Assembly: GCA_963765125.1 (NCBI GenBank)
Contig: CAVXUZ010000004.1
Coordinates: 792-64,791 of the forward strand
Direction: 5' to 3'
DNA from: an uncultured candidate division WWE3 bacterium
GTDB taxonomy: Bacteria > Patescibacteriota > WWE3 > UBA101185 > UBA10185
DNA length: 64,000 nt
How positions within the stretch are numbered: the first letter of the stretch is position 1; each line of letters opens with the position of its first letter. Shown one piece after another: positions 1 to 64,000 of the stretch. The notes under the pieces are model-generated. The model saw only the letters and a program-made list of their open reading frames with translations. It ran no database searches and was not told the origin of the DNA. Both the position numbers and the translations under genes were made by a program.

Positions 1-344
1 TGCGGTTTTGAACCTACTGGACATTCAATGTCATGGAAAGGTTTAAAATCGATGGTACTTTGAGTAGGATTTGAAACCTGTTTAATATCTTGTTCTTTTT
101 TATCTATCATACCTGCATACAGGCACTGTTTTGCAATAACCGAAATTGATTCAGACCGCACCCCTCCTGCACGATCCTCTGCGCTGTTCACGAAGAAACT
201 TGATCCGTCAGGAAGCTGAATTCTGTAAACCCTGATATTAAGCATTCTAACTCCTTTTTTCTAGATTTTGCGCTAGTATATCAAAAAGTATGACATGTAG
301 CAAATTATGTAGTACTCCCAATTAAATCTCAAAAACCCTCCCCC

Positions 345-359
345 ATCACCAAACCAAAA
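345..359 (+). repeat. 15-nt motif ATCACCAAACCAAAA (copy 1; extended 22-mer CTCCCCCATCACCAAACCAAAA identical to copy at 3318-3339)
   Basis: Exact string match seen directly in sequence; intergenic, ~60 nt upstream of ORF at 420. Confidence 0.8.
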
Positions 360-419
360 TTCTATTTAAAATTCAGAATATGCCTTTAAATTAGTAAAGC
401 TAAATAAGATAGTTTCTGT

Positions 420-731
420 GTGCTACACAATTTTGCGTTCATAGACAGCAACAATCTGTACCAAGGAACCAGAGAGCTTGGTTGGAATCTTGATTACCAA
501 AAATTCAGAAACTATTTAAAAACAAAATATGATGCTGAAAAAGCTTATCTTTTCATCGGTTATATTCCTTTAACAGGACATACGTGCAATGGCACAAAGG
601 ATCGTCGAAGAAAACTCCCCCGAAATGTATTATGGCAAGGCGGTAGCGCAGGCTGCAACACTAATAATAAGATAACAGACACATCAAGTGCCAAAGCACA
701 AACCCCTAAAGTTTGTGCTTTTTTTGTTTAA
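420..731 (+). pseudogene. Possible NYN/LabA-like (DUF88) gene fragment, frameshifted or truncated after ~50 aa
   Basis: N-terminal ~50 aa (FAFIDSNNLYQGTRELGWNLDYQKFRNYL...AYLFIGYIP) resemble NYN-domain N-termini; remainder is low-complexity and an alternative frame looks more protein-like. This suggests a frameshift. Confidence 0.3.
694..727 (+). terminator. Rho-independent terminator (AAGCACAAAC...GTTTGTGCTT + T-run)
   Basis: 10-bp perfect stem followed by TTTTTTT seen in sequence. Confidence 0.55.
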
Positions 732-908
732 TTAACTCCAATACAAACAAAATAGTAAGTAGCTTAGTCTAGCTACTCAATTAGGTATTTAAGGAGGTAA
801 CTATGCACTATAGGTTTACATAATCACCTCTTTAAGGTATAATGCTGAACAAATAAGACTTAAGAGCCGGATATTTCCAATTCAAATCAACCAAAAAGGA
901 GAAATACA

Positions 909-1397
909 GTGGAGCATATGATAAGTAAGAAGCTTGTAGATAATGCGATAGATTTAGCACATCCTCAAATATTGGCGATAATGGAAAACCCAGCCTTTAT
1001 TTGGGGGCCACGGTATGTTTCAATCGCTGTTGTTAGCCCGCATCTGGATAGGATACTTCAGTATGTTGTCAGTAACCCAAAACAGAGAGAATGGAATCCT
1101 GAATGGGGAGAAGCCGCAGAGTATGGGGGAATCGCAATCTGGAAAGCCAAGACAGCTTTAGAAAAAGGCGTGCCTACGTCTGTTCTTGCCAATGACTTTC
1201 CACTCAGTCTTCAGCGAGGGCAACTTTTTCGATATCCTGGCGGTGTTCCTGGACCACGCAATGAATTTGCTGTGGGCACATCAGGTATTATGGGGCGTGG
1301 TGATGAGGCTATTTCCAAAATCATTATCACACTCATGGAAGCTTTAGCACACCTTGAAGTTGACAAAGCTGTCATTGAAAAAAAGAAATACCTCTAA
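909..1397 (+). CDS. Hypothetical protein, possibly GlcG/HbpS-like (DUF336)
   Basis: 162-aa ORF, GTG start 7 nt after AAAGGAG; weak recollected similarity to DUF336 proteins (GG..G.SG motif region). Confidence 0.45.
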   Translation: MEHMISKKLVDNAIDLAHPQILAIMENPAFIWGPRYVSIAVVSPHLDRILQYVVSNPKQREWNPEWGEAAEYGGIAIWKAKTALEKGVPTSVLANDFPLSLQRGQLFRYPGGVPGPRNEFAVGTSGIMGRGDEAISKIIITLMEALAHLEVDKAVIEKKKYL

Positions 1398-1414
1398 AGT
1401 ACGTCACTGCCAAT

Positions 1415-1450
1415 AAGGCACTCTTAGTAACATTCAAGAGTGCCTTTTTT
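1415..1450 (+). terminator. Rho-independent terminator (AAGGCACTCTT...AAGAGTGCCTT + TTTTTT)
   Basis: 11-bp perfect inverted repeat followed by T-run immediately after stop of 909..1397. Confidence 0.6.
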
Positions 1451-1555
1451 ATATACGCGCCTTTGAAAGAGTTAGTATCATCATACTTCGGATAATGTAT
1501 TGTGTTAGGAACCTTGTAAATATTTTGGTCTCAATAATAATTTCTAGTCTTTTAA

Positions 1556-1570
1556 ATCACCAAACCAAAA
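1556..1570 (+). repeat. 15-nt motif ATCACCAAACCAAAA (copy 2)
   Basis: Exact match; lies in a probably non-coding stretch (the overlapping ORF 1495..1722 looks spurious). Confidence 0.8.
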
Positions 1571-1714
1571 AACATATTTTGTATGAACGAAGTGAAATAC
1601 AAAGCGTTAGACTCGTGACCAAAAACGTGTTGCCCCAGCCACTTTTTAATACTGTAACGACAATCTCTAGAAATGGGGGTATTCGCACATTGGAACTTCT
1701 GTATAATTATTGTT

Positions 1715-2179
1715 ATGAGTAATATAAAGAACGGAATATTATTTGAGAAATCTGCATGGGTTGTTTTCCTTGTTATTGGAATACTAATTTTAGTTGGTGC
1801 AATCCCTCATGTGTTAGGCTTTAATACAGACCCAACATTGGTGCAAACTATTAGTGGTAAAACAATAGATGAACTGAAAACTTCAAGTCCCACGATTTTC
1901 AACTTGTACAATTTTTATTTTAGAGGTGGTGGTTTGTCCGATATGGGTTTTGCTTTTTTTCTTATAACCATTTCCGTAACTGCTTATAGGCGGGGGCAAC
2001 GATGGTCGTGGTATGCTTTTTGGTTTGTTCCGATGTATTTTTTAAGTTGGATTGGGCTTAGTCTAACTCTACCCTCTGAATCAAGTTCTTCTTTAATTCC
2101 GCCATTAACGCTATTTATCCTTTTAAGCTTTGTGGGTCTATTGTTACCGTTTAGAAAGTTCTTCCCAAGGAACCTCTAA
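1715..2179 (+). CDS. Small integral membrane protein (about 4 TM helices), function unknown
   Basis: ORF with hydrophobic helices; in-frame ATG at 1715 preferred over the upstream extension. Confidence 0.45.
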   Translation: MSNIKNGILFEKSAWVVFLVIGILILVGAIPHVLGFNTDPTLVQTISGKTIDELKTSSPTIFNLYNFYFRGGGLSDMGFAFFLITISVTAYRRGQRWSWYAFWFVPMYFLSWIGLSLTLPSESSSSLIPPLTLFILLSFVGLLLPFRKFFPRNL

Positions 2180-2424
2180 CTACAATCGTAAAGATCAAGA
2201 TAAGTATTTTTGGTTAATAAAAGTTCCGGTTTGAGACCAGATGTCTAGCCATGCTTAAGAAAAATGTCCTAGATGGTCATTTTTTTCTACATACTTGGAC
2301 AGCAATTTAAATCTAGGTTAAAAATGCCACCTCAAGACTTAGCAAATAAAACGAGCTTAATAGTTTGTATATATTAGGCGCGAAGCGGCGAGTTGCCAGT
2401 TTTCCAGCTAATTTTAAAAAACCC

Positions 2425-2682
2425 TAGTTATTAGTACTGCCAACGGTAACGACCACATCTCCTTTTTTATGACCTTCGTCAACGTATCTGCGAGCTTCAA
2501 CCATTTGTTCCAAAGGGTATATTCTGTCAATTACTGATTCTAACTTCTCTATTTCAACAGTTTCTTTGAGAGCAATTAAATCAGTAGCCTTTACCTTTAC
2601 TCTTTCTAAGTACGTAAGTACATTAAAATAAACTCCTGACTTTTTTAAAGATTTTTTGACTTTTAAATCGAGGTTTTAAAAT
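2425..2682 (-). pseudogene. 3'-terminal remnant of a medium-chain dehydrogenase/reductase (quinone oxidoreductase-like) gene
   Basis: Minus-strand translation ...LESVIDRIYPLEQMVEARRYVDEGHKKGDVVVTVGSTNN* matches the conserved C-terminus of MDR-family Zn-ADH/quinone oxidoreductases. There is no start codon, only ~80 codons are open, and the rest of the gene is missing. Confidence 0.5.
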
Positions 2683-2690
2683 TAATTATA

Positions 2691-3236
2691 TCAACGCTTA
2701 CCGTAAATAGTGTCTTCATAAAGTAAGTTTAGTGCTTTTGAGCAAGCAACCTTTACTTGTGGCTGATTTTGTGTAATTTCAAGATCTTTTATAAACGCAA
2801 CAATTCTTTTTTTTCTATCAACATCTTTAGAAGCAATATTTGCCAGCGATGCAATTGAGTATAATTTAACTACTACGTTGCTTGATGTAATAATATAATT
2901 AGCCAGCAAATTTGACACTAATTCAACTTCCTGGGAATTTATATCTATAATTCCTAATAATTGTGATAATAGCAACTTATTTTTTTGCTGTTTGGCAATA
3001 GTTGCAAATTTAATTATTTTTTTAACCTGAGTATCACTAAAAATAAAATCTTTTTTGGCAATTCGCAAAAGAACCGATACGGATCTAAATCTTATACCTA
3101 CTACTTTCTCATTTAAGGCATCGGTTAGGGTATCTACAAAATCAGTGTTTTTTAGAACCACATCTTCGAGTAAATCGATTTGCCCAGGTGTGCTTAAATC
3201 TCCACCATATAGCAATAGCTTGAATTGCTCTTCCAT
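2691..3236 (-). CDS. Hypothetical protein (helical-repeat-like)
   Basis: 181-aa ORF, no recognisable catalytic motif. Confidence 0.45.
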   Translation of the reverse strand: MEEQFKLLLYGGDLSTPGQIDLLEDVVLKNTDFVDTLTDALNEKVVGIRFRSVSVLLRIAKKDFIFSDTQVKKIIKFATIAKQQKNKLLLSQLLGIIDINSQEVELVSNLLANYIITSSNVVVKLYSIASLANIASKDVDRKKRIVAFIKDLEITQNQPQVKVACSKALNLLYEDTIYGKR

Positions 3237-3324
3237 TGACTTATTTTATCACTTATTGAAATCATATAAAATTCTGAGTTTAAATTTCACTATTTTTTAA
3301 AAAGACTTTTCTTTTTTCTCCCCC

Positions 3325-3339
3325 ATCACCAAACCAAAA
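3325..3339 (+). repeat. 15-nt motif ATCACCAAACCAAAA (copy 3; 22-mer identical to copy 1)
   Basis: Exact match; ends 19 nt upstream of a TATAAT hexamer at 3359-3364 and 32 nt upstream of the ORF at 3371. Confidence 0.8.
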
Positions 3340-3370
3340 CACACACCTATAACTACGGTATAATTTTTTT

Positions 3371-3982
3371 GTGAAAATAATATACAGAGGGGGCTACCAG
3401 ACAGAAAACGCAGATAAATCCCTATTTTATGAATACGCAGACGCCATCAAAAACTACATAAATAAAGGTAAAAGCGTTGTATACGTTACTTTTGCAAAAC
3501 CAGATCACTATTATGACAACAGAATGATTGAATCACTGGGGACTCTACCTAACATTATCGACAACAGCAGCACAAACGCCGCTTGGTCTACATTTGATTT
3601 AATAGTCATGCCCGGCGGCGAGATGGATATTCTCCAAGAAAGTCTAATAAAGTACGGCTTTTCATTAGATAAATTAAAAAATGATGTAATTATTGTTGGT
3701 GATAGTGCTGGCGCATACGTGCTATCAAAATATTATTTTGAAAAAGAACAAAGTGGAGACACTATAAAATATATTTTGGTTGATGGTTTAAATCCAAAAT
3801 CTAATTTGATAACCGTGGGGCACATTGATAATGAAAAACACTGCACGCCTGAAAAATTAACTAAGGCACAGAGAGTCGCCGATGAAGTTGGCGCTCGTTT
3901 GCTATTACTTAAAGAAAATGAATCGATGATGTTTGAAGATGGTGAACAAGTGGAATTTAATATTGAAGATGTTTTGAGTTAG
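3371..3982 (+). CDS. Peptidase S51 (dipeptidase E)-like / class I glutamine amidotransferase-like protein
   Basis: VMPGGEMD...IVGDSAGA motifs typical of S51 Ser-peptidase fold. Confidence 0.5.
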   Translation: MKIIYRGGYQTENADKSLFYEYADAIKNYINKGKSVVYVTFAKPDHYYDNRMIESLGTLPNIIDNSSTNAAWSTFDLIVMPGGEMDILQESLIKYGFSLDKLKNDVIIVGDSAGAYVLSKYYFEKEQSGDTIKYILVDGLNPKSNLITVGHIDNEKHCTPEKLTKAQRVADEVGARLLLLKENESMMFEDGEQVEFNIEDVLS

Positions 3983-4061
3983 TTTAAATCAACCTCACAC
4001 AATTTATACATAAGCAATATATTTGGTATATATTTATATTAGTAATTTATTAAGGAACACT

Positions 4062-4574
4062 ATGAAATCAAAACTATTTATCTTACTTCTCCTAGTTGCT
4101 TCAACCTTTCTCTTAACCGGATGTACATTAAATTCAGCGCAAAATAGTGATGCTGACAGCCAAAATGTTGAAGAAGATGTATCCGTAAATGACACACCAA
4201 AAACGCAAGTAAGTGCTGAGAAAAAGGATGCGGAAATTGAAAATATTTTAGACATAGTAAGCAATACAACTGGATTTACTGGTGCTTCTGCAATGCGATT
4301 AAGAAGAAATGTCGATAGCGTATCTCTTGATGATGAGGGAAAAGGATTTTTAGTGAGAATGGCATCAAGCGATGAAAAACTTACAACGAACGAAGAAATA
4401 ATTAGCGTAGAAATGTCTGGTTTAAATTATGAGGTGAAAAAGTTTGAACCCAAAAGTAATTCTTTAGTAACTAAATTCTATAAATTTACCAATCCTAATG
4501 ATGTAGAATGTACGCTTGAAATAAGAAAAGTTGGAACTACTGGACAAAGCGATCTTTCTTTTGGGTGTTTATAA
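4062..4574 (+). CDS. Lipoprotein (signal peptide + lipobox LLTGC)
   Basis: MKSKLFILLLLVASTFLLTGC; AAGGA 8 nt upstream of ATG at 4062. Confidence 0.6.
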   Translation: MKSKLFILLLLVASTFLLTGCTLNSAQNSDADSQNVEEDVSVNDTPKTQVSAEKKDAEIENILDIVSNTTGFTGASAMRLRRNVDSVSLDDEGKGFLVRMASSDEKLTTNEEIISVEMSGLNYEVKKFEPKSNSLVTKFYKFTNPNDVECTLEIRKVGTTGQSDLSFGCL

Positions 4575-4615
4575 TTTAGTGTTTTAAAAAGTTATTCTGG
4601 ATTCGAGTGTACGAC

Positions 4616-5992
4616 TTACTCCATGTCTTGGTTTGTATCCTCGTCTGTGTCCGTTTCCTCTTGCTCCTCTGCAGTACATTCTGAAGCACCTCTTACAATT
4701 GTACCTGTAACCTCAGTTGGTCCTGAAAAGTGCCCAGTTAGTGGTGGAGTAGTTTTAAGTGTTATGGCATTACCACGTAGTTTCGGGTCATCTTTTTCTA
4801 GTTTAAAACTAAAATGCTCTTTGTCATCTGATAGTACTTTTTCGTGCCAGGGGTCTACCATTACTGTTTTTATATGCTTATAACCATCCCAATTAGAATA
4901 AAGCCCGTCACAGCTATACGCGCGCATTTGTGTAATATCAGCGTAAATATCTAAACCCTGTGTACCTGTTACTGGAATATTTTTATAATGCTGATCGGAA
5001 AACGTAACCGACCAAGCTCCGTCTGTTGTGCACGTTTCGTTATACCAATTTTCTAGTTTCACTTTCTTTTCTGTGATTTGATCGGCGAGTATATCCATAC
5101 CAAGTTTTTGCGATATTGAGGCGTGATACTCTCTTTGCTCTTCATCCCAACGCTCGTGGTCTCTATGCACAATTGCTTTAAACCCATTTTGTATCCACTC
5201 CCATAATTCAACATCGCGATCTCTCCCTAACTTTTGCGCAAGAGCCATAACTTTTAGTGCGTCGTTTACTTTTTGTAAATCTGCCTCACAAAAATTTTGC
5301 GACAGCGTATTTGCAATAAGTGTGTCGGGAGGAGAGCCTATTATTTCATCTTGGGTGGTGCCACAATTTTGATTTAACCAACCGCCCAAACTTATATGCC
5401 CGTTGATAATCATATCGAAGAGACTTTCTAAACCTAGCATACCTGCAAATTGCGCGTGATAAGCCCACTTATGTAAAATGGGGTCGGTGTAAGTATCTGT
5501 CCAAGAATACGCTACGGTTGAAACATAATAAGTGTAACCATTCTTCGCCCACGTCATTAGCTGATCAGATAAATCATCAAGCCCTGTTCTTTGCGCAGAT
5601 TCTGCTGTTTCTATAGCAATTTCGATATCTCCAAGATTTGCCTGACAAATATTTTTGTTTAATACGGCTTGAGCCTGTGATTTAACAGTTTCCTGAGATA
5701 CTGCGAGGTCACGATCTTGCTGTTCTTCAGTGTAGATATCGTTCTGATGTGCCTCTATATACTCCATCATCGCTTTAAGAGCTGCAATTTCAGCATCAAC
5801 ATCTTCATAAATTTCTATACCAAGCTCTTCGTAGTCAAGCGTGCCACTTTCTAATGCTTGTGACGTAGCACCAATATCTGAATTATTTGTTGGTGATGAA
5901 AGGCGATAAACCGCGTAGGCTCCGCCTGCTAAAATTAAAGACCCACCGAGCAAGATAGCCAAGAATAAAAGTGCAATACCTTTTTCTCTCAT
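4616..5992 (-). CDS. Secreted/membrane-anchored hypothetical protein (458 aa, Trp/Cys-rich, acidic C-terminus)
   Basis: Long ORF with N-terminal TM/signal segment. Confidence 0.55.
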   Translation of the reverse strand: MREKGIALLFLAILLGGSLILAGGAYAVYRLSSPTNNSDIGATSQALESGTLDYEELGIEIYEDVDAEIAALKAMMEYIEAHQNDIYTEEQQDRDLAVSQETVKSQAQAVLNKNICQANLGDIEIAIETAESAQRTGLDDLSDQLMTWAKNGYTYYVSTVAYSWTDTYTDPILHKWAYHAQFAGMLGLESLFDMIINGHISLGGWLNQNCGTTQDEIIGSPPDTLIANTLSQNFCEADLQKVNDALKVMALAQKLGRDRDVELWEWIQNGFKAIVHRDHERWDEEQREYHASISQKLGMDILADQITEKKVKLENWYNETCTTDGAWSVTFSDQHYKNIPVTGTQGLDIYADITQMRAYSCDGLYSNWDGYKHIKTVMVDPWHEKVLSDDKEHFSFKLEKDDPKLRGNAITLKTTPPLTGHFSGPTEVTGTIVRGASECTAEEQEETDTDEDTNQDME

Positions 5993-6069
5993 ATATTAAT
6001 AGTACCAAAAAAAAGCTCAGACAATTGCGATAAAATGCAATTTGACTGAGCTTTACTTATATAGTGCGT

Positions 6070-6420
6070 TTAGGTTAAATTCAACGCTTCTAAAACATGT
6101 TCAGGGACTTCTTTACCTTTTTCACAAGTGTCATCACAGCCGGCGAAAAAAAGCCTGTGGCAATTTTCACTCTCTGACGACGTAGCGAGCATCGGACCTT
6201 TAAAGGTCTTCCTCATCTCTCTAACTAACGGTTCGGTGTTTACTTGACTACCAGGAACGCAAGCATCCATAACCACTGCACTAATATCAGGATTTTCTCT
6301 AAATTTCTCCGTAGCCTCCTCGACCGAATAAGCAGAAATAATTTCTACCTTATTTTTAAGATACAAAATGTATATACGATGCCAAAAGGGGTCATCATCC
6401 ACAATCAGTACCTTCTTCAT
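6070..6420 (-). CDS. Stand-alone CheY-like response regulator receiver domain protein
   Basis: MKKVLIVDDD... receiver motifs; GGGAG RBS before ATG at 6420; no cognate histidine kinase adjacent. Confidence 0.6.
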   Translation of the reverse strand: MKKVLIVDDDPFWHRIYILYLKNKVEIISAYSVEEATEKFRENPDISAVVMDACVPGSQVNTEPLVREMRKTFKGPMLATSSESENCHRLFFAGCDDTCEKGKEVPEHVLEALNLT

Positions 6421-6584
6421 ATGTTCTCCCTTCACTCTAGTATTATCCTAATCTTTGTGCACATTTTAACATGACTATGGGACGGTGTCTAAGACGCGTC
6501 TTTGGCGCTAAAGGCTTATGGGAAACAGAAAAAGGCGCTTGGACAGATACTAATTAATACAATTAGTAGTATATTATTATTTAT

Positions 6585-7385
6585 ATGGACATAAGTAATG
6601 AACACGTTTACCTAGAAAGGCTGTCGAAACCACTTAAGGAAAAGCTTAAGATTTATAGATTTATTCCCGAAAATGCGCGAAATGTTCTAGATGTTGGATG
6701 CGCCGACGGGGCCGTTACCCAAGCTTTGGCAAACTTATTTCCTAATATAAAGTTTTTAGGAATTGATTTAAACGAGCATTTCATTGAGAAGGCAAAAGCG
6801 GGAGGTAAAAACTTAAAAAATCTTAGTTTCGAAAAAGTTTATCTTAGAGAACTTCTTGCAAGAGAGCAAAAATACGATGCTGTTATCTTTTGTTCGGTTC
6901 TTCATGAGTTCTATACATACGGTGAGGGAATATCATCTGTCCTAAAAGCTTTGGCAGATGCCCATGAACTGTTAAATGAAGGTGGGGACATCATTATAAG
7001 AGATATGATTCTTCATGAGTACACAAAGAAGGCAGATTTTGAGTGCGAGCTAATGTCTTCAACGATCTATGCTAAAAAGGATTTAGTAAAATATTACACA
7101 GACTTTGAAAAGATACACGGTAAATTAGATACTCATTACAAAGTAAATCATTTTTTGCTCAAATACTTTTATACAGAAAATTGGGAAAGAGAGGTTCTAG
7201 AAAATTATTTACCAGTAACCTTTGAACAGTACGAAAAAATATTTGAGCTTTTAGGTATGAATACGCAAGAAAAACAGTCATATTTAATAGAGTATTTAAA
7301 GAATAAGTGGATCGAGGACTTTAACTTTACTTCGGAGAATATATCTTCATATAAATCAACCGGTATTTTGATAGCAAGAAAATAG
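6585..7385 (+). CDS. Class I SAM-dependent methyltransferase
   Basis: VLDVGCADGAVT motif I. Confidence 0.6.
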   Translation: MDISNEHVYLERLSKPLKEKLKIYRFIPENARNVLDVGCADGAVTQALANLFPNIKFLGIDLNEHFIEKAKAGGKNLKNLSFEKVYLRELLAREQKYDAVIFCSVLHEFYTYGEGISSVLKALADAHELLNEGGDIIIRDMILHEYTKKADFECELMSSTIYAKKDLVKYYTDFEKIHGKLDTHYKVNHFLLKYFYTENWEREVLENYLPVTFEQYEKIFELLGMNTQEKQSYLIEYLKNKWIEDFNFTSENISSYKSTGILIARK

Positions 7386-7487
7386 GTTGGGGCTTAAAAC
7401 CTTACATTTCAAGTAATAAGAGAATTTAAACAATATAAAAGCAAATTTTTGACTTATGCTTTAGTGGATTATTTTACGTGTTGCTAA

Positions 7488-8150
7488 TTAAAATATTCTC
7501 AGATCGTGCTCTTTAAACTTATAAAGCTCTGCAGGTCTGTGTGTAACTTCTTCTTGCATTCTTCCTAAACTTTCTAACATCTCCAAAGATTTTATTTTTT
7601 TTCGAAAATTTCTTTTATCGAGCTTCTCCCCTAAAACGATTTCATAAATCTTTTGCATATCTGTAAGTGTAAATTCATGAGGAAGAAGTGAGTAAGCAAT
7701 GTTTGTATATGAAAGTTTATCTTTTAGTCTTTTGTGAGCAACGCTTAATATTATTTTGTGATCAAAAGCCATCTCGGGTAACTTGTCTAGAGGAAACCAT
7801 TTAATGTCTTTATAGAACTCCAATGTTTTAATCTCGATATCTTTTGGTGTATTAATGAGCGCAAAGTATGCGACAGAGACAGATCTTCCTCTTATATCTC
7901 TTTTAGGATCACCAAAAGTGTAGAGCTGTTCTAAGTAAATCCCCTTCAGGCTTGTTTTTGCTCTAAGTACTCTTATTGCTGCTGCATCAAGGCTTTCATC
8001 TACCTTTACTAGCCCACCAGGAATCGCCCACTTTCCCTGATAATTACCCGAATTTATTTGAATAAGAAGAGCAGAAAGTACGCCATCTACGACGCTAAAA
8101 ACAACGGTGTCAACAGCGAGTAGTGGGTTTTTTGGCTCTATATCGGTCAT
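7488..8150 (-). CDS. nrtR: Nudix-related transcriptional regulator NrtR-like (N-terminal Nudix domain + C-terminal winged-helix)
   Basis: Nudix-fold N-terminus and basic helical C-terminus (FTLTDMQKIYEIVLGEKLDKRNFRKKI). Divergent from an operon containing pncA and pncB, the classic NrtR regulon. Confidence 0.55.
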   Translation of the reverse strand: MTDIEPKNPLLAVDTVVFSVVDGVLSALLIQINSGNYQGKWAIPGGLVKVDESLDAAAIRVLRAKTSLKGIYLEQLYTFGDPKRDIRGRSVSVAYFALINTPKDIEIKTLEFYKDIKWFPLDKLPEMAFDHKIILSVAHKRLKDKLSYTNIAYSLLPHEFTLTDMQKIYEIVLGEKLDKRNFRKKIKSLEMLESLGRMQEEVTHRPAELYKFKEHDLRIF

Positions 8151-8205
8151 ATTTGATTTATACCATACCTCTTACTATTTGTAAATAATACACTTAGGCA
8201 TAGTG

Positions 8206-8234
8206 TTGACATTACACCATTATGGTGGTATCTT
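8206..8234 (+). promoter_or_regulatory. Candidate sigma70-like promoter TTGACA-N17-TATCTT for the 8321-13981 operon; nearby inverted repeat GTGTT-N11-AACAC (8239-8259) is a candidate operator
   Basis: Hexamers and inverted repeat seen in the 170-bp divergent intergenic region between nrtR and the operon. Confidence 0.3.
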
Positions 8235-8320
8235 TCGTGTGTTAGTGTATAAACAACACCAACAGAACTTTGACAATTTAGACAACTAAAACAACAAGAT
8301 CAACTTGAAAGGAGAGGCTG

Positions 8321-9061
8321 ATGGAACTAAAAGTTAGAACAGGAATAGTAACTGGACGTGAACATCTTGTTTATGGTATTAACTGCCAAGATTCTCTTTT
8401 TGCCAAAACTTTTGAGCACGAGGGATATACATACCATATAGGAGTTGTGTCTGATGGGTGCGGAGAAGGAGAAAGGAGTGAAACTGGAGCCCACTTGGCT
8501 ACAAGTTTTCTCATATATAAAATGGAGAAACTTGTTCGAGATGGGTATTCAATCAAATTTATTTTGAGAAAACTTTATTTCGAATTACTAAGATTTCTCA
8601 AGAAGATACTGACCGCATACGACCTAAAACACTTGCCGGCAGAAGAAGTGGATGTAATTAAAAACCATTTTCTTTTTACAGTTATCGGTTTTATAATCGG
8701 ACCCGATGACACAGTAATATTTGCTGTAGGTGATGGAGTCGTGTTGATAAATGACTTCCTAGATGTCAGAGATCAAAAAAACACTCCTACATATCCTACC
8801 TATCACTTAGTTTCGTCAAAATATCTGAAAAGTGATCGGACATACATTCCAAAAGAATTTGACGTGTACGACGTGAAAACAGAAAATATGCAAAAGCTGG
8901 CTGTAGGAACCGACTCGTGGCAATACGAGCTCGACTCCCTGTTCTTGCTTTTTAATGAAGAGCAAAAAACAACACCTCAGCGCCTAATGAACGTTTTATC
9001 TCAAAAAGAAAAACGCTTCAAAGATGATGCAGCCATAATCACGGTAACAAAAACCGAATAA
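8321..9061 (+). CDS. PP2C-family (PPM) Ser/Thr protein phosphatase
   Basis: VVSDGCGEG and AVGDGVV metal-binding motifs, C-terminal DDAAIITV; strong RBS GGAGAGG. Confidence 0.6.
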   Translation: MELKVRTGIVTGREHLVYGINCQDSLFAKTFEHEGYTYHIGVVSDGCGEGERSETGAHLATSFLIYKMEKLVRDGYSIKFILRKLYFELLRFLKKILTAYDLKHLPAEEVDVIKNHFLFTVIGFIIGPDDTVIFAVGDGVVLINDFLDVRDQKNTPTYPTYHLVSSKYLKSDRTYIPKEFDVYDVKTENMQKLAVGTDSWQYELDSLFLLFNEEQKTTPQRLMNVLSQKEKRFKDDAAIITVTKTE

Positions 9062-9072
9062 AGGAGGCTCAG

Positions 9073-10962
9073 ATGAAAGTATTTGTCGGAGGTCACCTCA
9101 TCAATATGAGTAGCTTAGACGTAATAGGTCCAGGCGGTGAGGGTCTTGTGGTCAAAGCCAAAATCAACGGAAATAAAACTGTTGCACTTAAGGTTTACCA
9201 TGAGAAGTTGCAAACAATAGCACGCGCAAGAAAACTTAAAGCCTTCTTTGCGCAAAAATGGACTTTACCGACAAACAGGATTGCGGTACCAATCGAACCG
9301 GCTTACAACGAAGATAAATCATTAATCATAGGTTTGATAATGCCCTATCTCGGAACCGGCTTCGACGACATTGCACAACTTTCCAATAAAAATATACGAC
9401 TAAGTTATGGCATAAATACCAAAAACGTAGCTCAAATATTTTTAGATGGCCTCGGAACTCTTGAGCAGATCCATTCTAATGGACTAGTGGTTGGTGATCT
9501 TAGCGATCGCAACGTCCTATTCCGAGGAACGGAGATGCTATGGATCGATGTTGACTCCTGGCAGTTTGGTAATTTTCCATGTCCCGTAGCTACAGAGGAA
9601 TACGTTGACCCCAATCTTTACGGGGTTGATCTTCCAAATGCTCCGGCGTTTAAACCTGAAAATGACTGGTATTCCTTCGCTGTCTTATTTTTCAGAAGCC
9701 TCTTAATGGTTCATCCATACGGAGGCGTCCATAAAACAGTAAAAGAATTAAAACGAAGAGCGAAGAGTAGAATCACGGTTTTTGACAAAGACGTGAAATA
9801 CCCAAAGATCGCTTTTTCACCAGACATTTTATCAGACGATTTGGCTCAGGAATTCGACAAGATATTCAGAACTGGCGTAAGGGAAACTTTCCCAAAAAGC
9901 CTAGTCCAAAATTATCTTAATGACCTGACTGAATGTTCAAACTGTCATTCGTGGTACCCACGAAATAGAAAAGGTTGTCCTGTTTGTAACAAACGCACTG
10001 TAGTGATTATCGCAAGAAAAGTTATTGCTAATAAGGGTGTTAGGTCTTTCGAGTTTTTTAAAACCTCAGGCGACATCGTTTACACAAAAGTTAGTAATAA
10101 CAAAATCTTTGTGGTAACTCATGAAAATGGAAAAGCTAAGTTACATACAATCGACCAAAACGGTAACGTTTCAGAAAAACATCTTTCAGATACTTCCGAA
10201 GGTGCCCGTTACACTATGACCGAAGAAATTCTGTCTGTAAATTACGGACACTCACAAGAAATTATCCTGCACGATGTTACATCAAAAAGCGTGAGGCAAA
10301 TAAAGCAAACCGTTACGGAACTTTATGAACCAAACCGTAGGGCAGTCTTTCAAGCAACACAAAATAAAGTCCTTCGCATGATCGGAGGAAATATTCTATC
10401 TATAGAGAAAGGAGGAATGGGAATAATTGAACGATCAATCAGAACTGGTGTTCCTAACCAAACATGGTTTTCCGCAAACGACAGTTACAACGGAATGCAG
10501 CTTTTTGGCTTAATCCAAATACTGCACGAAAAAAGATTCTGGTACCACCTAGATGGGCAGAACTTTGAACCCAGTATTCCAAACTTAGAAATAGACGAGG
10601 TTCTGCTAGACATTTCTGTAAAGTTCTCACATGGAGAAGTATTACTAAGAAGGAAGTCACAGCAAAACGGAGTCGACTTTTTAAGACAAGAAATTGTGAA
10701 CGACAACGGTGAGGTAACTTACTCATCAAGAATTAGGTATGGTGATTATCCGGTACAAGGTATGCACGGGCAGATTTACTCAAACGGTATACTGCTTCAT
10801 GCTACAGACGACGGGATAGTTCAAGAAAAAGTTACTAGCCAAGAGTTCAAGACCTTCAAGCAAACTATGCCTTTTGTTGGAGAAGGAGACATCCTTCACA
10901 AATTTAACAAGGGCATCGTCGTAGTAGATTCAAACTCAATAACATATCTTGAATTAAGATAA
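9073..10962 (+). CDS. Ser/Thr protein kinase-like protein with zinc-ribbon and large C-terminal domain of unknown function
   Basis: Gly-loop GPGGEG, VALK lysine, catalytic loop GDLSDRNVLF, DVDSWQFG, DWYSFAVLF; CSNCHSW...CPVCNK zinc ribbon; RBS AAGGAGG. Confidence 0.65.
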   Translation: MKVFVGGHLINMSSLDVIGPGGEGLVVKAKINGNKTVALKVYHEKLQTIARARKLKAFFAQKWTLPTNRIAVPIEPAYNEDKSLIIGLIMPYLGTGFDDIAQLSNKNIRLSYGINTKNVAQIFLDGLGTLEQIHSNGLVVGDLSDRNVLFRGTEMLWIDVDSWQFGNFPCPVATEEYVDPNLYGVDLPNAPAFKPENDWYSFAVLFFRSLLMVHPYGGVHKTVKELKRRAKSRITVFDKDVKYPKIAFSPDILSDDLAQEFDKIFRTGVRETFPKSLVQNYLNDLTECSNCHSWYPRNRKGCPVCNKRTVVIIARKVIANKGVRSFEFFKTSGDIVYTKVSNNKIFVVTHENGKAKLHTIDQNGNVSEKHLSDTSEGARYTMTEEILSVNYGHSQEIILHDVTSKSVRQIKQTVTELYEPNRRAVFQATQNKVLRMIGGNILSIEKGGMGIIERSIRTGVPNQTWFSANDSYNGMQLFGLIQILHEKRFWYHLDGQNFEPSIPNLEIDEVLLDISVKFSHGEVLLRRKSQQNGVDFLRQEIVNDNGEVTYSSRIRYGDYPVQGMHGQIYSNGILLHATDDGIVQEKVTSQEFKTFKQTMPFVGEGDILHKFNKGIVVVDSNSITYLELR

Positions 10963-10981
10963 CAAAAAAAGGAGAAATAAA

Positions 10982-11914
10982 ATGAACACAAAAAATAGTT
11001 TTCTATCGCTCTACAATCCTGACGACATCTACAAAGACTACACACCACGAATCCAGGAATTTATGGAACTGGGTGTTAAAGCCGGTTTGCAATCTTCTCA
11101 CAAAGACAAGGTTCGCGGTGCACTAGTCATCATCGACATGCAAAACGACTTTGTCAGACCCAACGGCGCTTTGGCTGTACCCAACGCAGAAGATGACGTG
11201 AAACGCCTGGTGGAATTTATTTACACCAACGCAGAATCAATCACTGCCATCTACTCAACGTTAGACTCTCACTACCCTATGCAGATCTTTTACAGCGAAT
11301 GGTGGGAAAATCCTGCAACAGGTGAACATCCTGCTAGCTTTACAGTCATCACAGCTACCGACATCAAAAACGGTACCTGGCGCGCCCGCATTGATCCCGT
11401 TTGGTCACACAAGTATGTGGCTGAACTAGGTAAAAAGGGAAAGAAAGCCTTGATGATCTGGCCAAAGCACACAATGGTAGGAACTTGGGGCCATGCGATC
11501 ATTCCGGCACTGGCAGAGGCAATTGCCTGGCACAGCGCAGCAAGAATGACACAACCCACTTTTCTGACCAAAGGTGACGTCCCACAGGTTGAGCGGTACG
11601 GAGCCTTCGCACCCGAAGTGGAATATCCCAATAACCCCCGTGGTGGAACGGATACTTTCATACTAGATGCAATTGGGCGCTACGACCGAACCTGGTGGGC
11701 AGGAGAAGCAGAAACACACTGTGTAATTGAAAGCCAAATTCAGGCTGTCGATTACTTTAAAAATCAGCCAGACGTGCTAAAAAGCATGTTCTTTCTGATG
11801 GATTGCACCAGCCCCATCCTTCATCCAGCGATAGACTTTGTCGCAATTGCTCGAGCTGAGCAAAAGCGTATGGAGTCACTCGGGGTGCAGCTGGTAAAAA
11901 GCACAGAAATATAG
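10982..11914 (+). CDS. pncA: Nicotinamidase / isochorismatase-family hydrolase (PncA-like)
   Basis: ALVIIDMQNDF..., LDSHYP, KHTMVGTWGH, ETHCVIES catalytic Cys context; RBS AAAGGAG. Confidence 0.6.
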   Translation: MNTKNSFLSLYNPDDIYKDYTPRIQEFMELGVKAGLQSSHKDKVRGALVIIDMQNDFVRPNGALAVPNAEDDVKRLVEFIYTNAESITAIYSTLDSHYPMQIFYSEWWENPATGEHPASFTVITATDIKNGTWRARIDPVWSHKYVAELGKKGKKALMIWPKHTMVGTWGHAIIPALAEAIAWHSAARMTQPTFLTKGDVPQVERYGAFAPEVEYPNNPRGGTDTFILDAIGRYDRTWWAGEAETHCVIESQIQAVDYFKNQPDVLKSMFFLMDCTSPILHPAIDFVAIARAEQKRMESLGVQLVKSTEI

Positions 11915-11925
11915 AGGAGATTAAC

Positions 11926-12720
11926 ATGAACACAAAAAAATCTTCAACCCAAGTTACTGTCAATCCGCAGGCTTCGTTCAATTCGGCTCTTGCCGATGGG
12001 AGCATTAGCAGAGTATCGCATGAAATTCTGGTAGAAAACCTCAATACGCTAACCACGTTGGGTGCGCAGGGTGTTTCTCCAGATGATTTAGCCGAAGATC
12101 GTGTAACGATTTTTGTGCCAGTCCTGGATGCATCTGGCTCCCGCTTCAACGAAAGTGATTTAATGCGCTCCGAATACAACAAAATGTTGGACGCTCTAAA
12201 ACTGAGCAAGGCAAGCCACACAATCCTGGTGTCTTCCTGGATGTTCAACACATCGACTGCATTACTTCATGGTTTTGTGTCACTCGATGACGCAGAACGT
12301 TTGGATGTAAATAATTACAACCCAGACGGTGGAACAGCAATGTTTGACGCGATGCTAAATGCCCTGACGAGCACCACAGCATACGCAAAATCACTTCTTG
12401 ACCAAGGTTACCGAGTGAAAGTCGTAATCGTTCTGATAACAGACGGTGAAGATAACTCAAGCGACCCTTCAACCTTGGGCAATGTTAAGAAAGTGATTGC
12501 AGATCTTCTGACTCAGGAAATCTATGTATTTTCCATGATCGCTTTTGGCACCGGGTACGCTCAATCAGCGGCCAGGAACATGGGTATTCCTGATCTAAAT
12601 GTTATCGAATTCGGCGGAACCGACAGGGATATCCGTAACGCTTTTAGTTTAGTGAGCAGCTCAGTGATTCGCCAAAGTCAAACACAAATCGGCGGTTCAT
12701 CAAGCTTCTTCGCACCGTAA
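11926..12720 (+). CDS. von Willebrand factor A (vWA) domain protein with MIDAS motif
   Basis: DASGS ... DGGT ... TDGEDN MIDAS residues; RBS GAGGAG. Confidence 0.65.
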   Translation: MNTKKSSTQVTVNPQASFNSALADGSISRVSHEILVENLNTLTTLGAQGVSPDDLAEDRVTIFVPVLDASGSRFNESDLMRSEYNKMLDALKLSKASHTILVSSWMFNTSTALLHGFVSLDDAERLDVNNYNPDGGTAMFDAMLNALTSTTAYAKSLLDQGYRVKVVIVLITDGEDNSSDPSTLGNVKKVIADLLTQEIYVFSMIAFGTGYAQSAARNMGIPDLNVIEFGGTDRDIRNAFSLVSSSVIRQSQTQIGGSSSFFAP

Positions 12721-12799
12721 ACTTGAAAGCGTAATTATAGGGCAGCATACAAAAACAAATGTCTGCTGCCCTTCCTTATTTAAAGAAAAGGAGGTTTAA

Positions 12800-13981
12800 A
12801 TGCAACCCATTATTACGTCTCTGTTAACAAACGACTTCTATAAATTCACCATGCAACAATTGATTCTCAGAAATTTTTCTGATGTAAACGTAAAATACAA
12901 ATTTTACAACAGGGGCAACACAGAATTTCCAGAAGGGTTTGCAAATAAACTTCAGAAACATGTGAATGCTCTTGAAAAACTTAAATTTCATCCTGCAGAG
13001 GTAAACTTTTTAAGAATGAAAGCACCATTTCTCAAAGAAAGTTATTTGAAATGGTTAGAAATTTTTCAACCAAATGCAAGCCAAGTTTTCATAAAGCAAA
13101 GTGGAGGTAGTTTAGACATAGAGGTAGAAGGCCCATGGTGTCAATCAATCTATTGGGAAATCCCTCTCTTGTCGATTATTTCAGAACTATACTTTTTGGA
13201 AACTAATCAACACGCGGATGACAATTATGTTGAACGGGCATCGCAAAAATTTGCACTTCTTAAAGCAAACGGTGTTTCGTTTGCTGACTTTGGTCTCAGA
13301 AGACGCTTCTCTGCAACCGTACATGAAGCAGTTTTACTCGAGATGATCAAACATACAAGAGGTGAAAATGACTTAGGAGGATTTGTAGGAACAAGTAACG
13401 TAAATCTTGCTTACAAACATAACACAAGACCAATCGGAACTATGGCGCACGAACTTCCTATGGTCATCGCAGGGCTTTACGGCTTTAGGTCAGCTAATGA
13501 AATCTTGCTTAAATCCTGGCAAGATGAGTTCAACGGTGACCTCGGAATCGCTCTTACGGATACCTTTACAACAAAGGTATTTCTACAAAGCTTTAATAGA
13601 GAGCACGCAAACACTTTCGACGGTGTGCGCCAAGATTCAGGTTCACCAGAAGAATTTTCTGGTTTGATAATAGAACACTACAAAAGTTTAGGTATTGACC
13701 CGATGACCAAAACAATAATCTTTAGTGACAACCTAAACGCCAGCAGGGCCATTGAAATCGCAAAGTACTGTGAGGGTAAAATAAAATGCTCATTTGGCAT
13801 TGGAACTAACTTCACAAACGATGTAGGAGTCAAACCTCTAAATATCGTAATTAAAGCTGACTGCGCAGGAAGAAAAGGGCAACCGATGCTTCCCACAGTT
13901 AAGCTATCAGACTCAATAGGAAAAATAACGGGAGATACTGCAACAGCTAATAAGGCCAAGTATCTTCTGGGAATCTCCTAA
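12800..13981 (+). CDS. pncB: Nicotinate phosphoribosyltransferase
   Basis: Collinear similarity to E. coli PncB (LTNDFYKFTMQQ, SGPW, EIPLLSIISE, GLRRRFS, VGTSN, GTMAHE, GIALTDTF, RQDSGSP, SFGIGT, KPLNIVIK, KLSDS.GK); RBS AAAGGAGG. Confidence 0.85.
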   Translation: MQPIITSLLTNDFYKFTMQQLILRNFSDVNVKYKFYNRGNTEFPEGFANKLQKHVNALEKLKFHPAEVNFLRMKAPFLKESYLKWLEIFQPNASQVFIKQSGGSLDIEVEGPWCQSIYWEIPLLSIISELYFLETNQHADDNYVERASQKFALLKANGVSFADFGLRRRFSATVHEAVLLEMIKHTRGENDLGGFVGTSNVNLAYKHNTRPIGTMAHELPMVIAGLYGFRSANEILLKSWQDEFNGDLGIALTDTFTTKVFLQSFNREHANTFDGVRQDSGSPEEFSGLIIEHYKSLGIDPMTKTIIFSDNLNASRAIEIAKYCEGKIKCSFGIGTNFTNDVGVKPLNIVIKADCAGRKGQPMLPTVKLSDSIGKITGDTATANKAKYLLGIS

Positions 13982-13991
13982 AACAATTTAA

Positions 13992-14029
13992 AGGCAGAAT
14001 AAATCTAAATGATTGTTCTGCCTTTTTTT
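13992..14029 (+). terminator. Rho-independent terminator after pncB (AGGCAGAA...TTCTGCCT + TTTTTTT)
   Basis: Seen in sequence. Confidence 0.6.
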
Positions 14030-14063
14030 AACATGGACGTTTTGTAAAAGCTTGTGATAAAAA

Positions 14064-14078
14064 ATCACCAAACCAAAA
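14064..14078 (+). repeat. 15-nt motif ATCACCAAACCAAAA (copy 4)
   Basis: Exact match, intergenic, just downstream of pncB terminator. Confidence 0.8.
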
Positions 14079-14387
14079 ATACCTACACTCTGTAAAAACA
14101 AACCTCAATCCATAAAAGCTTCTACTTAAAAGCAAAAATTCCCTAATTTTCATTTACAAACAAAATCCTATAGTATATAATCTTTTTTATGCATGAACGA
14201 GATAACAACTATCTTAATAAATTATCTAATTACCCAGTTACTAGGGCAGATTTTGTTGCCAAAAATTGGGACTTGATGGTTGTTGCTTATTCACCTGTAA
14301 AAACTTTTTAACTTTAAACAGCAATCACCAACTCCCAAGGTTGGTAGGTTGCACATTCAAAACATAATTAAATAAGGAGTTTATAAA

Positions 14388-15194
14388 ATGAACGCTAGTA
14401 ATGTAGTACAAACGTTTTATCGTCGTGCTCGGCAATATGATTTTGATTATGCCGATTATGGAGTGGACATTCCTTTTAATGTTCAACTCGCTCAAGAGCT
14501 TGCTAAAAACGGTAAGGTACTCGAGTTTGCGTGCGGAACAGGCAGAATAACTTTTGCCATCGCAAAAATGGGTGTAAATATTACCGGTGTTGATATTTCT
14601 CCGGCGATGCTCGACGTAGCTCGTGAAAAGTTGGTCTCGTTGAAAGCAGGCGGTGAAATTACACACGATGTTCTTTTGTTTGAAGGTGATATGCGAAACT
14701 TTGATGCGGGAAAAGGACTTTACGATTATGTCTTTATTCCTTTCACTAGTTTTTTGCATCTCACTGATCGACAGTCTCAGCAAGATGCGTTAACCAATGC
14801 CTACGAACATTTAGTTCCTGGTGGTTACTTTTTGGCAGATATCTTTATGCCGGATGTAGTACACCTCGCGCGAGATCTCGGACCCAATTGGTTGACTCAA
14901 GAAAAGACAGTCGAACGTGACGGCAGAATGCTAGTGCGTTTGTCAGCTGTGCGATACAACCAAGCATCACAGATTATTTTTGGCAAATGGTATTACCAGC
15001 TCTACGAAACCACTGGCGACGGTCGACAGATAGACTCGTACTGTGTTCCTATGGAACTTCGTGTGATTTTTCCTGCTGAATGGGAACTGTTGTTAGAACG
15101 AGCAGGCTTTAAAATTGAGCAAAAGTGGGGTGGGTTTAATCGTGAACCTTACGATGCCTCATCCAAACGTATGCTCTTTCTGTGTAAGAAATAG
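14388..15194 (+). CDS. Class I SAM-dependent methyltransferase
   Basis: VLEFACGTGRITFAIAKMG motif I; RBS AAGGAG. Confidence 0.6.
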   Translation: MNASNVVQTFYRRARQYDFDYADYGVDIPFNVQLAQELAKNGKVLEFACGTGRITFAIAKMGVNITGVDISPAMLDVAREKLVSLKAGGEITHDVLLFEGDMRNFDAGKGLYDYVFIPFTSFLHLTDRQSQQDALTNAYEHLVPGGYFLADIFMPDVVHLARDLGPNWLTQEKTVERDGRMLVRLSAVRYNQASQIIFGKWYYQLYETTGDGRQIDSYCVPMELRVIFPAEWELLLERAGFKIEQKWGGFNREPYDASSKRMLFLCKK

Positions 15195-15222
15195 TAAATT
15201 GATTTAAAACCTTGGGAGTTGA

Positions 15223-15260
15223 AACCCCGGCGGTGCTTTATGCATTTCCGGGGTTTTTCT
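15223..15260 (+). terminator. Hairpin terminator (AAACCCCGG...CCGGGGTTT + T-run)
   Basis: 9-bp stem, T-rich tail. Confidence 0.5.
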
Positions 15261-15261
15261 T

Positions 15262-15276
15262 TTTTGGTTTGGTGAT
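15262..15276 (-). repeat. 15-nt motif ATCACCAAACCAAAA (copy 5, minus orientation)
   Basis: Exact reverse-complement match immediately after terminator hairpin. Confidence 0.8.
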
Positions 15277-15324
15277 TTATTTGCTTTGATTATATTTTGG
15301 TAGACAATTAGCAACGAGAAATGG

Positions 15325-15786
15325 TTAAAGATTTAAAACAGCTTCTTTTCTATCTGATAATTTGAATCCAATCTTTTCATGAAACCTTATTGATTTTGGA
15401 TTGTCTACATTAATTAATCCTTTTATTTTTTTAATATTCATTCTTTTTGCTTTTTCAATTAAGCCTTCGTACAGTAATGGGCCAATACCTTTGTTTTGGT
15501 AATCTGGATTAATACAAATGTAACTAAGAAATAAAGTACCTTTGAACGGCAAGGTTTCATATGAAAAAATAAATCCCACAATTTTGTCGTCAATTTCTGC
15601 TACAAAACAAAAACCAGTGCTAACGTTAATACTAAACTCTGATTTTCTTGAAATTAAATGGGACTCTCTTTCGTCTTCGCTCATATTCTCAAAGTCTTCA
15701 TCTAGATATTGTTTCTGCGCTGATACATCAACGCTATATACAGCAGGGTAGTCTTCATTTGTCATTTCACGTATTTTTATATTCAT
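15325..15786 (-). CDS. GNAT-family N-acetyltransferase
   Basis: Q/RxxGxG/A acetyl-CoA motif region (YQNKGIGPLLYEGL). Confidence 0.65.
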   Translation of the reverse strand: MNIKIREMTNEDYPAVYSVDVSAQKQYLDEDFENMSEDERESHLISRKSEFSINVSTGFCFVAEIDDKIVGFIFSYETLPFKGTLFLSYICINPDYQNKGIGPLLYEGLIEKAKRMNIKKIKGLINVDNPKSIRFHEKIGFKLSDRKEAVLNL

Positions 15787-15918
15787 ATTTTTAGTTTATC
15801 ATCTGTAGGTTATAGGATCGGTACTATTATTGTATATCTCAAACCCAAACATCGCCAAACAAAAAATGTTTATAAAATTCTGGTTTTAAGTTTTACTTCT
15901 AGGCTATACAATTTAACT

Positions 15919-16566
15919 ATGAAAATAATAGATACACTAAAAAAGCTAGGAATATTTAGATTTGGATCTGTTTCGGGGACCTACAAAAACGGGGCAGAAA
16001 GGCCAACTGAGTTTATGATGGACGGCGTAATGAACGCAAAAACTGATTTAATTGGAAAAGGCAAGTTTAAGAAAATGCTTAGAATCTTTTACTATTTGTT
16101 TGTAGGAATTATTATCATTTCTTTTTTACAAGGAATACTTTCTAAGCCATCTACAGATATGACTGCTGAAGAGGCACTTATTGCGAGTGGTGGTGAAGAA
16201 CCAACAGTTATAAATAAAGATTCAACTACATTGCTTTTAGAAGAAATCGCAAAAGTTGGAGGTGTGGATGAGTACTTAGTTGAAGAAGACAGCACTTTAT
16301 GGACTTCTAAAAATATTAATGTTCAAAGAACTAGTACTAAAAGTTTAGGTTCGGAAGATATTGATTTAGACAGCGTTAAAAGCTTTTTTGCAAAAGAAGG
16401 CTGGACAACAAATGTTATTGGTTTTAATTATGTTGAAAAAAATAATATGGGCGGTATAGGTTACATAGCTCCAATGGGCGAAGAATATAAATACAAAGCG
16501 GCGATGTGTATTATCCTCGAAAGTCAAAACAAGATTTCGTGTGGATGGGGCCCTGGCGCTAATTAA
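15919..16566 (+). CDS. Membrane-anchored hypothetical protein
   Basis: ORF with one TM helix. Confidence 0.45.
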   Translation: MKIIDTLKKLGIFRFGSVSGTYKNGAERPTEFMMDGVMNAKTDLIGKGKFKKMLRIFYYLFVGIIIISFLQGILSKPSTDMTAEEALIASGGEEPTVINKDSTTLLLEEIAKVGGVDEYLVEEDSTLWTSKNINVQRTSTKSLGSEDIDLDSVKSFFAKEGWTTNVIGFNYVEKNNMGGIGYIAPMGEEYKYKAAMCIILESQNKISCGWGPGAN

Positions 16567-16628
16567 ACGTAACATTGTTTTTACAAATAAAAAAACCTCG
16601 TGGTGTTATTTACGAGGTTTTTTGGTAG

Positions 16629-17021
16629 TTATCTTTTCCCTTTAATAATATCTAAGATTTTTTGAGCAAGTGAGGGGTGTAACCTGTTCATCAAGTCTTT
16701 GTGATCCTTTTTACAGTCGTGGATTACACTACTATGAGCAAGTACTCTAAAGCGGCACTTCCACATTGTACGCCAACGAGAGATTTTTAATATGCGCACC
16801 TCCCATCGTTTATTACCAAGCCGCTCTTCCATAAGAAGAAAGTCACCTTCTGAAATACACTTAGCTCCGTATTCGTCAAGCGCAAGAGCGTTAATGCCGT
16901 TGAACTGCTGGTATCTTCCCAGATACTTTCCATCCAGTGTATACAAATACCAATAGCCCTCTACCATCGCAATTTCTCCTTTCTCCACAGTTTTCTTTTT
17001 ATTGCGGTTAGTATACCACAA
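16629..17021 (-). CDS. Hypothetical protein
   Basis: ORF only. Confidence 0.35.
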   Translation of the reverse strand: MWYTNRNKKKTVEKGEIAMVEGYWYLYTLDGKYLGRYQQFNGINALALDEYGAKCISEGDFLLMEERLGNKRWEVRILKISRWRTMWKCRFRVLAHSSVIHDCKKDHKDLMNRLHPSLAQKILDIIKGKR

Positions 17022-17069
17022 TATATATTGGTGATTTTTAATTTTTATTGAAGCTCAAAAATATTAGAT

Positions 17070-17109
17070 AAAAAAAGAGATAGTGTTTAATATTTAATAA
17101 CACTATCTC
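17070..17109 (-). terminator. Rho-independent terminator on minus strand (11-bp perfect stem GAGATAGTGTT/AACACTATCTC then T7)
   Basis: Seen in sequence downstream of 17124..17393 (-). Confidence 0.6.
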
Positions 17110-17123
17110 AATTAGTTGGGTCG

Positions 17124-17393
17124 TCATCCAAACAAACCTTTTTTCTTTGGTTTTTCTGCGAGCTCAGAAATATCTTCGATTTTAAATATATTCAGTGACT
17201 CGCCGTTCAACCCAAGCACACGGACACGCAGCGCTTTGTTAGTATTTTGATTATACAAGAACACCTGCTCACCTGGGTCAAGGATATTACCCAAACTGCC
17301 GTCAATGAAAAGCAGGTTTACGTCTTTGTTTATCTGGCAATTACCAATGAATGTCTGGTCCAATCTGTGCAAAAGGCACGTTGTTTGAAACAT
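17124..17393 (-). CDS. Hypothetical small protein
   Basis: ORF only. Confidence 0.35.
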   Translation of the reverse strand: MFQTTCLLHRLDQTFIGNCQINKDVNLLFIDGSLGNILDPGEQVFLYNQNTNKALRVRVLGLNGESLNIFKIEDISELAEKPKKKGLFG

Positions 17394-17499
17394 CTTAATC
17401 TCCTTTCTAATGTGGTTACAGTGATTATAACAAATTAAGTAAGTATTAACGGTGATTCTTTTAGCGCGGGCTTGCTTAAGACAATGTTAGAATATACGT

Positions 17500-18345
17500 A
17501 TGAACTTAAACGAATCCAGCTCGACAGAAAATACTGAAAATCATTATAATGAGACCGTACCACAACGTGCTTTAGAGATGGAAAAGATTGAAAAAGTGTT
17601 AGACGCTGGCAAAAGTGTTTTACTCTCAGGTGAAGACGGAAGTGGAAAAACCACGTTATTATCAGCACTCACTACAAAACTAAAAAACGAAGGTACTCAA
17701 ATTGAGTTTATTAATCATTTAGATTATCGAAGTCCTCAAGAACTTGGACGTAAACTTGAAACATTTTTAGAACCGGCAGTCAGGTCGAATGCGAAACCTA
17801 ACGAACTACCTATTTTACTGATCGACAGCATAGATTACGCGTGGGAGAAAACTGACGATGAAAGATCAAATCTTAGGCTAAGACTTGCGTCTGTCATCAA
17901 TTCAGAAAAGTTTAGATGCGTGATGACAATGCACTCCGAAGAACCAAAAGGTAAAAACGTTGATTACATTCTTAAAAAACAATTTCTACCTCAAATATCT
18001 GGTGATGGTATTGAAAAAATAGAATTGGCACCCTACTACACCCAAGAATCTGCAGAGGATTTTCTCAAAGCTAAAGGTTTACCAGAAAAAATGATAAATG
18101 ACCTAACCAAAGAAAACACCATCGGAAGGTCTCATGTACATCTTACAAATTATATTTTTACTGAAGAAAATGCGGGTTTGCTGGACTTGCTAAAAAATTA
18201 CGCAAACACATACGAGGCTGCTGTTTTAGAAAACGATACGACAAAAGCAGAATTTATTAATCAAAGATACGAGAAAAATATGAAAGAACTTTTGAAAATC
18301 GTTTACTTGAAAAAAGCTGAGAGCGACGAGAATTTTACTCATTAA
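17500..18345 (+). CDS. P-loop ATPase (AAA-like), function unknown
   Basis: Walker A GEDGSGKTT, Walker B LLIDSID. Confidence 0.55.
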   Translation: MNLNESSSTENTENHYNETVPQRALEMEKIEKVLDAGKSVLLSGEDGSGKTTLLSALTTKLKNEGTQIEFINHLDYRSPQELGRKLETFLEPAVRSNAKPNELPILLIDSIDYAWEKTDDERSNLRLRLASVINSEKFRCVMTMHSEEPKGKNVDYILKKQFLPQISGDGIEKIELAPYYTQESAEDFLKAKGLPEKMINDLTKENTIGRSHVHLTNYIFTEENAGLLDLLKNYANTYEAAVLENDTTKAEFINQRYEKNMKELLKIVYLKKAESDENFTH

Positions 18346-18423
18346 TTATTTTTAATCAAAATCACCAATGTCCGCACTATGTTAATATGACCCTGTAAAT
18401 AATAATTTGTGAAAGGATTTCTT

Positions 18424-19146
18424 ATGGATCAACCAAATAATGAATACACACCTATGCCAAGAATAGGTGATACTGCTCCCTCTTTTAAAGCAACGACCAC
18501 ACAAGGTACGATTGAATTTCCCTCTCAATACAAAGGTAATTGGGTAATTCTCTTTAGTCACCCCGCTGATTTTACGCCAGTGTGTACGTCTGAGTTTATG
18601 ACTTTTGCCAGTCTCGAAAAAAAGTTTAATGACGCTAATTGTAAATTGGTTGGGTTATCGGTTGACGGGTTGTATAGCCATATTGCGTGGCTAAGAACAA
18701 TCAAAGAAAAAATTGAGTACAAGGGTATGAAAAATGTTGAAGTTAAATTTCCTCTAATTGAGGACATCACAATGGAAGTAGCTAAGAAGTATGGCATGAT
18801 ACAACCGGGAGAAAGCACAACCAAGGCCGTTAGAGCTGTATTTTTTATAGACCCAAAAGGAATAATCAGAACGATTATTTACTATCCATTGAGTTTAGGA
18901 AGAAACTTTGCCGAACTTTACAGAGTATTAATTGGATTACAAACTGCAGATAACTTTTCAGTTGCCTTACCAGCAGACTGGGAACCGGGAGATGACGTCA
19001 TCGTACCACCAGCAAACTCTTGTGGAGTTGCAAAACAAAGAATGGATTCAAAAACTGAAATGAAATGCTATGACTGGTTTTTTTGTACAAAGAAACTAGC
19101 GAAAGAAGCTGTTCTAAAAGCTCTTACACCAAAGAAGAAAAAATAG
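18424..19146 (+). CDS. 1-Cys peroxiredoxin (Prx6-like)
   Basis: FTPVCTSEF peroxidatic Cys motif, HIAW; RBS AAAGGA before ATG at 18424. Confidence 0.8.
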   Translation: MDQPNNEYTPMPRIGDTAPSFKATTTQGTIEFPSQYKGNWVILFSHPADFTPVCTSEFMTFASLEKKFNDANCKLVGLSVDGLYSHIAWLRTIKEKIEYKGMKNVEVKFPLIEDITMEVAKKYGMIQPGESTTKAVRAVFFIDPKGIIRTIIYYPLSLGRNFAELYRVLIGLQTADNFSVALPADWEPGDDVIVPPANSCGVAKQRMDSKTEMKCYDWFFCTKKLAKEAVLKALTPKKKK

Positions 19147-19174
19147 TTTTTTTGAATTACAATTTAAAAAACAA

Positions 19175-19483
19175 CTAGTCTAGTGTGTCTTCGTCTTCGA
19201 AAGAGGCAGCATTTGCAGATTTTGGATACGCCTTCAATCTAGCTCTAGAAATAACGTATCTATAGGCGCCAAGAGCAAAAATACTTAATCCGAGTGAAAT
19301 TAACGCCCATCCTATTAGTAAAATAACAATGCCGTCTTGAATAAAATGCAAAGCGCCAGCTCCACCTATGATTAATGATAGTCCTGTTCTAATGTATGCA
19401 AGAAACGTTCTTTCGTTTGCCATTAGCGTGCGATCAAGCGCCAAAGAATCCCTAGTTTTACAATTTTCTGTATTTTTCATCAA
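19175..19483 (-). CDS. DUF202/YidH-family small membrane protein
   Basis: LALDRTLMANERTFLAYIRTGLSL signature. Confidence 0.5.
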   Translation of the reverse strand: MMKNTENCKTRDSLALDRTLMANERTFLAYIRTGLSLIIGGAGALHFIQDGIVILLIGWALISLGLSIFALGAYRYVISRARLKAYPKSANAASFEDEDTLD

Positions 19484-19604
19484 TAAAATGATAATGGTGA
19501 TTACACAGTTTGTAAAACACTACATTAATTGTGTAATTATAAACCCTATAGTATTTGACAGGTGGGGGCGACGCTTGTATAATATCAGAAACTCTAAAAA
19601 GGAG

Positions 19605-20258
19605 ATGAGAATGCACAACGTTAGCGAAGTCTTTGCAACGGCATTGAGCATGATTTTTTTGATCTTTGTCTTTAAACAGCTCCAAAATAAGTATCTAGCC
19701 ACTATCGGCGGAGAGAAAAACATAAAGTTTGGTTGGATGGAAAAAAACTTTGTCCAATACACGCTAACAATGTCGGTTTTGGAAAGTGGTTTGCGTAAAC
19801 CTATTACCGAAGAACTAGTCTATAGGCTACCATTGCTTCTTTTTGGGGTGGGTACGCCAGCACTGTGGATAATTATGACTCTGTGGTCTGTTTTATCTTT
19901 TGGTTTTGGCCACTGGAGCACACCTCGAGTTTTTTATATTACTCCAAAAAAGATCAGAAATAAGCTTGAGAACAGTCATACCGTTCGTTACTTCTATGAA
20001 AATATCGAAAATACACCACTAGACGATGTTGTTGATGAATATAGAAGACAGGCGGTAAAAGAATTGGATAGAGCTGCTATTAAAAAAGAATTTGATAAAC
20101 AAAGTGTTATATATGTTTCGTTTGCTTGTATTTTTGGCCTAGTAGTGTCCATTATTACAGTGTGGCAACAAAATATTTGGTACGCTGTTCTTACTCACTG
20201 TATTTTTAATGTCGCTAGTATCGTAACTAAAGTGCAAAGCTCCTATAAACTAGAATAG
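19605..20258 (+). CDS. CPBP (CAAX) family intramembrane metalloprotease
   Basis: EELVYRLPL (EExxxR) and FGFGHW (FxxxH) motifs; RBS AAAGGAG before ATG at 19605 (the upstream extension from 19368 is unlikely). Confidence 0.65.
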   Translation: MRMHNVSEVFATALSMIFLIFVFKQLQNKYLATIGGEKNIKFGWMEKNFVQYTLTMSVLESGLRKPITEELVYRLPLLLFGVGTPALWIIMTLWSVLSFGFGHWSTPRVFYITPKKIRNKLENSHTVRYFYENIENTPLDDVVDEYRRQAVKELDRAAIKKEFDKQSVIYVSFACIFGLVVSIITVWQQNIWYAVLTHCIFNVASIVTKVQSSYKLE

Positions 20259-20381
20259 GAGCTTTTTCTTTTTTAAAACACTGCAACTTAAACAAAAATC
20301 CCACACCCAAATATTACCTATAGGTTGACTAGAACGGTTTTCGCTGGTAAAATCCACGAAATCATAAAAATGGAGGGATTA

Positions 20382-20657
20382 ATGTTGAAAAAAGAGTATA
20401 TTCGATGGCAGATGGTTGCACAAAGTCCTACAGGTGAAAAAATGGTAGTCAGCGCAGATGAAGGCCCAACAAAGTTTGATAACTCTTTACCTGATGCTCA
20501 CCATCTTATTTTTCAGCGAGGTGTGACAGTAGCTGTGGATAACTTGGTGGTTGGACCATCGTTACCAACTAAGCAGATTGAAATAATTATCCCATTCGGG
20601 TATTGCATTTATTTTATAAACCCGGGAAATTTCATCGCACCAAAAGACGGTCAATAG
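20382..20657 (+). CDS. Hypothetical protein
   Basis: ORF; GGAGGG before ATG 20382. Confidence 0.4.
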   Translation: MLKKEYIRWQMVAQSPTGEKMVVSADEGPTKFDNSLPDAHHLIFQRGVTVAVDNLVVGPSLPTKQIEIIIPFGYCIYFINPGNFIAPKDGQ

Positions 20658-20665
20658 GAGGAGCT

Positions 20666-21013
20666 GTGTTAAATAAGTCTGATCTTGTAAAATTAAAAGC
20701 GTACATGCCTTATGACACAATTAAAGTCTGTGTTCATACAGATCAAGATGAAGTCGTTCACGTTGAGGGTGACCTGGTACCTGAATTTGGGATTTTTGCC
20801 AACAAAGTAGTCGACGAATGCAAAGATCTTAAGGGAAAACCGGATAGAGCCTCTCTCACGTTAAAAAACAGTGATGGAACGATTGCAAGATCCTTCGAAA
20901 TTGCAGAGGGAGCAGATTTAGCAAATATGGTAAGAGTCGTTATCGCAGAATCAGTCAACACCCTTAAACGCAGTTCATTAATCTTATTAAGGGATGACAG
21001 ACATAAGATCTGA
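20666..21013 (+). CDS. Hypothetical protein
   Basis: ORF; GGAGGAG before GTG 20666. Confidence 0.4.
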   Translation: MLNKSDLVKLKAYMPYDTIKVCVHTDQDEVVHVEGDLVPEFGIFANKVVDECKDLKGKPDRASLTLKNSDGTIARSFEIAEGADLANMVRVVIAESVNTLKRSSLILLRDDRHKI

Positions 21014-21033
21014 AAATAACTAGCTACAAAAAC

Positions 21034-21066
21034 AAGGACAAGCCAACAAAGCCTGTCCTTTTTTTA
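21034..21066 (+). terminator. Hairpin + T-run terminator
   Basis: AAGGACA...TGTCCTT then TTTTTTT. Confidence 0.45.
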
Positions 21067-21104
21067 TGCTCAAAATATTACGGGTGTATCATTAAAATAT
21101 CACC

Positions 21105-21374
21105 ATGCCATATACTGTTTATTTACTAAAATGTGCTGACGGTTCATATTACTGTGGGTACACTACTGATATAGAAAAGCGCTTACTTTTGCACAATACC
21201 TCAAAGAAGGGTGCAAAGTATACCGCGTCAAAACGCCCTGTTACGTTAGCTTATACGGAAACCTACGATAGTTTAAGTGAGGCATTAAAGCGCGAGGCTG
21301 CAATAAAACGCCTCAATCACCAACAAAAAGAATCACTTATAAAACTTGCTATTACGCCCAAAACACGAATATAA
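21105..21374 (+). CDS. GIY-YIG nuclease superfamily protein (UPF0213-like)
   Basis: YTVYLLKCADGSYYCGYTTDIEKRLLLHN. Confidence 0.65.
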   Translation: MPYTVYLLKCADGSYYCGYTTDIEKRLLLHNTSKKGAKYTASKRPVTLAYTETYDSLSEALKREAAIKRLNHQQKESLIKLAITPKTRI

Positions 21375-21380
21375 TCGGGT

Positions 21381-22325
21381 GTGCCTAATTTTTGGAAAAA
21401 CCTTAAAAAACCATTTACTGTTCTTGCTCCGATGGATGACGTTACCGACGTTGTTTTTAGAGAAATTATCGCAGACATAGCTAGACCTGACGTATTTGTT
21501 ACAGAATTTACAAGCGTCGATGCGATGGTGTCGATAGGTGCAGAAAAAATAAAAAGAAAATTGCAGTTCACAGAAAAACAACGCCCGATAGTTGCACAGA
21601 TCTGGGGAGCAAAACCAGAAAATTATTTTATCGTCGCACAAGAATTAGAAAAATTAGGTTTTAATGGAATTGATATAAATATGGGGTGCCCTGATAAAAA
21701 TGTCGTGAAACTAAAATCTGGTTCAGCGCTCATTAATAAAACAGAATTAGTTAGTGAAATTGTTGACGCGGTTAAAAAAGGAGCGCCTAATACTTCATTA
21801 AGCATAAAAACAAGACTCGACGTTACACCAGAGCTTACAGAAAAATGGATTTCTTATCTTCTTTCTCTAGATATTGATGAACTTACGATTCACGGCCGTG
21901 ACGCGCCCTCTCTTTCTAAAGTTGACGCAAACTGGGACGAAATCGGTAAGGTAGTTAAAGCCCGCAATAAAGCAAAAAAAGATGTTATTGTGGTTGGTAA
22001 CGGCGACGTTAAAGATATTATTGAAGTCGACGAAAAACACAAAAAATATAAAGTTGATGGTGTGATGATTGGTAGAGGTGTATTTCATAATCCTTGGCTC
22101 TTTGATAAAAATACTTGCCGCGAGATCCACTACAAAAAAGAAAGAATAGAACTACTACTCAAACATACGCGACTTTTTGAAAGCATGTGGGGTAAAAACA
22201 AAAACTTTGAAACAATGAAAAAGTTTTTCAAAATCTACATCAAAGAATTTATAGGCGCAGATAAATTAAGACAAAAATTAATGCTATGTAAATCGTACGA
22301 TGAGGTTTATGAAATCTTCTCTTGA
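21381..22325 (+). CDS. dus: tRNA-dihydrouridine synthase
   Basis: LAPMDDVTD N-terminus, TIM-barrel flavoenzyme pattern; true start may be ATG 21432. Confidence 0.7.
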   Translation: MPNFWKNLKKPFTVLAPMDDVTDVVFREIIADIARPDVFVTEFTSVDAMVSIGAEKIKRKLQFTEKQRPIVAQIWGAKPENYFIVAQELEKLGFNGIDINMGCPDKNVVKLKSGSALINKTELVSEIVDAVKKGAPNTSLSIKTRLDVTPELTEKWISYLLSLDIDELTIHGRDAPSLSKVDANWDEIGKVVKARNKAKKDVIVVGNGDVKDIIEVDEKHKKYKVDGVMIGRGVFHNPWLFDKNTCREIHYKKERIELLLKHTRLFESMWGKNKNFETMKKFFKIYIKEFIGADKLRQKLMLCKSYDEVYEIFS

Positions 22326-22636
22326 ATCGTCGCTCGATACTTAAACCACCTCTGCGTCATATTCTCCAAATATCTATAGTGAAAAATATAAGCGACAAAT
22401 AAAATCAGCAATGGAAAATCTAAATAAACCAAATACAGCCTAAGTGTAATTACCGTCGTGAGAATGCACATAAGCATCGCATTACCAACAAAAATAGTAA
22501 CCAAAAGATGAATTAATCTCTCGTGCTGAATCTGTAAAAGCATCGTTTTATGATTTTCTAAAACTTTTACCCAGTTTTCGGTTTGGTTATTTGCAGCAAT
22601 AATGTTTTTTATAGTTTTATCGTATTTTTTAAGCAT
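22307..22636 (-). CDS. Small membrane protein
   Basis: ORF with 2 TM helices. Confidence 0.4.
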   Translation of the reverse strand: MLKKYDKTIKNIIAANNQTENWVKVLENHKTMLLQIQHERLIHLLVTIFVGNAMLMCILTTVITLRLYLVYLDFPLLILFVAYIFHYRYLENMTQRWFKYRATIQEKIS

Positions 22637-22733
22637 TTGTTATCCCTACTAATTATAGAGCAGTCGACGCGATTTTTCTTTTTTGACATAAAAATGCCCG
22701 TATGATAGCCTTGTCTCAAATCAAACGAAGGGA

Positions 22734-22991
22734 GTGAAAAATATGGCTACTATAACCATTCAATGGAATCGGATGCCCGGTTATATTATTCTTAAATTAC
22801 TCAACGAAAGTGGTGAGCAGGTCGCAGAAGATTATTACGGCGGTGAACCTGAGCCCAATGTTGTTGAAAAATATTTAAGAGATATTGGTCAACTCAACCC
22901 GGAGAACGTGGTTCAACATAGAGAGGGTAAAGATCCTTATAAGATAGGACCTTCCTTCGCACATTCAAATCAACAAGATAAAGGAGAGTAG
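22734..22991 (+). CDS. Hypothetical protein
   Basis: ORF. Confidence 0.4.
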   Translation: MKNMATITIQWNRMPGYIILKLLNESGEQVAEDYYGGEPEPNVVEKYLRDIGQLNPENVVQHREGKDPYKIGPSFAHSNQQDKGE

Positions 22992-22993
22992 TA

Positions 22994-23698
22994 ATGGTAC
23001 CTATAAAAACTGTACTAAAAGAATGGCAATTTGTAAAAATCCTTAACGTTGATAAAGAGCTTGAGAAACTCAGATTTGAGTATGTCCAAGCACTGTATAA
23101 CAGCGTTCAAGAGTGTATGCTGAGCGTGCATGCCTTCATCAGCTTTAACTTGAGTTCAACGAGTAGATGGGTAGAATATTTTTTAAGTCAACAAGACATA
23201 AACCCTCATATCTTTTCTACTAATCCGACGCTAGACTCCGAAAAAGAACTGCTACTTTGGTTTAATACAGGTCGGATTGTACAAGTTGCTAAACTCGTTA
23301 CAACTCGAGAAGATGGCTCACAGATTGCCTTAATTAATTTAAGGTATGGGAGTGAACCGCTTGAGATTGATACTGCGACAATGCAAATAGAACCCGCGAA
23401 CCATTATGAAACTGAGGGATACACCAAGTTTCATCCTGGAATGCTAGTTTCGATTACCGAGCCAAGAGGCATTCTCTACGAGCTAGACTCAACTATTTAC
23501 CAAAGGTATAAAGCATTTCCAATAAGAAATGACGCAATTAATAGTGTGAAGACCTCTATATACAGACGGCTGAAAAGTAATCCCGTTCTTCAGGTGTTTA
23601 TGGTTGAACCTTCAGAAAAACGTATTTTGGTCTATAAAGACGAGCTTAGTAGTGATAACCCAATCTACGTAAATCCAAAGTTTCTTACTCCTGTCTAG
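22994..23698 (+). CDS. Hypothetical protein
   Basis: ORF immediately following 22734..22991. Confidence 0.45.
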   Translation: MVPIKTVLKEWQFVKILNVDKELEKLRFEYVQALYNSVQECMLSVHAFISFNLSSTSRWVEYFLSQQDINPHIFSTNPTLDSEKELLLWFNTGRIVQVAKLVTTREDGSQIALINLRYGSEPLEIDTATMQIEPANHYETEGYTKFHPGMLVSITEPRGILYELDSTIYQRYKAFPIRNDAINSVKTSIYRRLKSNPVLQVFMVEPSEKRILVYKDELSSDNPIYVNPKFLTPV

Positions 23699-23704
23699 AA
23701 ACTG

Positions 23705-23738
23705 AAATCCCCAATGTACCAACCTTGGGGATTTTTTT
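23705..23738 (+). terminator. Rho-independent terminator (AAATCCCCA...TGGGGATTT + T7)
   Basis: Seen in sequence. Confidence 0.6.
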
Positions 23739-23810
23739 GTGCAAAATAAAATAAACCACAAAAACACAAGTATCCAAAGCACAATCGTAAAGAGATGGTA
23801 ACATTAATGT

Positions 23811-24575
23811 ATGGATCTTATTAAAACGTCTACACACAAAGCGCGTATGGATTTGGCTGAAGAAATATTCTGTAAGATCATGCACGAGAAAAAGAACGAA
23901 ATCTTGGCAGTTGGGTTATATGGCTCCATGGCAAAGCACACCGATACTCCATTTTCAGATATTGAGTTTGATGTAATACCTAAAGAAGAAGATGTTAATT
24001 ATTCTGTGAGCCATATATATAAAGGTATAAAATACGAAATTTGTTACATAAGTAAAAACATATTAATTCAAAATATCCGTAATCCTGCAAATATTGATTG
24101 GCCAAAAACAATTTCAGCCTCTTTAACAGCTAAGCCATTTTACGACCCAACTAACACATTTGAAGAATTTAAAAAAGAATACAACAAAATTATAAAAGCT
24201 GATTTTACTCCATTTTATAAAGATTTGTTCGTTGATGGAATATATGAGTCTATGTGTAAGTTTATTAAAGCTGTTAAACACGGCGATATGTCTTCAGTAA
24301 GATTTTACGCGTATCACTATTTGTTTGATGAATTCATTTGTTTTATTGCAATACTAAATAAAACTTTTATAAACAATGCTGCTACTAGAGGTGTTGACTC
24401 TATAAATATGCCTATTAATTTTAATTCCTATAAAGTGTTTGCAAGATTACTTATAAATGGCGAAGTTGAAAAACCTGACACACTGATTGAGAGTGCATTC
24501 TCCGTTTATAAAGAAATAGAAACATTTATCCTATCAAAGAATATAAAAATAGAAACCGACGAAATAATCCTATAA
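23811..24575 (+). CDS. Kanamycin nucleotidyltransferase ANT(4')-like protein (Pol-beta superfamily NTase)
   Basis: VGLYGSMAKHTDTPFSDIEFDV aligns with the GS...SDIE motif and flanks of ANT(4')-Ia; similar length (254 aa); ...DWP.T motif conserved. Confidence 0.55.
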   Translation: MDLIKTSTHKARMDLAEEIFCKIMHEKKNEILAVGLYGSMAKHTDTPFSDIEFDVIPKEEDVNYSVSHIYKGIKYEICYISKNILIQNIRNPANIDWPKTISASLTAKPFYDPTNTFEEFKKEYNKIIKADFTPFYKDLFVDGIYESMCKFIKAVKHGDMSSVRFYAYHYLFDEFICFIAILNKTFINNAATRGVDSINMPINFNSYKVFARLLINGEVEKPDTLIESAFSVYKEIETFILSKNIKIETDEIIL

Positions 24576-24695
24576 GTTGCGTTTTATAACTACAAGTGGT
24601 AAATTACAACCAATCGTATCGTTGAGACAGTGCAATGCACATTGAAATATAAATGTCTCTAATCTCATCAAACCTATGACAAAAGAGAGGACAAA

Positions 24696-25268
24696 ATGAA
24701 TAGGCAAAAATGGTTTAATTTTACTACGCGTGAACTTGTTGCAATGGCCATATTGATCGCAGTAGCCGGGGTTATTCAGGTCCTTTGGGCCCAAATCGTC
24801 TACAACCTTCAATGGTTAGGACCGTTTACTAATCTTTTTGGAAGTTTTGGTTTCAACATTGTGAGCTTTGCTGTACTATTTCTCATCAGAAAACCAGGTG
24901 CAGCAACAGTTGTAAAGGTATTAGCTGGTGTTATTGAACTCGCTATGGGTAGTCCAGTCGGCCCAGTTGTAATTTTCTACAATCTTGTAGAGGGTTTCGC
25001 TGCTGATCTGGCATTTGTATTCTTCAAAGGTGATTTTTCTTTATACATGATAATCACCGGATCGATCATAGCTTGGCTTCTAGCAGCTCCAGTTGATGCA
25101 TACCGCGATGCCGTACCAATGACAACAAGTGGTATTGTTGGATACTTTGGTCCTGGCGGAATGGGTAAAGTATGGATTTCACTTTGGGTCTATCTAACCC
25201 TACTTGCTCTTAAAAAGGCAGGTGTTAAACCAATCACAAAGGAAAGTACTGTAATAGTAAATACTTAA
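24696..25268 (+). CDS. ECF transporter substrate-specific (S) component
   Basis: 190-aa polytopic membrane protein directly upstream of ecfA/ecfT. Confidence 0.55.
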   Translation: MNRQKWFNFTTRELVAMAILIAVAGVIQVLWAQIVYNLQWLGPFTNLFGSFGFNIVSFAVLFLIRKPGAATVVKVLAGVIELAMGSPVGPVVIFYNLVEGFAADLAFVFFKGDFSLYMIITGSIIAWLLAAPVDAYRDAVPMTTSGIVGYFGPGGMGKVWISLWVYLTLLALKKAGVKPITKESTVIVNT

Positions 25269-25379
25269 TCAGTATTACAACTATTTTACTTTTTGAATCG
25301 ATAAATAGCCCGTCAAAAATCATATTTGCCGGGCTTTTATTTTTGACTATTTTATAATTCAAAAGAAACGGAGGACTAA

Positions 25380-26969
25380 ATGATTTCGGTTAAGAACTTT
25401 TCGTATTCTTACCCAAACAACCGTCCAGCTTTGAAGAACATAAATCTTTCTGTATCCTCCGGTGAATTTGTATTGATAGCAGGCCCAAATGGTGGCGGCA
25501 AATCAACACTTTTACAAGCAATCCTAGGTGTAGTACCGGAGTACTATGGTGGTGAGATAAGTGGAAGAATTACGTTCGAAGGCAAAGACGTTAAAGAATT
25601 TGGCATAGTAAAACTAGCAGGAAAAATTGGCATAGTTCTTCAAGACCCAGAAAGCCAGATAAGCAACTTGACTGTATGGGAAGAAGTAACTTTTGCGTTA
25701 GGCAATCTTCTTACGCCGCAGGAAGAGATAATACAACGCGGTAAGCAGTCGTTAGAAACAATGGATATACTTCCGCTACGTAACGCGTCGGTTGAAACTC
25801 TTTCAGGTGGGCAGCTACAAAGACTAGCAATTGCAACTCTAGTAGCTTTGCATCCCAGAATTATGATCTTAGATGAGCCGTTGGCAAGCCTAGATCCTCT
25901 TGGAGTAAAGTCTGTTATCGACGCTCTAAAAGTTCTTAAAAACTTTGTTGATGTAATAATAGTTGCGTCGCATTGGCTTGACCCTTTCTTAGATCTATCT
26001 ACGCGTTTAATAGTAGTAGATTCTGGAAGTATCGTTTTAGACATACCGTCAGCAACTATTGATAACCACCAAGAAGAGCTTAGTTTTCACAGCGTTGAAA
26101 TCCCACAGAGAATCTTGATAAAAAAGATTTTAAGCTCTCAAGGTATCAAATATTTTTCCAAAAATGGAAGTCTAATTCTCCCTAATGGAAAAACACTCAA
26201 GCCAGTTCAACACAATGCCAGTAGTAATGCTGATTTTGGGTTGGTGATGGATGGCGTAAGCTACTCATATAGTGGATGCCTGGAAACACTCAAGAATGTC
26301 ACTTTAAGTTTAAGAAAACATTCAAGAACTGCGATTGCAGGCCGTAACGGCGCGGGAAAAAGCACGTTGGCTAGACTCTTAGCGGGGTTGAGAAAACCAA
26401 AAAGTGGTAGGTTGATAATTAATTATCAAACCATATCGATGACTACTCAAAAACCAAGTTTAGGTTTTATTACAAACAAAGTGCTTGAGGAACTGAGATA
26501 TGGATTGAATCTCTCTGAAGCAGAAGCAATTAGAATTCTTGAAGAATTTAATCTTGCTCAATTTAAAGAGGTTTCACCATTTACACTTTCTGGGGGTGAA
26601 CAAAGACGTTTCTCTCTGGCTTTAGCTTTATCATCAAAACCAGATCAGATAATTCTCGATGAACCTACTGCTGGTATGGATACCAATCAAGTGAGGTTTA
26701 TGATAAGCACTATGGAAAAGTTCGATGGTGCATCAGTTTTTGTGACGCACGATCCAAGACTGGTAGGAACGTTCTTGAAAGAAATCGCAGTCATAGAAAA
26801 TGGCATGCTCTTTTTCAAAGGTGTTACATCAGATTTAGACTCGGAAACTTTTTCCCTCTTGGGTTACCAATTCACAAATGCAACGGTAAAGTTTGCTCTA
26901 CAGTATCTTCAAAGAGAGCTACCGATGCTACCATCGCAGATCGAGGTGATACATGAATCTAGCATATAA
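25380..26969 (+). CDS. ecfA: ECF transporter ATPase, fused tandem EcfA-EcfA'
   Basis: Two ABC cassettes (GPNGGGKST / LSGGQLQR and GRNGAGKST / LSGGEQRR). Confidence 0.8.
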   Translation: MISVKNFSYSYPNNRPALKNINLSVSSGEFVLIAGPNGGGKSTLLQAILGVVPEYYGGEISGRITFEGKDVKEFGIVKLAGKIGIVLQDPESQISNLTVWEEVTFALGNLLTPQEEIIQRGKQSLETMDILPLRNASVETLSGGQLQRLAIATLVALHPRIMILDEPLASLDPLGVKSVIDALKVLKNFVDVIIVASHWLDPFLDLSTRLIVVDSGSIVLDIPSATIDNHQEELSFHSVEIPQRILIKKILSSQGIKYFSKNGSLILPNGKTLKPVQHNASSNADFGLVMDGVSYSYSGCLETLKNVTLSLRKHSRTAIAGRNGAGKSTLARLLAGLRKPKSGRLIINYQTISMTTQKPSLGFITNKVLEELRYGLNLSEAEAIRILEEFNLAQFKEVSPFTLSGGEQRRFSLALALSSKPDQIILDEPTAGMDTNQVRFMISTMEKFDGASVFVTHDPRLVGTFLKEIAVIENGMLFFKGVTSDLDSETFSLLGYQFTNATVKFALQYLQRELPMLPSQIEVIHESSI

Positions 26970-27693
26970 TGCAAAGGCAACGGTGTTTCAGAAAATTGAT
27001 CCGATAACAAAGCTGGTTTGGACCTTTGTTGTAGCGTGGTGGCTATACGGATTGAGAGACATTTGGAGTGTTGTAGCAGTAAGTTTTGGGATTACATTAA
27101 TCTCATACGTCTGTTCAAAGTTTAACTTAACTAGTTTTCTAAAAGTCTCTGGGATAATTTTTCTTGGAGGATGGGGATTAATGGTTTATCAAGGTCTTTT
27201 TAGACCTGGGCCAGGGATACCCGTTGGGCCTTTTGTGCTGTCATACGAAGGAATGACTTTAGGTTTCTCCTTGGCACTACGCACGTTTGGTCTTGTTGCT
27301 GCAGGCTGGGCTTTTTCTATCAGCACAAGCCCGAAGGACATGGAACTTTCTATGGTAAAAATGCATGTACCCTACAAAATTGCGCGGGTTGCATATTTAT
27401 CACTAAGATTAATTCCTATCTTTAAAAGAGACATTCAAATGATTCAGGACATTCAAACTTTAAGAAAGGTGAAAAACGGTTTAGACAGATTTAAAAAATC
27501 TATCGTTGCTTTAATCGCAACCGAAGTCAGACAGGTTGATACCATTTCAATAGCATTAGAAACTAGAGGATTTGGTCTGTACGACAAAAGGTCTGAATTA
27601 ACAACTGTCACAATTTCAAAAAGTGGAATCGCACTAGTAACTATAACAATACTACTGATGATTCTCCACAACGTAGCATTAAAAATGTTATAA
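26953..27693 (+). CDS. ecfT: ECF transporter transmembrane (T) component
   Basis: Overlaps ecfA stop; CbiQ-like membrane protein. Confidence 0.7.
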   Translation: MNLAYNAKATVFQKIDPITKLVWTFVVAWWLYGLRDIWSVVAVSFGITLISYVCSKFNLTSFLKVSGIIFLGGWGLMVYQGLFRPGPGIPVGPFVLSYEGMTLGFSLALRTFGLVAAGWAFSISTSPKDMELSMVKMHVPYKIARVAYLSLRLIPIFKRDIQMIQDIQTLRKVKNGLDRFKKSIVALIATEVRQVDTISIALETRGFGLYDKRSELTTVTISKSGIALVTITILLMILHNVALKML

Positions 27694-27734
27694 AAAAAGG
27701 GCAAGCTATTTTCCTCACGGAATATACTTGCCCT
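27692..27734 (-). terminator. Hairpin terminator for minus-strand rsmC-like gene (GGGCAAG...CTTGCCC, T-run on minus strand)
   Basis: Seen in sequence. Confidence 0.5.
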
Positions 27735-27746
27735 TTATGTTACTTG

Positions 27747-28937
27747 TTACTTTTTCACTTCCAGAATGCTGTATCCTTCGACACTGGCTGCAATTATTGG
27801 TGCACCAATTAGTGGTTCAAGAAATTCTCTTATTTCTGAAACTCGTGAATCCTCAATTACTAAGAACATCCTCCCACCTTTAGAAAGCCTACGACGCGCC
27901 TGGGTTAGAATTCTAACAAGGTGCTGGCGTGGTATGTGTAGTGGTGGATTAGTAAGAATTAAATCAAATTCTCCCGAGATTGCCTCAGCACCATCACTAA
28001 GAACCACATTTACACGATCGTTGAGCTCTGCAGCTTTAACGTTTATTACCGTAGAGTCTACTGCGCGAGCGTTGACATCACTTAAAACCAAGTTTGCGCC
28101 TGGATACAGTAATGCCGCCGATATACCTATGTATCCAGAACCGCAGCCCAAATCCCAAATTTTTAAAGGACTCAGGTTGAGCGAGGATACATAACGTATT
28201 AAAGCTGCGCTCCCTAAGTCAACGCCACCTTTTGAGAATCCGTCGTGTCCTGTTTGAATATGGATCACCTTGCCTGCAAATTCATAGGTGTAGCTGTTAT
28301 TTAGAAGCGTGAAATCTACCTTCTTACCATCGCTGGTAAACTTAATCACCCTAGCACCACCTTTACCTCTTGCTACAATTTCATTTTTTATTCCAGTAGC
28401 ATCGGTAATTACTTGCGAAAGATTTTCTGCTCCCTTACTTTTATGACTGATCATGAACAGTATCCCCTGCTTTGAAGAATTTACCAGGTCGATAACCTCC
28501 TCAACTATTGAAGCCTGATTCTGATAAGACTCGTGCACCAAAATACTCACATCGGCGCATTTGCTTATCTTTTTCTCAACAAAAACTTGAACATTATAAA
28601 AAACATTTTCTTCAAGATTTCTGTCGACAAGATCCCTGTTAGCCGTCCATAAAGATATATACGTTTGCATCTTTGGATTCGCTAGGGAAATTAGAGTTGG
28701 CACTAATCCTGTTCCGCCCTCTCTAATAACAACACTTTTTGCTTGCAAGTCTCTCAATGCCTTTAAAACATATTTGACACCTACAAATAACTCAGGAAAT
28801 TCTTTACCAAATTTCTGTATAACATAGTCTCCATTTGGTGTCTTATACAAGGACACTGGTTTTATTTGAACTGGAAGCTCCCCGGTAATAAATCTCCTTT
28901 CGTCATCAGCATTAACGTGATTGCGCTTTATATTCAT
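27747..28937 (-). CDS. rRNA (guanine-N2)-methyltransferase RsmC/RlmG family
   Basis: DLGCGSGYIG motif I, LILTNPPLH motif IV, duplicated MTase-like domain. Confidence 0.7.
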   Translation of the reverse strand: MNIKRNHVNADDERRFITGELPVQIKPVSLYKTPNGDYVIQKFGKEFPELFVGVKYVLKALRDLQAKSVVIREGGTGLVPTLISLANPKMQTYISLWTANRDLVDRNLEENVFYNVQVFVEKKISKCADVSILVHESYQNQASIVEEVIDLVNSSKQGILFMISHKSKGAENLSQVITDATGIKNEIVARGKGGARVIKFTSDGKKVDFTLLNNSYTYEFAGKVIHIQTGHDGFSKGGVDLGSAALIRYVSSLNLSPLKIWDLGCGSGYIGISAALLYPGANLVLSDVNARAVDSTVINVKAAELNDRVNVVLSDGAEAISGEFDLILTNPPLHIPRQHLVRILTQARRRLSKGGRMFLVIEDSRVSEIREFLEPLIGAPIIAASVEGYSILEVKK

Positions 28938-29334
28938 TAAGCACCTCTCTCTTTTATTATTCTTGCTGTGGATTATATCATTTTATGGTCTTTTATACTA
29001 ACCTCTAGTATTCCATTGCAAGACCGTGCTAATGACTTAACTGCGCTAACGCAGGACCTATTACCAACCGTTTATTTCACAGCACACCCTATATAGTATT
29101 AATGTTAGTTGGCGGACTGCACGATTTAAATATTAAATGTTTATAAATAGAAATATTGTCTAGATAAAACCTAACGCCTCAAAATTAAGTGTTATTCAGA
29201 AATATTATATTTCTAACAAGTTAGTTAATATTTATATGAAATCTAATTTTGTATCGCTCATATTTTAGACGCCATAAAAAACCATTCGTAATGCCAATAT
29301 TGACATGCTATTTTACGTGTGTTGTCATTAATAT

Positions 29335-29859
29335 ATGAAAAATAAATCTGCTCAAGGTTTCGGCGGTCTTCTTGTCTTATTAATTGTTGCACTAATAGGT
29401 ACCTCTGGTTATTTTCTTCTCACAAATAACGAGCAGGTTAGAATGCTTTGGTCCAAAACAAAAACTAAAATCTCAACCGATGAGAAATGTATTAGCCAAG
29501 CAGAATATGATTTACTTGTTGCTCAGGCTTACGAAGCTAATGACGAAGAGTCCATTAAATACCTTGAGGATATGATAGATAAAATAATTTGTACAGCATC
29601 CGTTGAAGGCAAAACACCTGAAATTGAACCACCACTTCCTCCAAAAAAGAGCTCTGATAAATATTCTGGTTATCAATACAATAATTGCTTCTTCTGTGAG
29701 TCGGATATGCAAATGTGTCAGGTTTGCTGGGAAAACGATTTTGGTGATAAGGTTTGCTGTTTAAAATCTGTGCAAGATAACGCAGACGATACTAAAAATA
29801 AATGCGCAGAGGGTGATAGAATCCTCGATCCTGACCAGGTGGCTAGATGTAGGGATTAA
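29335..29859 (+). CDS. Secreted Cys-rich hypothetical protein
   Basis: Signal/TM segment, 12+ Cys in C-terminal half. Confidence 0.5.
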   Translation: MKNKSAQGFGGLLVLLIVALIGTSGYFLLTNNEQVRMLWSKTKTKISTDEKCISQAEYDLLVAQAYEANDEESIKYLEDMIDKIICTASVEGKTPEIEPPLPPKKSSDKYSGYQYNNCFFCESDMQMCQVCWENDFGDKVCCLKSVQDNADDTKNKCAEGDRILDPDQVARCRD

Positions 29860-29983
29860 CTACACCCAACCGAATTTATCTTGATTTGACAGGGCGCCCT
29901 CTATCAATAATACGGCACATTTGACATTATCCCCCCTTGGATTACAATAACCTCAAATTTTTCAAATCGAGTGAAATAAGGAG

Positions 29984-30445
29984 ATGACGATGAAAAAGTC
30001 AGTTGACTACATTCTTCCGTTGTTTATAGTCGCATGGGTGTGCTTAATGATTTTTGTTTTTTTCTACGACGTGGCACCACAAATAGGTGGCGCGGTTTTT
30101 GCAGTAGCTTTTTTAGCACTGTTGGACATCGTGCTTATCTTGATGGATTTAAAATCCTGGTTTAAAAGTGTTGCAGTAGTTTTTCTAGGCGGCGCATTTC
30201 TTAAATCAAGTGAGCAGATTAAAAAATACTACATTATAGTTGTCCTGGTTTTCTTAGCTTCTGCAGTATTTTTTGGTTGGAGCATATTAGTAGCAAAAAC
30301 ATTTTTTCTCGGGTTCATTGCCACACTCATCTTTGAGGCATTGATCCTCGTCATGTTTATAACGATAGCAGTATTCTATACAGCCTTTGAAAGCATGTTT
30401 TCAAAAAAAGAAGATACCGCACCGTTGTCGACAAAAACAAATTAG
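29984..30445 (+). CDS. Integral membrane protein (4 TM)
   Basis: ORF, hydrophobic. Confidence 0.5.
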   Translation: MTMKKSVDYILPLFIVAWVCLMIFVFFYDVAPQIGGAVFAVAFLALLDIVLILMDLKSWFKSVAVVFLGGAFLKSSEQIKKYYIIVVLVFLASAVFFGWSILVAKTFFLGFIATLIFEALILVMFITIAVFYTAFESMFSKKEDTAPLSTKTN

Positions 30446-30452
30446 CCACAAA

Positions 30453-30493
30453 GCAGAGGTTTATTTTTTAAATACCCTCTGCTTTAATTTTTT
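30453..30493 (+). terminator. Hairpin terminator (GCAGAGG...CCTCTGC + T-rich)
   Basis: Seen in sequence. Confidence 0.45.
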
Positions 30494-30504
30494 GGTTTGG
30501 TGAT
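30490..30504 (-). repeat. 15-nt motif ATCACCAAACCAAAA (copy 6, minus orientation)
   Basis: Exact reverse-complement match, adjacent to terminator, ~80 nt upstream of hisS. Confidence 0.8.
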
Positions 30505-30580
30505 TAGGCGCTTTTTGCCTAAAATATTAAGGTACAAACATTTACATGCCTATGGGGGTATGCTATTGTTTTTACCATAA

Positions 30581-31948
30581 GTGGCTGTATTACAGCATTT
30601 TGAAAATATCATGCAAAAAGAAGAAACACTTATACAACCTACGATACTTTCAGGCTTTATGGAGCTACTTCCTAACGAACAGCTGGTCTTTAACTCAATG
30701 CTCCAAGCAATCCAAAAATCATACGAATCTTTTGGTTTTACACCATTAGATACACCAATAATAGAAAAGTCAGAAGTCTTACTTGCAAAGGCTGGTGCTG
30801 AGGCAACAAAACAAACGTACAGCTTTAAAAAAGGTGATAATGATTTAGCCCTAAGGTTTGACCTCACTGTGCCACTCGCAAGATACGTCAGTCAGCACAT
30901 GCACGAATTAATTTTTCCTTTTAAACGTTATCAGATTGGAAAAGTATATAGGGGAGAAAAACCTCAAAAAGGTAGATTTAGAGAATTTTATCAATGTGAT
31001 ATAGATGTTATAGGAAAAGATGAACTAGGTTTAGAAACTGACGCAGAAATTGTTGCTGTTACCTACAGCACTTTTAAAAATCTAGGGATTGGTAAGTTTT
31101 TAATCAGAATAAATAATAGAAAAATTCTTTCAGGTTTTATAAAAAGTTTAGGTATTGGTGCCAACTCTGTTGAACTGTTGCGTGTTATCGATAAACAAGA
31201 AAAAATGCCCAAAGAAAAGTTTAGAGAATTACTAGAAGAGCTCATTGGAAAAAAACAGAATGTAGATAAACTGCTGTCACTCTTAGCCATAAACGGTAAC
31301 TCGAAAGATATTTTTAAAAAACTAGAAGATCTTGGGGTTGGTGATAAAACATATTTAGAGGGGTTAACAGAGCTTAAAGAGGTTGTTAAATACGTAAATT
31401 ATTACGGAGTTCCTGAATCAAACTGGGAAATTGATTTATCTATTGCCAGAGGCTTAGAGTACTACACTGGTACAGTCTATGAAACAACTCTAGTCGACTA
31501 CCCTCAAATTGGTTCCGTTTGCTCTGGTGGAAGATACGATGACTTAGCAAATTACTACACAGAACAAAAACTACCAGGAGTTGGTATCTCCATAGGTCTA
31601 ACAAGATTGTTTTACCAGTTGAACGAATTAAAACTTATAAAAACAACTGCTCAATCACCAACAAAAATATTAGTAATACCTTTAACAGAGTCTTTGTCAG
31701 AAGTTTTCGCAGCAGCAAATAGTTTAAGAGAAATTTCTATTCCAACTGAAGTAAACCTCACAAACAAAGGTCTTGGCAAGAAACTAGATTACGCAAACAA
31801 AATGGGAATTAGGTTCGTGTTGATAATTGGGGATGACGAACTTAAAACAGGTATTGCAACGGTTAAAGATATGGAATCCGGTGAACAAACGCAGGTTAAG
31901 TTAAGTGAGCTGCAGGATCATTTTAAAAATCTAGAAATCTCCAAGTAA
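30581..31948 (+). CDS. hisS: Histidine--tRNA ligase
   Basis: Class II aaRS motifs, YRGEKPQKGRFREFYQCDIDVIG, C-terminal anticodon-binding domain; alternative start ATG 30611. Confidence 0.85.
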   Translation: MAVLQHFENIMQKEETLIQPTILSGFMELLPNEQLVFNSMLQAIQKSYESFGFTPLDTPIIEKSEVLLAKAGAEATKQTYSFKKGDNDLALRFDLTVPLARYVSQHMHELIFPFKRYQIGKVYRGEKPQKGRFREFYQCDIDVIGKDELGLETDAEIVAVTYSTFKNLGIGKFLIRINNRKILSGFIKSLGIGANSVELLRVIDKQEKMPKEKFRELLEELIGKKQNVDKLLSLLAINGNSKDIFKKLEDLGVGDKTYLEGLTELKEVVKYVNYYGVPESNWEIDLSIARGLEYYTGTVYETTLVDYPQIGSVCSGGRYDDLANYYTEQKLPGVGISIGLTRLFYQLNELKLIKTTAQSPTKILVIPLTESLSEVFAAANSLREISIPTEVNLTNKGLGKKLDYANKMGIRFVLIIGDDELKTGIATVKDMESGEQTQVKLSELQDHFKNLEISK

Positions 31949-31989
31949 AATTTAAAATATTTAAGCAATAAAGCAATAAACATTAGGAC

Positions 31990-32018
31990 TTGACACACCC
32001 TATAGGTTGGTATAAAAT
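31990..32018 (+). promoter_or_regulatory. Candidate promoter TTGACA-N17-TAAAAT
   Basis: Consensus -35 and AT-rich -10 seen in sequence ahead of an ORF-free GC-rich segment. Confidence 0.4.
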
Positions 32019-32024
32019 GGTCGC

Positions 32025-32520
32025 TAACAACCTAATAGGAGCGCAGCGTTGAATATCTATATTATCTGCTGTCGTACTCCAATTCCTGACCCAGATCTGG
32101 TCGGGATACAAGGTGGTGATTCCCCGCGTTGCGGAGATAAACCCACCAAAGGTTGCCAACGGATCATTTGTTCCACTTGAAGGGCCGATATCCAATAGGT
32201 TTTATCTAACGATAAACCCATACTGGATATCACCCGACATAGACAGGTGGATCGCGGTAGCCTCTTACTTTGCCCTACCATAAGCAAAGTATGGACACCA
32301 ACTCCCAAAAATAATTTTTGGGAACTTGTATTGACGGAATACATACAAAAACTTGTTGTTTTAAAAAGATCAACCAGAATTAAGCAGGTTGACGGTGTAA
32401 AGAGACTTGGAATGTCAAACTTACACTCTATCGTCTATAGCATAATAAAAAACAACAACCAGCCGTCATATACTTGAAGAAACCCAGAGTTAAATGCATA
32501 TGCAACTCTGGGTTTTTTAT
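32025..32520 (+). ncRNA. Candidate structured non-coding RNA (~490 nt), class unknown
   Basis: Bounded by a promoter-like element and a strong intrinsic terminator. It is GC-richer than the surrounding genome, has only short implausible ORFs on both strands, and no match to RNase P or SRP motifs could be recognised by eye. Confidence 0.3.
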
Positions 32521-32524
32521 TTTC
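32481..32524 (+). terminator. Rho-independent terminator (AACCCAGAGTT...AACTCTGGGTT + T-run)
   Basis: 11-bp perfect stem, 12-nt loop, TTTTTTATTTT tail. Confidence 0.7.
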
Positions 32525-32756
32525 TTTTTTTGGTGATTTTTGTGTGGTGCTTACCCCAGCTAATATGATTCCAGATTCTCTCATGTATTACATATAAAAT
32601 AAGGCTTGAAAAATTAGAGATTAAAACTACTCCAATAGCTAAATCATACCTTTTCGTTATTATAAAAACGATTAAACCGTCGATTATTAAAGAGGCAGCT
32701 CTGTAGGTTATTGCTTTTGCAACGGATCTTTTGATGTGTTCGAGAAATTTGGGCAT
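32517..32756 (-). CDS. Small membrane protein
   Basis: 79-aa ORF with 2 TM helices. Confidence 0.4.
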   Translation of the reverse strand: MPKFLEHIKRSVAKAITYRAASLIIDGLIVFIITKRYDLAIGVVLISNFSSLILYVIHERIWNHISWGKHHTKITKKRK

Positions 32757-32876
32757 AATGCTTTTTTAGTATACACGCAAGTTAGATCAGCGGTTAATAC
32801 TTTTTTAACAAAAAAAATAGCGCTACCTTTATTATCGATAGCGCTAGGCAAAACTTAAATGTGTAACCTAGTTACG

Positions 32877-33122
32877 CTAAAATCGGCGTATTCTTTCTAT
32901 TTCCTGCAGTTTTTTAAAGCTGTACGTGCAGTCTTTTAGATGCTCAAGAATCTCTATGTCCCAGGTAAGCTTTTTGCTACGTTCTTCGATCCTCAACTTC
33001 ATTCCAACAGTAATTTTAGCTGCTGCTGCAGGCTCAACTTGAAGAATGTTACTAAGTAATGACACTGATTCCCCCCAACCTCCTATAAACAACCCATTTT
33101 CATCGTAGATTCTCCAAAGCAT
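32877..33122 (-). CDS. Hypothetical small protein
   Basis: ORF. Confidence 0.35.
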   Translation of the reverse strand: MLWRIYDENGLFIGGWGESVSLLSNILQVEPAAAAKITVGMKLRIEERSKKLTWDIEILEHLKDCTYSFKKLQEIERIRRF

Positions 33123-33175
33123 GTTTTACTCCTTATCCATTAAAGTTTTGTGAATTATAGCACAATACTAGGGGT

Positions 33176-34207
33176 TTATTTGTTTTTTAGCTGTGGGTAC
33201 CTGCTAACTGCGGAGTTGATGATTAGAGTGAGTACCTCTGTAAACTTCAATCCTGCTTTTTCGGCTGTATACACTAAGCAGCTGATTGCATCTGGGTCGG
33301 GGTTTAATCCAGGCAATGTGTTTATTTCTAAAAAGTAAAGTTTGTTAGAATCGTTTAGACGATAATCAATTCTTGCCGCATCACGTACGTCTAGCAACTC
33401 GGCAATTTTAAGACTTGTCTCTTCTACTTCTTTTTTAATTTCTGGAGATACTTTTGCAGGGCATGAGTAGTATTTGTCGTTATCGGCCGCAGTGTCTTCA
33501 TAAATCCATTTAAGTTCGTAACCCGCTACTCTATTAAAACCTTTAGGTAAATGGTCAAATTTTTGCTCTAAAATAGGTAGTACTCTGAAAGGGTTGCCGA
33601 TAATGGTCACAGTGAACTCTCTTCCGTCTACATACTCTTCAACAATTGCCTCAAAATCAAATTCGTTTAGTACTCTTTCAACTTTTTCTATCACTTGCTC
33701 GGGCTTTGTTGCAACGCTGTCATTGTAAATTCCTTTACTCGATCCTTGTGTATTTGGTTTGATGATTACCGGAAAGGTAAGACCACTATAATCTGCGGTA
33801 GAATAATTTGTTTTATTTACGACTTTTGAGCGTGGCGCGCATATTCCATTATTGGCGAGGATTTCTTTAGCGTAGTGTTTATGAATTTTTATTGCGTGTG
33901 TAGTAGGTGAAGAAAACGTGTAAGGAATACCCAACATCTCACAAAACAGCGGTATTTGTGATTCACGCGCGTCGCCACCTAAACCTTCGGCGATATTAAA
34001 AACTAGGTCAATTTCGTTTTTATGTTTTTTTAGATTTTCATAGGCGTCAAGATCTGCCTCTATTTTTATTACAGAATGACCAAGCTGTTCAATTTTACTA
34101 ACAATATCATCAACCACACTAATAGGGTCAAATTCTATGTCTGATTGGTCTGCTTGAAGGGAATACTCTAGATTTTTTCTAACATTATAAGTAAAAGCAA
34201 TATTCAT
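33176..34207 (-). CDS. ddl: D-alanine--D-alanine ligase family ATP-grasp enzyme
   Basis: ATP-grasp motifs, EINTLPGL C-terminal motif. Confidence 0.65.
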   Translation of the reverse strand: MNIAFTYNVRKNLEYSLQADQSDIEFDPISVVDDIVSKIEQLGHSVIKIEADLDAYENLKKHKNEIDLVFNIAEGLGGDARESQIPLFCEMLGIPYTFSSPTTHAIKIHKHYAKEILANNGICAPRSKVVNKTNYSTADYSGLTFPVIIKPNTQGSSKGIYNDSVATKPEQVIEKVERVLNEFDFEAIVEEYVDGREFTVTIIGNPFRVLPILEQKFDHLPKGFNRVAGYELKWIYEDTAADNDKYYSCPAKVSPEIKKEVEETSLKIAELLDVRDAARIDYRLNDSNKLYFLEINTLPGLNPDPDAISCLVYTAEKAGLKFTEVLTLIINSAVSRYPQLKNK

Positions 34208-34255
34208 TTTTCAAATTATAAATATACTATTGATCGGTGAAAATACAATGTGTTT

Positions 34256-36064
34256 TTATCTGGCGGATCTTCGTCTTTTTGTGGCGTCTAAAATCTTTTT
34301 TCTAAGTCTTAGACTTTTTGGGGTTATCTCAAGCAATTCGTCGTCTTCGAGAAAGCTAAGCATCTGTTCCAAACTCAATTCCACGTGGGGTGGGAGAAAT
34401 AAAGTATCTTCGCCCTGTGAACGGTTGTTGGTAAGCTGTTTTTCTCTACAAACGTTTACTTCTATGTCTTCGTCTCTTCCGTTGAGACCAACTATCATAC
34501 CTACATAAACCATTGTTTGTGGCCCAACAAATACTGGTCCTTTGTCGTGTGCTGAAACTAAGCCGTAAGGAGCCGCTTTTCCTGCATTTGAAGCTATAAC
34601 AACACCTTTTCTAAGCTTTTGTATTTGGCTCGAAATCTTCTCAAACCTAATAAAAGTGGAGTTCGAAACTGCAGTTCCTTTACTTAGTGTCATTAATGTT
34701 CCACGAAGGCCGAGTATTCCACGGGTGGTAATTTCAAATATGAGTCTTGTCGATTGCGAGGTTAATTCTTCTTGGCTAATAATTATTCCGCGTCTGCGAC
34801 CTATTTCACTTTTTATAGCCCCCACATAGTCGTTGTCTACGTCGACTGTCAATTCTTCAACCGGTTCAACTTCTACTCCATCTACTACTTTTGTAATAAC
34901 AGTTGGCTTACTAACTTCAACCTCAAATCCTTCACGGCGTAAAGTTTCTAGAAATACTGAAAGATGCAGCTCGCCTCTTCCCAACAATGTGTATTTTCCA
35001 TCGTCGGTGATTTGAAATTTCATTGAAACGTTTGTTTGCAGTTCTTTCTCGATTCTTTCTAAAATGTGTCTTCCTGAAAAATATTTTCCTTCTGTTCCCA
35101 TGAATGGTGATGTGTTTGGCCCTATTGTAATACTCAGAGTTGGATCTTCGATTTTAATTCTTGGTAGTATTTCATCTAGTGATAGGTCACACACTGTGTC
35201 CCCTATTTCAGCATTTTTAATACCTGTCAAAGCGATAATATCACCGCTTGTACTGCTTTCGATTTCTACTCTGTGCAAACCCTGGTTCTCAAATACTTTG
35301 TCTACTACAGTTGCCTCTTTAACACCTTCATTTTTAAGTACAGATACTTTTTGTCCCGTAGAAACCTTACCGCTGCGGACTTTTCCAATGACGTATTTAC
35401 CTTTGTAGCTGTCCCAATCGAGTGCTGCAATTTGCATTTGAAATGGTTTTGTGGGGTCGCTTTTTGGTTCAGGAACATATTTTAGAATTGCTTCAAAGAT
35501 TGGTGAAAAATCAGCGTGGTCGCTTCTGTGCTCGGGTAGCTTATCCCAAGCTTTTCCGCTTTTTCCTGAAGCATATATTATAGGAAACTCTAAGTGGTCT
35601 TCGTGGTGTGCTAGTTCTAAAAATAAGTCTGAGATTTTTGAGATTGTATGAGGAATTCTTGTGATGGATTTATCAATTTTATTAATAACAACAATAATCT
35701 TAAGATTTAACTCTAACGCTTTTTTTAAAACAAATTTTGTTTGTGGCATTGGCCCTTCTTGTGCATCTACAACTAGCAACGCACCATCTGCCATATTTAA
35801 TGTTCTTTCGACTTCGCCGCCAAAATCTGAGTGCCCTGGAGTATCGATAATGTTTATTTTTGTATCTTTGTATGTAACTGCAGTATTTTTTGCAAGAATT
35901 GTAATTCCTCTCTCTCGCTCCTGATCGTTTGAATCCATAATAAGGTGCTGTGACATCAATGCTTCATTCTCTCTGAATGTTTTAGACTGCTTTAACAGAC
36001 CATCTACAATAGTGGTCTTTCCGTGGTCAACATGTGCAATTATCGCAACATTTCTTAGGTTCAT
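34256..36064 (-). CDS. typA: Translational GTPase TypA/BipA
   Basis: NVAIIAHVDHGKTT G1, DTPGHSDF, NKIDK; EF-G-like domain order. Confidence 0.9.
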   Translation of the reverse strand: MNLRNVAIIAHVDHGKTTIVDGLLKQSKTFRENEALMSQHLIMDSNDQERERGITILAKNTAVTYKDTKINIIDTPGHSDFGGEVERTLNMADGALLVVDAQEGPMPQTKFVLKKALELNLKIIVVINKIDKSITRIPHTISKISDLFLELAHHEDHLEFPIIYASGKSGKAWDKLPEHRSDHADFSPIFEAILKYVPEPKSDPTKPFQMQIAALDWDSYKGKYVIGKVRSGKVSTGQKVSVLKNEGVKEATVVDKVFENQGLHRVEIESSTSGDIIALTGIKNAEIGDTVCDLSLDEILPRIKIEDPTLSITIGPNTSPFMGTEGKYFSGRHILERIEKELQTNVSMKFQITDDGKYTLLGRGELHLSVFLETLRREGFEVEVSKPTVITKVVDGVEVEPVEELTVDVDNDYVGAIKSEIGRRRGIIISQEELTSQSTRLIFEITTRGILGLRGTLMTLSKGTAVSNSTFIRFEKISSQIQKLRKGVVIASNAGKAAPYGLVSAHDKGPVFVGPQTMVYVGMIVGLNGRDEDIEVNVCREKQLTNNRSQGEDTLFLPPHVELSLEQMLSFLEDDELLEITPKSLRLRKKILDATKRRRSAR

Positions 36065-36175
36065 AACTTTCGCCTATAGGGCGGTTTGAATTATACACCG
36101 AATCTGGCTTTGTAGTAATGATATCTTATATTTTGCGTGATACTATATAAATAGTATTTAATTTAATTAATTTAT

Positions 36176-36916
36176 ATGGAAATATTTATATTTTTAATCG
36201 TTATAGCTCTCTTTCTCTTGCCAATGTTTCTTAAAGTTATACCTGAAGGGTATAAAGGCGTCGTTCAATTTTTAGGAAAGTACAACCGAACTCTTACGCC
36301 CGGTCTAAATATTGTGATCTTTCCTTTGGAGATTGTTACCAAGGTAGATATTAGGGAACAAGTTATGGATATTCCTTCACAAGAAGCAATCACCAAAGAT
36401 AATGTTTCTTGCATGATAGACGGAATTGTCAGATTTAAAGTTTTAGAACCCTCTACAGCAATTTTTAAAGTTCAAAATTATAGAAATCAAATTTCTGCTA
36501 AGTCACAAACTGCACTAAGAGATATCATCGGTAGCATTACACTCGATGAGGTTCTTACTAAAAGAGCACAGATCGCAGAAGAAATAAAAATAATCGTCGA
36601 TGGTGCTGCTGAACAATGGGGCGTGGATATTTCTGCAATTGAAATTCAAAATATTGAAATTCCTGCCGATATGAAACGTGCAATGGCACAGCAAGCTGAA
36701 GCTGAAAGAGATAAGAAGGCAAGAATTATTAAAGCAGAGGGTGAAAAAGAAGCAGCCGTTAAACTTGCAGAAGCTGGACAAATATTGTCAGCCTCACGTG
36801 GTGCGTTAGAGCTTAGAACTTTACAAACGCTCAAAGAGATTTCGGCTGATCCGTCTGAAAAAATCATTATGACGATACCTAATTCATTCTTTGAGGTTAT
36901 TAACCCAAAGCACTAA
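36176..36916 (+). CDS. SPFH/band-7 (stomatin-like) membrane protein
   Basis: N-terminal TM + SPFH domain, AEAERDKKARIIKAEGEKEA coiled coil. Confidence 0.8.
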   Translation: MEIFIFLIVIALFLLPMFLKVIPEGYKGVVQFLGKYNRTLTPGLNIVIFPLEIVTKVDIREQVMDIPSQEAITKDNVSCMIDGIVRFKVLEPSTAIFKVQNYRNQISAKSQTALRDIIGSITLDEVLTKRAQIAEEIKIIVDGAAEQWGVDISAIEIQNIEIPADMKRAMAQQAEAERDKKARIIKAEGEKEAAVKLAEAGQILSASRGALELRTLQTLKEISADPSEKIIMTIPNSFFEVINPKH

Positions 36917-36922
36917 ACGACA

Positions 36923-37579
36923 ATGAGACGAGGAATAATACAGCTAGCATTTAACTACACTTTTAGTGATTTTGTTAATATCGTTCGACATATTCCACAA
37001 AACGATCGTGTTGTTCTAGAAGCGGGTACTCCATTCATAAAATTTGAAGGAATCAACGTCATCAGCAGAATGAGAATGTATTGGCGCGGTGCTATCTGCG
37101 CCGATATGAAAATCGCCGATGGAGCTTATGAGGAGGTTAGAATGGCGAGCTACGCAGGTGCAGACTCGGTTACTGCGCTAGGTAGCGCTTCAGATGAGAC
37201 GTTGAGAATTTTTGTTGCAGCTTGTAAAGAATTTAAGATTGCGTCGATCATTGACATGATAGGCACAACCAATCCGCTTAAACGCCTATGGCGTGCGAAT
37301 ATTGTCCCAGATATGGTTTACATTCATAGAGGCCGCGACGAGGAAAATTCGTTTGGAAAGATTATTCAGTATAAGGATATTGCAAAGCTTAAAGGAAAAT
37401 GGGAGATGCAGGTCGGAGCGGCCGGAGGAATAGATAAAAAGGAATTACAATCAGCGATTTTTAATAACGCAGATATTGTTGTCGTAAATATTGTACGTCC
37501 GCAGGATCAATGGAAGGGTGTTGTTTACGATAATGAATTTGATGAAAATCTAAATAAGTTTTTAGCTCTTGTTAGTTAG
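36923..37579 (+). CDS. 3-hexulose-6-phosphate synthase-like (OMP-decarboxylase family)
   Basis: EAGTPFIKFEG, ICADMKIADGAYEE, GADSVTALG, IDMIG, VYIHRGRDEE collinear with HPS/HxlA. Confidence 0.6.
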   Translation: MRRGIIQLAFNYTFSDFVNIVRHIPQNDRVVLEAGTPFIKFEGINVISRMRMYWRGAICADMKIADGAYEEVRMASYAGADSVTALGSASDETLRIFVAACKEFKIASIIDMIGTTNPLKRLWRANIVPDMVYIHRGRDEENSFGKIIQYKDIAKLKGKWEMQVGAAGGIDKKELQSAIFNNADIVVVNIVRPQDQWKGVVYDNEFDENLNKFLALVS

Positions 37580-38663
37580 GTAGTGAAAATCCAATATCTA
37601 GGTTGTTGCCCGTAGCGCTGTCATAGAAAATTTCAACGTCTTTGCAGTAATCTAGACTACCCGTAGAATCTGGCAATTTGTATGTTTTTACGTGATTTCC
37701 ATCTTTAATTGTGTATAGATACAATATGCACGGGTCTGACTCATTTTTTGTTACAACGTAAAAATAATCTTTATCTAATTTTATGCTTCCAATTTTATCT
37801 AACAACTCCATACTGTCATCGAGAGTTGCAGCGTATTCAAATCTTGTCTTTAGCTCACCATCTTCGGTCCAAAAACAAAAATCTGTTAATTCTGATTCTT
37901 CTGAGGGCGCATATGTAACTAATGAATCACCAAACCAAAAACTTTTTCCTGAAAGACAGTTTATTGTAGGGAGATCAATCTGCGTGTCCGTTGGAACATC
38001 GTAAATCTTGTATTCGTATTCCCAGTCTTCAACTTTATTTTTTTCAGCGTTTCTCACGAATATTTTGCTATAGATGCTTGTGGACCAGTCAAAAACCTCT
38101 GAGAACAGCTTTAGGCGGTTTCCTTCAAGGAGTGGGTCAGCAGTAGAAACACTTGGCTTTCTAATGTCTATTATGAAGCTTTCACCTGTATCGCACGTAA
38201 ATTTGGTGCTAACAAGCCTGTAAGGCTCTTTAAGGCCTTTTTCATCACTGGGGCTTAAATCCACCTCGATTTCAACAGCTTCTTCGTCTTCAGTGATTTT
38301 GCTCTTCTCTCCTCCTTTAACGTAGTAGACACTCTCCGCCACTTTAAAGTCTTCGGGCTGACAATAAGCTTTCTCGCCTTCATTAAAGATAACGTACGCA
38401 TCTTCTTCAATTTCATTGGCTAATACGTTTAATTCAAAATTAGTATCGATTTCCTCCAGTGTCGGCGCAGATTCTTGTATTTTAGTCTCGTCGGTGCTTG
38501 AAATTAACTCTGTTTTTTCTGATTTTGGTGAATTTATAAAAAAATGAAGTATGTAAGCACCAAAAGCGAGCATAAGCACCGCTAGTACGACTCTTATTAC
38601 TATTGGATGCTTATTACCATTTTGCTGGTTTTCCATAATGTTCATTGTAATGCCATTTTGCAA
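37572..38663 (-). CDS. Membrane-anchored hypothetical protein
   Basis: 363-aa ORF with N-terminal TM; contains motif copy 7 in its coding sequence. Confidence 0.5.
   Translation of the reverse strand: MQNGITMNIMENQQNGNKHPIVIRVVLAVLMLAFGAYILHFFINSPKSEKTELISSTDETKIQESAPTLEEIDTNFELNVLANEIEEDAYVIFNEGEKAYCQPEDFKVAESVYYVKGGEKSKITEDEEAVEIEVDLSPSDEKGLKEPYRLVSTKFTCDTGESFIIDIRKPSVSTADPLLEGNRLKLFSEVFDWSTSIYSKIFVRNAEKNKVEDWEYEYKIYDVPTDTQIDLPTINCLSGKSFWFGDSLVTYAPSEESELTDFCFWTEDGELKTRFEYAATLDDSMELLDKIGSIKLDKDYFYVVTKNESDPCILYLYTIKDGNHVKTYKLPDSTGSLDYCKDVEIFYDSATGNNLDIGFSLPN
37926..37940 (+). repeat. 15-nt motif ATCACCAAACCAAAA (copy 7, inside CDS)
   Basis: Exact match; encodes FWFGDS on the minus strand and may be coincidental. 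Confidence 0.6.
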
Positions 38664-38706
38664 AGATTCAAAATAAAAAGTAACAAATTGCTTGAACTAA
38701 TTTCAA

Positions 38707-39453
38707 TTGTACATTAGAATGAAAATATCCTGCCCACCTTATACCATGAGCGTTTTATCTAAACCTGAAATTCTAAAACATTTTAAAGCCGGTAATATTG
38801 TTATCGAACCGTTTAATAAAAGTAATATCGCAAACGCCAGCTATGATGTAAGACTTGGTAAATATTTTTACCGTCAAGACGAGCAAGCAAATTCAAAAAT
38901 ATTAAATCCATTTTGGGAAAAATCAGTCAGCAGAATGTATTCAGGCGTTCAAGAAGCTATTCCCGTTAAAGAAATTAGATCAGAGTTTAATCCTTTTTAT
39001 AATTTAAAACCAAATGATTTGGTGATTTTGGTGGGTCCGGGTGAATCTATACTTGCGCACACAATAGAGTTTATCGGTGGAAAAAATGGAGACGGCGTTT
39101 TACCTGCAGTGACTACTGAAATGCGTGCTAGGAGTTCTCTAGGAAGAATAGGAATTGCCGTTTGCAAATGCGCGGGTTGGGGTGATATTGGTTATATAAA
39201 CCGCTGGACGATGGAGATTACAAACTTCAGTACAGCTATTATTCCATTACCTGTAGGTATGCGAGTTGCACAAATAATTTTTCACGAAACCGTACCGGTC
39301 GAAGAGGATGATACTTACCAACAAAAAGGGAAATACCAAACGAGTAAAGAAATGGCTACTATCAAAAAAAACTGGAAACCTGAGGATATGCTTCCAAAAT
39401 TATATAAAGACAAGGATTTAGGTAAATTTTCTAAATTTTGGTGCCAGTCTTAG
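38707..39453 (+). CDS. dcd: dCTP deaminase (dUTPase superfamily)
   Basis: SYDVRLG motif and beta-rich dUTPase fold pattern; true start probably ATG ~38746. Confidence 0.65.
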   Translation: MYIRMKISCPPYTMSVLSKPEILKHFKAGNIVIEPFNKSNIANASYDVRLGKYFYRQDEQANSKILNPFWEKSVSRMYSGVQEAIPVKEIRSEFNPFYNLKPNDLVILVGPGESILAHTIEFIGGKNGDGVLPAVTTEMRARSSLGRIGIAVCKCAGWGDIGYINRWTMEITNFSTAIIPLPVGMRVAQIIFHETVPVEEDDTYQQKGKYQTSKEMATIKKNWKPEDMLPKLYKDKDLGKFSKFWCQS

Positions 39454-39646
39454 TCCACGCGGCTAGAGATTTTTCTGCTGTTTGGGAATCAATTTTATGC
39501 ATCGCTATACCCATTTGCACTTGAACATAATCACCAACCATAATACCCTCATCGCCTATCATTGCGTAGCGCTCCTCACCCGGGTACTCAATTAGTGCTT
39601 TTCGACCTTCAATTTTTTTGACTTTTCCTGGTATTGCTAGACACAT
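39431..39646 (-). CDS. hypC: [NiFe]-hydrogenase maturation chaperone HypC/HupF
   Basis: Canonical N-terminus MCLAIPGKV (Cys2 essential) and ~72 aa length; the longer upstream extension in the ORF track is unlikely. Confidence 0.7.
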   Translation of the reverse strand: MCLAIPGKVKKIEGRKALIEYPGEERYAMIGDEGIMVGDYVQVQMGIAMHKIDSQTAEKSLAAWTKTGTKI

Positions 39647-39662
39647 ATTTATATTATAATTT

Positions 39663-40181
39663 ATGAGCTCTATTATGTCAGATACAAACGCTCCAACAGA
39701 AAAAAAGAAACTCGTCATTGGATGGTACTCCTTTACATGCTGTGAGGACAGTACTATTTTATTCACCGAGTTATTAAACGATCACTACGACGAATGGAAA
39801 AAAGTAGTCGAATTTAGATATATACGTTCGCTAAAAACAAACAATGAAACACGCGATCTCGATGTGGCCTTTATAGAAGGCGCCATTTCATCAAAAAAAC
39901 AAGAGGACGAGGTAATAAATATAAGAGCAAACGCTAAATATGTTGTTGCGGTCGGCGCGTGTGCTTGCACTGGTATGCCTTCTGCGAGTCGAAACGCTTT
40001 TACACCAGAAAATATTACAGAACGAATTCAATGGTATTTAAGCCACTTTGATTACAGCGAAAAAGTAAGAAAACTAGACGAAGTTATAAAAGTTGACGAT
40101 TGGATCAACGGCTGCCCGATGGGTGTAGACGCTTTTTATGCAGCGCTTGATAAGTATTTAAAATTATTTGAAATAATCTAA
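39663..40181 (+). CDS. [NiFe]-hydrogenase small subunit, minimal NuoB/EchC-like (single proximal Fe-S cluster)
   Basis: FTCCEDS, GACACTG, GCPMG motifs resembling the NuoB-type CCxxE / GxCxxxG / GCPP cysteine ligands; 172 aa; immediately upstream of large subunit. Confidence 0.6.
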   Translation: MSSIMSDTNAPTEKKKLVIGWYSFTCCEDSTILFTELLNDHYDEWKKVVEFRYIRSLKTNNETRDLDVAFIEGAISSKKQEDEVINIRANAKYVVAVGACACTGMPSASRNAFTPENITERIQWYLSHFDYSEKVRKLDEVIKVDDWINGCPMGVDAFYAALDKYLKLFEII

Positions 40182-40182
40182 T

Positions 40183-41484
40183 ATGCATAGCGGAGAAATT
40201 ACAATTGATAACATTACAAAGATTGAGGGTTCTGCGGGACTTAAAGTTACTATAGAAAATGATAAAGTAACTGATCTCAAATTTATTATTCAAGATTATC
40301 GACGATTTTATACTGAGGCTGTCAAAGGTAAACCGTACATTGCAGCGCCATCGTTTCTCTCAAGAATTTGTGGCACCTGCTCAGTTGCACATTTATTTGC
40401 AGCGCTCGAAGCAGTAGAAAAATCTCAAGGTATTCAACTTAGCGAACAATCTAAAACATTACGTAGGCTTGCTTATGACGGTTTGATGATTCGCGACCAT
40501 GCACTACACTTATACTTTTTTGTATTACCAGACATTTTAGGAATAGATTCGATATTAGATATCCCAGACGAACACGATAACGAAGGTCACCAATTACTGC
40601 ACGACTCCTTTGATATAAAGCGCGTAGGTACAACAATAACTGACGTTATTATCGGCGCTGCAATACACGCTCCTTATCCAACAGTTGGAGGATTTTTAAA
40701 AACACCAGATGCGAGTAAATTTCCTGCATTGATTGAGAGTCTTAAAAAAATAAGGCCGATGGCAATCAGAGGAGTTGAGACATTTGCAAAATGGGATATT
40801 AAACTTATTAGAAATTCTGATTACTTAGCGATAAGAAACCCAGAAAGATACGACTACATTGAGGGTGAAGTGATTAACTCAAGTGGTAAACGCGTTCCTG
40901 AAGAAAAGTTTCATGACTTTTTGAAATCAGTTGTTATTCCATACTCTCAAGCTGAAGGATATGTATTTTCAGATGTTCACGATGATTACTTAGTAGGTTC
41001 TTTGGCACGCATAAACTTTAACAAAGATCAGTTGCATCCAGATACTAAACGGGATATTGCAAAATATTTAGATTTATTTCCTTCAAATAATGTTTTTCAC
41101 AATAATCTTGCACAAGCTATTGAGATATTGCAGAGTATCGATAACGCAATTGAGATACTAGAAAATATTAAACTTGTAGATGAAAAGCCAATCAGGCAGC
41201 CAGCACGCGCGGGTACTGGCGTAGGTGTTATAGAAGCTCCAAGAGGAATTTTGTACCACTACGCGCAGGTTAACGAAAAAGGGATGATCGTGGATTACGA
41301 TGTTATTGTACCTACAGCCCAAAATCAGATTAATATAGAAAACGATCTCAAAAAATATTTTAATGAGAATCTCGACAAAGACCAAAATACATTAAGACTT
41401 GAAGCAGAGAAGATTATTCGTGCCTACGATCCTTGTATGTCTTGCGCGACTAATTTCTTAAAAATAGAGTGGATTGTTAAATAA
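40183..41484 (+). CDS. [NiFe]-hydrogenase large (catalytic) subunit
   Basis: N-terminal RICGTCSVAH and C-terminal DPCMSCATN Ni-Fe ligand motifs, short C-terminal extension. Confidence 0.85.
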   Translation: MHSGEITIDNITKIEGSAGLKVTIENDKVTDLKFIIQDYRRFYTEAVKGKPYIAAPSFLSRICGTCSVAHLFAALEAVEKSQGIQLSEQSKTLRRLAYDGLMIRDHALHLYFFVLPDILGIDSILDIPDEHDNEGHQLLHDSFDIKRVGTTITDVIIGAAIHAPYPTVGGFLKTPDASKFPALIESLKKIRPMAIRGVETFAKWDIKLIRNSDYLAIRNPERYDYIEGEVINSSGKRVPEEKFHDFLKSVVIPYSQAEGYVFSDVHDDYLVGSLARINFNKDQLHPDTKRDIAKYLDLFPSNNVFHNNLAQAIEILQSIDNAIEILENIKLVDEKPIRQPARAGTGVGVIEAPRGILYHYAQVNEKGMIVDYDVIVPTAQNQINIENDLKKYFNENLDKDQNTLRLEAEKIIRAYDPCMSCATNFLKIEWIVK

Positions 41485-41846
41485 TCAATATCCTTATCTT
41501 TTGGTAATCCAATAATACTGACGTTTCCAATTTTTCCTAATTTCTTTAAATATTTTAATTGAAAACCTAAATCAAAATCGTGTACTGAGGTTCTTGGAGA
41601 ATTTACTAATTTATCTATACTCTTGTCGTCAAGTAAAACGGTTTTATCAATTCCTTCCACTGTGTCCATCAAAATAATATTTTCATTTTCGTTGAACGGA
41701 AGATCTTGGTTTGGTTTAACAATTTCAAAGTCTATATTGTTGTAGACACTGCTCTCATCACCAACCATAGTTTTTAAATGTTCGACTGCTCTAAATGAGT
41801 AATTATCTTGTGGGTGATCTTCGTTGCCAAAAAGGTAGACTTTCAT
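41424..41846 (-). CDS. Hydrogenase maturation endopeptidase (HycI/HyaD family)
   Basis: ILMDTVEG and SVHDFDLG metal-binding motifs; 3' end overlaps large-subunit 3' end by ~60 nt. Confidence 0.6.
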   Translation of the reverse strand: MKVYLFGNEDHPQDNYSFRAVEHLKTMVGDESSVYNNIDFEIVKPNQDLPFNENENIILMDTVEGIDKTVLLDDKSIDKLVNSPRTSVHDFDLGFQLKYLKKLGKIGNVSIIGLPKDKDIDYLTIHSIFKKLVAQDIQGS

Positions 41847-41874
41847 ACTATTTTATTTTAACCTGTATCAATCA

Positions 41875-42591
41875 ATGAAAGAAGATATTAAAGCTTTAAA
41901 ACTTGTTTCACGATTCTCACTCCCACCTAATTCACTTGGTTACTGCGGTAAAACAACTGCGCCAGAAAGGCTCAATTCGTGTGTTATCAAAGGTGATTGT
42001 GAAGGCGTTTCTAATGAATTGGAAAACTTTATTGTTTTAAACCCTTATCTAAAAACAATTAGCGAAATATCAGGTAAACCGAGATTTGGCTATGAAGTTA
42101 TAGAGTGTTACTGCATTGGAAATGAGCTAAGCGGTAAATTCGATTTATCAGGTTATGATTTACTACTTAAGAATTTTATCTCTCAGGGTGTTCCCGATTT
42201 TTTTGTTGATGAATTAAAATGTAATCCACCTAAGACTTTTATACCCACTCATCTTTTTCAAGTATTATATGTTGGGGTTGGAAAAGCGAGCGGGTCAGTA
42301 CTTTACAATATGGATACGATTAACAACTGTATGGTTAGATGGGGAGAAGTTAAAAATATAAGTAACGATAAAATTACTGTGGATTTAAATATGCTTGAAG
42401 GAACCCCTGAAGATAAATTATTTAAATTAGTAAAAAAAGAAGAAACATTTTCATTTAACAAATTGTTTGTCCCAAAATTAAAAGTTGGCAGTATTGTGGC
42501 AGTACATTGGCAGCAGGTTATTAAAATACTTACAAAGCAAGAAGTTAAAAATATTGAGTATTGGACAAAGAAAGTCTTAAATAGTTTCTAA
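41875..42591 (+). CDS. Hypothetical Cys-containing protein
   Basis: ORF; GYCGK...NSCVIKGDCEG. Confidence 0.4.
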   Translation: MKEDIKALKLVSRFSLPPNSLGYCGKTTAPERLNSCVIKGDCEGVSNELENFIVLNPYLKTISEISGKPRFGYEVIECYCIGNELSGKFDLSGYDLLLKNFISQGVPDFFVDELKCNPPKTFIPTHLFQVLYVGVGKASGSVLYNMDTINNCMVRWGEVKNISNDKITVDLNMLEGTPEDKLFKLVKKEETFSFNKLFVPKLKVGSIVAVHWQQVIKILTKQEVKNIEYWTKKVLNSF

Positions 42592-43491
42592 AGATTTTAC
42601 CTGATTTCCCTTTGCAGAAAACCAAAACAACATAAGTCCCACCACAGATAATAATATTTGTGGTGCAAGCTCTGCATTCCAGGCGCGAGTAATAAAAATT
42701 GCTGAAAAAGCATTTGTTATAAGCGTTGAAAATGCTAAAACTGAGGCAACGGTAATAGCAGGACTAATTTTTAAGGCTCTGTACCATGTATAAACATACG
42801 CGAGCAAAGTCATAGCGGTCGCTAATACCCAGATAATTTGGTTGCCATTGATAGCAACTACTTTTTGGAGAGCGTTAGGAATTGTTAAAAGTGAAGCACC
42901 AATTAGTAACAAGGAACCAACGCCCATTCTTGCGAAAGTAAGAATATCTGCGTCAACGTTTTTAAGAACTTTTTTAGCAATTATATTTTCCACCGCCCAA
43001 AGTATTGTCGCAGCTAAAATCATAACTTCTCCTGTTGAGAATTTAAATCCTGTGAATCCCCCGATAAATAAATTACTTCCAAAAAGTGCGAGAAGTCCAA
43101 CAATTTGAAGTTTAGTCATTTTCTCTTTTAAAAATGGAAGCGCTAGTAATGCAACCCAAATAATTAATGTTTTATGAATTAAAGCTGCGTTTATAGCTGA
43201 AGCAGATGATAGCCCAGTGAAAAATAAATAAAATGGCAGTGCACCTCCTACAAGTCCTACAAGTAGTAATCCACGTAGATTACGTTTTTCTAATTTCATG
43301 ATCTTTGCAATTTTTCCGGTGCTAAGTAGAACAGCTAATATCACCAAACCAACAATTGTATTTTTTACTGTAGTGAATAAAAGTGGAGGAGTTACCGCGC
43401 CGACAGCAAATTTGTTTATAAATATCGACACGCCAGATATTATCGCGGTCAACAAAGCTATATAAATACCTTTCATTTCTCTATTGGGCAT
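42577..43491 (-). CDS. EamA/DMT-family transporter
   Basis: 10-TM duplicated EamA pattern. Confidence 0.65.
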   Translation of the reverse strand: MPNREMKGIYIALLTAIISGVSIFINKFAVGAVTPPLLFTTVKNTIVGLVILAVLLSTGKIAKIMKLEKRNLRGLLLVGLVGGALPFYLFFTGLSSASAINAALIHKTLIIWVALLALPFLKEKMTKLQIVGLLALFGSNLFIGGFTGFKFSTGEVMILAATILWAVENIIAKKVLKNVDADILTFARMGVGSLLLIGASLLTIPNALQKVVAINGNQIIWVLATAMTLLAYVYTWYRALKISPAITVASVLAFSTLITNAFSAIFITRAWNAELAPQILLSVVGLMLFWFSAKGNQVKSLETI

Positions 43492-43513
43492 ATTTTTATT
43501 GTTCAGAAACTAC

Positions 43514-43768
43514 TTAATTTGGCCAAACCTGTTCGCCTGTTTCAGAATTGGTGATGATAATCGCTTTTGTAGGGCATGACTGCGCCGCTAAAAGCAAGTT
43601 ATCCTCTGTATCTTGGCTTGTTTCTAAAATGACTGCTTTTTTCTCAGCATCTAATTCAAACGTATCTGGAGAAAAAGCAATACATGAAGCAGCGCCAATA
43701 CACAGATCGCGAACGACTTGAACTTTATATTTTCCTATTTGGACTATTTTGTCTTGTGAGTTATCCAT
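43514..43768 (-). CDS. Ferredoxin (single/7Fe-type, Pyrococcus-like)
   Basis: CIGAASCIAFSP ... AAQSCPTKAI cysteine pattern, 84 aa. Confidence 0.7.
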   Translation of the reverse strand: MDNSQDKIVQIGKYKVQVVRDLCIGAASCIAFSPDTFELDAEKKAVILETSQDTEDNLLLAAQSCPTKAIIITNSETGEQVWPN

Positions 43769-43823
43769 TGGTCTATGTTATTAGATTTTAGCTAAATGTA
43801 CAACTACTCTTTTTGGAATGAAA

Positions 43824-44681
43824 TTACATGTACTTCTTAAAGATGTCGGTAAGATCTTTTCTGATTGGATTTGATGCAACCAGTGGATATTGAGAGAGCT
43901 GTGATAATTGTGATTCGTAAGAAGGTTTATCTTCTTCGTAAAGTATTCCCAACGGAACACTTTTTTCACCAAACTCCTGAGATTTCTTAAAAGCAGTTTC
44001 TTTGTTGGTCTTGTCGTAAGTAGAATCTAGATAGTATGTGTTATTGTGATAAAACTCATGACTCAGTGTTTTGTTGAAAGTTACACAAGGCTGCAAAATA
44101 TCTAAAACTGAAATTCCTTTATGCTTGTTTGCTGCAACTATCAAATCTTTAAGTTGAGCCATATCTCCTGTAAATCCACGCGCAACAAATGTAGCACCTG
44201 CTGAAATTGCTAAGGTCAGTGGGTTTAACGGCCAATCGGGATTACCGTCGGGTGTAGATTTTGATTTAAACCCGTGGGGTGAGGCAGGAGACGTTTGCCC
44301 TGTTGTTAAAGCATAAAGTCCGTTGTCATGAAGTAAAATAGTAATATCGTGGTTTCTTCTACACGCATGAATAAAGTGGTTACCACCTTCTCCTAAACAA
44401 TCACCATCCCCAGTAAAAACAAAAACATTGAGCGCGTGATTTGCCATTTTAAGACCAGAAGCAACCGGTATTGCTCGACCGTGCAAACCCTCAACCGCTG
44501 TAATTTTTGTGAAGTTAACAATATGGCCATGGCAACCGATACCTGCTACATATGATGTATTTGTATTATTCCAACCTTCTTGAACTGCTGCCATTTTAAA
44601 CGAAGACCAAAGTGCTAAGTTTCCACAGCCTGGGCACCAATTTGGATTACACGGAGTTTGAAGTTGCGCCATTGTTGTCAT
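43824..44681 (-). CDS. 2-oxoacid:ferredoxin oxidoreductase beta (TPP-binding) subunit
   Basis: CPGCGN, GDGD TPP motif. Confidence 0.85.
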   Translation of the reverse strand: MTTMAQLQTPCNPNWCPGCGNLALWSSFKMAAVQEGWNNTNTSYVAGIGCHGHIVNFTKITAVEGLHGRAIPVASGLKMANHALNVFVFTGDGDCLGEGGNHFIHACRRNHDITILLHDNGLYALTTGQTSPASPHGFKSKSTPDGNPDWPLNPLTLAISAGATFVARGFTGDMAQLKDLIVAANKHKGISVLDILQPCVTFNKTLSHEFYHNNTYYLDSTYDKTNKETAFKKSQEFGEKSVPLGILYEEDKPSYESQLSQLSQYPLVASNPIRKDLTDIFKKYM

Positions 44682-46429
44682 TTCTCTTCTCCCTTCAACA
44701 CTGAATTTATTTTTTCTATAATTTCTTCTACAAAAAATGGGCGACCGTCGTACTTTAAGAAATTATCTTTTATTTCAAAGCCAGTCTTTTCTCTAATAAT
44801 TCCCGCCATATGCCCTGTGTAATTAGCTTCGATATTTATGACATGTTTTGTTTTGCTTAATACTTCGAAAATTCTTTTGGCAGGAAATGGATTTGCCCAT
44901 GTAAGATGCAAATAGTTTACGTTTTCAAATTCATTTATGGCTTGAAGAATGCTTCCCTTGTTGCTACCCCAAGAAACTATTGTTATATCAGCGTTTTCTG
45001 GGCCATACAAAACTGGTTGATCCATATCTTCCCTCTCGCAAGTAATAAGTTTTTGCATTCGCTTTTTCATTTGCTCATTACGATTGTCTATTTCTTCGCT
45101 CGAATAACCTTTTTCGTCGTGCTCGTCTGAATTTGCAATAAAGAAATTTCCTACACCGGGAACAGTACGAGTAGAAATTCCGTCTTCTGATAAATTGTAG
45201 CGTTTAAATTCAGGGTCGAGGTCTAAAGAAAGTTTTCCTCTGTTCACTACAAAATTAGAATTATCAAATACTTCAACGGTTTTATCGTGTTCACAAAGAT
45301 TTTTGTCAATTAGTACAACAACTGGAGTTTGATATTTTTCTGCAAGATTAAATGCTTTTCTCGTAAGGTCAAAAACTTCTTCTATATCTCCTGGTGTTAG
45401 CACAATTCTCGGAAAATCTCCTTGATGTGCATGTAGAACAAATCTCAAATCACCTTGTTCGCTCCAAGTGGGAAGACCGGTAGCTGGTGCACCTCGCTGA
45501 CCTTCAACAATAACTACACCAACTTCGGCAATTCCTGCTAGACCATAAGCCTCAGACATTAATGCGAAACCTCCACCTGAGGTGGAAGTCATTGATCTGG
45601 CGCCTGCAAACGATGCCCCAATAGCCATATTTATCGCGGAAATCTCATCTTCTGGCTGTTTATAAACAAATCCATATTTTTGCTGGTAACTCGTTAAAAA
45701 GTGCAAAATATTAGAAATTGGTGACATTGGATAAATTGCAATAAACTGAACCCCGCCCGCGATTGCACCCATTCCCGCTGCCTCGTTTCCATTTACTACC
45801 ATAAGTGGTTTTCCATTTGGGTAACCTTGCACAGAATTTAGAATGTCTACAACCTTACTATCGTAGTTTTCTTTTGCATATTTATAACCAAGTTCTGCCG
45901 CTTTTAAATCGGCGTTGATAATTTCTTCTGATTTACCTGCGTACTCTTCTCTTACAAACGCTTTTAATATTTCTATATTTCCACCGAGCATTCCCGTGAT
46001 AGCCCCTAGTGCAACACTATTTATCAACAATTCGTCCCCACCTGATTCTTTTGCAAAAGCAGACAAATTTACAGGGTAAAGATTAATTCCCGCGGGAACT
46101 TTTGATACGTCTATCTTTTTATCGCCGTCATAAATTATTCCTGCGCCATCAGTCAAACTATCTAGATGAAAATCAATTCCGTCTTGATTAAGCGCAACTA
46201 GAAGATCTGTTTTATTACTTGGACCTTCAACTTTTTCTTTTGAAATATTAATCTGCATCACATTGTGTCCACCTCTAATAATTGAAGGATATTCGATATA
46301 GTTAAAAATGTAACACCCGGATCTGGCGGCAAATCGAGCAAAAAGGATCCCTGATGACTTAATACCCTGTCCAGCCATACCGGCTATTTTTACAGAATAT
46401 ATTTTTTGTTTTGTTAATGTTTTTTTCAT
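44678..46429 (-). CDS. 2-oxoacid:ferredoxin oxidoreductase alpha subunit (gamma-alpha fused)
   Basis: N-terminal gamma-type domain (GMAGQGIKSSG) + alpha pyrimidine-binding domain; overlaps beta start. Confidence 0.85.
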   Translation of the reverse strand: MKKTLTKQKIYSVKIAGMAGQGIKSSGILFARFAARSGCYIFNYIEYPSIIRGGHNVMQINISKEKVEGPSNKTDLLVALNQDGIDFHLDSLTDGAGIIYDGDKKIDVSKVPAGINLYPVNLSAFAKESGGDELLINSVALGAITGMLGGNIEILKAFVREEYAGKSEEIINADLKAAELGYKYAKENYDSKVVDILNSVQGYPNGKPLMVVNGNEAAGMGAIAGGVQFIAIYPMSPISNILHFLTSYQQKYGFVYKQPEDEISAINMAIGASFAGARSMTSTSGGGFALMSEAYGLAGIAEVGVVIVEGQRGAPATGLPTWSEQGDLRFVLHAHQGDFPRIVLTPGDIEEVFDLTRKAFNLAEKYQTPVVVLIDKNLCEHDKTVEVFDNSNFVVNRGKLSLDLDPEFKRYNLSEDGISTRTVPGVGNFFIANSDEHDEKGYSSEEIDNRNEQMKKRMQKLITCEREDMDQPVLYGPENADITIVSWGSNKGSILQAINEFENVNYLHLTWANPFPAKRIFEVLSKTKHVINIEANYTGHMAGIIREKTGFEIKDNFLKYDGRPFFVEEIIEKINSVLKGEEK

Positions 46430-49290
46430 TAAACGAATCTCTCAGAGTAAATTCTAGACTCCTGACAACCAGTTTGTTTTAGTAAATCAGTCGCACCTTT
46501 AATCATAGCAGGATGCCCACACAAATACGCCGAACAATTCATTGTATCTTTAAAATTTTGTTTAACTAAGTCGGTATTAAATCCTCTTGGGCCTGTCCAC
46601 GCAGGACTTGGCTCATATAAAACGTATTCGTAATTAAATTGTGGATATTTTTGCTTCAAATTGTCAAAAGTATCTTTCCAAAATATTTCTTCTTCACGTG
46701 TTAAACCATAATATAAAGTGTGTGCGGCTGTTGAATGTTCTTCTTCAAGTGACGTTTCGATCATACATCTTAATGCACTAATTCCAGAACCTGTTGCTAA
46801 AAATATTTTGTGGTCTGAACCATCGTCATTATGTAATACAAATACTCCAAATGGTCCTAAGAATTGCATTTTCTCTCCAACTTTTATTTTGTCAAAAAAT
46901 TGTGAACCAGGACCTCCAGGTCTTGTATCAACTAAGAGCGCGTATTTATTTGGACCGAGTTTTGATGCAATCGAGTAAGCTCTAATTGCTGTATCAGAAA
47001 CTTTTACGCTGACGTACTGACCAGCTTTAAAATCAAAAGGCTCGGCTGTCTCAAATTCAAAATAGTTGAATTTTGTTGCTGGCACAGTGTGAACGGTGCA
47101 TGTAGCTTCCTTAAGTTTTGGCCCCACTGCTGGTTTTTTACTTTCTTTGATGATGATTTTTCCATCAACTGCCCAAACGTTATCTTTTGTGACTATTACA
47201 GGATTAATTTCTATATCTGTAGCTTCTGGAATAAGTTCACCCATCTTTCCAACCCTAACGATTAAATCGTAAAGTTTTTCTAATGCGTACTGCGCAACGC
47301 CATCTTTATCTTTCAATAGTGAATAGATTTTTGAACCTTCAACAATCTTTTTTGCGTCGGTTAATTCTACAGGTAATAAATGAATATTCTTATCACCAAT
47401 CAAATCTGCATAATGACCACCTGCTCCAAAAAGAAGCAACGGACCAAATGTCGGGTCGGTTTTTATTCCAATAATTATCTCAACGCCACTCATTACATCT
47501 TTTTGTATTTGAAACGAAATTGTTTTTTTAATTTCGGTACTTAATTTTTCAGCGTTTAATAAAAGATCCATCCAGGCTTTTTCTAAACCTACGTTATCAA
47601 TAATATTTAAGATAACTCCACCGACTTTGTCTTTGTGTATAAGCCCTGGCGCAGACAACTTTAGAACAACTGGCCAACCATTTTCTGCAGCAAACGTTTT
47701 TGCTTCGTCGATACTCACTACATTTTTTGTCGGCGGTGTGTTTATTCCTACAACTTTAAATATTGAGTCGACATCGACGTTACCTACTGTTGTACTCCCT
47801 TCAGTAACTGTTTTTTGAATTATTGTTCTGATAACTCCAGTTTCGGGTGTAATTTCAAAAGGTGTACCAGCAAGTTCTTCTGGGTTGTTGATCTGACGCT
47901 TTTTAAACTGCCACATCGCGGAAAGTGCCTTAATAGCTCTTTCAGGAAATTCAAAAGACGGTATTTTATATTTATTGAGAGCCTTGGTACCTTGCTCGAC
48001 GGCTCTTCCACCGATAAATGAACAAAGTATTGGTTTTGCATATTTTTTAGATAACTCTCCTATTACTTGCGCAGTTTTTTCTGCTTCGGTCATTAGTTGA
48101 GGGGTAAGTAATACAATCAAAGAATCAACTTCGCTGTTTTGTAAAACTATTTCTATTGCTTCGGCAAACCTGTCTGAAAGTGCGTCACCCAAAACGTCTA
48201 CCGGATTAATAATGCTTGCCGATCTTGGTAACACATTTTGTAATTTAGTTTTTGTTGCGTCATCAAATTGAGCGAACTCAAGACCACTAGTTACAACCGA
48301 GTCCGCGCTAATAACTGCCGGCCCACCTGCATTAGAGATTACTGCAACTTTTGGTCCTAATGGAGAATTTTCCCATGCAAACGCACGTGAATAATCAAAA
48401 AATTCTTCGAGTGTGTAACATCTAATCGCACCTGATTGCTTTAAAACTTCGTCGAGTACTGCGTCTTCGCCTGCGATTGCCCCTGTGTGTGATTGCATTG
48501 CTTTTGCAGCCGCTGTGGTTTTTCCTGGCTTAATAATTAATACGGGATCTTTTTTTGATATTTCTGAAATGTAACGTAAAAGTTCTGGGCCATTTGCTAT
48601 CGACTCTAAATATAAACCGATCGGCCTCACATTTGATAACCCCTCAGGAAGATGTGTAACCAGCTGGTCTTGGCTCTGTCTTAAGAAATTAAAAAGAATA
48701 TCGTTTTCAGTGATGCCTGCTTTATTCCCTAAAGTTACAAATTCACTAACCCCAAGACCTGTTGTGTTGCAATAATCAACCAAACTCGCTGCAATTGCAC
48801 CAGATTGTGTTATAAATCTCAAATTTCCAGATTCTTGTACTTTTTCAGCAAACGTGGCGTTCAAAGAGATTTGTGTATTAACAAAACCTAAACAGTTAGG
48901 ACCTAGCAAATTAATTGAAAACTTCTTTGCTATATCGATTAGATTTTTTTCTAGCTTTTCTCCTTCTGCACCGATTTCTTTAAACCCCGCGGACAACACC
49001 ACAACATTTTTTACTCCCTTTTCGCCGAGTTTAGTTACCGCATCACCTACAACAGTTGAAGGAATGCATACTATGGCGAGTTCTGGAACTTCTGGTATCG
49101 CAGATACGTCAACAAACGCAGTAAATCCTTGAATATCTGTAGCGTTTGGGTTAATAGGAAATATTTTTCCACTATAACCAGATTCTTTTATGTTTTTTAC
49201 AACTATTGAACCTAGTTTTTCTGGTGATCTTGATGCTCCGATAATCGCTATCGATTTGGGATAGAAAAAATTCGTCAACTCTGTGGGCAT
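46429..49290 (-). CDS. ADP-forming acetyl-CoA synthetase (fused alpha/beta, NDP-forming acyl-CoA ligase) with C-terminal FNR-like FAD/NAD(P)-binding reductase domain (~last 230 aa, nt ~46429-47130)
   Basis: CoA-binding and ligase-CoA domains, then an ATP-grasp beta domain. The C-terminus carries RAYSIAS (RxYS), GGPGS, GPFG, ATGSGISAL (GxGxxP-like) and YLCGHPAM motifs of the ferredoxin-NADP+ reductase family. Confidence 0.8.
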   Translation of the reverse strand: MPTELTNFFYPKSIAIIGASRSPEKLGSIVVKNIKESGYSGKIFPINPNATDIQGFTAFVDVSAIPEVPELAIVCIPSTVVGDAVTKLGEKGVKNVVVLSAGFKEIGAEGEKLEKNLIDIAKKFSINLLGPNCLGFVNTQISLNATFAEKVQESGNLRFITQSGAIAASLVDYCNTTGLGVSEFVTLGNKAGITENDILFNFLRQSQDQLVTHLPEGLSNVRPIGLYLESIANGPELLRYISEISKKDPVLIIKPGKTTAAAKAMQSHTGAIAGEDAVLDEVLKQSGAIRCYTLEEFFDYSRAFAWENSPLGPKVAVISNAGGPAVISADSVVTSGLEFAQFDDATKTKLQNVLPRSASIINPVDVLGDALSDRFAEAIEIVLQNSEVDSLIVLLTPQLMTEAEKTAQVIGELSKKYAKPILCSFIGGRAVEQGTKALNKYKIPSFEFPERAIKALSAMWQFKKRQINNPEELAGTPFEITPETGVIRTIIQKTVTEGSTTVGNVDVDSIFKVVGINTPPTKNVVSIDEAKTFAAENGWPVVLKLSAPGLIHKDKVGGVILNIIDNVGLEKAWMDLLLNAEKLSTEIKKTISFQIQKDVMSGVEIIIGIKTDPTFGPLLLFGAGGHYADLIGDKNIHLLPVELTDAKKIVEGSKIYSLLKDKDGVAQYALEKLYDLIVRVGKMGELIPEATDIEINPVIVTKDNVWAVDGKIIIKESKKPAVGPKLKEATCTVHTVPATKFNYFEFETAEPFDFKAGQYVSVKVSDTAIRAYSIASKLGPNKYALLVDTRPGGPGSQFFDKIKVGEKMQFLGPFGVFVLHNDDGSDHKIFLATGSGISALRCMIETSLEEEHSTAAHTLYYGLTREEEIFWKDTFDNLKQKYPQFNYEYVLYEPSPAWTGPRGFNTDLVKQNFKDTMNCSAYLCGHPAMIKGATDLLKQTGCQESRIYSERFV

Positions 49291-49360
49291 ACGTTCAGTT
49301 TATTGGAGTTTACAGCAGGTGTCAAAGACCTAAACCTTCAACTCCTGTTAAAATAAAGGG

Positions 49361-50293
49361 GTGAAGAAACTAATTAGTTTTATAGTTCTTATAGCCCTGG
49401 TAGCAGTTATTTATCTTAATTTTTCTAACATAAAAGCTTACTACAATAGATGGGTAGTATTTTCTTTTTGTGACAACCCAATTACATATAGGGTTGGTGA
49501 AATTGACCCCAAATTTAATCTCAACAATGACGAGCTTAAAAAATACATTGATGAAGGAGCAGACGTTTGGAATACAATGCTAGGTAAAAAACTGTTTATT
49601 TACGATTCCAATTCAGAACTCGAAATAAGTCTTGTTTATGACGAAAGGCAAGAGACGATGAAAAAAGTTAGTGATGAGAGAACACAGGTCGAAAAACAAA
49701 AAGCTACATATGATAGAGAACTTGCAGATTTTGAAAATGAAAAGCAAACGGTGCAAGCTTCCCTAAATAAATTAAATGATGAAATTCAGTACTGGAATTC
49801 AAAAGGTGGCGCGCCTGAAGATGTCTATGATGACTTAATCAACAAGCAAAAAATAATTCAAAAGGACATCGATAGAATTAATCAAGAAACAGAAAGAATA
49901 AATTCATTAGTAGATAGATTAAATAACGAGATAGAAAACCTTAATGATAAAGTGAGCAAATTCAATAATATTTTAACTACAAAACCGGAGCAGGGGCTTT
50001 TTATTGGTGGTGCAAAAAGAATTGAAATATACATATATGATGATAAAAATAGTTTTGTTCACACAATTGCGCATGAGCTCGGTCACGCGCTAGGTCTAGA
50101 CCACACAGACGCGGATCTAGCAATAATGAACCCAACCTCCTCGCCAGATTCAAAAGTAACCGAGGCAGATAAAGAACTGCTGGCAGCGCTCTGTTCCGAA
50201 CAAGATAGAATGCAACTATTTGTAAATGACACCAAAATGATTATCCAAAGACTCTTTTCTGAATTGAAAAATGTGATACCATTGAAAACATGA
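49361..50293 (+). CDS. Secreted zinc metalloprotease (matrixin/M10-like) with coiled-coil region
   Basis: HELGHALGLDHTDADLAIM (HExxHxxGxxH + Met-turn), N-terminal TM. Confidence 0.65.
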   Translation: MKKLISFIVLIALVAVIYLNFSNIKAYYNRWVVFSFCDNPITYRVGEIDPKFNLNNDELKKYIDEGADVWNTMLGKKLFIYDSNSELEISLVYDERQETMKKVSDERTQVEKQKATYDRELADFENEKQTVQASLNKLNDEIQYWNSKGGAPEDVYDDLINKQKIIQKDIDRINQETERINSLVDRLNNEIENLNDKVSKFNNILTTKPEQGLFIGGAKRIEIYIYDDKNSFVHTIAHELGHALGLDHTDADLAIMNPTSSPDSKVTEADKELLAALCSEQDRMQLFVNDTKMIIQRLFSELKNVIPLKT

Positions 50294-50697
50294 AAAAATC
50301 AATAAAGTTTATACTCATTGCAACATTATTAATTGTTGTTTACTCATTTTTAAAGAGAAAGCCATTAGATAAAATTGAATTTTCAGAAAATATTAATGAT
50401 GTAGTTTCACCTGTCGAAAGAGTTGCAAACTATAGAGCTGATTTTGGATTGTGTCAAAAAGGTTTGAAAATTGAAATTCCTTCTAAATCTGGTTCGTCAA
50501 AGTTATTTATTAACGATAAAACTGAAACTGACTGTATTGCTCAAACTATTTTTGAATCACAAGGTGGTTTTTTTACAAATGATTGTCTAATACCACTTTC
50601 CACAGGAACTGTCGTCTTTAATGGTGAGAACTTTGAAGAAATCTCAAACTACTGCCAAATAAACTCAACCGGTACCGGTCTCCTCGAACTTAATTAA
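50290..50697 (+). CDS. Secreted hypothetical protein
   Basis: ORF with signal/TM. Confidence 0.45.
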   Translation: MKKSIKFILIATLLIVVYSFLKRKPLDKIEFSENINDVVSPVERVANYRADFGLCQKGLKIEIPSKSGSSKLFINDKTETDCIAQTIFESQGGFFTNDCLIPLSTGTVVFNGENFEEISNYCQINSTGTGLLELN

Positions 50698-50720
50698 GTG
50701 CTATATTAGTTTTATTCTTT

Positions 50721-52268
50721 ATGGAAATAAACAAAATATTGCCATTTATCGCGATTTTCTTAGTTTTAGCCTTAATTACTGTAATTGTACTTTTCTCACC
50801 AAGGACTAAGGGCGAGAAAATAGTCGAAAACATCATCAACACAGCAAAAAACAACATTTCTGAAAAAATAAGAAAAAGTTCAGTTGCAGGTCAATTTTAT
50901 ACAGACGACCCACAAAAACTGTCTTTAGAGCTAGAAAACTATATTAATTCCGCCAGTAAAATACAAACGCAAGGCAAGTTAAGAATACTTGTTTCACCGC
51001 ACGCAGGAACACAATACTCTGGAAAAACCGCGGGGGCTGCGTTTAAGCAAATTGATCCTAAAAATTATAAAAGGGTGATTATTCTTGGAGTAAGCCACGA
51101 GAATGTTATTAATAAAGCTGCTGTAATTTCAAAAGGATACTGGGATACCCCTCTTGGTAAATTACATATTGACGAAGAAGCCGCTAAAAAAATAGTTAAC
51201 GGTCATAATATTATCGAGAATGATACTGCACATAACAACGAGCACTCAATTGAATTAATTGGAATATTTGTTAAATACTTGTTTGGTGATGTAAAAATAG
51301 TACCTATTCTTCTCGGTCAAACTGATGATACATTATTAAATTCTTTAGCGTACACTATTGCAAATAATTTTGACGATGAAACATTACTCATCGTAAGTAC
51401 TGATCTTTCGCACTATCCAAATTGGGACGATGCGGTGAAATCAGATACTAATGTTATTAATTCTCTACTTACAGGAAATATAAATACTTTTGAAAATGCA
51501 GTTTTAGAAAATAAATCTGCAAATTATCCCAATCACAGTACATCAGCCTGTGGCTACGAACCACTAAGAGTCGCACTTAAAATATCAGATATTTTAAAGT
51601 TTAAAGAAATTAAAAAAATTGATTACACAAATTCAGGTGATATTACTGGGGACAAATCTCGTGTTGTGGGATACGGCGCTGTAGGCTTCTATAGCAACGA
51701 TATTACGCCCGTCACCTTAAGCCAAAATGCCAAACAAGAACTTCTAAGACTTGCACGCGCTACGATTGAAAGTTATGTAAAAAGTAACACTATTTTAAAT
51801 TTTGCACCGATAAATGATGAGCTCTTTTTACCGCTCGGCGCATTTGTAACATTAACAGAAAATGATCAGCTTCGTGGCTGCATCGGAGAATTTGAACCTA
51901 ATTACCCTCTATACGAAGTCATTCAAAGCGTGTCGATTTCTTCGGCTACCAAAGATCCTAGATTTAGACCAGTCACTACAGCAGAATTAGATAAAATTAA
52001 TATTGAGATCTCCACGATGACTCCTCAAGTACAGATATATGATTGGAAAGATATTAAACTAGGAGTTCATGGTGTAAGAATACAAAACGGTAATAAATCT
52101 GGAACTTTTCTTCCACAGGTAGCAACAGATAACAAATGGGATTTAGAAACGTTTTTACAAAATCTTTGTACTGAAAAAGCTAATCTTGATGAGGACTGTT
52201 ATAAAAATCCAGAAACAAAGATATACGTATTTGAAACTGACATTTTTGAAGAAACTCACGAAAACTAG
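50721..52268 (+). CDS. Fused AmmeMemoRadiSam system protein B (MEMO1-like) + protein A (AMMECR1 domain)
   Basis: SPHAGTQYSG...GVSH Memo-like N-terminal half; LGAFVTLTE...LRGCIGEFEP AMMECR1 signature in C-terminal half. Confidence 0.7.
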   Translation: MEINKILPFIAIFLVLALITVIVLFSPRTKGEKIVENIINTAKNNISEKIRKSSVAGQFYTDDPQKLSLELENYINSASKIQTQGKLRILVSPHAGTQYSGKTAGAAFKQIDPKNYKRVIILGVSHENVINKAAVISKGYWDTPLGKLHIDEEAAKKIVNGHNIIENDTAHNNEHSIELIGIFVKYLFGDVKIVPILLGQTDDTLLNSLAYTIANNFDDETLLIVSTDLSHYPNWDDAVKSDTNVINSLLTGNINTFENAVLENKSANYPNHSTSACGYEPLRVALKISDILKFKEIKKIDYTNSGDITGDKSRVVGYGAVGFYSNDITPVTLSQNAKQELLRLARATIESYVKSNTILNFAPINDELFLPLGAFVTLTENDQLRGCIGEFEPNYPLYEVIQSVSISSATKDPRFRPVTTAELDKINIEISTMTPQVQIYDWKDIKLGVHGVRIQNGNKSGTFLPQVATDNKWDLETFLQNLCTEKANLDEDCYKNPETKIYVFETDIFEETHEN

Positions 52269-54019
52269 TTTGACTTTAATGCAAGTTCTATATCATTAAG
52301 TCGTTTAAGTGCGTATTGATTATTTGGGTCGATAGCTAGCGACCTCTCAAAAAGTTTTTTAGAATCTTCGTAATTACCTAGTTCGAAATAAAATTCTGCA
52401 ACGTTAAGGTTGTACTCGATTTGCTCCATATCAAGCGCTAAAGCCCTATTTAAGAAGAATGAGATTGTCTTAATATCAGAGTTTTTCTCACTTTCACGTT
52501 TTGCATAATCAAAAAAATCCCTTGCTCTATTAGCATCCTGCGTAGGCTTGGCATAATCTTCTCTGTATATAAGAGGTCCGAATTGAATGTAAATATATCC
52601 AAGGTTGCTAATTGCTGTACCAGACGTAGGAATTACTGTTAAACCTTTTTCATAAAACGCAACTGCTTTTTTAATATCACCCTTCATAAAATAATGTCCA
52701 CCTACATCGTTGTATGGCCTTACACTTAACGGCGATGCTTTCATTGTTGCGTATGCCAATGTTTCAGTATCTTGCCAATCATTATTTCTCATTATCGTTC
52801 GAACAGAGTATATAATTAGAAGCAAACCAAAAGCTCCATAAATAAAGAATTTATTTTTCCATTTAGATTCAAGCTTCTCAAATAATAATGCAACCATGAT
52901 TGCAAAAAATGCAGTTCCTGTATAAAGATACCTTTCTGCTAAAAACCATGTAATTTTTATTGGGGAGTACGCCGGCGCAATTAATATGGGTAATATTATT
53001 AAGAGTCCTGTTAACTTTCTGTTTCTTTTCCAAAAATAAATAATGAGAGAAACGTAGGCGATAAATGCTGTGTACATGGATAAATAAAGAAGTGGCGTTA
53101 CTGCCATTCCATCATAGTAGACAGATAAATTCTTAGGAAAAAGATATAAGCCTGACATCAAATACGTGGTATACGGATAACCTTGTACGACAGGTATAAA
53201 CGACTGTGTGTTTATCGTTATTCTCGTTCCGCCTTCGCTTCTAGTATTCAATCTATTTGCGTAAATATCAGGAAAAACTGTAGCAAGATATACGCCAATT
53301 GGGATGAGCAATAAAATCACCCACCATAATTTTTTAATATTTAACTTTTTCTCAAAAAAGAATTGGTCTAGAACTACAAGTGCCATAGGAGTTACTAAAA
53401 CCCACGGAGACCTGAGTAATATTATCTGCAAAATGTATAAAACAATCATCACGGATAAATAAATATATTTGCTTTTGTTGCTTTTTTTGAATAGCAGGTA
53501 AAAAAGAAATATTAAGAGATTAAACAAACCTGTATATAGATACGGGCTGCCACTTATCCAAGTGGATGCCTCTGTGTTTATTGGGTGAACTAAAAATACT
53601 AACGACGCAATAATCGCCTTTTTCTGATCAAATAAAAGGTACACAAAAAAGTACACCAAGATGCTGGCTGTTAAATGCAACGCTAGCGAAACAATTCTTA
53701 ATGGCAAAGGGTTATATTGAAAAAAATGATATGAAATAGCGTAAACGGTTTTTTGTATGCTTAGTGATTTTACAGTTGCAACCAAATCTTTAATATTTTC
53801 GTCATAAACAAACCCCTGTATATCGTCAACTAACGTTAGCTGGTTGTCCAATGAATTAAAATAAACCCCCAAACCAATCAGTAGAAGAACAACAATCACT
53901 ATTAGGTGCATAAAAAGCCTGCTTTTTTTAGTGTTAGTTTCAGTGACAACAACAGCTTTTTCTACGTCTCTTTGCTCTTTTTGAAGTTCAATTTTCTGCT
54001 TCCTTGTCAGTTTAACCAT
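52265..54019 (-). CDS. Polytopic membrane protein (GT-C/PMT-like fold) with C-terminal TPR repeats
   Basis: ~11 TM helices then TPR-like repeats (AVAFYEKG..., AEFYFELGNYEDSKKLFERSLAIDPNN). Confidence 0.55.
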   Translation of the reverse strand: MVKLTRKQKIELQKEQRDVEKAVVVTETNTKKSRLFMHLIVIVVLLLIGLGVYFNSLDNQLTLVDDIQGFVYDENIKDLVATVKSLSIQKTVYAISYHFFQYNPLPLRIVSLALHLTASILVYFFVYLLFDQKKAIIASLVFLVHPINTEASTWISGSPYLYTGLFNLLIFLFYLLFKKSNKSKYIYLSVMIVLYILQIILLRSPWVLVTPMALVVLDQFFFEKKLNIKKLWWVILLLIPIGVYLATVFPDIYANRLNTRSEGGTRITINTQSFIPVVQGYPYTTYLMSGLYLFPKNLSVYYDGMAVTPLLYLSMYTAFIAYVSLIIYFWKRNRKLTGLLIILPILIAPAYSPIKITWFLAERYLYTGTAFFAIMVALLFEKLESKWKNKFFIYGAFGLLLIIYSVRTIMRNNDWQDTETLAYATMKASPLSVRPYNDVGGHYFMKGDIKKAVAFYEKGLTVIPTSGTAISNLGYIYIQFGPLIYREDYAKPTQDANRARDFFDYAKRESEKNSDIKTISFFLNRALALDMEQIEYNLNVAEFYFELGNYEDSKKLFERSLAIDPNNQYALKRLNDIELALKSN

Positions 54020-54048
54020 ATTTTATGATTTTATCATTCTGGGAGGAT

Positions 54049-54732
54049 TTATGAATCTTTATAACAAAATATTGAGGATTCTTCATTACCTTTGTACACC
54101 AGCGCGGGATACTCGTTAAAGTCAGATTCGAAATCATTTAGTCTGTGCATTAAACCGCTTTTTGCCTCGGTGTTTAAAATAACAAAATTTTTTGAAAAAT
54201 ACTGGCCAATGCACTGAACCGTCGCTGTTAATCTTATCTTTTGGTGTTCGGCGTGTTCATAGGCTATAAAATATTTGTTGCTAACAACTGGCTCTGTGTG
54301 TGGAAATATTCCAGCAGTACTTCCATCTTCACCCATACTCATAATAGATACGACTTTTCCAGCATAAAGTTGCATTAATTCTAGTAACTCGCTTTCATAC
54401 CCACTTGCTTCAACTTTTGGATTAGAAAGGTTCGCACTTAGTATTGAATGAAATTCTGATTTCTCCCACATTACACGCCCAATAATTCCCGAGTCTTTTA
54501 ATAAAAGTTCATGGCTATCTCGGTGCTGATTTGATGCACCCCACACCTCGTCTACCATTGCAACATGTTTAGGAAAAGGAAAATTAAAACTTGTAGATAT
54601 GTGTTTGTAAAGATCGGTTAATGAATTGCCCCCAGATAACATTAATAAATAGTCTTTTGTGCCGATCGCGTTCAACGCCTCGATCACTCGCTGGTTCGCT
54701 TCTAGTTTAGAATTTAAATCAAAGATGTTCAT
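54049..54732 (-). CDS. 6-phosphogluconolactonase / glucosamine-6-P deaminase family
   Basis: SMGEDGSTAGIFPH matches the GxGxDGHTAS(L/I)FP motif. Confidence 0.55.
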   Translation of the reverse strand: MNIFDLNSKLEANQRVIEALNAIGTKDYLLMLSGGNSLTDLYKHISTSFNFPFPKHVAMVDEVWGASNQHRDSHELLLKDSGIIGRVMWEKSEFHSILSANLSNPKVEASGYESELLELMQLYAGKVVSIMSMGEDGSTAGIFPHTEPVVSNKYFIAYEHAEHQKIRLTATVQCIGQYFSKNFVILNTEAKSGLMHRLNDFESDFNEYPALVYKGNEESSIFCYKDS

Positions 54733-54796
54733 ATGAAAATCACAACAATAACCACTCTACCGTTTTGATTATGATATCATGCGACTTCAGTCTTTT

Positions 54797-55102
54797 TTAG
54801 TAGTCAATATCAGACAAATCCTCAGATTCATCTATAGACAAAATGATATTATCGAGCTCTTCCATTGCGTCGTTATCTATAACCGCCGGAGTTGCCTTTG
54901 GTTCTGCAATCTCTTCAAATTTAGGCATATCCTCATTTTTTGACTCTTCACTTGTAACAACAGTCTCGGTATTGTCTTTCATCATGTTCTGTGAAGTTGT
55001 TGTATCTTTAAAATAAAGAAATATACCTACAATTAAAACCGCTGCAATTAACAAGAGCACACCTGCGGACACTCCTTTACCATCTCTTTGAAATATATTC
55101 AT
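54797..55102 (-). CDS. Small acidic membrane-anchored protein
   Basis: ORF with TM. Confidence 0.4.
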   Translation of the reverse strand: MNIFQRDGKGVSAGVLLLIAAVLIVGIFLYFKDTTTSQNMMKDNTETVVTSEESKNEDMPKFEEIAEPKATPAVIDNDAMEELDNIILSIDESEDLSDIDY

Positions 55103-55104
55103 TT

Positions 55105-55773
55105 TTACTCGTCCTCCATTTCTTCAGAACTATTTAATTCTACGGCTTGGGTACGTAAATCTTTGATGTCTTCTCTTATTTCATCTCGATAAAATTCTCT
55201 GATGGCAATTCTCTGATCTCTTACTGATTTAAGAAGTTCTTTTGAATCTGCTAAGTATTCTCTAAAATCTTCGTCCTTATCACCGCAGGCGTATCCTCTA
55301 ACATTATCGATAGAGTCAATTAGTTGAGCTAAAAGATCAGAGTAATCTCCAACCATCACGTCGAGTGACTCAATATCTACCTCAAGAGCCTCAGTATCAA
55401 GACCAAACTCCTGCATTCTCGCAACAATATTTCTAAGTTTATCTAGTAGCTCCGTGTACATGTTGCCATGGTTTAATCTATGTTCTCTAAATCTCTCTAC
55501 TCTTCCGTCAACACGCTCCTCAATGTTTTCGCACACTCTTTCACGACGCTCTTCCTTGTTCTCATCAAAAAGGTTGAGCTTTCCTCGAATGTCGATTTTC
55601 GTTTTATCAACTTCGATCTGCTCCATCGCAGGTTTATCTGTGCCGAAAATATTAAGCTTACTCTTCAGCTTTGAATTACCAGATAAATCTGGCATCTCTG
55701 CGCTGACAACTGGAATAAACAAAAATAAGAAAATTAGTACAAAAAACGTTGGAAATAGTATTTTTTTGTTCAT
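55105..55773 (-). CDS. Secreted highly charged (E/R/D-rich) hypothetical protein
   Basis: Signal peptide; repetitive RE-rich helical segments. Confidence 0.45.
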   Translation of the reverse strand: MNKKILFPTFFVLIFLFLFIPVVSAEMPDLSGNSKLKSKLNIFGTDKPAMEQIEVDKTKIDIRGKLNLFDENKEERRERVCENIEERVDGRVERFREHRLNHGNMYTELLDKLRNIVARMQEFGLDTEALEVDIESLDVMVGDYSDLLAQLIDSIDNVRGYACGDKDEDFREYLADSKELLKSVRDQRIAIREFYRDEIREDIKDLRTQAVELNSSEEMEDE

Positions 55774-55810
55774 AGATTTAGAATAGTTCAGGGGACTGCT
55801 CCTGTCAAAC

Positions 55811-56893
55811 TCAAACCTTGATTAAGTCCGTCAACATCGTGTAAAAACGCATGTTATGTATAGTTGCAAGCCTGTAAGCAGAAACGTCGCCAAGTTTAAA
55901 TAAATGTCTGAGATACGCTTTTGAAAAATATTTACACATCTCACAATCGCAATACTTACTAATCGGGATCTTATCAGATTCGTATTTTGCCTTATCAATA
56001 TAAATATATTCGTAAAAATTACTGCTTTTTTTAAAATTAATTTTTTTAGGGTCTTGTTTGAAGATGTACAACCTTCTGTGTCTCGCATCACGAGTTGGTA
56101 AAGTACAATCGAATATATCCCATCCCATTTGATAAAGAGCAGAAATGTCATCCGGCCTCCCAACACCGAGCGCAAATTTAATTTTATCGTTTGGAATTAA
56201 GTCAGCAATATATTTTGAAAGCTTAAGGTCCATTTTTCCCTCTGCATTTACCACGTAACCACCATAGCCGTAGGCATCAAAATTTAGTTTCACTAAAGCC
56301 TCCGCACATCTCTTTCGCTCTTCTTTAAAATATCCGCCTTGAATTACTGCCAACAAAAACGGGCGAGTTTTATCAGTCATTTTTCTTTTTTTAACCTGTC
56401 GATCAAATTCTTTTTTGCTCTTCTCAGCCCACAGAATTGTTCTATCTACGCTGTTTTCCGCTGTTTTTGTATCTGCGTCTGGGGGAGTAAAATCATCAAG
56501 ACAAATAACAATATCAGATTCAATTTCAAACTGAACTTTTATTGACTCTTCTGGCGTAAATATTTCTTTTTTGCCACCACCGATAATAAATTCAACACCC
56601 GCGTCAGTAATTTTTCCCCCACTACTATTTCTATGAATTAAAGAAAACACCTGCCAACCCCCACTGTCAGAAACAACCAGCCCGTCATAATTCATAAAAC
56701 CTTTAATTCCACCAAACTTTTTTAGAATTTTTGTTCCAGGAGACGTTTGTAAATGATAGGTATTTACTACAACACCTTTAACTTGTGCATTTTTTAAATC
56801 TTGAGAATCAACACTTTTAGTTACACCTCTAGTTGCATCGGGTAAATAAATCGGTAGGCAGTACTTTTTACCTTTTATTATTACTTCTTTCAT
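55811..56893 (-). CDS. tgt: Queuine tRNA-ribosyltransferase (tRNA-guanine transglycosylase)
   Basis: TIM-barrel TGT pattern with C-terminal zinc site CDCEMCKYFSKAYLRHL. Confidence 0.85.
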   Translation of the reverse strand: MKEVIIKGKKYCLPIYLPDATRGVTKSVDSQDLKNAQVKGVVVNTYHLQTSPGTKILKKFGGIKGFMNYDGLVVSDSGGWQVFSLIHRNSSGGKITDAGVEFIIGGGKKEIFTPEESIKVQFEIESDIVICLDDFTPPDADTKTAENSVDRTILWAEKSKKEFDRQVKKRKMTDKTRPFLLAVIQGGYFKEERKRCAEALVKLNFDAYGYGGYVVNAEGKMDLKLSKYIADLIPNDKIKFALGVGRPDDISALYQMGWDIFDCTLPTRDARHRRLYIFKQDPKKINFKKSSNFYEYIYIDKAKYESDKIPISKYCDCEMCKYFSKAYLRHLFKLGDVSAYRLATIHNMRFYTMLTDLIKV

Positions 56894-56903
56894 ATATTAA
56901 AAA

Positions 56904-57746
56904 TTATTTTGTGGCTAGTTGAGAGAGCAGAACAAAACCGCCAATGACACCTGCATTTTCACCCATATCAGACTTTACGATAGGGGGAATTTCAAAAAAA
57001 TCTTGCTTAGACAATTCTTCTAGGAGAGGAGCTTTAAAATATTGTTCGTATGCGTTTGATAAGCTTCCACCTAAAACAACTACATCTGGTCCCCACAGAG
57101 AAATTACATTAAGAATACCTAAAGAGAGGTTTTTTGCGTAATCTGTCCAAACTTTGATATCGGTACAATCTGCGGGTGACATAGCGTAAAGCTCCCTAAA
57201 TCCTGTTCCTGAAACAAAAGACGAGAGACACCCAACCTGATGACACGGAGCAAAAACTCGCGAGTCCTCTTTAATCAGCATATGACCGGGTTCTGAGAAT
57301 CTTTCGTATTGATCAATCTTTTTTCCTGCTATACGAGCACCACCAACTCCAGTGCTCAGTGTTAAGTAAGCAACAACATCATAGTTTTTTCCAGCGCCGT
57401 GGACAGCCTCACCCAGCGCGCCTAAAGTTGCGTCGTTTTCAACAATAATTAAGCTATCATCAAACTCGTTGTCAAAAATCTCAGTAAATGGGATGTTGCT
57501 GAATTCATGCACATTTACAATCTGTTTAAGTTTTCTGGTCTTTTTGTCAACCAAACCCGGTACACCCACACAAATTCCGCTTATTTCTTCACCATTCAAA
57601 ACATCGTACACAGACTTAACAATGTCTTTTTGTTCACATTCTAAGTTTTGATCGGTTTTAAATATATTTTCTTCGACGATATGATCAAGATCTCGTGATG
57701 AGGCTACTCTTGTTTTTGTACCGCCTAAATCTACTGAAATGTACAT
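56904..57746 (-). CDS. ROK-family sugar kinase (glucokinase-like)
   Basis: DLGGTKTR N-terminus, ROK signature with Cys/His zinc motif (CHQVGCLSS). Confidence 0.7.
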   Translation of the reverse strand: MYISVDLGGTKTRVASSRDLDHIVEENIFKTDQNLECEQKDIVKSVYDVLNGEEISGICVGVPGLVDKKTRKLKQIVNVHEFSNIPFTEIFDNEFDDSLIIVENDATLGALGEAVHGAGKNYDVVAYLTLSTGVGGARIAGKKIDQYERFSEPGHMLIKEDSRVFAPCHQVGCLSSFVSGTGFRELYAMSPADCTDIKVWTDYAKNLSLGILNVISLWGPDVVVLGGSLSNAYEQYFKAPLLEELSKQDFFEIPPIVKSDMGENAGVIGGFVLLSQLATK

Positions 57747-57789
57747 ATGTTTTTATTATACATATTAAAAAAATTAATATATACTTACA

Positions 57790-58422
57790 ATGTATATGAA
57801 GAAAATAACTGCCTATTTTATAAGTATTATCGCCTTATTTGCGTTTTTCCCATTAATTGCAAACGCGCAAGATGCCGCTCTGTATAATGCGGCTAAAAAC
57901 CTTCAGGAACAAGAAGAAACACCCAAAATTGACCCGCTTGCCGCGTGCTCTGAAACAAAAACTACGCTAGAAGAAAAATTTGAGATGTATTCTGTTAAAA
58001 AAGCGGAGCATTTAGCCACGTATCAAACCTTAAAGGTGTCGCTAAACGGCTTCATTGGAAAGGCTAAAGCAATGGGTTATAACACAACCTCTCTTGAAAA
58101 AGACCTCATCGAATTCGACAAGCTGGTTAATGCCTACGATAGAGCTTTTGTAGTCTTTTTGAGAAATCTTCAAAATGCAGTTGTAAATGTTTGTAATACA
58201 AATCAACAGCTTTACACAAGTAATTTAGCTTTATCAAAAACGAGTCTTGAAACAATAAGAGAAAGTACAATATCAATTTATAACTATTATTACGAAAGCG
58301 TTTTAGAAGACATTAAAAGTTTAGTAAAAATTGAGGTAGTAGAAAAAGTTGAAGAACCAGCACCAGCTACTACTCCAGCTACAACACCAGATGAAGAAGA
58401 GGGGGTTTCAGATGAACAATAA
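57790..58422 (+). CDS. Secreted hypothetical protein with PATTPATTP linker
   Basis: Signal peptide, ORF. Confidence 0.5.
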   Translation: MYMKKITAYFISIIALFAFFPLIANAQDAALYNAAKNLQEQEETPKIDPLAACSETKTTLEEKFEMYSVKKAEHLATYQTLKVSLNGFIGKAKAMGYNTTSLEKDLIEFDKLVNAYDRAFVVFLRNLQNAVVNVCNTNQQLYTSNLALSKTSLETIRESTISIYNYYYESVLEDIKSLVKIEVVEKVEEPAPATTPATTPDEEEGVSDEQ

Positions 58423-58750
58423 TAATATGGTAACAAACGCAAATACGATTATTCCAAAAAAAGAGAACAAACCACATGATACAAAAATGACAATCATGAT
58501 AAGCCTTACATTAATTCTTGGGCTATTAACAGTTCTCACACTTTTGTCAGTTCTTAGCTATAACAAGACTCCTGCCAAAGAAAAGGCGGCTGAACAAAAC
58601 GTTGAGATCGTACAAGATGAAATGCCCAGCGAGAAAGTCGAAAGCGATGATGAGCTTGGTAGAAATCAACTTATAAAAGATTTTGAAAAACTAGAATTAG
58701 AAAAAGCCACAAACTTTTACTCTGAAGAAACATTCGACGCAGGTCTTTAA
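58412..58750 (+). CDS. Membrane-anchored hypothetical protein
   Basis: Start overlaps upstream stop (ATGAACAATAATAATATGG); one TM. Confidence 0.4.
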   Translation: MNNNNMVTNANTIIPKKENKPHDTKMTIMISLTLILGLLTVLTLLSVLSYNKTPAKEKAAEQNVEIVQDEMPSEKVESDDELGRNQLIKDFEKLELEKATNFYSEETFDAGL

Positions 58751-58813
58751 TTAGTTTTTTGTGTGAAACTTCATCCAAACATTTACAAATTTATACTGAG
58801 CGTTAGCTGATTT

Positions 58814-59602
58814 TTAGTTAGAAGTTTTATCCCCACCAAAAGAACGATCTCTAGTTGCGTATACAATTATTGCGCGCATAAAATCTTCCTCTGTCATCTC
58901 AGGAAGAAGCTTTTCAGTAGCATAATATTCGGAGTAAACGCTTTGCCATGGCATAAAACCGCTCAATCTATGCTCCCCCGCAGTTCTTATAATGAGATCT
59001 GGAAAAGGATACGGTTGACCTGCGGTATCTAAATAATTTTTAAATGCAAAATATGGATATTTATTTTGATACATTCCGTCTGTTTTTCTCAAATCATCAA
59101 AAGTAATCTTCCCCTTTTGAATATCGTTGAAAGCTTTTTCCATTGCTCTGAGTAATTCATCATGTCCTCCATATGCAAAAGCAACGTTAGCAACAAATTT
59201 CGTATTATTTTTAGTTTTTTCTTCCCACTGATTTATTATCTTAACAATCTCGCCAGGTATCATTGCTTTGTTTCCTAAATGAACTAACCTCGCACCATCT
59301 TCGTGAGCCTCTTGGCCGGTTGTTTGAAAAACATATTGTAATAGTCTAAATAAATTTGCGATCTCAAGCGGCTCTCTTTTTTTAAGATTCTCTGTTGAGC
59401 TTCCCCAAACAGTACCTGTATGAATTCCCCATTTTCTAATAACCCGCGCAAATTTAATAAGCACCTCGACTCCAGCGTTATGCCCGTCGGTAATTGGTAA
59501 GTTATTTTTTTTAGCCCACGTTCTATTTCCGTTAGGAATTATTGCTACGTGATTAGGAAATTTATCTCTAGGGATTGAATTAAATTTTTCTTCAATAGTC
59601 AT
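58814..59602 (-). CDS. uppS: Ditrans,polycis-undecaprenyl-diphosphate synthase (cis-prenyltransferase)
   Basis: HVAIIPNGNRTWA, RTAGEHRLSGF motifs. Confidence 0.85.
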   Translation of the reverse strand: MTIEEKFNSIPRDKFPNHVAIIPNGNRTWAKKNNLPITDGHNAGVEVLIKFARVIRKWGIHTGTVWGSSTENLKKREPLEIANLFRLLQYVFQTTGQEAHEDGARLVHLGNKAMIPGEIVKIINQWEEKTKNNTKFVANVAFAYGGHDELLRAMEKAFNDIQKGKITFDDLRKTDGMYQNKYPYFAFKNYLDTAGQPYPFPDLIIRTAGEHRLSGFMPWQSVYSEYYATEKLLPEMTEEDFMRAIIVYATRDRSFGGDKTSN

Positions 59603-59603
59603 T

Positions 59604-60707
59604 TTATTTTTCTCGTGTGACTACATAATCAGCCAATGTCGCGAGAAGTTCTCTCTGTTTAGGATCAGATGTAATTTTTGCAATATGTTTTTTACCTTCT
59701 TCTACGAGTTTCCAGCTAAGTTTTTGCGAGTATTCTAACGCGCCAGTTTCTATCAAAATCTCGTTAACACGCTTTAAATCAGACTCTTTTACGTCCTGAT
59801 TACCGTGTACTGAGCGTAAGAATTTCAATTGTTCTGGGTTTGCATTCTCAAACGCCTTTGCAAACAAAACAGTATTTTTACCTTGTCTCAAGTCTGAATA
59901 AATAGGTTTACCCAACTCTTTTTGATTAGAAAACATACCGAGTTCGTCGTCGCGAAGCTGAAATGCAATTCCTAAAGGTAAACCGTATTCCTCAATTGCT
60001 TTATATTGGGTTGATGATTCATCTGCGCCTGCGAGTATCGCCCCGTATTGCATAGGACCAGGTATCGTGTAAAACGCTGTCTTGAATTTGTGAATTGCCA
60101 TAACTTTTTCTTCTGAAGGTGTTTCATCTTGTTCGTAAGAAACGTCTAACCCCTGACCCTGCACAGTTTGAATAACTACCTCGCTCACTCTTCTTAAAAA
60201 TCTAATTTTTAATTCTGGATCAAACTTTGTATCGTTGATAATTAGGTTTGCATAAAACGGACCTAGATCACCGACATTAATTGCCATCGAAGTTCCGTAA
60301 AGTTTTTGTGATCTTTTACTATGTGGAAATTTTTCTTTATGTACGTTTTGGTATTGAATGTGCATTGTTGGTCTGCTTCGTCTTAGTTCGTCTTCATCCA
60401 TAATGTCGTCGTGAATAAGCCCAAAGCCATGAATCACTTCACTAACCATAGACGCCTTGTAAATATCATCGCATTCAACACCGCCAAAAAGATCGTAACC
60501 AAGCTTTGTAAGTGAGCCACGTAATCTTTTTCCACCCAAAAATGCGTCAAAGCGTTCGACCATATCTAATGCAACAGGAGCTATTCTTTTTGAGAAATCC
60601 TTTTGTGAATTAAAAAAGTTATCAAAATGTGGTGAAACTTTAGAAATATACCCTACAAGGTATTCGTTAGCATTTTTGTTAATTTCTGCTCTGCTATTAT
60701 CATCCAT
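59604..60707 (-). CDS. trans-Polyprenyl diphosphate synthase
   Basis: GGKRLRG, first DDxxD (IHDDIMDED), second Asp-rich motif (RDDELGMF). Confidence 0.8.
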   Translation of the reverse strand: MDDNSRAEINKNANEYLVGYISKVSPHFDNFFNSQKDFSKRIAPVALDMVERFDAFLGGKRLRGSLTKLGYDLFGGVECDDIYKASMVSEVIHGFGLIHDDIMDEDELRRSRPTMHIQYQNVHKEKFPHSKRSQKLYGTSMAINVGDLGPFYANLIINDTKFDPELKIRFLRRVSEVVIQTVQGQGLDVSYEQDETPSEEKVMAIHKFKTAFYTIPGPMQYGAILAGADESSTQYKAIEEYGLPLGIAFQLRDDELGMFSNQKELGKPIYSDLRQGKNTVLFAKAFENANPEQLKFLRSVHGNQDVKESDLKRVNEILIETGALEYSQKLSWKLVEEGKKHIAKITSDPKQRELLATLADYVVTREK

Positions 60708-60722
60708 AATAATAAGTATAAA

Positions 60723-60848
60723 CTAGCAAACGCGTTTACTTTTTTTCTTGAAGCGCCTTCTCATTCTATTGGCCTGTGCTTCCTTTTTCTTTTGAGCTAG
60801 CTTATTAGTAACTGTCTTTATTTTGTCATGTAATTTGCTTCTTGCCAT
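60723..60848 (-). CDS. Possible small highly basic protein (42 aa; MARSKLHDKIKTVTNKLAQKKKEAQANRMRRRFKKKSKRVC)
   Basis: Unannotated ORF filling the gap between 59604..60707 and 60885..61253; composition resembles small ribosomal proteins but no family recognised; no clear RBS. Confidence 0.25.
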   Translation of the reverse strand: MARSKLHDKIKTVTNKLAQKKKEAQANRMRRRFKKKSKRVC

Positions 60849-60884
60849 AATGGGTATTTTCTCATAAAACCGGTGTCATTTCCA

Positions 60885-61253
60885 TTACTCGAATGTACTT
60901 ACCAGCTTTACTGTAAACTTCATACGCTTTTTATTACCGTCTGGACCAATAATCTCTAGGTTTCCTGACTCTTTATAATAGTCAGCTAGTTCTTGGTATA
61001 AAATCTCTTTGTTCTCTGTGAGGTCATCTTTCAATTCCTTGATCTGCTGTTCGTATTCTGCAAATTTAGGGTCTGAAAGTATCTTTGATTTTCTAATTTT
61101 TAAGTCTTCTCTGATTTTTGAAGCGTCTTCTTGAAAACCAACAAAGGCGTGGTCATCTTCTAATACCTCGTCGTAGAGAGCTTTTATCTTCTTCATCTCG
61201 TCTGAGATGTCTTTTACTATTTGTAACCTATTTTTTATTGATTCTGTAGACAT
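60885..61253 (-). CDS. Hypothetical coiled-coil protein
   Basis: ORF. Confidence 0.45.
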   Translation of the reverse strand: MSTESIKNRLQIVKDISDEMKKIKALYDEVLEDDHAFVGFQEDASKIREDLKIRKSKILSDPKFAEYEQQIKELKDDLTENKEILYQELADYYKESGNLEIIGPDGNKKRMKFTVKLVSTFE

Positions 61254-61340
61254 AATAATATTGATTCTAACACAATACGTTTTTTACGCATTAAACTGTA
61301 TACCAGATATTTGTTTAAAAATCAAAGAATTTTCTATATT

Positions 61341-62165
61341 TTAGTGATTTTTATTATATTTTGAAGAAAAATCGTATCTTTTTAGGTAGTTTTTTCCGAA
61401 TATTTGCTCCATTTTTTGAGCATTTTTTCTAGAATATTCTCCATTTTTCGTACGTATGAGTTTACTCACAAAGCCCTCGCAACCTAGTTTATTGCAGATA
61501 TCCTGGGACAATGACCTTACGTAAATACCTTTTGAGGTTTCTACTTCTATTCTAATTTTGTTAAAGATTTTGCCTTTATTTTTATGCAAAATTATCTCCC
61601 AATTTGAAATGATATTTTCTTGTCTAAATTCTCCGCTAACTTTTTTTATATTAGAAATTATTTTTTTAATTTGATCCTCAACAGGCACTTGCTCAAACGA
61701 AATTACTTTTAAATTATAAATTTCCCCACTAATTTCGGGCGCTTGAACAGAAATATTTTCTCTCCCATACTCGTGCAAGTGTTTTCCTAAAACTTTTTTT
61801 GTAGAAAAAAGCGGGGCTCTCTGTGTGTATGAACCAATAAAACTGCTTAAAACATTTTCAACCTCGTCTTTTGTTATTTTGGTTTGGTAAATTTCATCTC
61901 TATTCGTTAAACCTAACCCGTCGAATGTATCCGTACTAATTCCTAAACATATTTCAAAATCATAAGTCTTGTGAAACTTGGCAAGTTCCTTTTTATTTAA
62001 TCTATTTTCATCTAAAAGTACTATTATTACTCCCTCAGCCATCGGATCCAGCGTACCCGTATGAGCTGTTTTTACACCAAAAACATCACTAACCCGCTGT
62101 GTAATAAGGTGCGTAGAAAACCCAATCGGTTGCCATATAGGTATAATGTTTTTTGCTTCTTCCAT
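61341..62165 (-). CDS. truB: tRNA pseudouridine(55) synthase
   Basis: HTGTLDPMAEGV catalytic Asp motif. Confidence 0.8.
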   Translation of the reverse strand: MEEAKNIIPIWQPIGFSTHLITQRVSDVFGVKTAHTGTLDPMAEGVIIVLLDENRLNKKELAKFHKTYDFEICLGISTDTFDGLGLTNRDEIYQTKITKDEVENVLSSFIGSYTQRAPLFSTKKVLGKHLHEYGRENISVQAPEISGEIYNLKVISFEQVPVEDQIKKIISNIKKVSGEFRQENIISNWEIILHKNKGKIFNKIRIEVETSKGIYVRSLSQDICNKLGCEGFVSKLIRTKNGEYSRKNAQKMEQIFGKNYLKRYDFSSKYNKNH

Positions 62166-62187
62166 AGCTTTATCTTATCATTGCAGT

Positions 62188-62817
62188 GTGAAAACTATAA
62201 AAGGCAATAAAGAAGTTGAAATAGGCAAAGAAGAGCTTTTAAAACTAAGCGAGGGGTTTAAAAAAGTCGTTTTAGACATAGGAACAGGAGATGGACGATA
62301 CGTTTATAAAAATGCGATTGAAAATCCAAATACTTTTTATATAGGAGTAGACCCAAACGCAAAGCAATTAGAAATCTACTCAAAGACTGCGTTGAGAAAA
62401 AAATTGGCGAATGTTTTATTTGTAGTTGGTTCAATTGAGATAATGCCACAAGAGTTAGAAAGTTTTGCTAATAAAATAACTGTAAACTTACCTTGGGGAT
62501 CTTTACTCAAAGAAATTGTCAAACCAAATCCTTCTATTCTTAAAAAATATTTAAAGCAAGACGGAGAATTAGAAATACTTCTCGGTTACGATAGAAACTT
62601 AGAGCCCTCTGAAACTGCAAGATTAGAAATACCAGAACTCGATGATGAACTTTTAGCAAACACGATAGTTCCCGCTTTTCAAAATGACGGATTCTCTTTG
62701 GTCGAAAAATCAGAAATTTCAAGAACTTCACTAAAAAAAGTGAACACCACTTGGGGAAACAAACTTACTTTTGGTAAGGAGAGAAAGATATTTAGATTAA
62801 AATTTGCATTAAAATAG
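62188..62817 (+). CDS. 16S rRNA (adenine1408-N1)-methyltransferase NpmA/KamB-family homolog
   Basis: From GTG 62188 the protein (VKTIKGNKEVEIG...VVLDIGTGDGRYVYKNAIENPNTFYIGVDP...NLPWGSLLKEIVKPN...WGNKLTFGKERKIFRL) is collinear with my recollection of NpmA (LILKGTKTVDL...HIDLGTGDGRNIYKLAINDQNTFYIGIDP...LFPWGTLLEYVIKPN...WAKRLAFGRKRSFFRV) and has a similar length (~210 aa). Confidence 0.55.
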   Translation: MKTIKGNKEVEIGKEELLKLSEGFKKVVLDIGTGDGRYVYKNAIENPNTFYIGVDPNAKQLEIYSKTALRKKLANVLFVVGSIEIMPQELESFANKITVNLPWGSLLKEIVKPNPSILKKYLKQDGELEILLGYDRNLEPSETARLEIPELDDELLANTIVPAFQNDGFSLVEKSEISRTSLKKVNTTWGNKLTFGKERKIFRLKFALK

Positions 62818-62849
62818 ACAACCCGCATCACATACACTACTATTTAATT

Positions 62850-64000
62850 GTGAAGTATCATACTTTAGAAATTGTTAGAACATCCCTCGAATTAGCATGG
62901 AAGCATAAAATATTATGGATTTTTGCTTTAGCTATTACAGGGGCAGGGTTTGGAGGAGGAGGCGGCGGCGGAGACTTTTTAAACAGCCCTACAATGAAGG
63001 ATGGTCCTCTAGGAACCAGTGAAAACAGTAGCGTTTTTTATGAACCAACAACTGAAGAATCGGTGTATGGTGCGCAAACAATGGTTCTTGGAGATTCAGT
63101 AGCTTTAGATGATGAATTTCCCAAAATGAGAACAACAGACACCTCTGAGTACGACTTAAGGTCTCCCGATCGCCCACAAAAAGATGATATTTTCTCACGA
63201 CTCAACAACGTTGAAAATAAAAAGACGTCAACTATCTTTTTAATCGTATTAGCGATCTCATTTTTACTGTTTCTTCTTACAGGAATTATTGTCTCCGCGA
63301 TTCGAAAATCATGGGCTCTTGCAGCAACAATTGAAGGAACATTTTTAACTTCTGAAGATGGGCAAAACCAGCCACTCGATAAAGTCGCGCTCTCAAAATA
63401 TGGACTTGAAAAATTCTGGAACATTATTAAATTCTATTTGTTAATCGTTAGTTATTATTTGATATTTATAGTTTTGATTATTGGTCTACCTTTTGCTATG
63501 CGTTTAATCGCTATAGCTCTACCGGATATGAGTATAGTATTTTCAATAATTAGCGGCATAATCATTTTTGTTGCCTTTGTTTTGTTTATACTACTTAATC
63601 TATCGATAGGCTTATCGTTAAGAGTTCTTCTACAAGAAAATATGCCTCCTCGTAAAGCATTTACACAAGGCTTTAACTTAATGTTTAAGAATTTTGGTTC
63701 TTTTCTTAAAATCACTCTTGCAAGCGTTGTTGTTATATCTTCTATGGTTATGGCAATAGCGGTATTTAGCGGAATATTAACAGTTACAATATTTAAGGTG
63801 GCGCGCGCAACAAATATAGCAAATATGGATTTTAATCTTTTAAAAATAGCTTTTTCTGGGGTTGCTTTATCAATAATAGTGATAATCTTTGTTTTGCTAG
63901 TCAGTGCCGCAGGTGGCTTTATTACCACATATTTTGAGTACACTTGGACATTTTTATATAAAAAAATAGCAAATAAAAATTTATCTGCGGGAGTCCCTAC
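62850..64000 (+). CDS. Polytopic membrane protein, 3'-truncated by window end (Gly-run then >=6 TM helices)
   Basis: Open frame from GTG 62850 to the window end without a stop; the minus-strand ORFs in the track here are mirror artefacts. Confidence 0.45.
   Translation, partial: MKYHTLEIVRTSLELAWKHKILWIFALAITGAGFGGGGGGGDFLNSPTMKDGPLGTSENSSVFYEPTTEESVYGAQTMVLGDSVALDDEFPKMRTTDTSEYDLRSPDRPQKDDIFSRLNNVENKKTSTIFLIVLAISFLLFLLTGIIVSAIRKSWALAATIEGTFLTSEDGQNQPLDKVALSKYGLEKFWNIIKFYLLIVSYYLIFIVLIIGLPFAMRLIAIALPDMSIVFSIISGIIIFVAFVLFILLNLSIGLSLRVLLQENMPPRKAFTQGFNLMFKNFGSFLKITLASVVVISSMVMAIAVFSGILTVTIFKVARATNIANMDFNLLKIAFSGVALSIIVIIFVLLVSAAGGFITTYFEYTWTFLYKKIANKNLSAGVP

Follow-up and report, generated by a model that had tools for sequence, protein, structure and literature searches.

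The DNA analysed here is a 64-kb stretch (the window) from an uncultured candidate division WWE3 bacterium, a member of the candidate phyla radiation (Patescibacteria). It carries seven exact copies of the 15-mer ATCACCAAACCAAAA; all had been reported in a sequence-only reading of the window, and each was recovered at the same coordinate and on the same strand (345+, 1556+, 3325+, 14064+, 37926+, 15262-, 30490-). The leftmost copy (345..359, plus strand) is intergenic and preceded by CTCCCCC; a truncated NYN-like ORF follows 60 nt downstream. The next (1556..1570, plus), in a tandem (+/+) spacer, is separated by 158 nt from the ORF before it and by 102 nt from the one that follows. The third (3325..3339, plus) lies in a divergent spacer, again with the CTCCCCC prefix, so that the identical 22-mer noted at 345 and 3325 is real (CTCCCCC plus the 15-mer); the -10-like hexamer placed about 20 nt from this copy corresponds to TATAAT, 21 nt downstream. 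The copy at 14064..14078 (plus) is found 37 nt past the U-run of the NAPRTase terminator, as a perfect island beside diverged sequence, and the TTTT end of that at 15262..15276 (minus), in a convergent spacer, prolongs the U-tract of the terminator of a methyltransferase gene. A terminator stem ends 6 nt before the copy at 30490..30504 (minus), with the HisRS start 107 nt downstream. The sole exact intragenic copy (37926..37940, plus) is within a minus-strand 363-aa ORF without a family match; from its coordinates, it reads in frame on the coding strand as TTT TGG TTT GGT GAT (FWFGD).

Both one-mismatch copies are within genes: ATCACCAACCCAAAA (26234..26248, minus) at about residue 285 of a double-ATPase ABC gene, and ATCACCAAACCAACA (43340..43354, plus) in an EamA transporter gene. 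Among the two-mismatch copies, ATCGCCAAACAAAAA (15851..15865, plus) is intergenic and kept in a second strain (see below); it is probably a degenerate member of the word family, although its membership is uncertain, as is that of ATAACCAAACCGAAA (22576..22590, minus), also kept in the second strain, and of a copy within the D-Ala-D-Ala ligase gene (33752..33766, minus). A further one, TTTACCAAACCAAAA (61877..61891, minus), within the TruB gene, had been described as a one-mismatch copy at ~61872, but carries two mismatches.

The word is strongly over-represented. When 400 permuted words of identical composition were scored on the real window, the 15-mer had 7 exact copies across the 64 kb and the permuted words about 0.01, with 2 copies against 0.02 at one mismatch, 4 against 0.6 at two mismatches, and 16 against 6.1 at three. 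Dinucleotide-preserving shuffles predicted 0.39 matches at two or fewer mismatches, where 13 were found. Perfect copies dominate (exact to one-mismatch, 7:2), and the copies with two or three mismatches form a weak halo around the exact word that reaches into genes. Among k-mers of 12–18 nt in the window, the 15-mer is the sole over-represented one. Its density is about one per 9–10 kb, calculated over the 64-kb window and 30 kb of the same lineage, and we infer that this would hold across the whole genome.

On an ORF-based gene map (coding fraction 0.881), six of the seven exact copies are intergenic (P(>=6/7) = 1.8e-5), in agreement with the earlier count; the word is thus placed mostly in permissive DNA. 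Because the copies occur in both orientations in divergent, tandem, and convergent spacers, and neither their orientation nor their spacing relative to promoters or gene starts is constant, the layout is not that of a promoter or operator. Folding confirmed the terminator hairpins that had been proposed beside 14064, 15262, and 30490: at two of these the U-tract abuts the word, the third terminator ends 37 nt upstream, and in none of the three is the 15-mer part of the stem. The closest inverted pair of copies is 1.2 kb apart. On the reverse strand, TTGGTG might be taken for a promoter -35 element, and by eye about half of the copies have a -10-like hexamer 16–18 nt from it; this candidate was rejected, as such hexamers are no commoner than the AT-rich spacers predict, and some of the promoters so defined would face into gene ends. 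A near-consensus promoter was identified at 14153–14181, with the 14064 copy as a conserved island upstream of it.

The apparent clustering of copies in the first 38 kb arises because intergenic DNA is concentrated there (5192 nt, against 1890 nt in the rest of the window), and no regional clustering is left once this distribution is allowed for. GC skew and gene orientation both seem to switch within the window (an apparent terminus). The exact copies are split 5:2 between the strands, with four plus and two minus to the left of the apparent terminus; a polar Ter-like or KOPS-like array, or a fork trap, was rejected given these mixed orientations. A search for a dif-like site using the XerD arm returned only AT-rich noise.

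In an information profile of eight independent copies, all 15 positions are invariant, with a weak preference for A at -1 and +1 and nothing further up to 45 nt on each side. The word contains about 29 bits in one asymmetric, non-palindromic block that includes an internal direct repeat (ACCAA-ACCAA). Shuffle-controlled pairwise alignment gave no flank similarity between copies except for one orthologous pair; by direct inspection, two pairs match slightly past the word, to 22 nt and 35 nt. Of the three explanations offered by the sequence-only reading, that of a small family of dispersed repeats with the word as its conserved core does not stand: the flanks are unrelated, the 15-nt boundary is sharp, and flank alignment brings out no longer element. 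The other two, an uptake-type signal and a protein-binding site on the DNA, are both still tenable. A longer repeat element containing the word was likewise rejected, as conservation ends at the edges of the 15-mer. Folding of the copies gave neither a hairpin nor a pairing partner for the word, and a hairpin, REP, or attC-like structure was rejected on that ground. Rfam and tRNA searches returned no matches, and the flanks lend no support to ATCACCA as a tRNA 3' end or 16S 3' tail. A 15-nt unit with unrelated flanks and no hairpin implies that the copies were not pasted in within a larger element.

Four WWE3 relatives, represented by about 73 kb of sequence, yielded no copy of the 15-mer at two or fewer mismatches, against about 8 predicted from the density of the window; judged from these sequences, the word is therefore lineage-specific. 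Control loci were drawn from scans of genome and viral collections with the 15-mer, and of metagenomes with a 17-mer, in which scattered single matches were listed. Across 2.86 Mb of unrelated loci with one copy, a second copy was found in none outside the lineage, among the matches listed. The literature yielded the 15-mer only in unrelated primer sequences. The closest relative (L368) offered a candidate for an analogous word, which was rejected: the repeated 14-mers there sit within 75–136-nt repeated spacers between tandem paralogous genes.

A near-identical second strain retains copies of the word. The two strains are identical across ~6.5 kb, with differences in discrete blocks. At 14064, the strain-shared sequence begins 5 nt before the copy, with unrelated genes to the left; directly to the right of the copy the strains are diverged yet still homologous, and the true exchange boundary may therefore be ~50 nt beyond it. 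The word is in this case conserved inside a diverged, recombined tract. The 15262 copy differs by one substitution in the second strain but keeps its neighbors there, and the 30490 copy is identical, as is its context; one of the three copies common to both strains thus bears a substitution. Both word-bearing spacers belong to the only three variable ones out of twelve compared, and differ at 28 and 10 positions, against no differences in eight of the remaining ten and four in one. The strain-variable tract (14055–15324) is bracketed by the inverted pair 14064/15262. Two direct copies that share 35 nt bracket a 693-bp segment of the second strain, which contains one gene only (202 aa); apart from this bracketed segment, one of four strain breakpoints is at a copy and the other three are away from any copy. 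The 345 and 3325 copies bracket ~3 kb of small genes without family matches, whose order recurs in a Logan contig, and no defense or mobile-element signature was found in the bracketed genes. The tie between copies and strain-level structural junctions did not feature in any of the readings proposed earlier.

We posit, with a probability of about 0.35, that the 15-mer is a self-recognition word of the DNA-uptake type, with biased uptake keeping its copies exact. The word would be specific to the lineage and recognized in double-stranded DNA with near-complete specificity, and the uptake apparatus would be its most likely reader. The competence machinery of the WWE3 bacterium would prefer to bind DNA bearing the 15-mer, and such fragments would be imported and recombined more often; this bias would hold the copies letter-perfect and let them accumulate where they are harmless, namely in spacers, on the downstream side of terminators, and in tolerant parts of genes. 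A balance of mutation and biased uptake is consistent with the dominance of perfect copies and the weak halo into genes, and species-level ‘dialects’ fit the absence of the word from WWE3 relatives and its single copies in unrelated loci. The data favor a very specifically read word over a typical degenerate regulator site. Natural competence has reportedly been demonstrated experimentally in some Patescibacteria (PMC10633639), and the group is thought to be heavily dependent on imported DNA; the 64-kb window itself encodes no competence genes. Several findings count against the uptake reading: this absence of competence genes from the window; the lower density, greater length, and lack of close inverted pairs relative to known uptake sequences (see below); the substitution in one of the three strain-shared copies; and the two structural junctions at copies, which uptake alone does not predict and which would require that copies served as microhomology in illegitimate joining.

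The 15-mer resembles known uptake sequences (DUS/USS) in being short, sharply bounded, asymmetric, hugely over-represented, and present in both orientations, with perfect copies exceeding one-off variants; it is also mostly in permissive intergenic DNA, near terminators, conserved amid diverged flanks, and restricted to a narrow lineage. Unlike these sequences, which are 9–12 nt, it is 15 nt long, its intergenic bias looks stronger, and its host belongs to the Patescibacteria, far outside both known families. In Neisseria and Pasteurellaceae, inverted uptake-sequence pairs close together make terminator stems; the 15-mer has no close inverted pairs and contributes no copies to terminator stems. 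Its density of ~1 per 9 kb is roughly eight times below that in Neisseria (~1 per kb). DUS and USS number in the hundreds to thousands over a whole chromosome. Neisserial uptake sequences have a spacing of ~1.1–1.5 kb, and are mostly intergenic, in more divergent ‘permissive’ regions, and stringently conserved themselves (PMC2397512); about half of known uptake sequences are within predicted terminators (bioRxiv 10.1101/2025.10.24.684340). In the literature found, sequence-specific DNA uptake is confined to two proteobacterial families, Neisseriaceae and Pasteurellaceae, which sets a low prior for the uptake reading. Only tentatively do we suggest that this 15-bp word is a self-recognition tag of a WWE3 bacterium, which would make it the first DNA uptake sequence to be found outside Proteobacteria.

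The strong bias to intergenic DNA would also be consistent with a site for a highly specific, non-dimeric DNA-binding protein that helps to organize the chromosome or to regulate genes globally (such as a nucleoid-associated protein or a factor of the terminus region), with each site kept exact by selection; we regard this as possible but doubtful. The ~29 bits in a single asymmetric block with its internal direct repeat would suit such a protein, the 14064 island is conserved upstream of the promoter at 14153–14181, and a regional factor is conceivable in a window that apparently spans the GC-skew and gene-orientation switch. However, regulator and nucleoid-protein sites are normally degenerate, unlike a word with seven exact copies to two one-mismatch copies, which in addition is non-palindromic, has mixed orientation to the left of the apparent terminus, and shows no regional clustering after intergenic DNA is accounted for; nor does the word keep a constant spacing or direction relative to promoters or gene starts, one copy being between convergent genes. 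Chi and KOPS sequences are 5–8 nt, frequent in genes, and strongly leading-strand-skewed, unlike this 15-nt intergenic word with its 5:2 strand split. The strain comparison raises the further possibility, which we consider unlikely, that short gene segments are gained, lost, or exchanged by site-specific recombination or insertion at sites whose core is the 15-mer. Pointing in this direction are the onset of strain-shared sequence 5 nt before 14064, the 693-bp segment between direct copies, the 22-mer-sharing copies at 345 and 3325 around small genes, and the inverted pair around the variable tract. In Neisseria, dRS3 (a 20-bp unit with inverted 6-bp ends) and intergenic mosaic elements mark the junctions of variable blocks and are targets for recombination or integration; the 15-mer is similarly dispersed and intergenic, and is present at the 14064 junction and around the one-gene segment of the second strain. 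As at attC or Xer (dif-like) junctions, its direct or inverted copies bracket strain-variable single genes or small sets. Unlike dRS3, the 15-mer has no dyad symmetry, and unlike attC or dif it has no paired arms, hairpin, or folded single-strand structure; integrase, transposase, and Xer genes are absent from the window and from the contig of the second strain. Moreover, most copies are away from variable junctions, three of the four breakpoints are away from copies, the 14064 boundary itself may be ~50 nt on given the homologous sequence to the right, and the 15262 and 30490 copies have unchanged surroundings in both strains. The conserved gene order over 345–3325 in the Logan contig, the intragenic degenerate halo, and the lack of a defense or mobile-element signature in the bracketed genes likewise speak against a recombination site.

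Between the inverted copies 14064(+) and 15262(-) lies a 1.2-kb segment with one gene, in the manner of a mobile insertion cassette, which would accord with the copies as remnant ends of a mobile element, or its footprints (IS terminal repeats or a miniature element). This is very improbable and largely refuted by the sharp 15-nt boundary: independent copies share no sub-terminal sequence inside or outside the 15 nt, the pair has no target-site duplications, no transposase gene is present in the window, and most copies are solo. REP/BIME and MITE-type repeats, which are longer imperfect palindromes forming hairpins, also have many extragenic copies in both orientations, often at gene 3' ends near terminators, but their conserved unit (REP/MITE) exceeds ~20 nt, against 15 nt here with no pairing partner and unrelated flanks. 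A function of the word at the RNA level is similarly far-fetched, whether it were recognized by a small RNA or an RNA-binding protein or served as an element of a leader or 3' UTR. Its ATCACC orientation is predicted to be mostly unpaired, and four copies are upstream of same-strand genes; against this, the strand is inconsistent with respect to transcription (sense 5', sense 3', antisense, and convergent spacer), two copies at or past a terminator U-tract indicate a mostly untranscribed word, and there is no Rfam match.

If the uptake reading is correct, ultra-small, DNA-scavenging cells would discriminate kin DNA for recombination, via a receptor unrelated to ComP, and a kin-recognition word in Patescibacteria would show that selective uptake evolved independently. 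The 15-mer could then be used to trace recombination and species boundaries computationally in uncultured lineages, and could serve as bait for receptor discovery. If it is instead a recombination or protein site, the word would still belong to an unrecognized genome-organizing system in a poorly understood phylum. Relative to intergenic DNA, the exact 15-bp word occurs about once per kb.

The window is ordinary chromosome, encoding HisRS, BipA, TGT, TruB, UppS, Dus and PyrF together with 2-oxoacid:ferredoxin oxidoreductase, NiFe hydrogenase and an NAD-salvage cluster. Searches of the 64 kb gave neither a competence gene nor one for a recombinase or transposase, and no Rfam family or tRNA. All seven exact copies of the 15-nt word ATCACCAAACCAAAA were recovered, five on the plus strand (345, 1556, 3325, 14064 and 37926) and two on the minus strand (15262 and 30490). 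One-mismatch copies accompany them at 26234 (-) and 43340 (+), and four more copies, with two mismatches, lie at 15851, 22576, 33752 and 61877, the last of which the sequence-only reading had placed near 61872 with a single mismatch. Matches at ≤2 mismatches number 13 in the window vs 0.39 in dinucleotide-preserving shuffles. Under a stricter null (400 same-composition permuted words, scored on the real window), 7, 2, 4 and 16 matches at 0, 1, 2 and 3 mismatches compare with 0.01, 0.02, 0.6 and 6.1 for the permuted words. An unbiased k-mer count identified ATCACCAAACCAAAA as the sole over-represented 12-18 nt word in the window.

Alignment of the flanks of all copies, a check proposed by the sequence-only reading, yielded no longer element and nothing in common outside the word except the CTCCCCC prefix of 345 and 3325, which stands. 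In an information profile of eight independent copies the 15 columns are invariant, with a weak preference for A at -1 and +1 and no further signal up to 45 nt from the word; local alignment of every pair of flanks, controlled by shuffling, gave no significant similarity except for one orthologous pair, and in folding of either strand the word has no pairing partner. Because the flanks are unrelated and a pairing partner is lacking, what is repeated is the 15-mer alone. The earlier suggestion of a core of a small dispersed repeat family thus falls, as do a hairpin element and the terminus of an inserted mobile element.

All but one of the seven exact copies lie in spacers, as previously claimed (P = 1.8e-5; ORF-based gene map, coding fraction 0.881), equivalent to ~1 per 1.2 kb of spacer vs 1 per 56 kb of coding DNA on the same map. 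The spacers are divergent (3325), tandem (1556, 14064 and 30490) or convergent (15262), the word is present in both orientations, and its distance to gene starts or ends takes no constant value; the variety of spacer types and of distances speaks against a role as promoter or operator or at the RNA level. In all three genic copies (one exact, two with one mismatch) the coding strand reads TTTTGG...GAT. Folding also bore out the strong terminator hairpins reported beside 14064, 15262 and 30490: at 15262 and 30490 the terminator U-tract runs on into the word's TTTT end, and 37 nt separate the U-run from the 14064 copy. The apparent crowding of copies in the first 38 kb arises because spacer DNA is concentrated there (5192 nt vs 1890 nt in the remainder of the window).

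The word is specific to this lineage, since ~73 kb from four relatives lacks it and the matches listed elsewhere are single ones. The best named BipA relatives (78% identity) belong to candidate division WWE3, a lineage of Patescibacteria, and for HisRS the nearest relative bears the label ‘Patescibacteria group bacterium’. In ~73 kb of non-redundant HisRS/BipA loci from four relatives there are zero copies at ≤2 mismatches, where ~8 would be expected at window density (Poisson P near 3e-4 by our own arithmetic). Collection-wide scans gave scattered single matches only, among the matches listed, and in 2.86 Mb of loci picked for holding one copy no second copy was found outside this lineage; the copy counts cover ~94 kb of lineage DNA. 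Repeated 14-mers of the closest relative were considered as a comparable word and rejected, being pieces of 75-136-nt repeated spacers among tandem paralogous genes. In that WWE3 relative (locus L368, 900-5900), five same-strand tandem genes have 75-136-nt repeats common to their spacers, with promoter-like and terminator-like blocks; the locus is a tandem array of paralogues whose spacers have been homogenised.

The word also occurs in the independent assembly of a near-identical second strain (ENA contig ERZ25039527 contig_66444; 42% G+C across the locus), and is therefore not an assembly artefact. Identity to the window is 98.2% over 14059-22996 and 94.7% over 30310-32881. There are no strain differences in 15325-16640 and almost none in 15340-21840, and 55 within 14055-15324, with further blocks at 19074-19207, 21854-22238 and beyond 30700. 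The stretch around the 30490 copy is identical in both strains; the 15262 copy carries one substitution in the second strain within a diverged spacer; the 14064 copy is perfect, followed by 13 unalignable nt and ~30 diverged nt. Three of 12 spacers vary between strains, including both word-bearing ones, which is weak evidence because both lie in one tract. Sequence shared by the strains begins 5 nt upstream of the 14064 copy, left of which are NAD-salvage genes in the window vs unrelated genes in the second strain. There, two direct word copies with 35 nt in common bracket a 693-bp segment whose single gene encodes 202 aa (Pfam ‘ParB CE domain’). None of the remaining three of four strain breakpoints is at a word copy.

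We tentatively rank first, at a probability of about 0.35, the reading of ATCACCAAACCAAAA as a DNA-uptake-type self-recognition word, because its features match the population-genetic signature of DNA uptake sequences. Like these, the word has a sharp boundary and unrelated flanks; perfect copies dominate, with a thinning halo of near-copies extending into genes; it occurs in both orientations, indifferent to transcription units, in permissive DNA and beside terminators; it is kept within diverged, recombined sequence; and it is confined to one narrow lineage. Natural competence has reportedly been demonstrated by experiment within Patescibacteria. Neisseria uptake sequences are mostly intergenic, in regions of above-average divergence, stringently conserved themselves and linked to recombination tracts (PMC2397512). 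Predicted terminators hold about half of known uptake sequences, which avoid costly reading frames (bioRxiv 10.1101/2025.10.24.684340). Confidence is held down by a density ~eight times lower than that of known uptake sequences, the greater length of ATCACCAAACCAAAA, the fact that it is never an inverted pair within terminator stems, the lack of a competence gene in the window, and a literature that, as found, covers two proteobacterial families only.

A site for a very specific DNA-binding protein, somewhat less probable, would account for the intergenic bias and for a possible terminus location (cumulative G-C peak at 28-44 kb, flip of gene strands there), but is at odds with the exactness and absent symmetry of the word, its mixed orientation and the copy in a convergent spacer. 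A recombination or cassette-junction site is doubtful: it could explain the strain junction at 14064, the one-gene segment bracketed by copies in the second strain and the 22-mer pair around 345-3325, yet no recombinase was found in the window, the majority of breakpoints and of copies are unlinked, the bracketed genes have no defence or mobile signature, and a near-copy halo inside genes is unexpected for a recombinase site. Moreover, junctions at copies could also arise if the word serves uptake, by microhomology (our inference): dispersed 15-nt identities would permit illegitimate joining of imported DNA. Remnants of mobile elements and an RNA-level role are both largely excluded by the anatomy of the word, and we consider either very improbable.

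Cumulative G-C climbs, levels off over 28-44 kb and drops steeply beyond, and genes change from mostly plus to mostly minus strand at 28000-44000, which suggests that the window spans the replication terminus; an XerD-arm search of the window gave no convincing dif-like site. Between the 345 and 3325 copies, ORF 420-731 (+), which is short and has no Pfam match, has an N-terminus (AFIDSNNLY...) that by eye resembles NYN/LabA-like nucleases, and is probably a truncated pseudogene. The NAD-salvage cluster (isochorismatase-like protein and NAPRTase) is in a block, 7488-13981, with an NrtR-type Nudix regulator, PP2C phosphatase, Ser/Thr kinase and VWA protein; the entire block is missing from the same position in the second strain. 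Within the inverted pair of copies, the methyltransferase at 14388-15194 (+) has sub-threshold matches to PADLOC mad2 and to a daptide-type RiPP methyltransferase (NCBIfam; 89 bits vs a cut-off of 175), probably reflecting generic class I methyltransferase similarity.

Window 22996-30310 (7.3 kb; nucleotidyltransferase-like, ECF-type transporter and methyltransferase genes and small ORFs) corresponds to 2.1 kb in the second strain (locus L126, 7579-9730). At the right junction of this segment, the second strain has a tRNA-like 5' fragment that ARAGORN did not call, joined via the common CGGGTTCA to the 3' portion of the gene at 29984-30445 of the window. Past the match to window 32881, L126 12286-21368 carries different genes (tRNA-modification fusion, rubrerythrin, desulfoferrodoxin and multi-haem cytochrome), for which a rearrangement, an island or assembly chimerism could account. 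At 62146-62817 (+) the window encodes a 223-aa protein matching Pfam NpmA (184 bits), a 16S rRNA (adenine1408-N1) methyltransferase of the aminoglycoside-resistance type, here in a CPR genome. Immediately upstream of the 2-oxoacid:ferredoxin oxidoreductase genes, 46429-49290 (-) encodes a 953-aa fusion of unusual architecture, in which an ADP-forming acyl-CoA synthetase (CoA-binding, ligase and ATP-grasp domains) is followed by C-terminal FAD- and NAD-binding oxidoreductase domains.

Follow-up and report, generated by a model that had tools for sequence, protein, structure and literature searches.

A mobile PP2C, kinase, nicotinamidase and vWA cassette recurs under NrtR-type operators and here adjoins pncB

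Why would a PP2C phosphatase, a Ser/Thr kinase and a vWA protein be encoded among enzymes of NAD salvage? The question is raised by one locus in a 64-kb stretch of DNA (the window), in which the original prediction saw a signalling triad interleaved in an NAD-salvage operon, with the nicotinamidase and pncB as the salvage pair. The window sequence bore out the layout that had been described: the six open reading frames, their Shine–Dalgarno sites, the short gaps and the terminator were all found (Table 1). The five plus-strand genes are separated by 11, 19, 11 and 79 nt, and each carries AAGGAG, AAGGAGG or GAGGAG 6–8 nt 5′ of its ATG; a divergent spacer of 170 nt lies between the nrtR-like gene and the PP2C gene. 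The terminator consists of a hairpin (13990–14025; ΔG −17.5 kcal/mol, z −5.7) with a U7 run (14023–14029) at its end and beyond, and the second stable hairpin, between the vWA gene and pncB (ΔG −19.2 kcal/mol, z −4.5), is possibly an attenuator. Methyltransferases, a GNAT and a peroxiredoxin make up the neighbourhood in the window, and this copy of the cassette is chromosomal.

Table 1 Features of the locus, in window coordinates
Feature	Coordinates	Strand	Basis
nrtR-like repressor gene	7488..8150	-	Pfam domains
NrtR box 1, AGTGTTGACATTACACC	8202..8218	.	Motif scan, alignment to related loci
Sigma-70-type promoter, TTGACA / 17-nt spacer / TATCTT, TG before −10	8206..8234	+	Promoter scan
NrtR box 2, AGTGTATAAACAACACC	8244..8260	.	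Motif scan, alignment to related loci
Third conserved leader block, GAACTTTGACAAT	8265..8277	+	Alignment, six CPR promoter regions
PP2C-family Ser/Thr phosphatase	8321..9061	+	PP2C_2 7e-14
Ser/Thr kinase, zinc ribbon and beta-propeller	9073..10962	+	Pkinase 1.9e-8
Long (310 aa) PncA-type nicotinamidase	10982..11914	+	Isochorismatase-like, Pfam 21 bits
vWA protein, complete MIDAS site	11926..12720	+	VWA 22.8 bits
Stable hairpin, then UUCCUUAUUU, vWA–pncB gap	12739..12772	+	Folding energy
pncB, nicotinate phosphoribosyltransferase	12800..13981	+	NCBIfam NF003704, Pfam NAPRTase
Intrinsic terminator	13990..14029	+	Hairpin and U7 tail

The arrangement is not a product of chance: the same four genes, encoding the PP2C, the Ser/Thr kinase, the long PncA-type nicotinamidase and the vWA/MIDAS protein, form a core unit that is found together in 57 of the 71 genome loci with adequate flanks. 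These 57 loci span CPR, Chloroflexota, Myxococcota and Riflebacteria with a patchy distribution across phyla, and show two gene orders, PP2C–kinase–nicotinamidase–vWA (n = 45) and nicotinamidase–vWA–PP2C–kinase (n = 12); at a further nine genome loci the PP2C–kinase pair has no nicotinamidase–vWA pair within 8 kb of it. Ranked by similarity, the four proteins correlate with one another across 79 loci (Spearman 0.64–0.93), which indicates co-inheritance, and CPR genomes preserve synteny at the locus even where kinase identity has dropped to 53%. The cassette is also mobile: distinct full copies number 56 in GTDB representative genomes and 54 in IMG/VR viral contigs, and three complete huge-phage genomes carry it as well; at one locus, L192, an SPP1-type portal gene lies 2 kb downstream. 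Phage-borne copies had not been foreseen. The closest relatives (L001, L009 and L003) and distant phyla alike have the PP2C, kinase and vWA genes in this place, and the proposed functional unit withstood this and every other refutation set out for it beforehand. The idea of a triad inserted into a salvage operon needs recasting: the nicotinamidase belongs to the core of the cassette and is not an interrupted housekeeping gene.

The other half of the proposed salvage pair is less constant. Curated thresholds classify the product of the last gene as PncB (NCBIfam NF003704, 443.8 bits against a cutoff of 379; TIGR01514, 389 against 270; Pfam NAPRTase, 2.3e-53, and NAPRTase_N, 5.7e-33), and both enzymes are indeed encoded in the window operon, but pncB lies near only 8 of the 56 full cassettes in genomes and is an optional, lineage-specific addition. 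It lies downstream of the cassette in CPR, whereas Myxococcota carry a long-type pncB directly upstream, viral contig L172 has PncB–NadE upstream and huge phage LR756500.1 has NadE nearby. PncB and NadE have thus joined the cassette independently in several lineages.

The nicotinamidase itself falls below the curated cutoffs (Pfam Isochorismatase PF00857, 21 bits against 27; NCBIfam PncA, PRK11609, 29 against 174), and compared with short PncA it is extended at the N terminus by about 45 residues and has insertions. We assign it to a divergent long PncA-type subfamily, for which metagenomes yield at least 565 relatives. The triad D52, K197 and C247 and the metal site D95, H97 and H163 are invariant in 195 distinct homologues and align with the corresponding residues of Pnc1 and of PncA from P. 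horikoshii; the family likewise shows no variation in the metal ligands specific to nicotinamidases or in the WPxH motif. Nicotinamidases come first among its structural neighbours, the fold being isochorismatase-like and of nicotinamidase type, and nicotinamide is the probable substrate. The gene often stands alone, at 50 metagenome loci with adequate upstream sequence (58 nicotinamidase-only loci overall), and no residues separate these copies from cassette-linked ones, which together indicate that the enzyme does not strictly need the triad. Exact NrtR boxes precede 14 of the 50 stand-alone genes and all seven nicotinamidase–vWA pairs; the rest of these loci has none.

Catalytic residues of all four cassette proteins are invariant or nearly so, and on this evidence all four partners look competent. 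In the PP2C, the metal-binding aspartates D24, D45, D138, D198 and D235/236 are conserved to this degree across 122 homologues. The kinase combines a Hanks-type domain (residues 1 to about 285, with the Pkinase match confined to 15–234), a Cys4 zinc ribbon (288–305) and a WD40-like beta-propeller (about 317–629) that is essentially confined to this kinase family. The vWA protein scores just under the Pfam VWA cutoff (1.2e-4; cutoff 23.8 bits), its family profile matches the vWA domains of PDB 4cn8 (1.8e-6) and its MIDAS motif, DASGS...T...D, is intact. All 115 sequences compared share D68, S72, T137, D173, S244 and S246, and the serine-rich C-terminal segment has the invariant serines S244, S246 and S251.

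A DNA-binding domain, as predicted, is found in the divergently encoded regulator, which has a Nudix domain (NUDIX, residues 17–132, 1.3e-10) and an NrtR winged-helix domain (NrtR_WHD, residues 153–212, 2.4e-26) and also matches AraR_C (1.3e-12). Its domain content places it in the NrtR family, but with 170 bits against the 400-bit equivalog cutoff of NCBIfam NtrR (NF050029) it does not rank among the curated equivalogs. Its Nudix box has the sequence G-x5-E-x7-RVLRAKTSL, which lacks the glutamates of REUxEE, and the Nudix-like domain looks catalytically dead.

Published NrtR operators are 21-bp palindromes whose core is GT-N7-AC (PMC2330246). Comparison with related loci set the window form of the operator as AGTGT-N7-ACAC(C/T); AGTGT-N7-ACAC has two matches in the window against 0.28 expected, boxes 1 and 2. 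The GTGTT-N11-AACAC palindrome proposed at 8239–8259 does exist, but the conserved operator follows another register, at 8202–8218 and 8244–8260, with box 2 overlapping that palindrome. Box 1 aligns with its counterparts in L001, L009 and L010 and overlaps the −35 hexamer of a promoter that scores 10 of 12 matches, TTGACA lying within the box in L001 and L009 as well, and box 2 sits just 3′ of the −10. The two candidate boxes thus bracket the predicted promoter in the classic repressor arrangement, and the GAACTTTGACAAT block is conserved across six aligned CPR promoter regions. In 1.25 Mb of fetched bacterial loci, AGTGT-N7-ACACT, which like the window box fits the published core, occurs 97 times against 0.85 expected; 82 of the 97 are found no more than 300 nt upstream of a PP2C, PncA-like, kinase or nrtR gene, and most of the others fall inside over-called 5′ ends of these genes. 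Boxes of this type precede both PP2C–kinase and nicotinamidase–vWA pairs across phyla, including loci with PP2C–kinase only, and nrtR adjoins 12 distinct cassettes. Viral cassette copies have no NrtR boxes, and an ADP-ribose trigger is therefore not universal.

We somewhat favour the explanation that the locus is a conserved mobile four-gene module, here extended by pncB and placed under NrtR, that provides ADP-ribose-induced, phospho-switched salvage. Cleavage of NAD+ would let ADP-ribose and nicotinamide build up, and ADP-ribose would free NrtR from the two promoter-bracketing operators, so that the whole operon is transcribed; both the operator binding and the ADP-ribose response of the window regulator are carried over from published work on other NrtRs. 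The nicotinamidase would then convert nicotinamide to nicotinate, and PncB would convert nicotinate to NaMN, which would enter the deamidated (Preiss–Handler) route back to NAD+. The kinase and PP2C may together form a reversible phospho-switch whose target is the vWA protein, with the invariant serines of its C-terminal segment as predicted phospho-acceptors, or alternatively the nicotinamidase itself. Such a switch would gate engagement of the nicotinamidase by the MIDAS adaptor, and the beta-propeller may be a sensor or a docking surface. Against this explanation stand the frequent stand-alone nicotinamidases, the nine genome loci with an isolated PP2C–kinase pair, the viral copies lacking NrtR boxes and the enzyme and vWA scores under curated Pfam and NCBIfam cutoffs.

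Several of the same observations could be read differently. The module might be mainly a phage–host conflict device, a TerY-P-type triad whose output is nicotinamide removal, and not a homeostatic regulator. In phages it would then reconstitute NAD+ or counter defence by way of the deamidated pathway, with PncB and NadE as helpers; in bacteria, ADP-ribose released by NADase defences would trigger the module through NrtR, and the module could then speed recovery. Alternatively, it might starve phage NARP1 and NARP2 enzymes of nicotinamide and ease product inhibition of SIR2/TIR NADases. The viral and huge-phage cassettes, the portal gene at L192, the patchy distribution and two gene orders, and a weak match of the viral kinase to TCAD9, a conflict-system domain, all speak for this, as do the triad architecture shared with TerY-P and the fact that phage NAD+ reconstitution is an established class; TerY-P-like modules are also reported as stand-alone anti-phage systems (PMC11090510). 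Yet PADLOC returned no meaningful matches, the window vWA matched TerY only at 0.013 over a partial stretch of 56 residues and none of 19 vWA homologues matched TerY at 0.01. The window neighbourhood is not a defence island, CPR genomes keep the locus in synteny, the window proteins are far from the viral copies (kinase identity 33% or less) and the stability with which Chloroflexota copies belong to the NrtR regulon suggests that the module is resident and metabolic. We regard a conflict device as unlikely, though a serious contender.

The 310-aa enzyme could instead be a cysteine amidohydrolase that acts on another substrate, such as a different pyridine/pyrazine carboxamide or an ADP-ribose-derived amide, in which case the module would control that metabolite and be linked to NAD indirectly; this would suit the sub-threshold scores, extension and insertions of the enzyme. 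The invariant metal ligands and WPxH motif, the structural ranking, the NrtR boxes at stand-alone copies and nicotinamidase–vWA pairs, and the repeated adjacency to PncB, which consumes the nicotinamidase product nicotinate, make it improbable. Mere juxtaposition, with the triad unrelated to NAD salvage, could appeal to the loci in which the two gene pairs are split, but the four genes are found together in phages and in four or more phyla, both pairs carry one common operator motif and the propeller is essentially specific to this kinase family; the comparative data effectively refute it.

Beyond the favoured salvage module, we tentatively propose, with less confidence, that the cassette is a phosphorylation-gated NAD+ switch moving between phages and bacteria, with the propeller sensing the signal and the vWA serines as the switch, and that it serves phages as an NAD+-reconstitution or counter-defence route and bacteria as an NrtR-controlled salvage burst. 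If so, the version in gut siphovirus-like and huge phages, in some cases joined by PncB and NadE, would be a fourth such route, acting by nicotinamide deamidation, and CPR, Chloroflexota and Myxococcota cells would answer NAD+ cleavage with a kinase-controlled burst under the ADP-ribose sensor NrtR. We found no description of such a phosphorylation-controlled nicotinamidase cassette in the searchable literature; the fixed inheritance of kinase, PP2C, vWA protein and nicotinamidase points to an undescribed, phosphorylation-controlled management of the cellular NAD+ supply.

How does the cassette compare with known systems? Its enzyme shares only 17–23% identity with the long nicotinamidases yeast Pnc1 (2h0r), A. 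baumannii PncA (2wt9) and the Drosophila nicotinamidase (9u8m); it represents a separate family and has an N-terminal extension and C-terminal elements of its own. The phage systems NARP1–3 (bioRxiv 10.1101/2024.02.11.579819; PMC13464706) resemble the homologous cassettes in being phage-borne and in handling an NAD+ cleavage product, which for the cassette would be nicotinamide; some cassette copies lie beside phage PncB and NadE genes. NARP1 comprises Adps and Namat, NARP2 Nampt and Nmnat, and NARP3 PnuC and an NadR-like enzyme, with no kinase, phosphatase or vWA module, and none of their defining enzyme domains was found in the cassette. Published NrtR regulons with pncA–pncB (Rodionov et al. 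2008, PMC2330246) share the Nudix-like and winged-helix regulator divergent from salvage genes, and the palindromic operator overlapping or 3′ of the promoter; the regulon table and text consulted there list no kinase, PP2C or vWA partner. Here, in contrast, the operator type precedes PP2C–kinase as well as nicotinamidase–vWA, and the nicotinamidase is the long form under the PncA cutoffs. The TerY-P triad (Anantharaman, Iyer and Aravind 2012, as summarised in PMC11090510 and PMC4978471) comprises a vWA protein with an intact MIDAS, a PP2C and a kinase with a C-terminal zinc ribbon, and the window genes have this set in one operon; the triad and the anti-phage system of Gao et al. 2020 (via the same two sources) are also mobile and occur in varied contexts, like the cassette. 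PADLOC gave no TerY-P match for the window PP2C or kinase, and no ter genes, DNA-processing or restriction modules were seen beside the cassette, its neighbours being NAD genes, methyltransferases and housekeeping genes. Described TerY-P kinases end in a zinc ribbon alone or an OB fold, whereas the window kinase adds a beta-propeller, and the partner of the triad here is a putatively NrtR-controlled nicotinamidase in place of ter genes or DNA-processing, McrBC or CoCoNuT modules.

All six open reading frames of the operon and its divergent regulator were confirmed exactly as originally predicted, and profile searches of the encoded proteins agreed with the proposed families, although the PncA-like enzyme and the vWA protein scored below cutoff (see table). 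The regulator has a DNA-binding domain, and its Nudix box reads G-x5-E-x7-RVLRAKTSL, so that it lacks the catalytic Nudix glutamates. Ligand-sensing, non-hydrolytic NrtRs commonly show such a degenerate signature. The successive operon genes are separated by 11, 19, 11 and 79 nt, each preceded by an AAGGAG-type ribosome-binding site. Folding upheld the clean terminator proposed for the operon end (hairpin of −17.5 kcal/mol, z −5.7, with a U7 tail), which a consensus terminator scanner missed because its loop is long. Scanned with Rfam, positions 7000–14500 gave no match to a riboswitch or any other RNA family.

Genes of the NAD-salvage operon and its regulator, with the support for each family call
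Product	Position	Strand	Support
NrtR-type regulator	7488–8150	−	NrtR_WHD 2.4e-26; NUDIX 1.3e-10
PP2C phosphatase	8321–9061	+	Profile search 7e-14
Ser/Thr kinase	9073–10962	+	Kinase domain profile spans residues 15–234 only
PncA-like enzyme	10982–11914	+	Weak Isochorismatase match, 21 bits (cutoff 27)
vWA protein	11926–12720	+	22.8 bits (cutoff 23.8); full MIDAS motif
PncB	12800–13981	+	Clear match, 444 bits (cutoff 379)

The genes flanking the operon encode methyltransferases, a GNAT protein, a receiver domain and a peroxiredoxin, and the neighbourhood is not a defence island. One of them, a SAM-dependent methyltransferase gene convergent with nrtR (6585–7385), occupies the same place in the related contig L001 (5621–6421), a local synteny confined to close relatives. 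A small P-loop protein with weak STAND/NACHT/AAA matches is encoded 3.5 kb downstream of the operon (17500–18345), with no evident link to it. Relative to its flanks (GC 0.35–0.37), the operon region (8001–14000) is richer in GC (0.40–0.43) and has an AT skew that is strongly positive (+0.10 to +0.18), which may reflect horizontal origin or just strong coding constraint.

Scanning one genome per species with a kinase alignment identified 247 relatives. The 80 loci retrieved come from WWE3, Microgenomates, Collierbacteria, Kuenenbacteria, many Chloroflexota, Myxococcota and Riflebacteria; the same scan of genome contigs with a single kinase sequence as query gave no match. When six-frame ORFs of these loci were searched by jackhmmer with the window proteins, PP2C, kinase, PncA-like enzyme and vWA protein were all found in 57 loci, 45 of them in the window order and 12 in a permuted order. 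Fourteen loci were incomplete though their flanks were adequate, and 15 were cut by contig ends. Nine of the incomplete loci carry PP2C and kinase only; no alternative partner gene was found beside these nine, whose neighbours are unrelated (a two-component system, PhyH, YidC, Jag, RNase Y and a glycosyltransferase). The same six-gene layout recurs in L001 (53% kinase identity), and three loci at 40–48% kinase identity (L003, L005 and L006) have PP2C–kinase–PncA-like–vWA together with nrtR and without pncB; in L007 the order is PncA-like–vWA–PP2C–kinase. In another genome locus, L008, an IS605-family TnpB gene (OrfB_IS605, Cas12f-like; 9913–11238) sits between the kinase and nicotinamidase genes of an otherwise intact set.

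A pncB gene adjoins only 8 of 56 distinct genome cassettes, as an orthologue of the window pncB in the nearest relatives and as a long-type gene in a few more distant lineages. Because it accompanies a minority, the conserved unit is the four-gene cassette, with pncB an add-on. The original prediction of a signalling triad interleaved between pncA and pncB therefore holds for the conservation of the co-located genes and fails on their grouping, the nicotinamidase being a core member. A second stable hairpin in the vWA–pncB gap of the window (12739–12772; −19.2 kcal/mol, z −4.5), followed by UUCCUUAUUU, fits this picture and could act as an attenuator or partial terminator between the four-gene core and pncB. 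Across 79 loci, the similarity ranks of the four cassette proteins correlate (Spearman 0.64–0.93).

Upstream regions of nrtR-linked loci share the palindrome TTAGTGT-N7-ACACTAA, in agreement with the consensus published for NrtR, a palindrome of 21 bp whose core is GT-N7-AC (PMC2330246). Within the window, AGTGT-N7-ACAC has two matches only: one at 8202–8218, overlapping the −35 element of a predicted TTGACA-17-TATCTT promoter, and one at 8244–8260, after the predicted −10. The operator first proposed, GTGTT-N11-AACAC, overlaps the second box out of register and was rejected in favour of AGTGT-N7-ACAC(T/C), derived from comparison of related loci. There are 97 exact copies of AGTGT-N7-ACACT in the 1.25 Mb of bacterial loci fetched, compared with 0.85 in shuffles; 82 of these copies lie at most 300 nt upstream of PP2C (43), nicotinamidase (33), kinase (5) or nrtR (1), and most of the remainder fall inside over-called 5′ ends of those same genes. 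In Chloroflexota, where nrtR is not adjacent, PP2C–kinase and PncA–vWA form sub-operons each with its own boxes, and an NrtR-type box also precedes most PP2C–kinase-only loci. The signalling genes themselves therefore appear, on this comparative evidence, to be members of the NrtR regulon. At 8265–8277, some 45 nt before the PP2C start codon, is a third conserved block, G(A/T)AC(T/G)TTGACAAT, which is common to the promoter regions of six CPR loci and looks like the left half of the first NrtR box.

Other NAD genes have joined the cassette independently in several places. Downstream pncB is found in CPR, whereas in the Myxococcota loci L082, L085 and L088 a long-type pncB lies directly upstream of PP2C; one locus (L172) reads PncB–NadE–PP2C–kinase–PncA–vWA, and NadE is close by in L026, L072, L080, L083, L173–L175 and L233. 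At least one additional NAD link is present in 41 of the 56 distinct full genome cassettes. The long nicotinamidase gene occurs twice near a single cassette in L007 (5292–6209 and 14131–15054), L028 (4572–5438 and 8212–9126) and L227 (6992–7822 and 12469–13389). A metagenome scan with the nicotinamidase alignment gave at least 565 relatives. Among the 80 best loci, which were analysed, stand-alone copies are the majority, with 12 PncA–vWA pairs and 10 full cassettes. Exact NrtR boxes precede 14 of 50 stand-alone copies and all seven pairs with upstream sequence, and none was found elsewhere in the PncA-only and PncA–vWA loci. We found no residues separating cassette-linked from stand-alone nicotinamidases.

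The vWA family profile matches the vWA domains of PDB 4cn8 (1.8e-6). Across 115 sequences the MIDAS residues D68, S72, T137 and D173 are invariant, with Ser or Thr at position 70; S244 and S246 of the C-terminal segment (VSxSVIRxSQ) are likewise invariant, and S251 is nearly so. As the MIDAS state of integrin I-domains is under the control of a C-terminal helix, these serines are attractive as a switch, and we offer a phospho-switch here as a hypothesis by analogy. Of 87 kinase matches, nearly all are full-length homologues. With the C-terminal beta-propeller of the kinase as the sole query, HMMER searched 1.84 billion representatives exhaustively and recovered only 164 clusters. Nearly all of these are proteins of 600–650 aa in which the domain has the same location, which makes the propeller specific to this kinase family. 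In a Microgenomates MAG (L012, 7230–9881), the PP2C and kinase families are both matched by a single ORF, an apparent PP2C–kinase fusion that would support joint action of the two.

The cassette, conserved and mobile, is also carried by phages. A scan of viral contigs identified 91 relatives of the nicotinamidase; about 68 of the 80 loci fetched have the full cassette, mostly in the order PncA–vWA–PP2C–kinase, and no NrtR boxes were found in them. A large group of 40–85 kb viral contigs matches MT837596.1, a human faeces record, at 97–99%, and in a representative (L192) an SPP1-type portal gene (8e-52) lies 2 kb downstream of the cassette. All four genes are present in the complete huge-phage genomes LR756500.1, LR745208.1 and LR756511.1. 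In LR756500.1, NadE is 3.3 kb upstream; NadE and a sigma-70-like factor are encoded shortly before the cassette, at 3867–4727 and 6198–7037 of the fetched locus, separated by a 366-aa ORF with no family match. Directly upstream of the cassette in two different phage-contig groups is a Ro60/TROVE-like gene (DUF2828 + DUF7788 + VWA_2; phrog_850; L192 5421–6872 and L176 4597–6093), a second vWA protein beside the module. Weak matches to Pfam TCAD9 (PF19974), a kinase-like domain of 'ternary' conflict systems, in L192 (9260–10990) and in protein P0082 may hint at kinship with conflict-system kinases. The window cassette is chromosomal and closest to CPR versions, with 54% kinase identity compared with at most 33% for viral copies.

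Together, these comparisons show that a nicotinamidase-type enzyme, a MIDAS adaptor, and a kinase with a private propeller and a PP2C, both predicted to be active, are co-inherited as judged from sequence, that bacterial cassettes are preceded by NrtR-type operators, and that the four genes are repeatedly joined to PncB and NadE. ADP-ribose, the co-product of NAD+ cleavage, relieves repression by NrtR (PMC2330246). Cleavage of NAD+ would thus derepress the operon, the enzyme and PncB would bring nicotinamide back to NaMN, and the kinase/PP2C pair could control the nicotinamide step by switching either the vWA protein or the enzyme. The main alternative, favoured by the phage distribution and the TerY-P-like architecture, is a primary role in phage–host conflict: counter-defence in phages or, in hosts, a response to NADase immunity. 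As the sole role, however, conflict sits poorly with stable membership of the NrtR regulon, with a window neighbourhood that is not defence-like and with PADLOC, which gave no convincing defence-system match for the six window proteins or the vWA family.

The cassette is a defined, widely conserved candidate for kinase control of NAD+ salvage, with one enzyme, adaptor, kinase and phosphatase each and all active sites intact, and it is present in phages as well as in bacterial lineages that have received little study. It adds signalling proteins to the NrtR regulon and points to a way in which streamlined CPR bacteria may handle nicotinamide recycling. NAD+ depletion and reconstitution are now seen as a central bacteria–phage battleground.

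In the literature searched we found no kinase-based post-translational control of bacterial NAD+ salvage, and no description of the nicotinamidase–triad union, its NrtR control or its phage presence; because coverage was incomplete, including for the original TerY-P descriptions, an earlier mention is possible. A PncA-like gene of phage G is mentioned as of unknown function, with no cassette described. The phage NAD+ reconstitution pathway NARP3 was rejected as a prior description, as it comprises PnuC and a NadR-like enzyme and is unrelated. Parts of the cassette match known kinds, namely NrtR–pncAB regulons, phage NAD+ pathways and the TerY-P triad, which papers citing its original description give as vWA, PP2C and a kinase with a zinc ribbon; for such a triad, whose mechanism remains hypothetical, the cassette offers a concrete candidate function.

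Follow-up and report, generated by a model that had tools for sequence, protein, structure and literature searches.

A candidate structured RNA of about 495 nucleotides between hisS and a convergent DUF2061 gene in a WWE3 (Katanobacteria) genome

The locus and its flanking genes

The window analyzed here--the whole stretch of 64,000 nucleotides (64 kb) within which all positions are given--comes from an organism that, judging from searches with its HisRS and TypA proteins, is a member of the Patescibacteria, within the WWE3/Katanobacteria lineage. Its HisRS is 65% identical and its TypA 78% identical to the best non-self match; that is, it has no close sequenced relative. Within this window a candidate transcription unit (termed here the unit) lies in a 568-nt gap between hisS on the + strand and a convergent gene on the - strand. 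The former encodes histidyl-tRNA synthetase (30581-31948; Pfam tRNA-synt_His and HGTP_anticodon), the database version of which is 100% identical but begins at ATG 30611 and consists of 445 aa. The latter encodes a 79-aa DUF2061 membrane protein (32517-32756; Pfam E = 2.4e-11), so that the position assigned to the unit in an initial annotation of this DNA, between hisS and a convergent small gene, holds and the small gene is now named.

The surrounding genes have housekeeping roles: they encode an ECF transporter, a methyltransferase, a Ddl-like ligase, TypA, SPFH, PyrF and Dcd. Given such ordinary neighbors, a mobile element or defense island was rejected as an account of the locus; a replication origin or terminus was rejected as well, inasmuch as the GC skew lacks an inflection at 32 kb, and inspection by eye turned up no convincing dif-like site.

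Promoter

A sigma-70-type promoter of the form TTGACA-N17-TAAAAT, which matches the consensus at 11 of 12 positions, occurs on the + strand at 31990-32018, just as had been claimed, and carries the palindrome CCTATAGG within its spacer. From its position, transcription would be expected to start near 32024-32027; no start codon occurs at the predicted start site (~32026). A scan of all 64 kb found eight matches to at least 11 of 12 consensus positions, the unit's among them. Six of these eight are intergenic, and several lie immediately 5' of genes (for example, 815->909, 29921->29984 and 14153->14388). Because such matches are few, mostly intergenic and in several cases located just before genes, it appears that this organism uses the consensus and that the match at the unit is unlikely to be noise.

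An inverted repeat (32003-32012/32025-32034) straddles the -10 box. Moreover, a near-palindrome, CC(T/A)A(A)TAGG, is present in three copies (31999-32006, 32031-32039 and 32192-32199), one of which is inside the promoter spacer and another shortly past the predicted transcription start; this placement hints at an operator to which a regulatory DNA-binding protein might attach.

Several other features of transcription and translation initiation in the window merit mention in their own right. Many genes have a TATAAT-like -10 box 6-9 nt before the start codon (for example, at gene starts 3371, 7488-8150(-), 33176-34207(-), 39663, 56904-57746(-) and 62146), while a GGAG-type Shine-Dalgarno sequence is found in just ~20% of genes, a pattern which suggests that leaderless mRNAs are widespread in this WWE3 genome. 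A 12/12 sigma-70 consensus (TTGACA-17-TATAAT) at 19555-19583 on the + strand lies within a 296-aa ORF (19368-20258) and may be either an internal promoter or a sign that the start of this ORF has been mis-set. And two intergenic 11/12 matches on the - strand, at 50429-50457 and 39653-39681, have no - strand gene close downstream and may drive antisense or small transcripts.

Terminator

The unit ends in an intrinsic terminator on the + strand (32477-32531). Its hairpin (32477-32518), with arms at 32477-32491 and 32504-32518, has 14 predicted pairs and is followed by the U-tract TTTTTTATTTTCTTTTTTT; with an MFE of -21.7 kcal/mol and a z-score of -6.7, it substantiates the strong terminator that had been described. 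An automated terminator scan missed this hairpin because its loop is longer than 8 nt. From the hisS stop at 31948 to position 32303 the same scan reported no terminator on the + strand. The terminator at 32477-32531 is bidirectional, since on the - strand it comes directly after the DUF2061 stop codon, and hence it marks the end of the convergent typA-ddl-DUF2061 gene string as well.

Base composition and coding capacity

The initial annotation characterized the unit as ~490 nt of GC-rich, ORF-free sequence, both parts of which need qualification. GC enrichment is confined to the 5' ~280 nt: the segment 32020-32300 has a GC content of 47.3% against a window mean of 36.7%, whereas the ~180 nt that follow (32300-32480), at 33.1%, fall below that mean. 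Moreover, 32020-32300, at ~2.2 SD over the mean, is not the most GC-rich part of the window; the maximum (50-53%) is at 10982-11914 (11.1-11.9 kb), in and around a 310-aa ORF, and this outlier may have been acquired horizontally.

Nor is the unit literally free of ORFs, as it contains five: two on the - strand (95 and 70 aa) and three on the + strand (76, 56 and 43 aa); what does stand is that none of these is credible based on homology, family and codon-usage searches. A phmmer search with the 76-aa ORF against 1.84 billion representative proteins found no real homologue, its sole match being a eukaryote-like repeat artefact. The long open stretches of all six frames, when concatenated, had no match at E<=10 among 5.8 billion proteins, and the open frames matched no family in Pfam, NCBIfam or PHROGs. 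In codon usage the - strand ORFs resemble spurious ORFs; the 76-aa and 56-aa ORFs on the + strand score between the distributions for real genes and for spurious ORFs, and these intermediate scores are compatible with a small or decayed gene. The GTG start of the 76-aa ORF, the longest on the + strand, is at 32247, where it lacks a Shine-Dalgarno sequence and is buried within a 12-pair helix of the predicted fold (hairpin D, below).

Predicted fold

The + strand of the unit (32024-32520) is predicted to fold with an MFE of -159 kcal/mol and a z-score of -9.4, as compared with -6.1 for the - strand; when the terminator is left out, these z-scores become -6.7 and -5.3, respectively. Each of the sub-domains (helices A-C, D, E-F and the 3' domain) likewise folds better on the + strand. 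To adjust for GC content, all 280-nt segments of the 64 kb (~900) were folded and their MFE was regressed on GC: among these, 32061-32340 has the most negative residual on each of the two strands (z = -3.6). The next outliers, with residual z-scores of about -3.0 to -3.5, are 30311-30590, 15051-15470 (+) and 561-910 (-); the first of these covers the 5' region of hisS, where no T-box was found, together with the terminator of the gene upstream.

The fold has two domains. The GC-rich 5' domain (32026-32300; z = -5.4 on the + strand and -3.8 on the - strand) consists of helices A (32038-32080), B (32084-32106) and C (32112-32147), a long, 114-nt hairpin D (32150-32263) that dominates it, and helix E (32266-32291), with mean pair probabilities of 0.86-1.0. 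The predicted fold includes 13 G-U pairs, which can form on the + strand exclusively; five of these are among the 12 pairs of one helix within D (32160-32172/32242-32254). Between the two domains is hairpin F (32303-32323; UCCCAAAAA-UAA-UUUUUGGGA), which is weakly terminator-like. The AU-rich 3' domain (32328-32473; 33% GC, z = -2.6) is closed by 10-bp long-range helices, 32328-32337/32463-32473 and 32353-32362/32449-32458.

A 10-nt motif, GAUAAACCCA, occurs exactly twice in the 64 kb, both times within the unit: the first copy (32136-32145) is unpaired in an internal loop of hairpin C, and the second (32211-32220) supplies hairpin D with the 3' strand of its apical stem, where it is predicted to pair with GGUUUUAUC at 32198-32206. 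Both GAUAAACCC copies could pair with GGUUUUAUCU; the alternative fold, when forced, costs ~21 kcal/mol. Hence a conformational switch based on competition between these copies is not supported thermodynamically, and none is claimed.

Two aspects of the fold call for restraint. Many of the helices are perfect Watson-Crick palindromes, which are equally possible on either strand or in DNA, and this counts against reading the unit as an RNA gene. And the helices are arranged like beads on a string, among which there are no recognizable tertiary motifs such as GNRA loops, K-turns or T-loops. Thermodynamic z-scores by themselves are, moreover, prone to false positives.

Searches for known RNA families

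Rfam 15 was searched with the whole window at gathering scores and with 31900-32600 and 32020-32310 at E<=10 (which for the RNase P models corresponds to roughly 13 bits). There were no matches in the 64 kb at gathering score and, for the region of the unit, nothing but microRNA or viral noise at E<=10; this covariance-model scan, which the initial annotation had proposed, thus assigns the region to no Rfam family. ARAGORN found no tRNA or tmRNA genes in the window. Consequently tmRNA was rejected on both ARAGORN and Rfam; SRP RNA and 6S RNA on the lack of a covariance-model match at either threshold; and OLE, GOLLD, ROOL, raiA, HEARO and other large bacterial ncRNAs on the lack of an Rfam 15 match in the 64 kb at gathering score or in the region of the unit at E<=10. 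A T-box or riboswitch leader was rejected as well: no such model matches at E<=10, and a credible + strand gene downstream is lacking, the next gene being convergent. (By direct reading, GGUGGUGAUUCCCCGCG is no more than loosely similar to a T-box motif, with a bulge that would be unable to pair with NCCA.)

RNase P RNA was tested specifically because CPR RNase P RNAs often escape Rfam: in 10 of 35 circular CPR genomes they are reported to score below the cut-offs of Rfam, with helices that have been lost or lengthened (PMC8172020). The core motifs sought were CR-I (GNAANNUCNGNG, the 5' strand of P4) and CR-V (ACNRAANNNGNNUA, the 3' strand of P4). Neither CR-V, as an exact match, nor CR-I is present in the region; the best CR-I-like and CR-V-like sites (32284 and 32334) have two mismatches each, are only 50 nt apart with the wrong topology, and are misordered with respect to the putative S-domain. 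That putative S-domain is hairpin 32112-32147, which superficially resembles an RNase P S-domain strand pair: AAGGUGGUGA...AUAAACCCACCAAAGG is weakly and locally similar to the S-domain strands AAGGGUGAAA...GUAAACYCCACC..GCAAGG of E. coli M1 RNA. A P1 helix is likewise absent, as the 5' and 3' ends of the unit pair over 3 bp only. With CR-I, CR-V, P4 and P1 all lacking and with no match to RF00010 or RF00011 at E<=10, RNase P RNA was rejected. The failure to find RNase P, SRP or tmRNA motifs by eye was therefore upheld by motif, ARAGORN and Rfam searches. The suggestion made at the time that this might be a divergent housekeeping RNA gains no support from them, given that the RNase P core is missing and that ARAGORN and the SRP, 6S and T-box models report nothing.

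Comparison with related genomes

Loci from 13 relatives were compared: five CPR hisS loci (HisRS 61-65% identical) and eight WWE3 typA loci (TypA 76-78% identical). The order of genes around hisS and typA differs in these loci. The comparison of hisS-adjacent loci, which had been put forward earlier as a check, came up empty: nhmmer --max found no counterpart of the unit at hisS either in the five CPR loci, with their different gene order, or in at least 80 genome loci, mostly from Clostridia. In the eight WWE3 typA loci no counterpart was found either by nhmmer or with a covariance model built on hairpins C and D. Searches of phage and plasmid collections using blastn returned nothing. A metagenome scan with a loop-based degenerate pattern gave no matches, another with the 18-mer AGATAAACCCACCAAAGG gave 23 chance matches, none of which extends, and four viral pattern scans gave chance matches alone.

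Two gaps in relatives were considered as possible homologues and were rejected. In L084, which contains the closest HisRS relative, a gene-free 1.5-kb gap (3417-4959) upstream of hisS is AT-rich, has no ORF longer than 65 aa and looks like decayed genes; it was set aside as pseudogene-like DNA. In the WWE3 locus L105 a 557-nt gap (12861-13418, also in L106-L109) downstream of typA lacks a called gene; its sequence resembles a membrane-protein gene on the minus strand that has either decayed or gone uncalled, and that in L110 is called (192 aa), and the gap was set aside as a minus-strand coding remnant. L084 also contains, ~1.4 kb upstream of hisS, a tRNA-His-like sequence (3508-3590) with acceptor strands GGTGGGGG/CCCCCACC, the anticodon loop CTTGTGA and an unusual T-arm, GGTAAAATCC; this element scores below the Rfam tRNA gathering threshold.

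Interpretation and alternatives

The reading that we favor, at a probability somewhat short of one half (about 0.45), is that the unit specifies a stand-alone, lineage-restricted structured ncRNA of ~495 nt in WWE3 (Katanobacteria, CPR)--that is, an orphan candidate. As is generally expected of a stand-alone ncRNA, it has a promoter and a terminator of its own and lacks evidence of coding. Of the self-contained structured RNA unit that the initial annotation proposed, what survives is thus the promoter, the terminator, a fold biased toward the + strand, and the lack of both coding and Rfam matches; what counts against it is that no homologue was found in any of the 13 related loci or in the phage, plasmid, metagenome and viral searches.

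In the scheme that we infer for the expression, 5' end, function and partners of this RNA, RNA polymerase would start near 32026 and stop at the hairpin and U-tract of 32477-32531; in addition, read-through from hisS, which lacks its own terminator, would yield a longer co-transcript bearing the same structure. Once made, the RNA would form two domains, with five helices making up the GC-rich 5' one and long-range helices closing the AU-rich 3' one, and presumably would act not as a message but as a folded molecule, either by binding protein or as a scaffold, for which the unpaired copy of GAUAAACCCA and the single-stranded linkers would be the likeliest contact sites. More speculatively, and in our view rather doubtfully, it might be the first representative of a class, not described to date, of ~500-nt, two-domain structured RNAs in Katanobacteria/WWE3 or related CPR bacteria; such a class might provide an RNP scaffold or a catalytic or regulatory RNA specific to reduced-genome episymbionts, and could have escaped notice on account of sparse sampling of the lineage and rapid evolution of the sequence.

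The same observations can be read in other ways. The hisS transcript meets no + strand terminator from 31948 until 32303 or 32477, and the terminator that it eventually reaches serves the convergent DUF2061-ddl-typA string as well, both of which fit a structured hisS 3' UTR with a shared terminator zone, whose hairpins would stabilize the 3' end of the mRNA or insulate the convergent operons and for which the promoter match would be fortuitous or of minor importance. The inverted repeat 32003-32012/32025-32034 fits this as well: as it spans the -10 box, it would exist only in read-through RNA. A UTR of 570 nt would, however, be extravagant for a compact CPR genome; the promoter is among the eight best in 64 kb, and such matches are strongly tied to real starts; and the combination of GC enrichment in the face of AT mutational pressure with the top-ranked fold points to selection on more than a terminator. 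We therefore regard a 3' UTR as unlikely. To a decayed gene or a foreign remnant of higher GC content, in which the structure is incidental, we assign a similarly small probability. On this account a former coding region has been frameshifted, with ~140 codons obtained by joining + frames 1 and 0, and indeed the open stretches of these two frames tile 32056-32477, from just past the promoter to shortly before the terminator; furthermore, in GC content the region departs from what is typical of the genome, and pseudogenes occur both elsewhere in the window (according to an earlier reading of the sequence) and in relatives (L105 and L084). Yet the region shows no translated similarity at E<=10 to any of 5.8 billion proteins and none to Pfam, NCBIfam or PHROGs families, the coding DNA of the window never folds as strongly as the unit (which ranks first of ~900 segments), and neither strand-biased z-scores nor G-U pairs are to be expected in a dead gene.

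Quite unlikely, in our judgment, is a gene for a small protein with a long structured leader, which would encode a peptide of 21-76 aa in the + frame ending at 32477, with the GC-rich domain as a cis-regulatory element and hairpin F, flagged as terminator-like, as a regulated terminator or sequestrator. It draws on a 92-codon open stretch (32199-32477) that stops three bases before the terminator, on a codon score (0.025) which is between those of real and spurious ORFs at a locus where the real DUF2061 gene scores merely 0.061, and on an ATG at 32412 with AAAGAGA 8-14 nt upstream, as in some real genes here. It has to contend with the lack of homologues among 1.84 billion representative proteins and of family matches, with the sequestered GTG 32247 and its missing Shine-Dalgarno sequence, with the lack of a leaderless start at the predicted transcription start site, and with the failure of any riboswitch or T-box model to match at E<=10. 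A highly diverged housekeeping RNA, of which RNase P RNA would be the most plausible, strikes us as very improbable indeed: CPR RNase P RNAs often fall under Rfam thresholds (PMC8172020), and neither RNase P RNA nor tmRNA nor SRP RNA is seen elsewhere in the 64 kb, and hairpin 32112-32147 bears its weak resemblance to S-domain strands, but CR-I and CR-V are absent, the ends pair over 3 bp, RF00010 and RF00011 are silent at E<=10 and ARAGORN reports no tmRNA.

Relation to known RNAs and significance

Large structured ncRNAs have been sought in AT-rich bacteria as long, GC-rich intergenic regions, the so-called GC-IGR approach (PMC6429828, PMC8632094, PMC11109978). The unit resembles the ncRNAs found in this way, and OLE, GOLLD, ROOL and raiA, in being long, ORF-poor and GC-enriched within an AT-rich genome and in having a housekeeping context, as well as in its own promoter and intrinsic terminator, its many stable helices and its length of several hundred nt. 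Unlike the OLE, GOLLD, ROOL and raiA classes, which are defined by covariation, it is known from one representative, for which no homologue could be detected, and as such it would rank as a low-confidence candidate among GC-IGR candidates. With 3'-UTR sRNAs of the DapZ and MicL type it shares its location directly downstream of a terminator-less gene, a shared terminator and an internal promoter; those sRNAs, however, are 50-150 nt, base-pairing and Hfq-dependent, whereas the unit is ~495 nt and almost fully paired. And it is like type A RNase P RNA in size and in GC enrichment within an AT-rich genome, but differs in lacking the catalytic core (CR-I/CR-V, P4 and the bulged U), P1 and the domain order. 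Hence the unit belongs to no described family, although a GC-rich intergenic ncRNA running from promoter to terminator is a familiar kind of element.

CPR bacteria make up a large part of bacterial diversity and yet, to our knowledge, almost nothing is known about their ncRNAs beyond rRNA, tRNA and a diverged RNase P. If the unit should turn out to be a structured UTR or a dead gene, it would serve as a caution that thermodynamic signals together with promoter and terminator matches are insufficient alone. If the favored reading of a stand-alone structured ncRNA is true, an RNA of 500 nt that is kept GC-rich against AT pressure within an economizing genome would imply an RNA-based function as yet unknown, and would offer a concrete target for metatranscriptomics, for structure probing and for covariance searches across Katanobacteria.

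Follow-up and report, generated by a model that had tools for sequence, protein, structure and literature searches.

How does a [NiFe] hydrogenase with only two subunits trade electrons, and how is its metal centre built? These questions are raised by a locus from an uncultured WWE3 bacterium, one of the ultra-small bacteria of the CPR, which lies in a 64-kb stretch of DNA that was analysed as a whole (the window). Its minimal two-subunit [NiFe] hydrogenase is a member of the CPR clade named "hyd2" by Jaffe et al. 2020 (BMC Biol, PMC7304191). As described in the excerpted text of that article, the clade is related to group 3b, its large subunit forms a long 3b-related branch, and its function is given as uncertain. 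Its small subunit is truncated (mean 164 aa, against 172 aa in the window), and hypC is found nearby, without beta or gamma subunits beside the catalytic genes. Nothing sets the hydrogenase of the window apart from this clade, and the observation as such is not new. The same excerpts of Jaffe et al. (PMC7304191) contain no mention of five features treated below: the invariant set of DUF6390, EamA and protease; the synteny with ferredoxin, POR and ACD-FNR; the CxxD cluster motif; the His-to-Asn change; and the occurrence of hyd2-type genes in Rubrobacteraceae MAGs.

Gene order and conservation of the locus

The five genes of the original prediction, i.e., hypC, the small and large subunits, a protease and a Cys-rich ORF, were all recovered where it had placed them. 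They belong to a longer conserved gene order (hypC, small-large, protease, DUF6390, EamA, ferredoxin, POR beta-alpha, ACD-FNR), which was seen in L001-L005 and, among GTDB genomes, in some 60 hyd2 loci. In a metagenome sample anchored on DUF6390, where denominators differ by gene (54, 29, 47 and 32), the large subunit and the protease were present in 54/54 loci, with the hydrogenase upstream of DUF6390 in all 54. The small subunit and its adjoining hypC were present in all 29 loci with enough flank, EamA in 41 of 47, the ferredoxin in 30 of 32 and POR in 28 of 32. No beta or gamma subunit was found in hyd2 loci with this cluster. One hyd2 locus, L021, is locally missing both DUF6390 and EamA. 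High-GC Rubrobacteraceae MAGs contain the same two subunits and the protease with no ferredoxin, POR, hypC or DUF6390 nearby; therefore, none of these neighbours is obligatorily adjacent.

The catalytic subunits

The small subunit (172 aa; 39663..40181, forward strand; PF01058 at 1e-20) keeps only the N-terminal domain holding the proximal Fe-S cluster, and the description of the enzyme as a minimal pair with one Fe-S domain and no beta or gamma subunit was borne out. A second in-frame ATG at 39675 would give a protein of 168 aa. Its alignment with the 261-position HydD profile covers positions 2-154. The closest solved structure is the N-terminal part of P. furiosus SHI delta (150 residues), of which residues 4-150 are aligned. 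The NuoB/EchC affinity suggested earlier is not supported, as the HydD and FrhG profiles (56 and 41 bits) outscore NuoB (30 bits) and SHI delta is the closest structure; the subunit is of the group-3 type instead. The motif that had been read as CCxxE is actually T-C26-C27-E-D29-S, and the second Cys of the "CC" varies (Ser in 15 of 72 sequences), which is a further point against the NuoB/EchC affinity. In all 72 distinct small subunits, C26, C100 and C151 are kept; D29 alternates with C30. To judge from this alignment, the cluster ligands are probably three Cys residues (C26, C100 and C151) together with Asp29. The original prediction had also considered truncation by a frameshift, which does not apply: more than 70 relatives are equal in length, and in each the small-subunit ORF ends just before the large-subunit start.

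The large subunit (433 aa; 40183..41484, forward strand; PF00374) is related to group 3b. Its top NCBIfam match is sulfhyd_HydA (1.5e-75), and among solved structures P. furiosus SHI alpha matches best (2.5e-66). Each of the best 120 listed relatives has an identity of 73-82% to it and the same 433-aa length. The Ni-Fe cysteine motifs, which had been described as canonical, are so only in part. All four Cys residues are kept, in RICGTCSVAH (C63, C66) at the N-terminus and DPCMSCATN (C418, C421) at the C-terminus, but the latter motif ends in the whole clade with Asn in place of the expected His or Arg. A 9-aa extension follows it. The hydrogenase is a cytosolic heterodimeric [NiFe] enzyme derived from group 3b.

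The maturation endopeptidase and the divergent hypC

The 3' end of the large-subunit gene is overlapped convergently, by 61 nt, by the ORF of a divergent HybD/HycI-type maturation endopeptidase (140 aa; 41424..41846, reverse strand), and the overlap is identical in L001-L003 and L052. Its own match to PF01750 (1e-3) is below the gathering score. The earlier assignment nevertheless stands, as the profile is matched by 20 of 22 family members (best 1.4e-6), G7, N8, D14, D61 and H89 are invariant, with D14, D61 and H89 matching the known metal triad, and the top Foldseek match is E. coli HycI (2kml, TM 0.52).

On the other side of the hydrogenase, hypC (71 aa, starting with MCLAIPG; 39431..39646, reverse strand) has matches to PF01455 (4e-17) and TIGR00074 (49.2 bits, cut-off 48). 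The original prediction of a 16-nt divergent spacer between its ATG and that of the small subunit (39647..39662) holds, with 28 nt as the value if the small subunit starts at 39675, and the tight divergence recurs in most relatives (15-46 nt). The spacer contains a palindrome (TATATTATAAT) that provides -10-like hexamers on both strands. The best sigma70-like match of the region, CTGACA-17-TATAAT, belongs to the hypC strand, with its end 7 nt ahead of the ATG of that gene, and relatives keep a TATTATA 5-15 nt upstream of their hypC. The region holds 16 promoter-like sites, which is not above the shuffled expectation of 17.3. From the sequence, we infer that the -10-like elements may act as promoters; the hypC mRNA would then probably be leaderless or near-leaderless, starting from a -10 box within the 16-nt spacer.

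DUF6390, EamA and a proposed route of maturation

The Cys-rich ORF, which had been suggested as an accessory factor, encodes a DUF6390 protein (238 aa; 41875..42591, forward strand; PF19927 at 6e-25), and its structure makes that role plausible. The AF2 model (pLDDT 91) has an N-terminal Cys-rich helical domain of about 150 aa, for which no match was found in the PDB, and a C-terminal HypC-like beta-barrel. The C-terminal half aligns with HypC (hhalign, 92% probability, E 5.6e-7), which puts C152 in line with Cys2 of HypC; no HypD motif was found in the protein. C24, C36, C42, C152, H126 and H211 are invariant. We propose that DUF6390 is a hydrogenase accessory or maturation factor.

The four invariant Cys residues and the 100% co-occurrence with the hydrogenase in the anchored loci could also be read as signs of a structural or electron-transfer subunit that binds an Fe-S cluster and replaces the lost medial and distal domain. 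The position of DUF6390 in the four-subunit 3b operon of L089-91, directly upstream of the small subunit, would suit such a role. In that operon, however, it occurs alongside a full-length 258-aa small subunit, beta and gamma, and thus it is not a substitute for lost electron-transfer domains. Furthermore, it is missing from equally minimal loci of the HydE/HydG type (see below), and its C-terminal half is homologous to a chaperone, with C152 at the Cys2 position. We regard a subunit role as unlikely.

Adjacent to DUF6390 is an EamA/DMT-family transporter gene (42577..43491, reverse strand; PF00892 at 7e-27) that co-varies with it. In L089-91 EamA sits between hypC and DUF6390, and across bacteria and DPANN archaea DUF6390 is accompanied by EamA or, in L087, by an MFS transporter. 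In a sister clade, the hydrogenase operon has a HypC-HydE fusion and HydG in place of DUF6390 and EamA. The two sets are mutually exclusive: DUF6390 is missing exactly where HypC-HydE and HydG occur, and EamA is missing from those loci as well. The sister-clade HydG is bona fide (572 bits, cut-off 312, with CX2CX22C), and HydE scores 276 bits (cut-off 255). No [FeFe] hydrogenase or annotated HydF was found in the annotated parts of these loci, and neither HydE nor HydG is in the window.

As originally predicted, none of HypA, HypB, HypD, HypE and HypF was found in the window, in which every ORF of 90 aa or more was searched with Pfam and every six-frame ORF of 40 aa or more with phmmer, using the E. 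coli proteins as queries. Maturation may still be canonical, with these proteins encoded elsewhere in the genome, DUF6390 as an auxiliary HypC paralogue that stabilises the large subunit, and EamA as an unrelated neighbour. The window comes from a contig that is at least 294 kb long, so that most of the genome is outside view. Moreover, hypA adjoins the DUF6390-containing 3b operon of L089-91, the Rubrobacteraceae genes do without DUF6390 nearby, and HupF and HoxL, which are HypC paralogues with extra domains, provide a precedent. On the other hand, hypD, hypE and hypF usually cluster with hypC. Here hypC is a neighbour in practically every locus, but none of these three genes was found within 8-10 kb at any of some 165 related loci. 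The tracking of DUF6390 by a transporter and the mutual exclusion of the two gene sets also speak against canonical maturation, to which we give slightly less than an even chance. In the maturation that we favour, HypC and the divergent C-terminal endopeptidase would be joined by DUF6390, whose Cys2 equivalent (C152) would be capped by the three-Cys helical domain and which would probably act jointly with the EamA transporter. The hyd2 cluster with DUF6390 suggests an unusual route to building the hydrogenase metal centre.

Electron partners and proposed function

The original prediction of no adjacent electron-transfer subunits is true only for the classical beta and gamma subunits, as there is a ferredoxin gene 1.9 kb downstream and the cluster also encodes an FNR-like domain; ferredoxin, POR and this domain are all conserved neighbours. 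The monocluster ferredoxin (84 aa; 43514..43768, reverse strand; Fer4_13 at 9e-11) has only three Cys residues (CxxAxxC...CP), with Ala at the second ligand position in all 36 distinct hyd2-linked ferredoxins. Ferredoxins of the same family also occur near sister-clade hydrogenases without POR. On the same strand follow the 2-oxoacid:ferredoxin oxidoreductase beta (43824-44681; TPP_enzyme_C and PFO_beta_C) and alpha/gamma (44678-46429; POR, POR_N and PFOR_II) genes. The next reverse-strand gene (46429..49290, 953 aa) encodes an ADP-forming acetyl-CoA synthetase (CoA_binding_2, Succ_CoA_lig, Ligase_CoA_2 and ATP-grasp_5 in Pfam) with a C-terminal FNR-like FAD/NAD(P) domain (FAD_binding_6 and NAD_binding_1); no Fe-S domain was found in it. 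The fusion is kept in most relatives, and in L002 the FNR module forms a separate protein of 235 aa.

This conserved cluster suggests that the enzyme is linked to ferredoxin and evolves H2 in fermentation. Having no medial or distal clusters, the hydrogenase would trade electrons directly with the co-encoded three-Cys ferredoxin, which would also take up electrons from the pyruvate/2-oxoacid:ferredoxin oxidoreductase encoded next to it, and the cluster would thus be a fermentation module. Pyruvate would be converted to acetyl-CoA with reduction of ferredoxin, ACD would convert acetyl-CoA to acetate with formation of ATP, protons would be the electron sink yielding H2, and the FNR domain would connect the ferredoxin pool with NAD(P)H. 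Taken as a whole, the reading of a fermentation module with a single-cluster hydrogenase running on ferredoxin and matured with the aid of DUF6390 is, in our judgement, somewhat better than an even bet. The catalytic direction and the ferredoxin partner are those suggested by the gene neighbourhood, and the potential of a three-Cys ([3Fe-4S]-type) ferredoxin may be too high for proton reduction.

Alternatively, the ACD-fused FNR domain could be a detached diaphorase, fed directly or via ferredoxin, of an NAD(P)-linked enzyme like those of group 3b. It is conserved in the cluster and has the same domain pair as the 3b gamma subunit, and gamma-like NAD-binding matches near some hyd2 genes are reported in the excerpts of Jaffe et al. 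(PMC7304191). However, it has no DHODB Fe-S domain as in true gamma subunits and is encoded on the opposite strand, 5-7 kb off; the beta subunit is absent, and the minimal enzymes of the sister clade have a ferredoxin but no FNR nearby. NAD(P) linkage therefore appears improbable. Group 3 hydrogenases are reversible, as are all enzymes of the cluster, and H2 from a host or community could in principle be taken up to supply reduced ferredoxin, e.g., for pyruvate synthesis by POR, or NAD(P)H via FNR. We consider such uptake very unlikely: without bifurcation or coupling, thermodynamics disfavours the reduction of ferredoxin by H2, the ATP-yielding ACD is in keeping with an oxidative, fermentative direction, and fermentation is the lifestyle generally inferred for CPR bacteria.

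Comparison with known systems

The closest solved relative of both hyd2 subunits is the group 3b sulfhydrogenase SHI of P. furiosus (PDB 9nez, 9e15), the alpha subunit of which matches the large subunit over its full length (2.5e-66) and the delta subunit the small one (1e-11). The two enzymes have their L1 motif in common, and both carry a short extension at the C-terminus. In contrast to hyd2, SHI is an alpha-delta-beta-gamma tetramer with an FAD/NADP site, and only the first ~150 residues of its 261-aa delta subunit, the proximal-cluster domain, align with the 172-aa small subunit. CxxC of SHI is CxxD in hyd2, and DPCxxCxxH is DPCxxCxxN. Small subunits of about 180 aa with a single proximal cluster, as in hyd2, are known from HoxY/HoxH (group 3d) and HydABCSL (PDB 5xf9, 7t2r). 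However, their sequence matches to hyd2 are weaker than those of 3b, and they dock onto NuoE/F/G-like diaphorase subunits of the same operon, whereas the hyd2 locus has no such subunits.

DUF6390 resembles HupF, HoxL and the HypC-HypD scaffold in having a HypC-type domain, a Cys at the Cys2 position and a hydrogenase-tied gene. Unlike in the HypC paralogues, this Cys (C152) is internal and lies behind a helical domain of 150 aa that has three invariant Cys residues of its own. HydG and HydE are the radical-SAM maturases of [FeFe] hydrogenases; in the sister clade they are encoded in a [NiFe] operon, where HydE, unlike that of [FeFe] systems, is fused to HypC.

A divergent relative of the group 3b hydrogenases

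The two-subunit [NiFe] hydrogenase of the window, both subunits of which were identified, is a member of the published hyd2 clade, and the interesting side of this still uncharacterised enzyme is its maturation. All five genes placed here by the original prediction (hypC, small subunit, large subunit, protease and a Cys-rich ORF) were confirmed, and its interpretation proved partly right, among other things on the minimal enzyme. The 433-aa large subunit (40183-41484, plus strand; NiFeSe_Hases, PF00374) is closest to group 3b, with profile scores of 255 bits for HydA, 227 for ShyA, 135 for FrhA and 134 for VhuA, and its best PDB match is the alpha subunit of P. furiosus soluble hydrogenase I, SHI (9nez_D, 2.5e-66). 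As all of these profile scores lie below the equivalog cut-offs, it is a divergent 3b relative. Both subunits of the enzyme are nearest to SHI.

The N-terminal motif RICGTCSVAH, of the form RxCGxCxxxH, carries the Ni-Fe cysteines C63 and C66 and is invariant in the alignment of all complete relatives, save for minor changes at non-Cys positions. The C-terminal motif DPCMSCATN keeps both cysteines (C418 and C421) and is followed by a nine-residue extension, FLKIEWIVK; an extension and a protease gene both exist. Instead of the canonical DPCxxCxx(H/R), every hyd2 member in the alignment has Asn in place of His/Arg, whereas the sister clade, which is 45-54% identical and includes Peregrinibacteria, Parcubacteria and DPANN archaea, has the canonical His at that L2 position. 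Relatives of the large subunit number in the thousands; the best 120 listed are all about 433 aa long and 73-82% identical, and the named sources among them are Patescibacteria (Uhrbacteria, Daviesbacteria, WWE3 and Dojkabacteria). An inactive or pseudo-hydrogenase was rejected on the grounds of this conservation and because the protein keeps every Ni-Fe cysteine as well as the PRG Arg and the Glu of the proton relay (KIEGS).

Jaffe et al. 2020 (PMC7304191) describe hyd2 as a CPR clade on a long branch, related to group 3b, in which the small subunit is consistently truncated (mean 164 aa), hypC is nearby, proximal beta and gamma subunits are missing and the function is ‘uncertain’. Judged by that description, the window enzyme belongs to it: its small subunit is truncated, hypC is close by, and beta and gamma are missing from its vicinity. 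As an observation it is therefore not novel. Genes for beta (AsrA-like Fe-S) and gamma (FAD/NAD plus 2Fe-2S) were found neither in the window nor in about 60 hyd2 loci, and in place of the group 3b heterotetramer the only related module is an FNR domain that lacks an Fe-S domain and is fused to an ADP-forming acetyl-CoA synthetase (ACD).

Small subunit, large subunit and protease genes of hyd2 type also occur on high-GC (58-66%) contigs labelled Rubrobacteraceae (loci L039, L042, L052, L055, L058, L059 and L063), so that the clade is not confined to CPR. These loci share the DPCMSCATN motif, two of them (L059 and L063) look frameshifted, and hypC, DUF6390, EamA, ferredoxin and POR (2-oxoacid:ferredoxin oxidoreductase) were not found near them.

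A small subunit with a predicted single cluster

The small subunit (Oxidored_q6; 39663-40181) has 172 aa, compared with about 260 aa for a full-length delta subunit, and in both profile and PDB alignments it aligns solely to positions 2-154 of the 261-residue delta. What the alignment limits show to be missing is the last ~110 residues of delta, the part in which group-3 small subunits bear their medial and distal clusters. Truncation by a frameshift, an explanation raised with the original prediction, was not borne out, as the length is kept in more than 70 loci, in each of which the gene stops immediately before the large-subunit ATG.

The subunit had also been likened to NuoB on account of its cysteine motifs. 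However, NuoB profiles score about 30 bits on a stretch of 50 residues, whereas HydD reaches 56 bits over 154 residues, and the tandem CCxxE is not conserved. The motif reads CCEDS, and its second Cys is replaced by Ser, Gly or Asp in 18 of 72 distinct sequences (C27: Cys in 55, Ser in 15, Gly in 2, Asp in 1). A NuoB or group-4 (Ech-type) affinity was rejected on these grounds, and the likeness is superficial. C26, C100 and C151 are invariant across the 72 distinct sequences, C102 is also variable, and positions 29/30 are Asp-Ser/Asn in 68 sequences and Gly-Cys, as in P. furiosus, in 4. The most economical reading would be a single proximal cluster with C26-x-x-D29, C100 and C151 as its ligands. 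A [3Fe-4S] cluster is the alternative. Among the 72 sequences, 4 lack any candidate fourth Cys.

A conserved gene cluster and a proposed function

The hydrogenase genes form the left end of a conserved cluster, spanning 39431-49290, with the order hypC (minus), small and large subunits (plus), protease (minus), DUF6390 (plus), EamA (minus), ferredoxin (minus), POR beta and alpha (minus) and ACD-FNR (minus). This order recurs on Uhrbacteria contigs, on one contig each of Daviesbacteria (1.10 Mb) and Patescibacteria (1.11 Mb), and in some 60 hyd2 loci of GTDB genomes. As an independent sample, 80 JGI metagenome loci were anchored on DUF6390 and counted where the flank was sufficient; the large subunit and protease accompanied it in 54/54 loci, hypC and the small subunit in 29/29, EamA in 41/47, ferredoxin in 30/32 and POR in 28/32. 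The conserved ferredoxin overturns the earlier view that redox partners are missing.

This monocluster ferredoxin (43514-43768, minus strand) has the motif CxxAxxC...CP, which leaves three Cys in a [3Fe-4S]-type arrangement in 36/36 distinct hyd2-linked sequences. A ferredoxin of the same family, with CxxCxxC...CP, adjoins sister-clade hydrogenases of the HydE/HydG type, where POR is not nearby. The ACD-FNR protein (46429-49290, minus strand; 953 aa) consists of an ADP-forming acetyl-CoA synthetase with a C-terminal FNR-like FAD/NAD(P) domain, a fusion kept in most related clusters. In the related locus L002 the FNR module is a separate 235-aa protein beside POR.

Because the enzyme has a proximal cluster only and no beta or gamma subunit, a ferredoxin is the sole electron carrier to accompany it in both clades, and POR and ACD are neighbours, we propose from the gene neighbourhood that hyd2 is a ferredoxin-coupled, H2-evolving hydrogenase. 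The hydrogenase would re-oxidise the ferredoxin that POR has reduced, evolving H2, while ACD would conserve ATP; between the ferredoxin pool and NAD(P)H the connection would be made by the FNR domain. Rivals to this proposal are coupling to NAD(P)H through a detached FNR module, H2 uptake, and DUF6390 as an additional subunit. Ferredoxin-linked H2 evolution is the reading that we prefer.

Beyond the cluster, a matrixin-like metallopeptidase is encoded at 49361-50293, and the same peptidase lies inside the hydrogenase cluster of locus L001. Downstream of it, a 515-aa protein (50721-52268, plus strand) combines a Memo-like with an AMMECR1 domain in one fusion. A 223-aa protein at 62146-62817 (plus strand) matches the NpmA family of 16S rRNA (adenine1408-N1) methyltransferases (PF24675, 3.3e-54), which is known for aminoglycoside resistance.

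hypC and the divergent start region

The hypC gene (39431-39646, minus strand) encodes a protein of HypC/HupF length (70-90 aa) that starts MCLAIPG, with the N-terminal Met-Cys, and matches the OB-fold family profile above both the Pfam and NCBIfam thresholds (PF01455, 62.5 bits, cut-off 28.5; TIGR00074, 49.2 bits, cut-off 48). The predicted gap of 16 nt between its start codon and that of the small subunit was confirmed; it is 28 nt if the second in-frame ATG (39675) is the start, and 15-46 nt in most hyd2 loci. In most of these loci a TATTATA element, reading TATAAT on the strand of hypC, also precedes the hypC start codon by 5-15 nt. The sigma70-like match that scores best in the window (11/12 positions) ends 7 nt before this codon, and its -35 hexamer falls within the small-subunit coding sequence. 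The arrangement fits a leaderless or near-leaderless hypC mRNA, which refines the earlier idea of promoters embedded in coding sequence; we only infer it, since promoter-like sites are no more frequent in the region than in shuffled sequence. The 3′ end of hypC is in turn overlapped convergently, by 23 nt, by the 3′ end of a dCTP deaminase-like gene (38707-39453, plus strand), the second convergent overlap of the cluster.

The protease and its antisense overlap

As predicted, a putative HycI-type endopeptidase gene overlaps the large-subunit gene convergently. The 140-aa ORF (41424-41846, minus strand) covers the last 61 nt of the large subunit and probably encodes a very divergent maturation endopeptidase of the HybD/HycI type. 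The window protein reaches 19.4 bits against PF01750, under the gathering score of 23, and 20 of 22 family members match that profile (best 1.4e-6). Neither a search of PDB profiles nor an hhalign comparison with E. coli HycI gave a match. For an AF2 model built from the single sequence (pLDDT 73), the top Foldseek match is E. coli HycI (2kml, TM 0.52), and the best PDB matches are this structure and 3pu6 (TM 0.52-0.57). Across 22 diverse members, G7, N8, D14, D61 and H89 do not vary; D14, D61 and H89 fit an acidic/acidic/His metal triad and, by motif position (GN..D, xxDxV, SxHD), would correspond to Glu16, Asp62 and His93 of HybD.

The 61-nt overlap is identical in the related loci L001, L002 and L003 and in the high-GC Rubrobacteraceae-labelled locus L052. 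The final 20 codons of the protease (41424-41484), with the tail KKLVAQDIQGS, are the antisense reading of the large-subunit active-site motif DPCMSCATNFLK, and if Asn424 were His, with the codon CAT at 41452-41454 of the window, the protease frame would gain a TGA stop. Since the sister clade has His and its protease and large-subunit genes do not overlap, and since relatives with a relocated protease gene have no KKLVAQDIQGS-type tail, the Asn substitution and the overlap are two features specific to hyd2, and they may be coupled.

DUF6390

The Cys-rich ORF (41875-42591) matches Pfam DUF6390 (PF19927) over its full length, with 88.6 bits against a cut-off of 25 (residues 9-236). Literature searches on DUF6390 found nothing relevant. 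In an alignment of 40 members, C24, C36, C42, C152, H126 and H211 are invariant. In the AF2 model (pLDDT 91), residues 5-152 form an N-domain made up entirely of helices, after which come a small beta-barrel and one helix. With hhalign, residues 156-232 match HypC 6-66 (92% probability, E 5.6e-7), which places C152 at the position of the essential HypC Cys2. In the PDB profile search HypC was the only match, below threshold (E 1.5), and the N-domain had none. Clustered at 50% identity, the family comprises 839 groups with E up to 1e-3; among the best 150 listed, most are 220-280 aa, shorter ones resemble fragments, and no extra domain was found.

Distant members likewise adjoin hypC, among them one next to an MFS transporter (locus L087) and one in a DPANN archaeon (L088). 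In loci L089-91, DUF6390 lies in a complete four-subunit 3b operon (beta-gamma-hypC-EamA-DUF6390-small(258 aa)-large-...-hypA), for which reason a role as stand-in for lost Fe-S domains was rejected. An extra hydrogenase subunit would be a rival explanation for its constant presence beside the large subunit; DUF6390 segregates independently of the electron-transfer architecture, however, and travels with hypC and a transporter, which argues for an accessory or maturation factor over a redox subunit. The original suggestion of an accessory role gains support from this pattern and from the HypC-like C-terminal part. Certain DPANN loci carry 165-175-aa hydrogenase-adjacent proteins (L073:11753-12247, L075:2676-3185, L084:3571-4080 and L067:2463-2987) that combine a helical 3-Cys part at the N-terminus with a HypC-like domain further inside, ‘LDCKVFPGKIEKI…GDFVTLHYNYVVEKIS’; they represent an abridged DUF6390 architecture in which the layout of three Cys plus one Cys is retained.

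A possible maturation without HypD, HypE and HypF

The absence of hypA/B/D/E/F from the 64 kb, noted in the original prediction, was upheld by Pfam scans of all sizeable ORFs and by phmmer with the E. coli Hyp proteins against six-frame ORFs of at least 40 aa. Homologues of HypD, HypE and HypF were not found in about 165 related loci either; the supplements of Jaffe et al. contain no hyp data, and literature searches on hyp genes in Patescibacteria found nothing relevant. An ECF-type transporter module at 24696-27693 (plus strand) comprises an ABC_cobalt S-component-like protein, a fused double ATPase (529 aa) and CbiQ/EcfT; it was rejected as a Ni importer because ABC_cobalt and CbiQ are parts common to ECF transporters in general and nothing connects the module with the cluster.

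Four sister-clade loci (L060, L066, L068 and L174) are without DUF6390 and EamA, and two other genes precede their small and large subunits. The first encodes a HypC-HydE fusion of 418-440 aa (HypC part 57 bits, cut-off 48; HydE part 276 bits against TIGR03956, cut-off 255) and the second a bona fide HydG (TIGR03955, 572 bits, cut-off 312; motif CX2CX22C). The pair was located at L060:1049-3669, L068:6796-11311 and L174:6678-11489, and in DPANN archaea at L093:8685-11380 and L175:6692-9380. In Peregrinibacteria-like CPR it lies directly upstream of, or in an operon with, the minimal [NiFe] small and large subunits. No [FeFe] hydrogenase was found in the annotated parts of these loci, literature searches found no paper describing a HypC-HydE fusion, and no hyd2 contig carrying HydG was matched by length among the best 120 of 8000 HydG homologues passing the threshold.

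Across loci, {HypC-HydE, HydG} and {DUF6390, EamA} are mutually exclusive, which suggests, at the level of loci rather than whole genomes, that they are alternative solutions to the same maturation step. Against this speak the Rubrobacteraceae MAGs, which carry hyd2-type subunits and protease without these neighbours, and locus L021, which lacks DUF6390 and EamA locally. We therefore advance only tentatively, as a possibility that we ourselves regard as rather doubtful, that hyd2 and its relatives build the NiFe(CN)2CO centre without HypD, HypE and HypF. The sister clade would rely on HydG to produce the CO and CN ligands and on the HypC-HydE fusion to deliver the iron unit to its [NiFe] large subunit. 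In the clade of the window, DUF6390, a Cys-capped HypC-like scaffold, would serve the same step together with the EamA transporter, and one possibility is that episymbiotic cells import a precursor or a preformed unit.

Comparison with known systems

Should other parts of these genomes prove to encode Hyp proteins, the locus merely adds one more member to the published hyd2 clade. The enzyme itself has about 600 residues in two subunits, one predicted Fe-S cluster and a ferredoxin as its probable partner; if this is true, it would be among the smallest [NiFe] hydrogenases and an attractive minimal catalyst, and it would clarify how fermenting CPR bacteria dispose of reductant. HypA-F are regarded as indispensable to the maturation of all [NiFe] hydrogenases (e.g., PMC12134894). 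The minimal hydrogenases described here form a widespread clade that always has hypC, a protease and an unstudied HypC-like Cys protein, has never been seen beside hypDEF, and has a sister clade with HydG and a HypC-HydE fusion inside the [NiFe] operon. This pattern offers a concrete and testable lead to an alternative Fe(CN)2CO route, and it suggests possible cross-talk between the [NiFe] and [FeFe] maturation systems.
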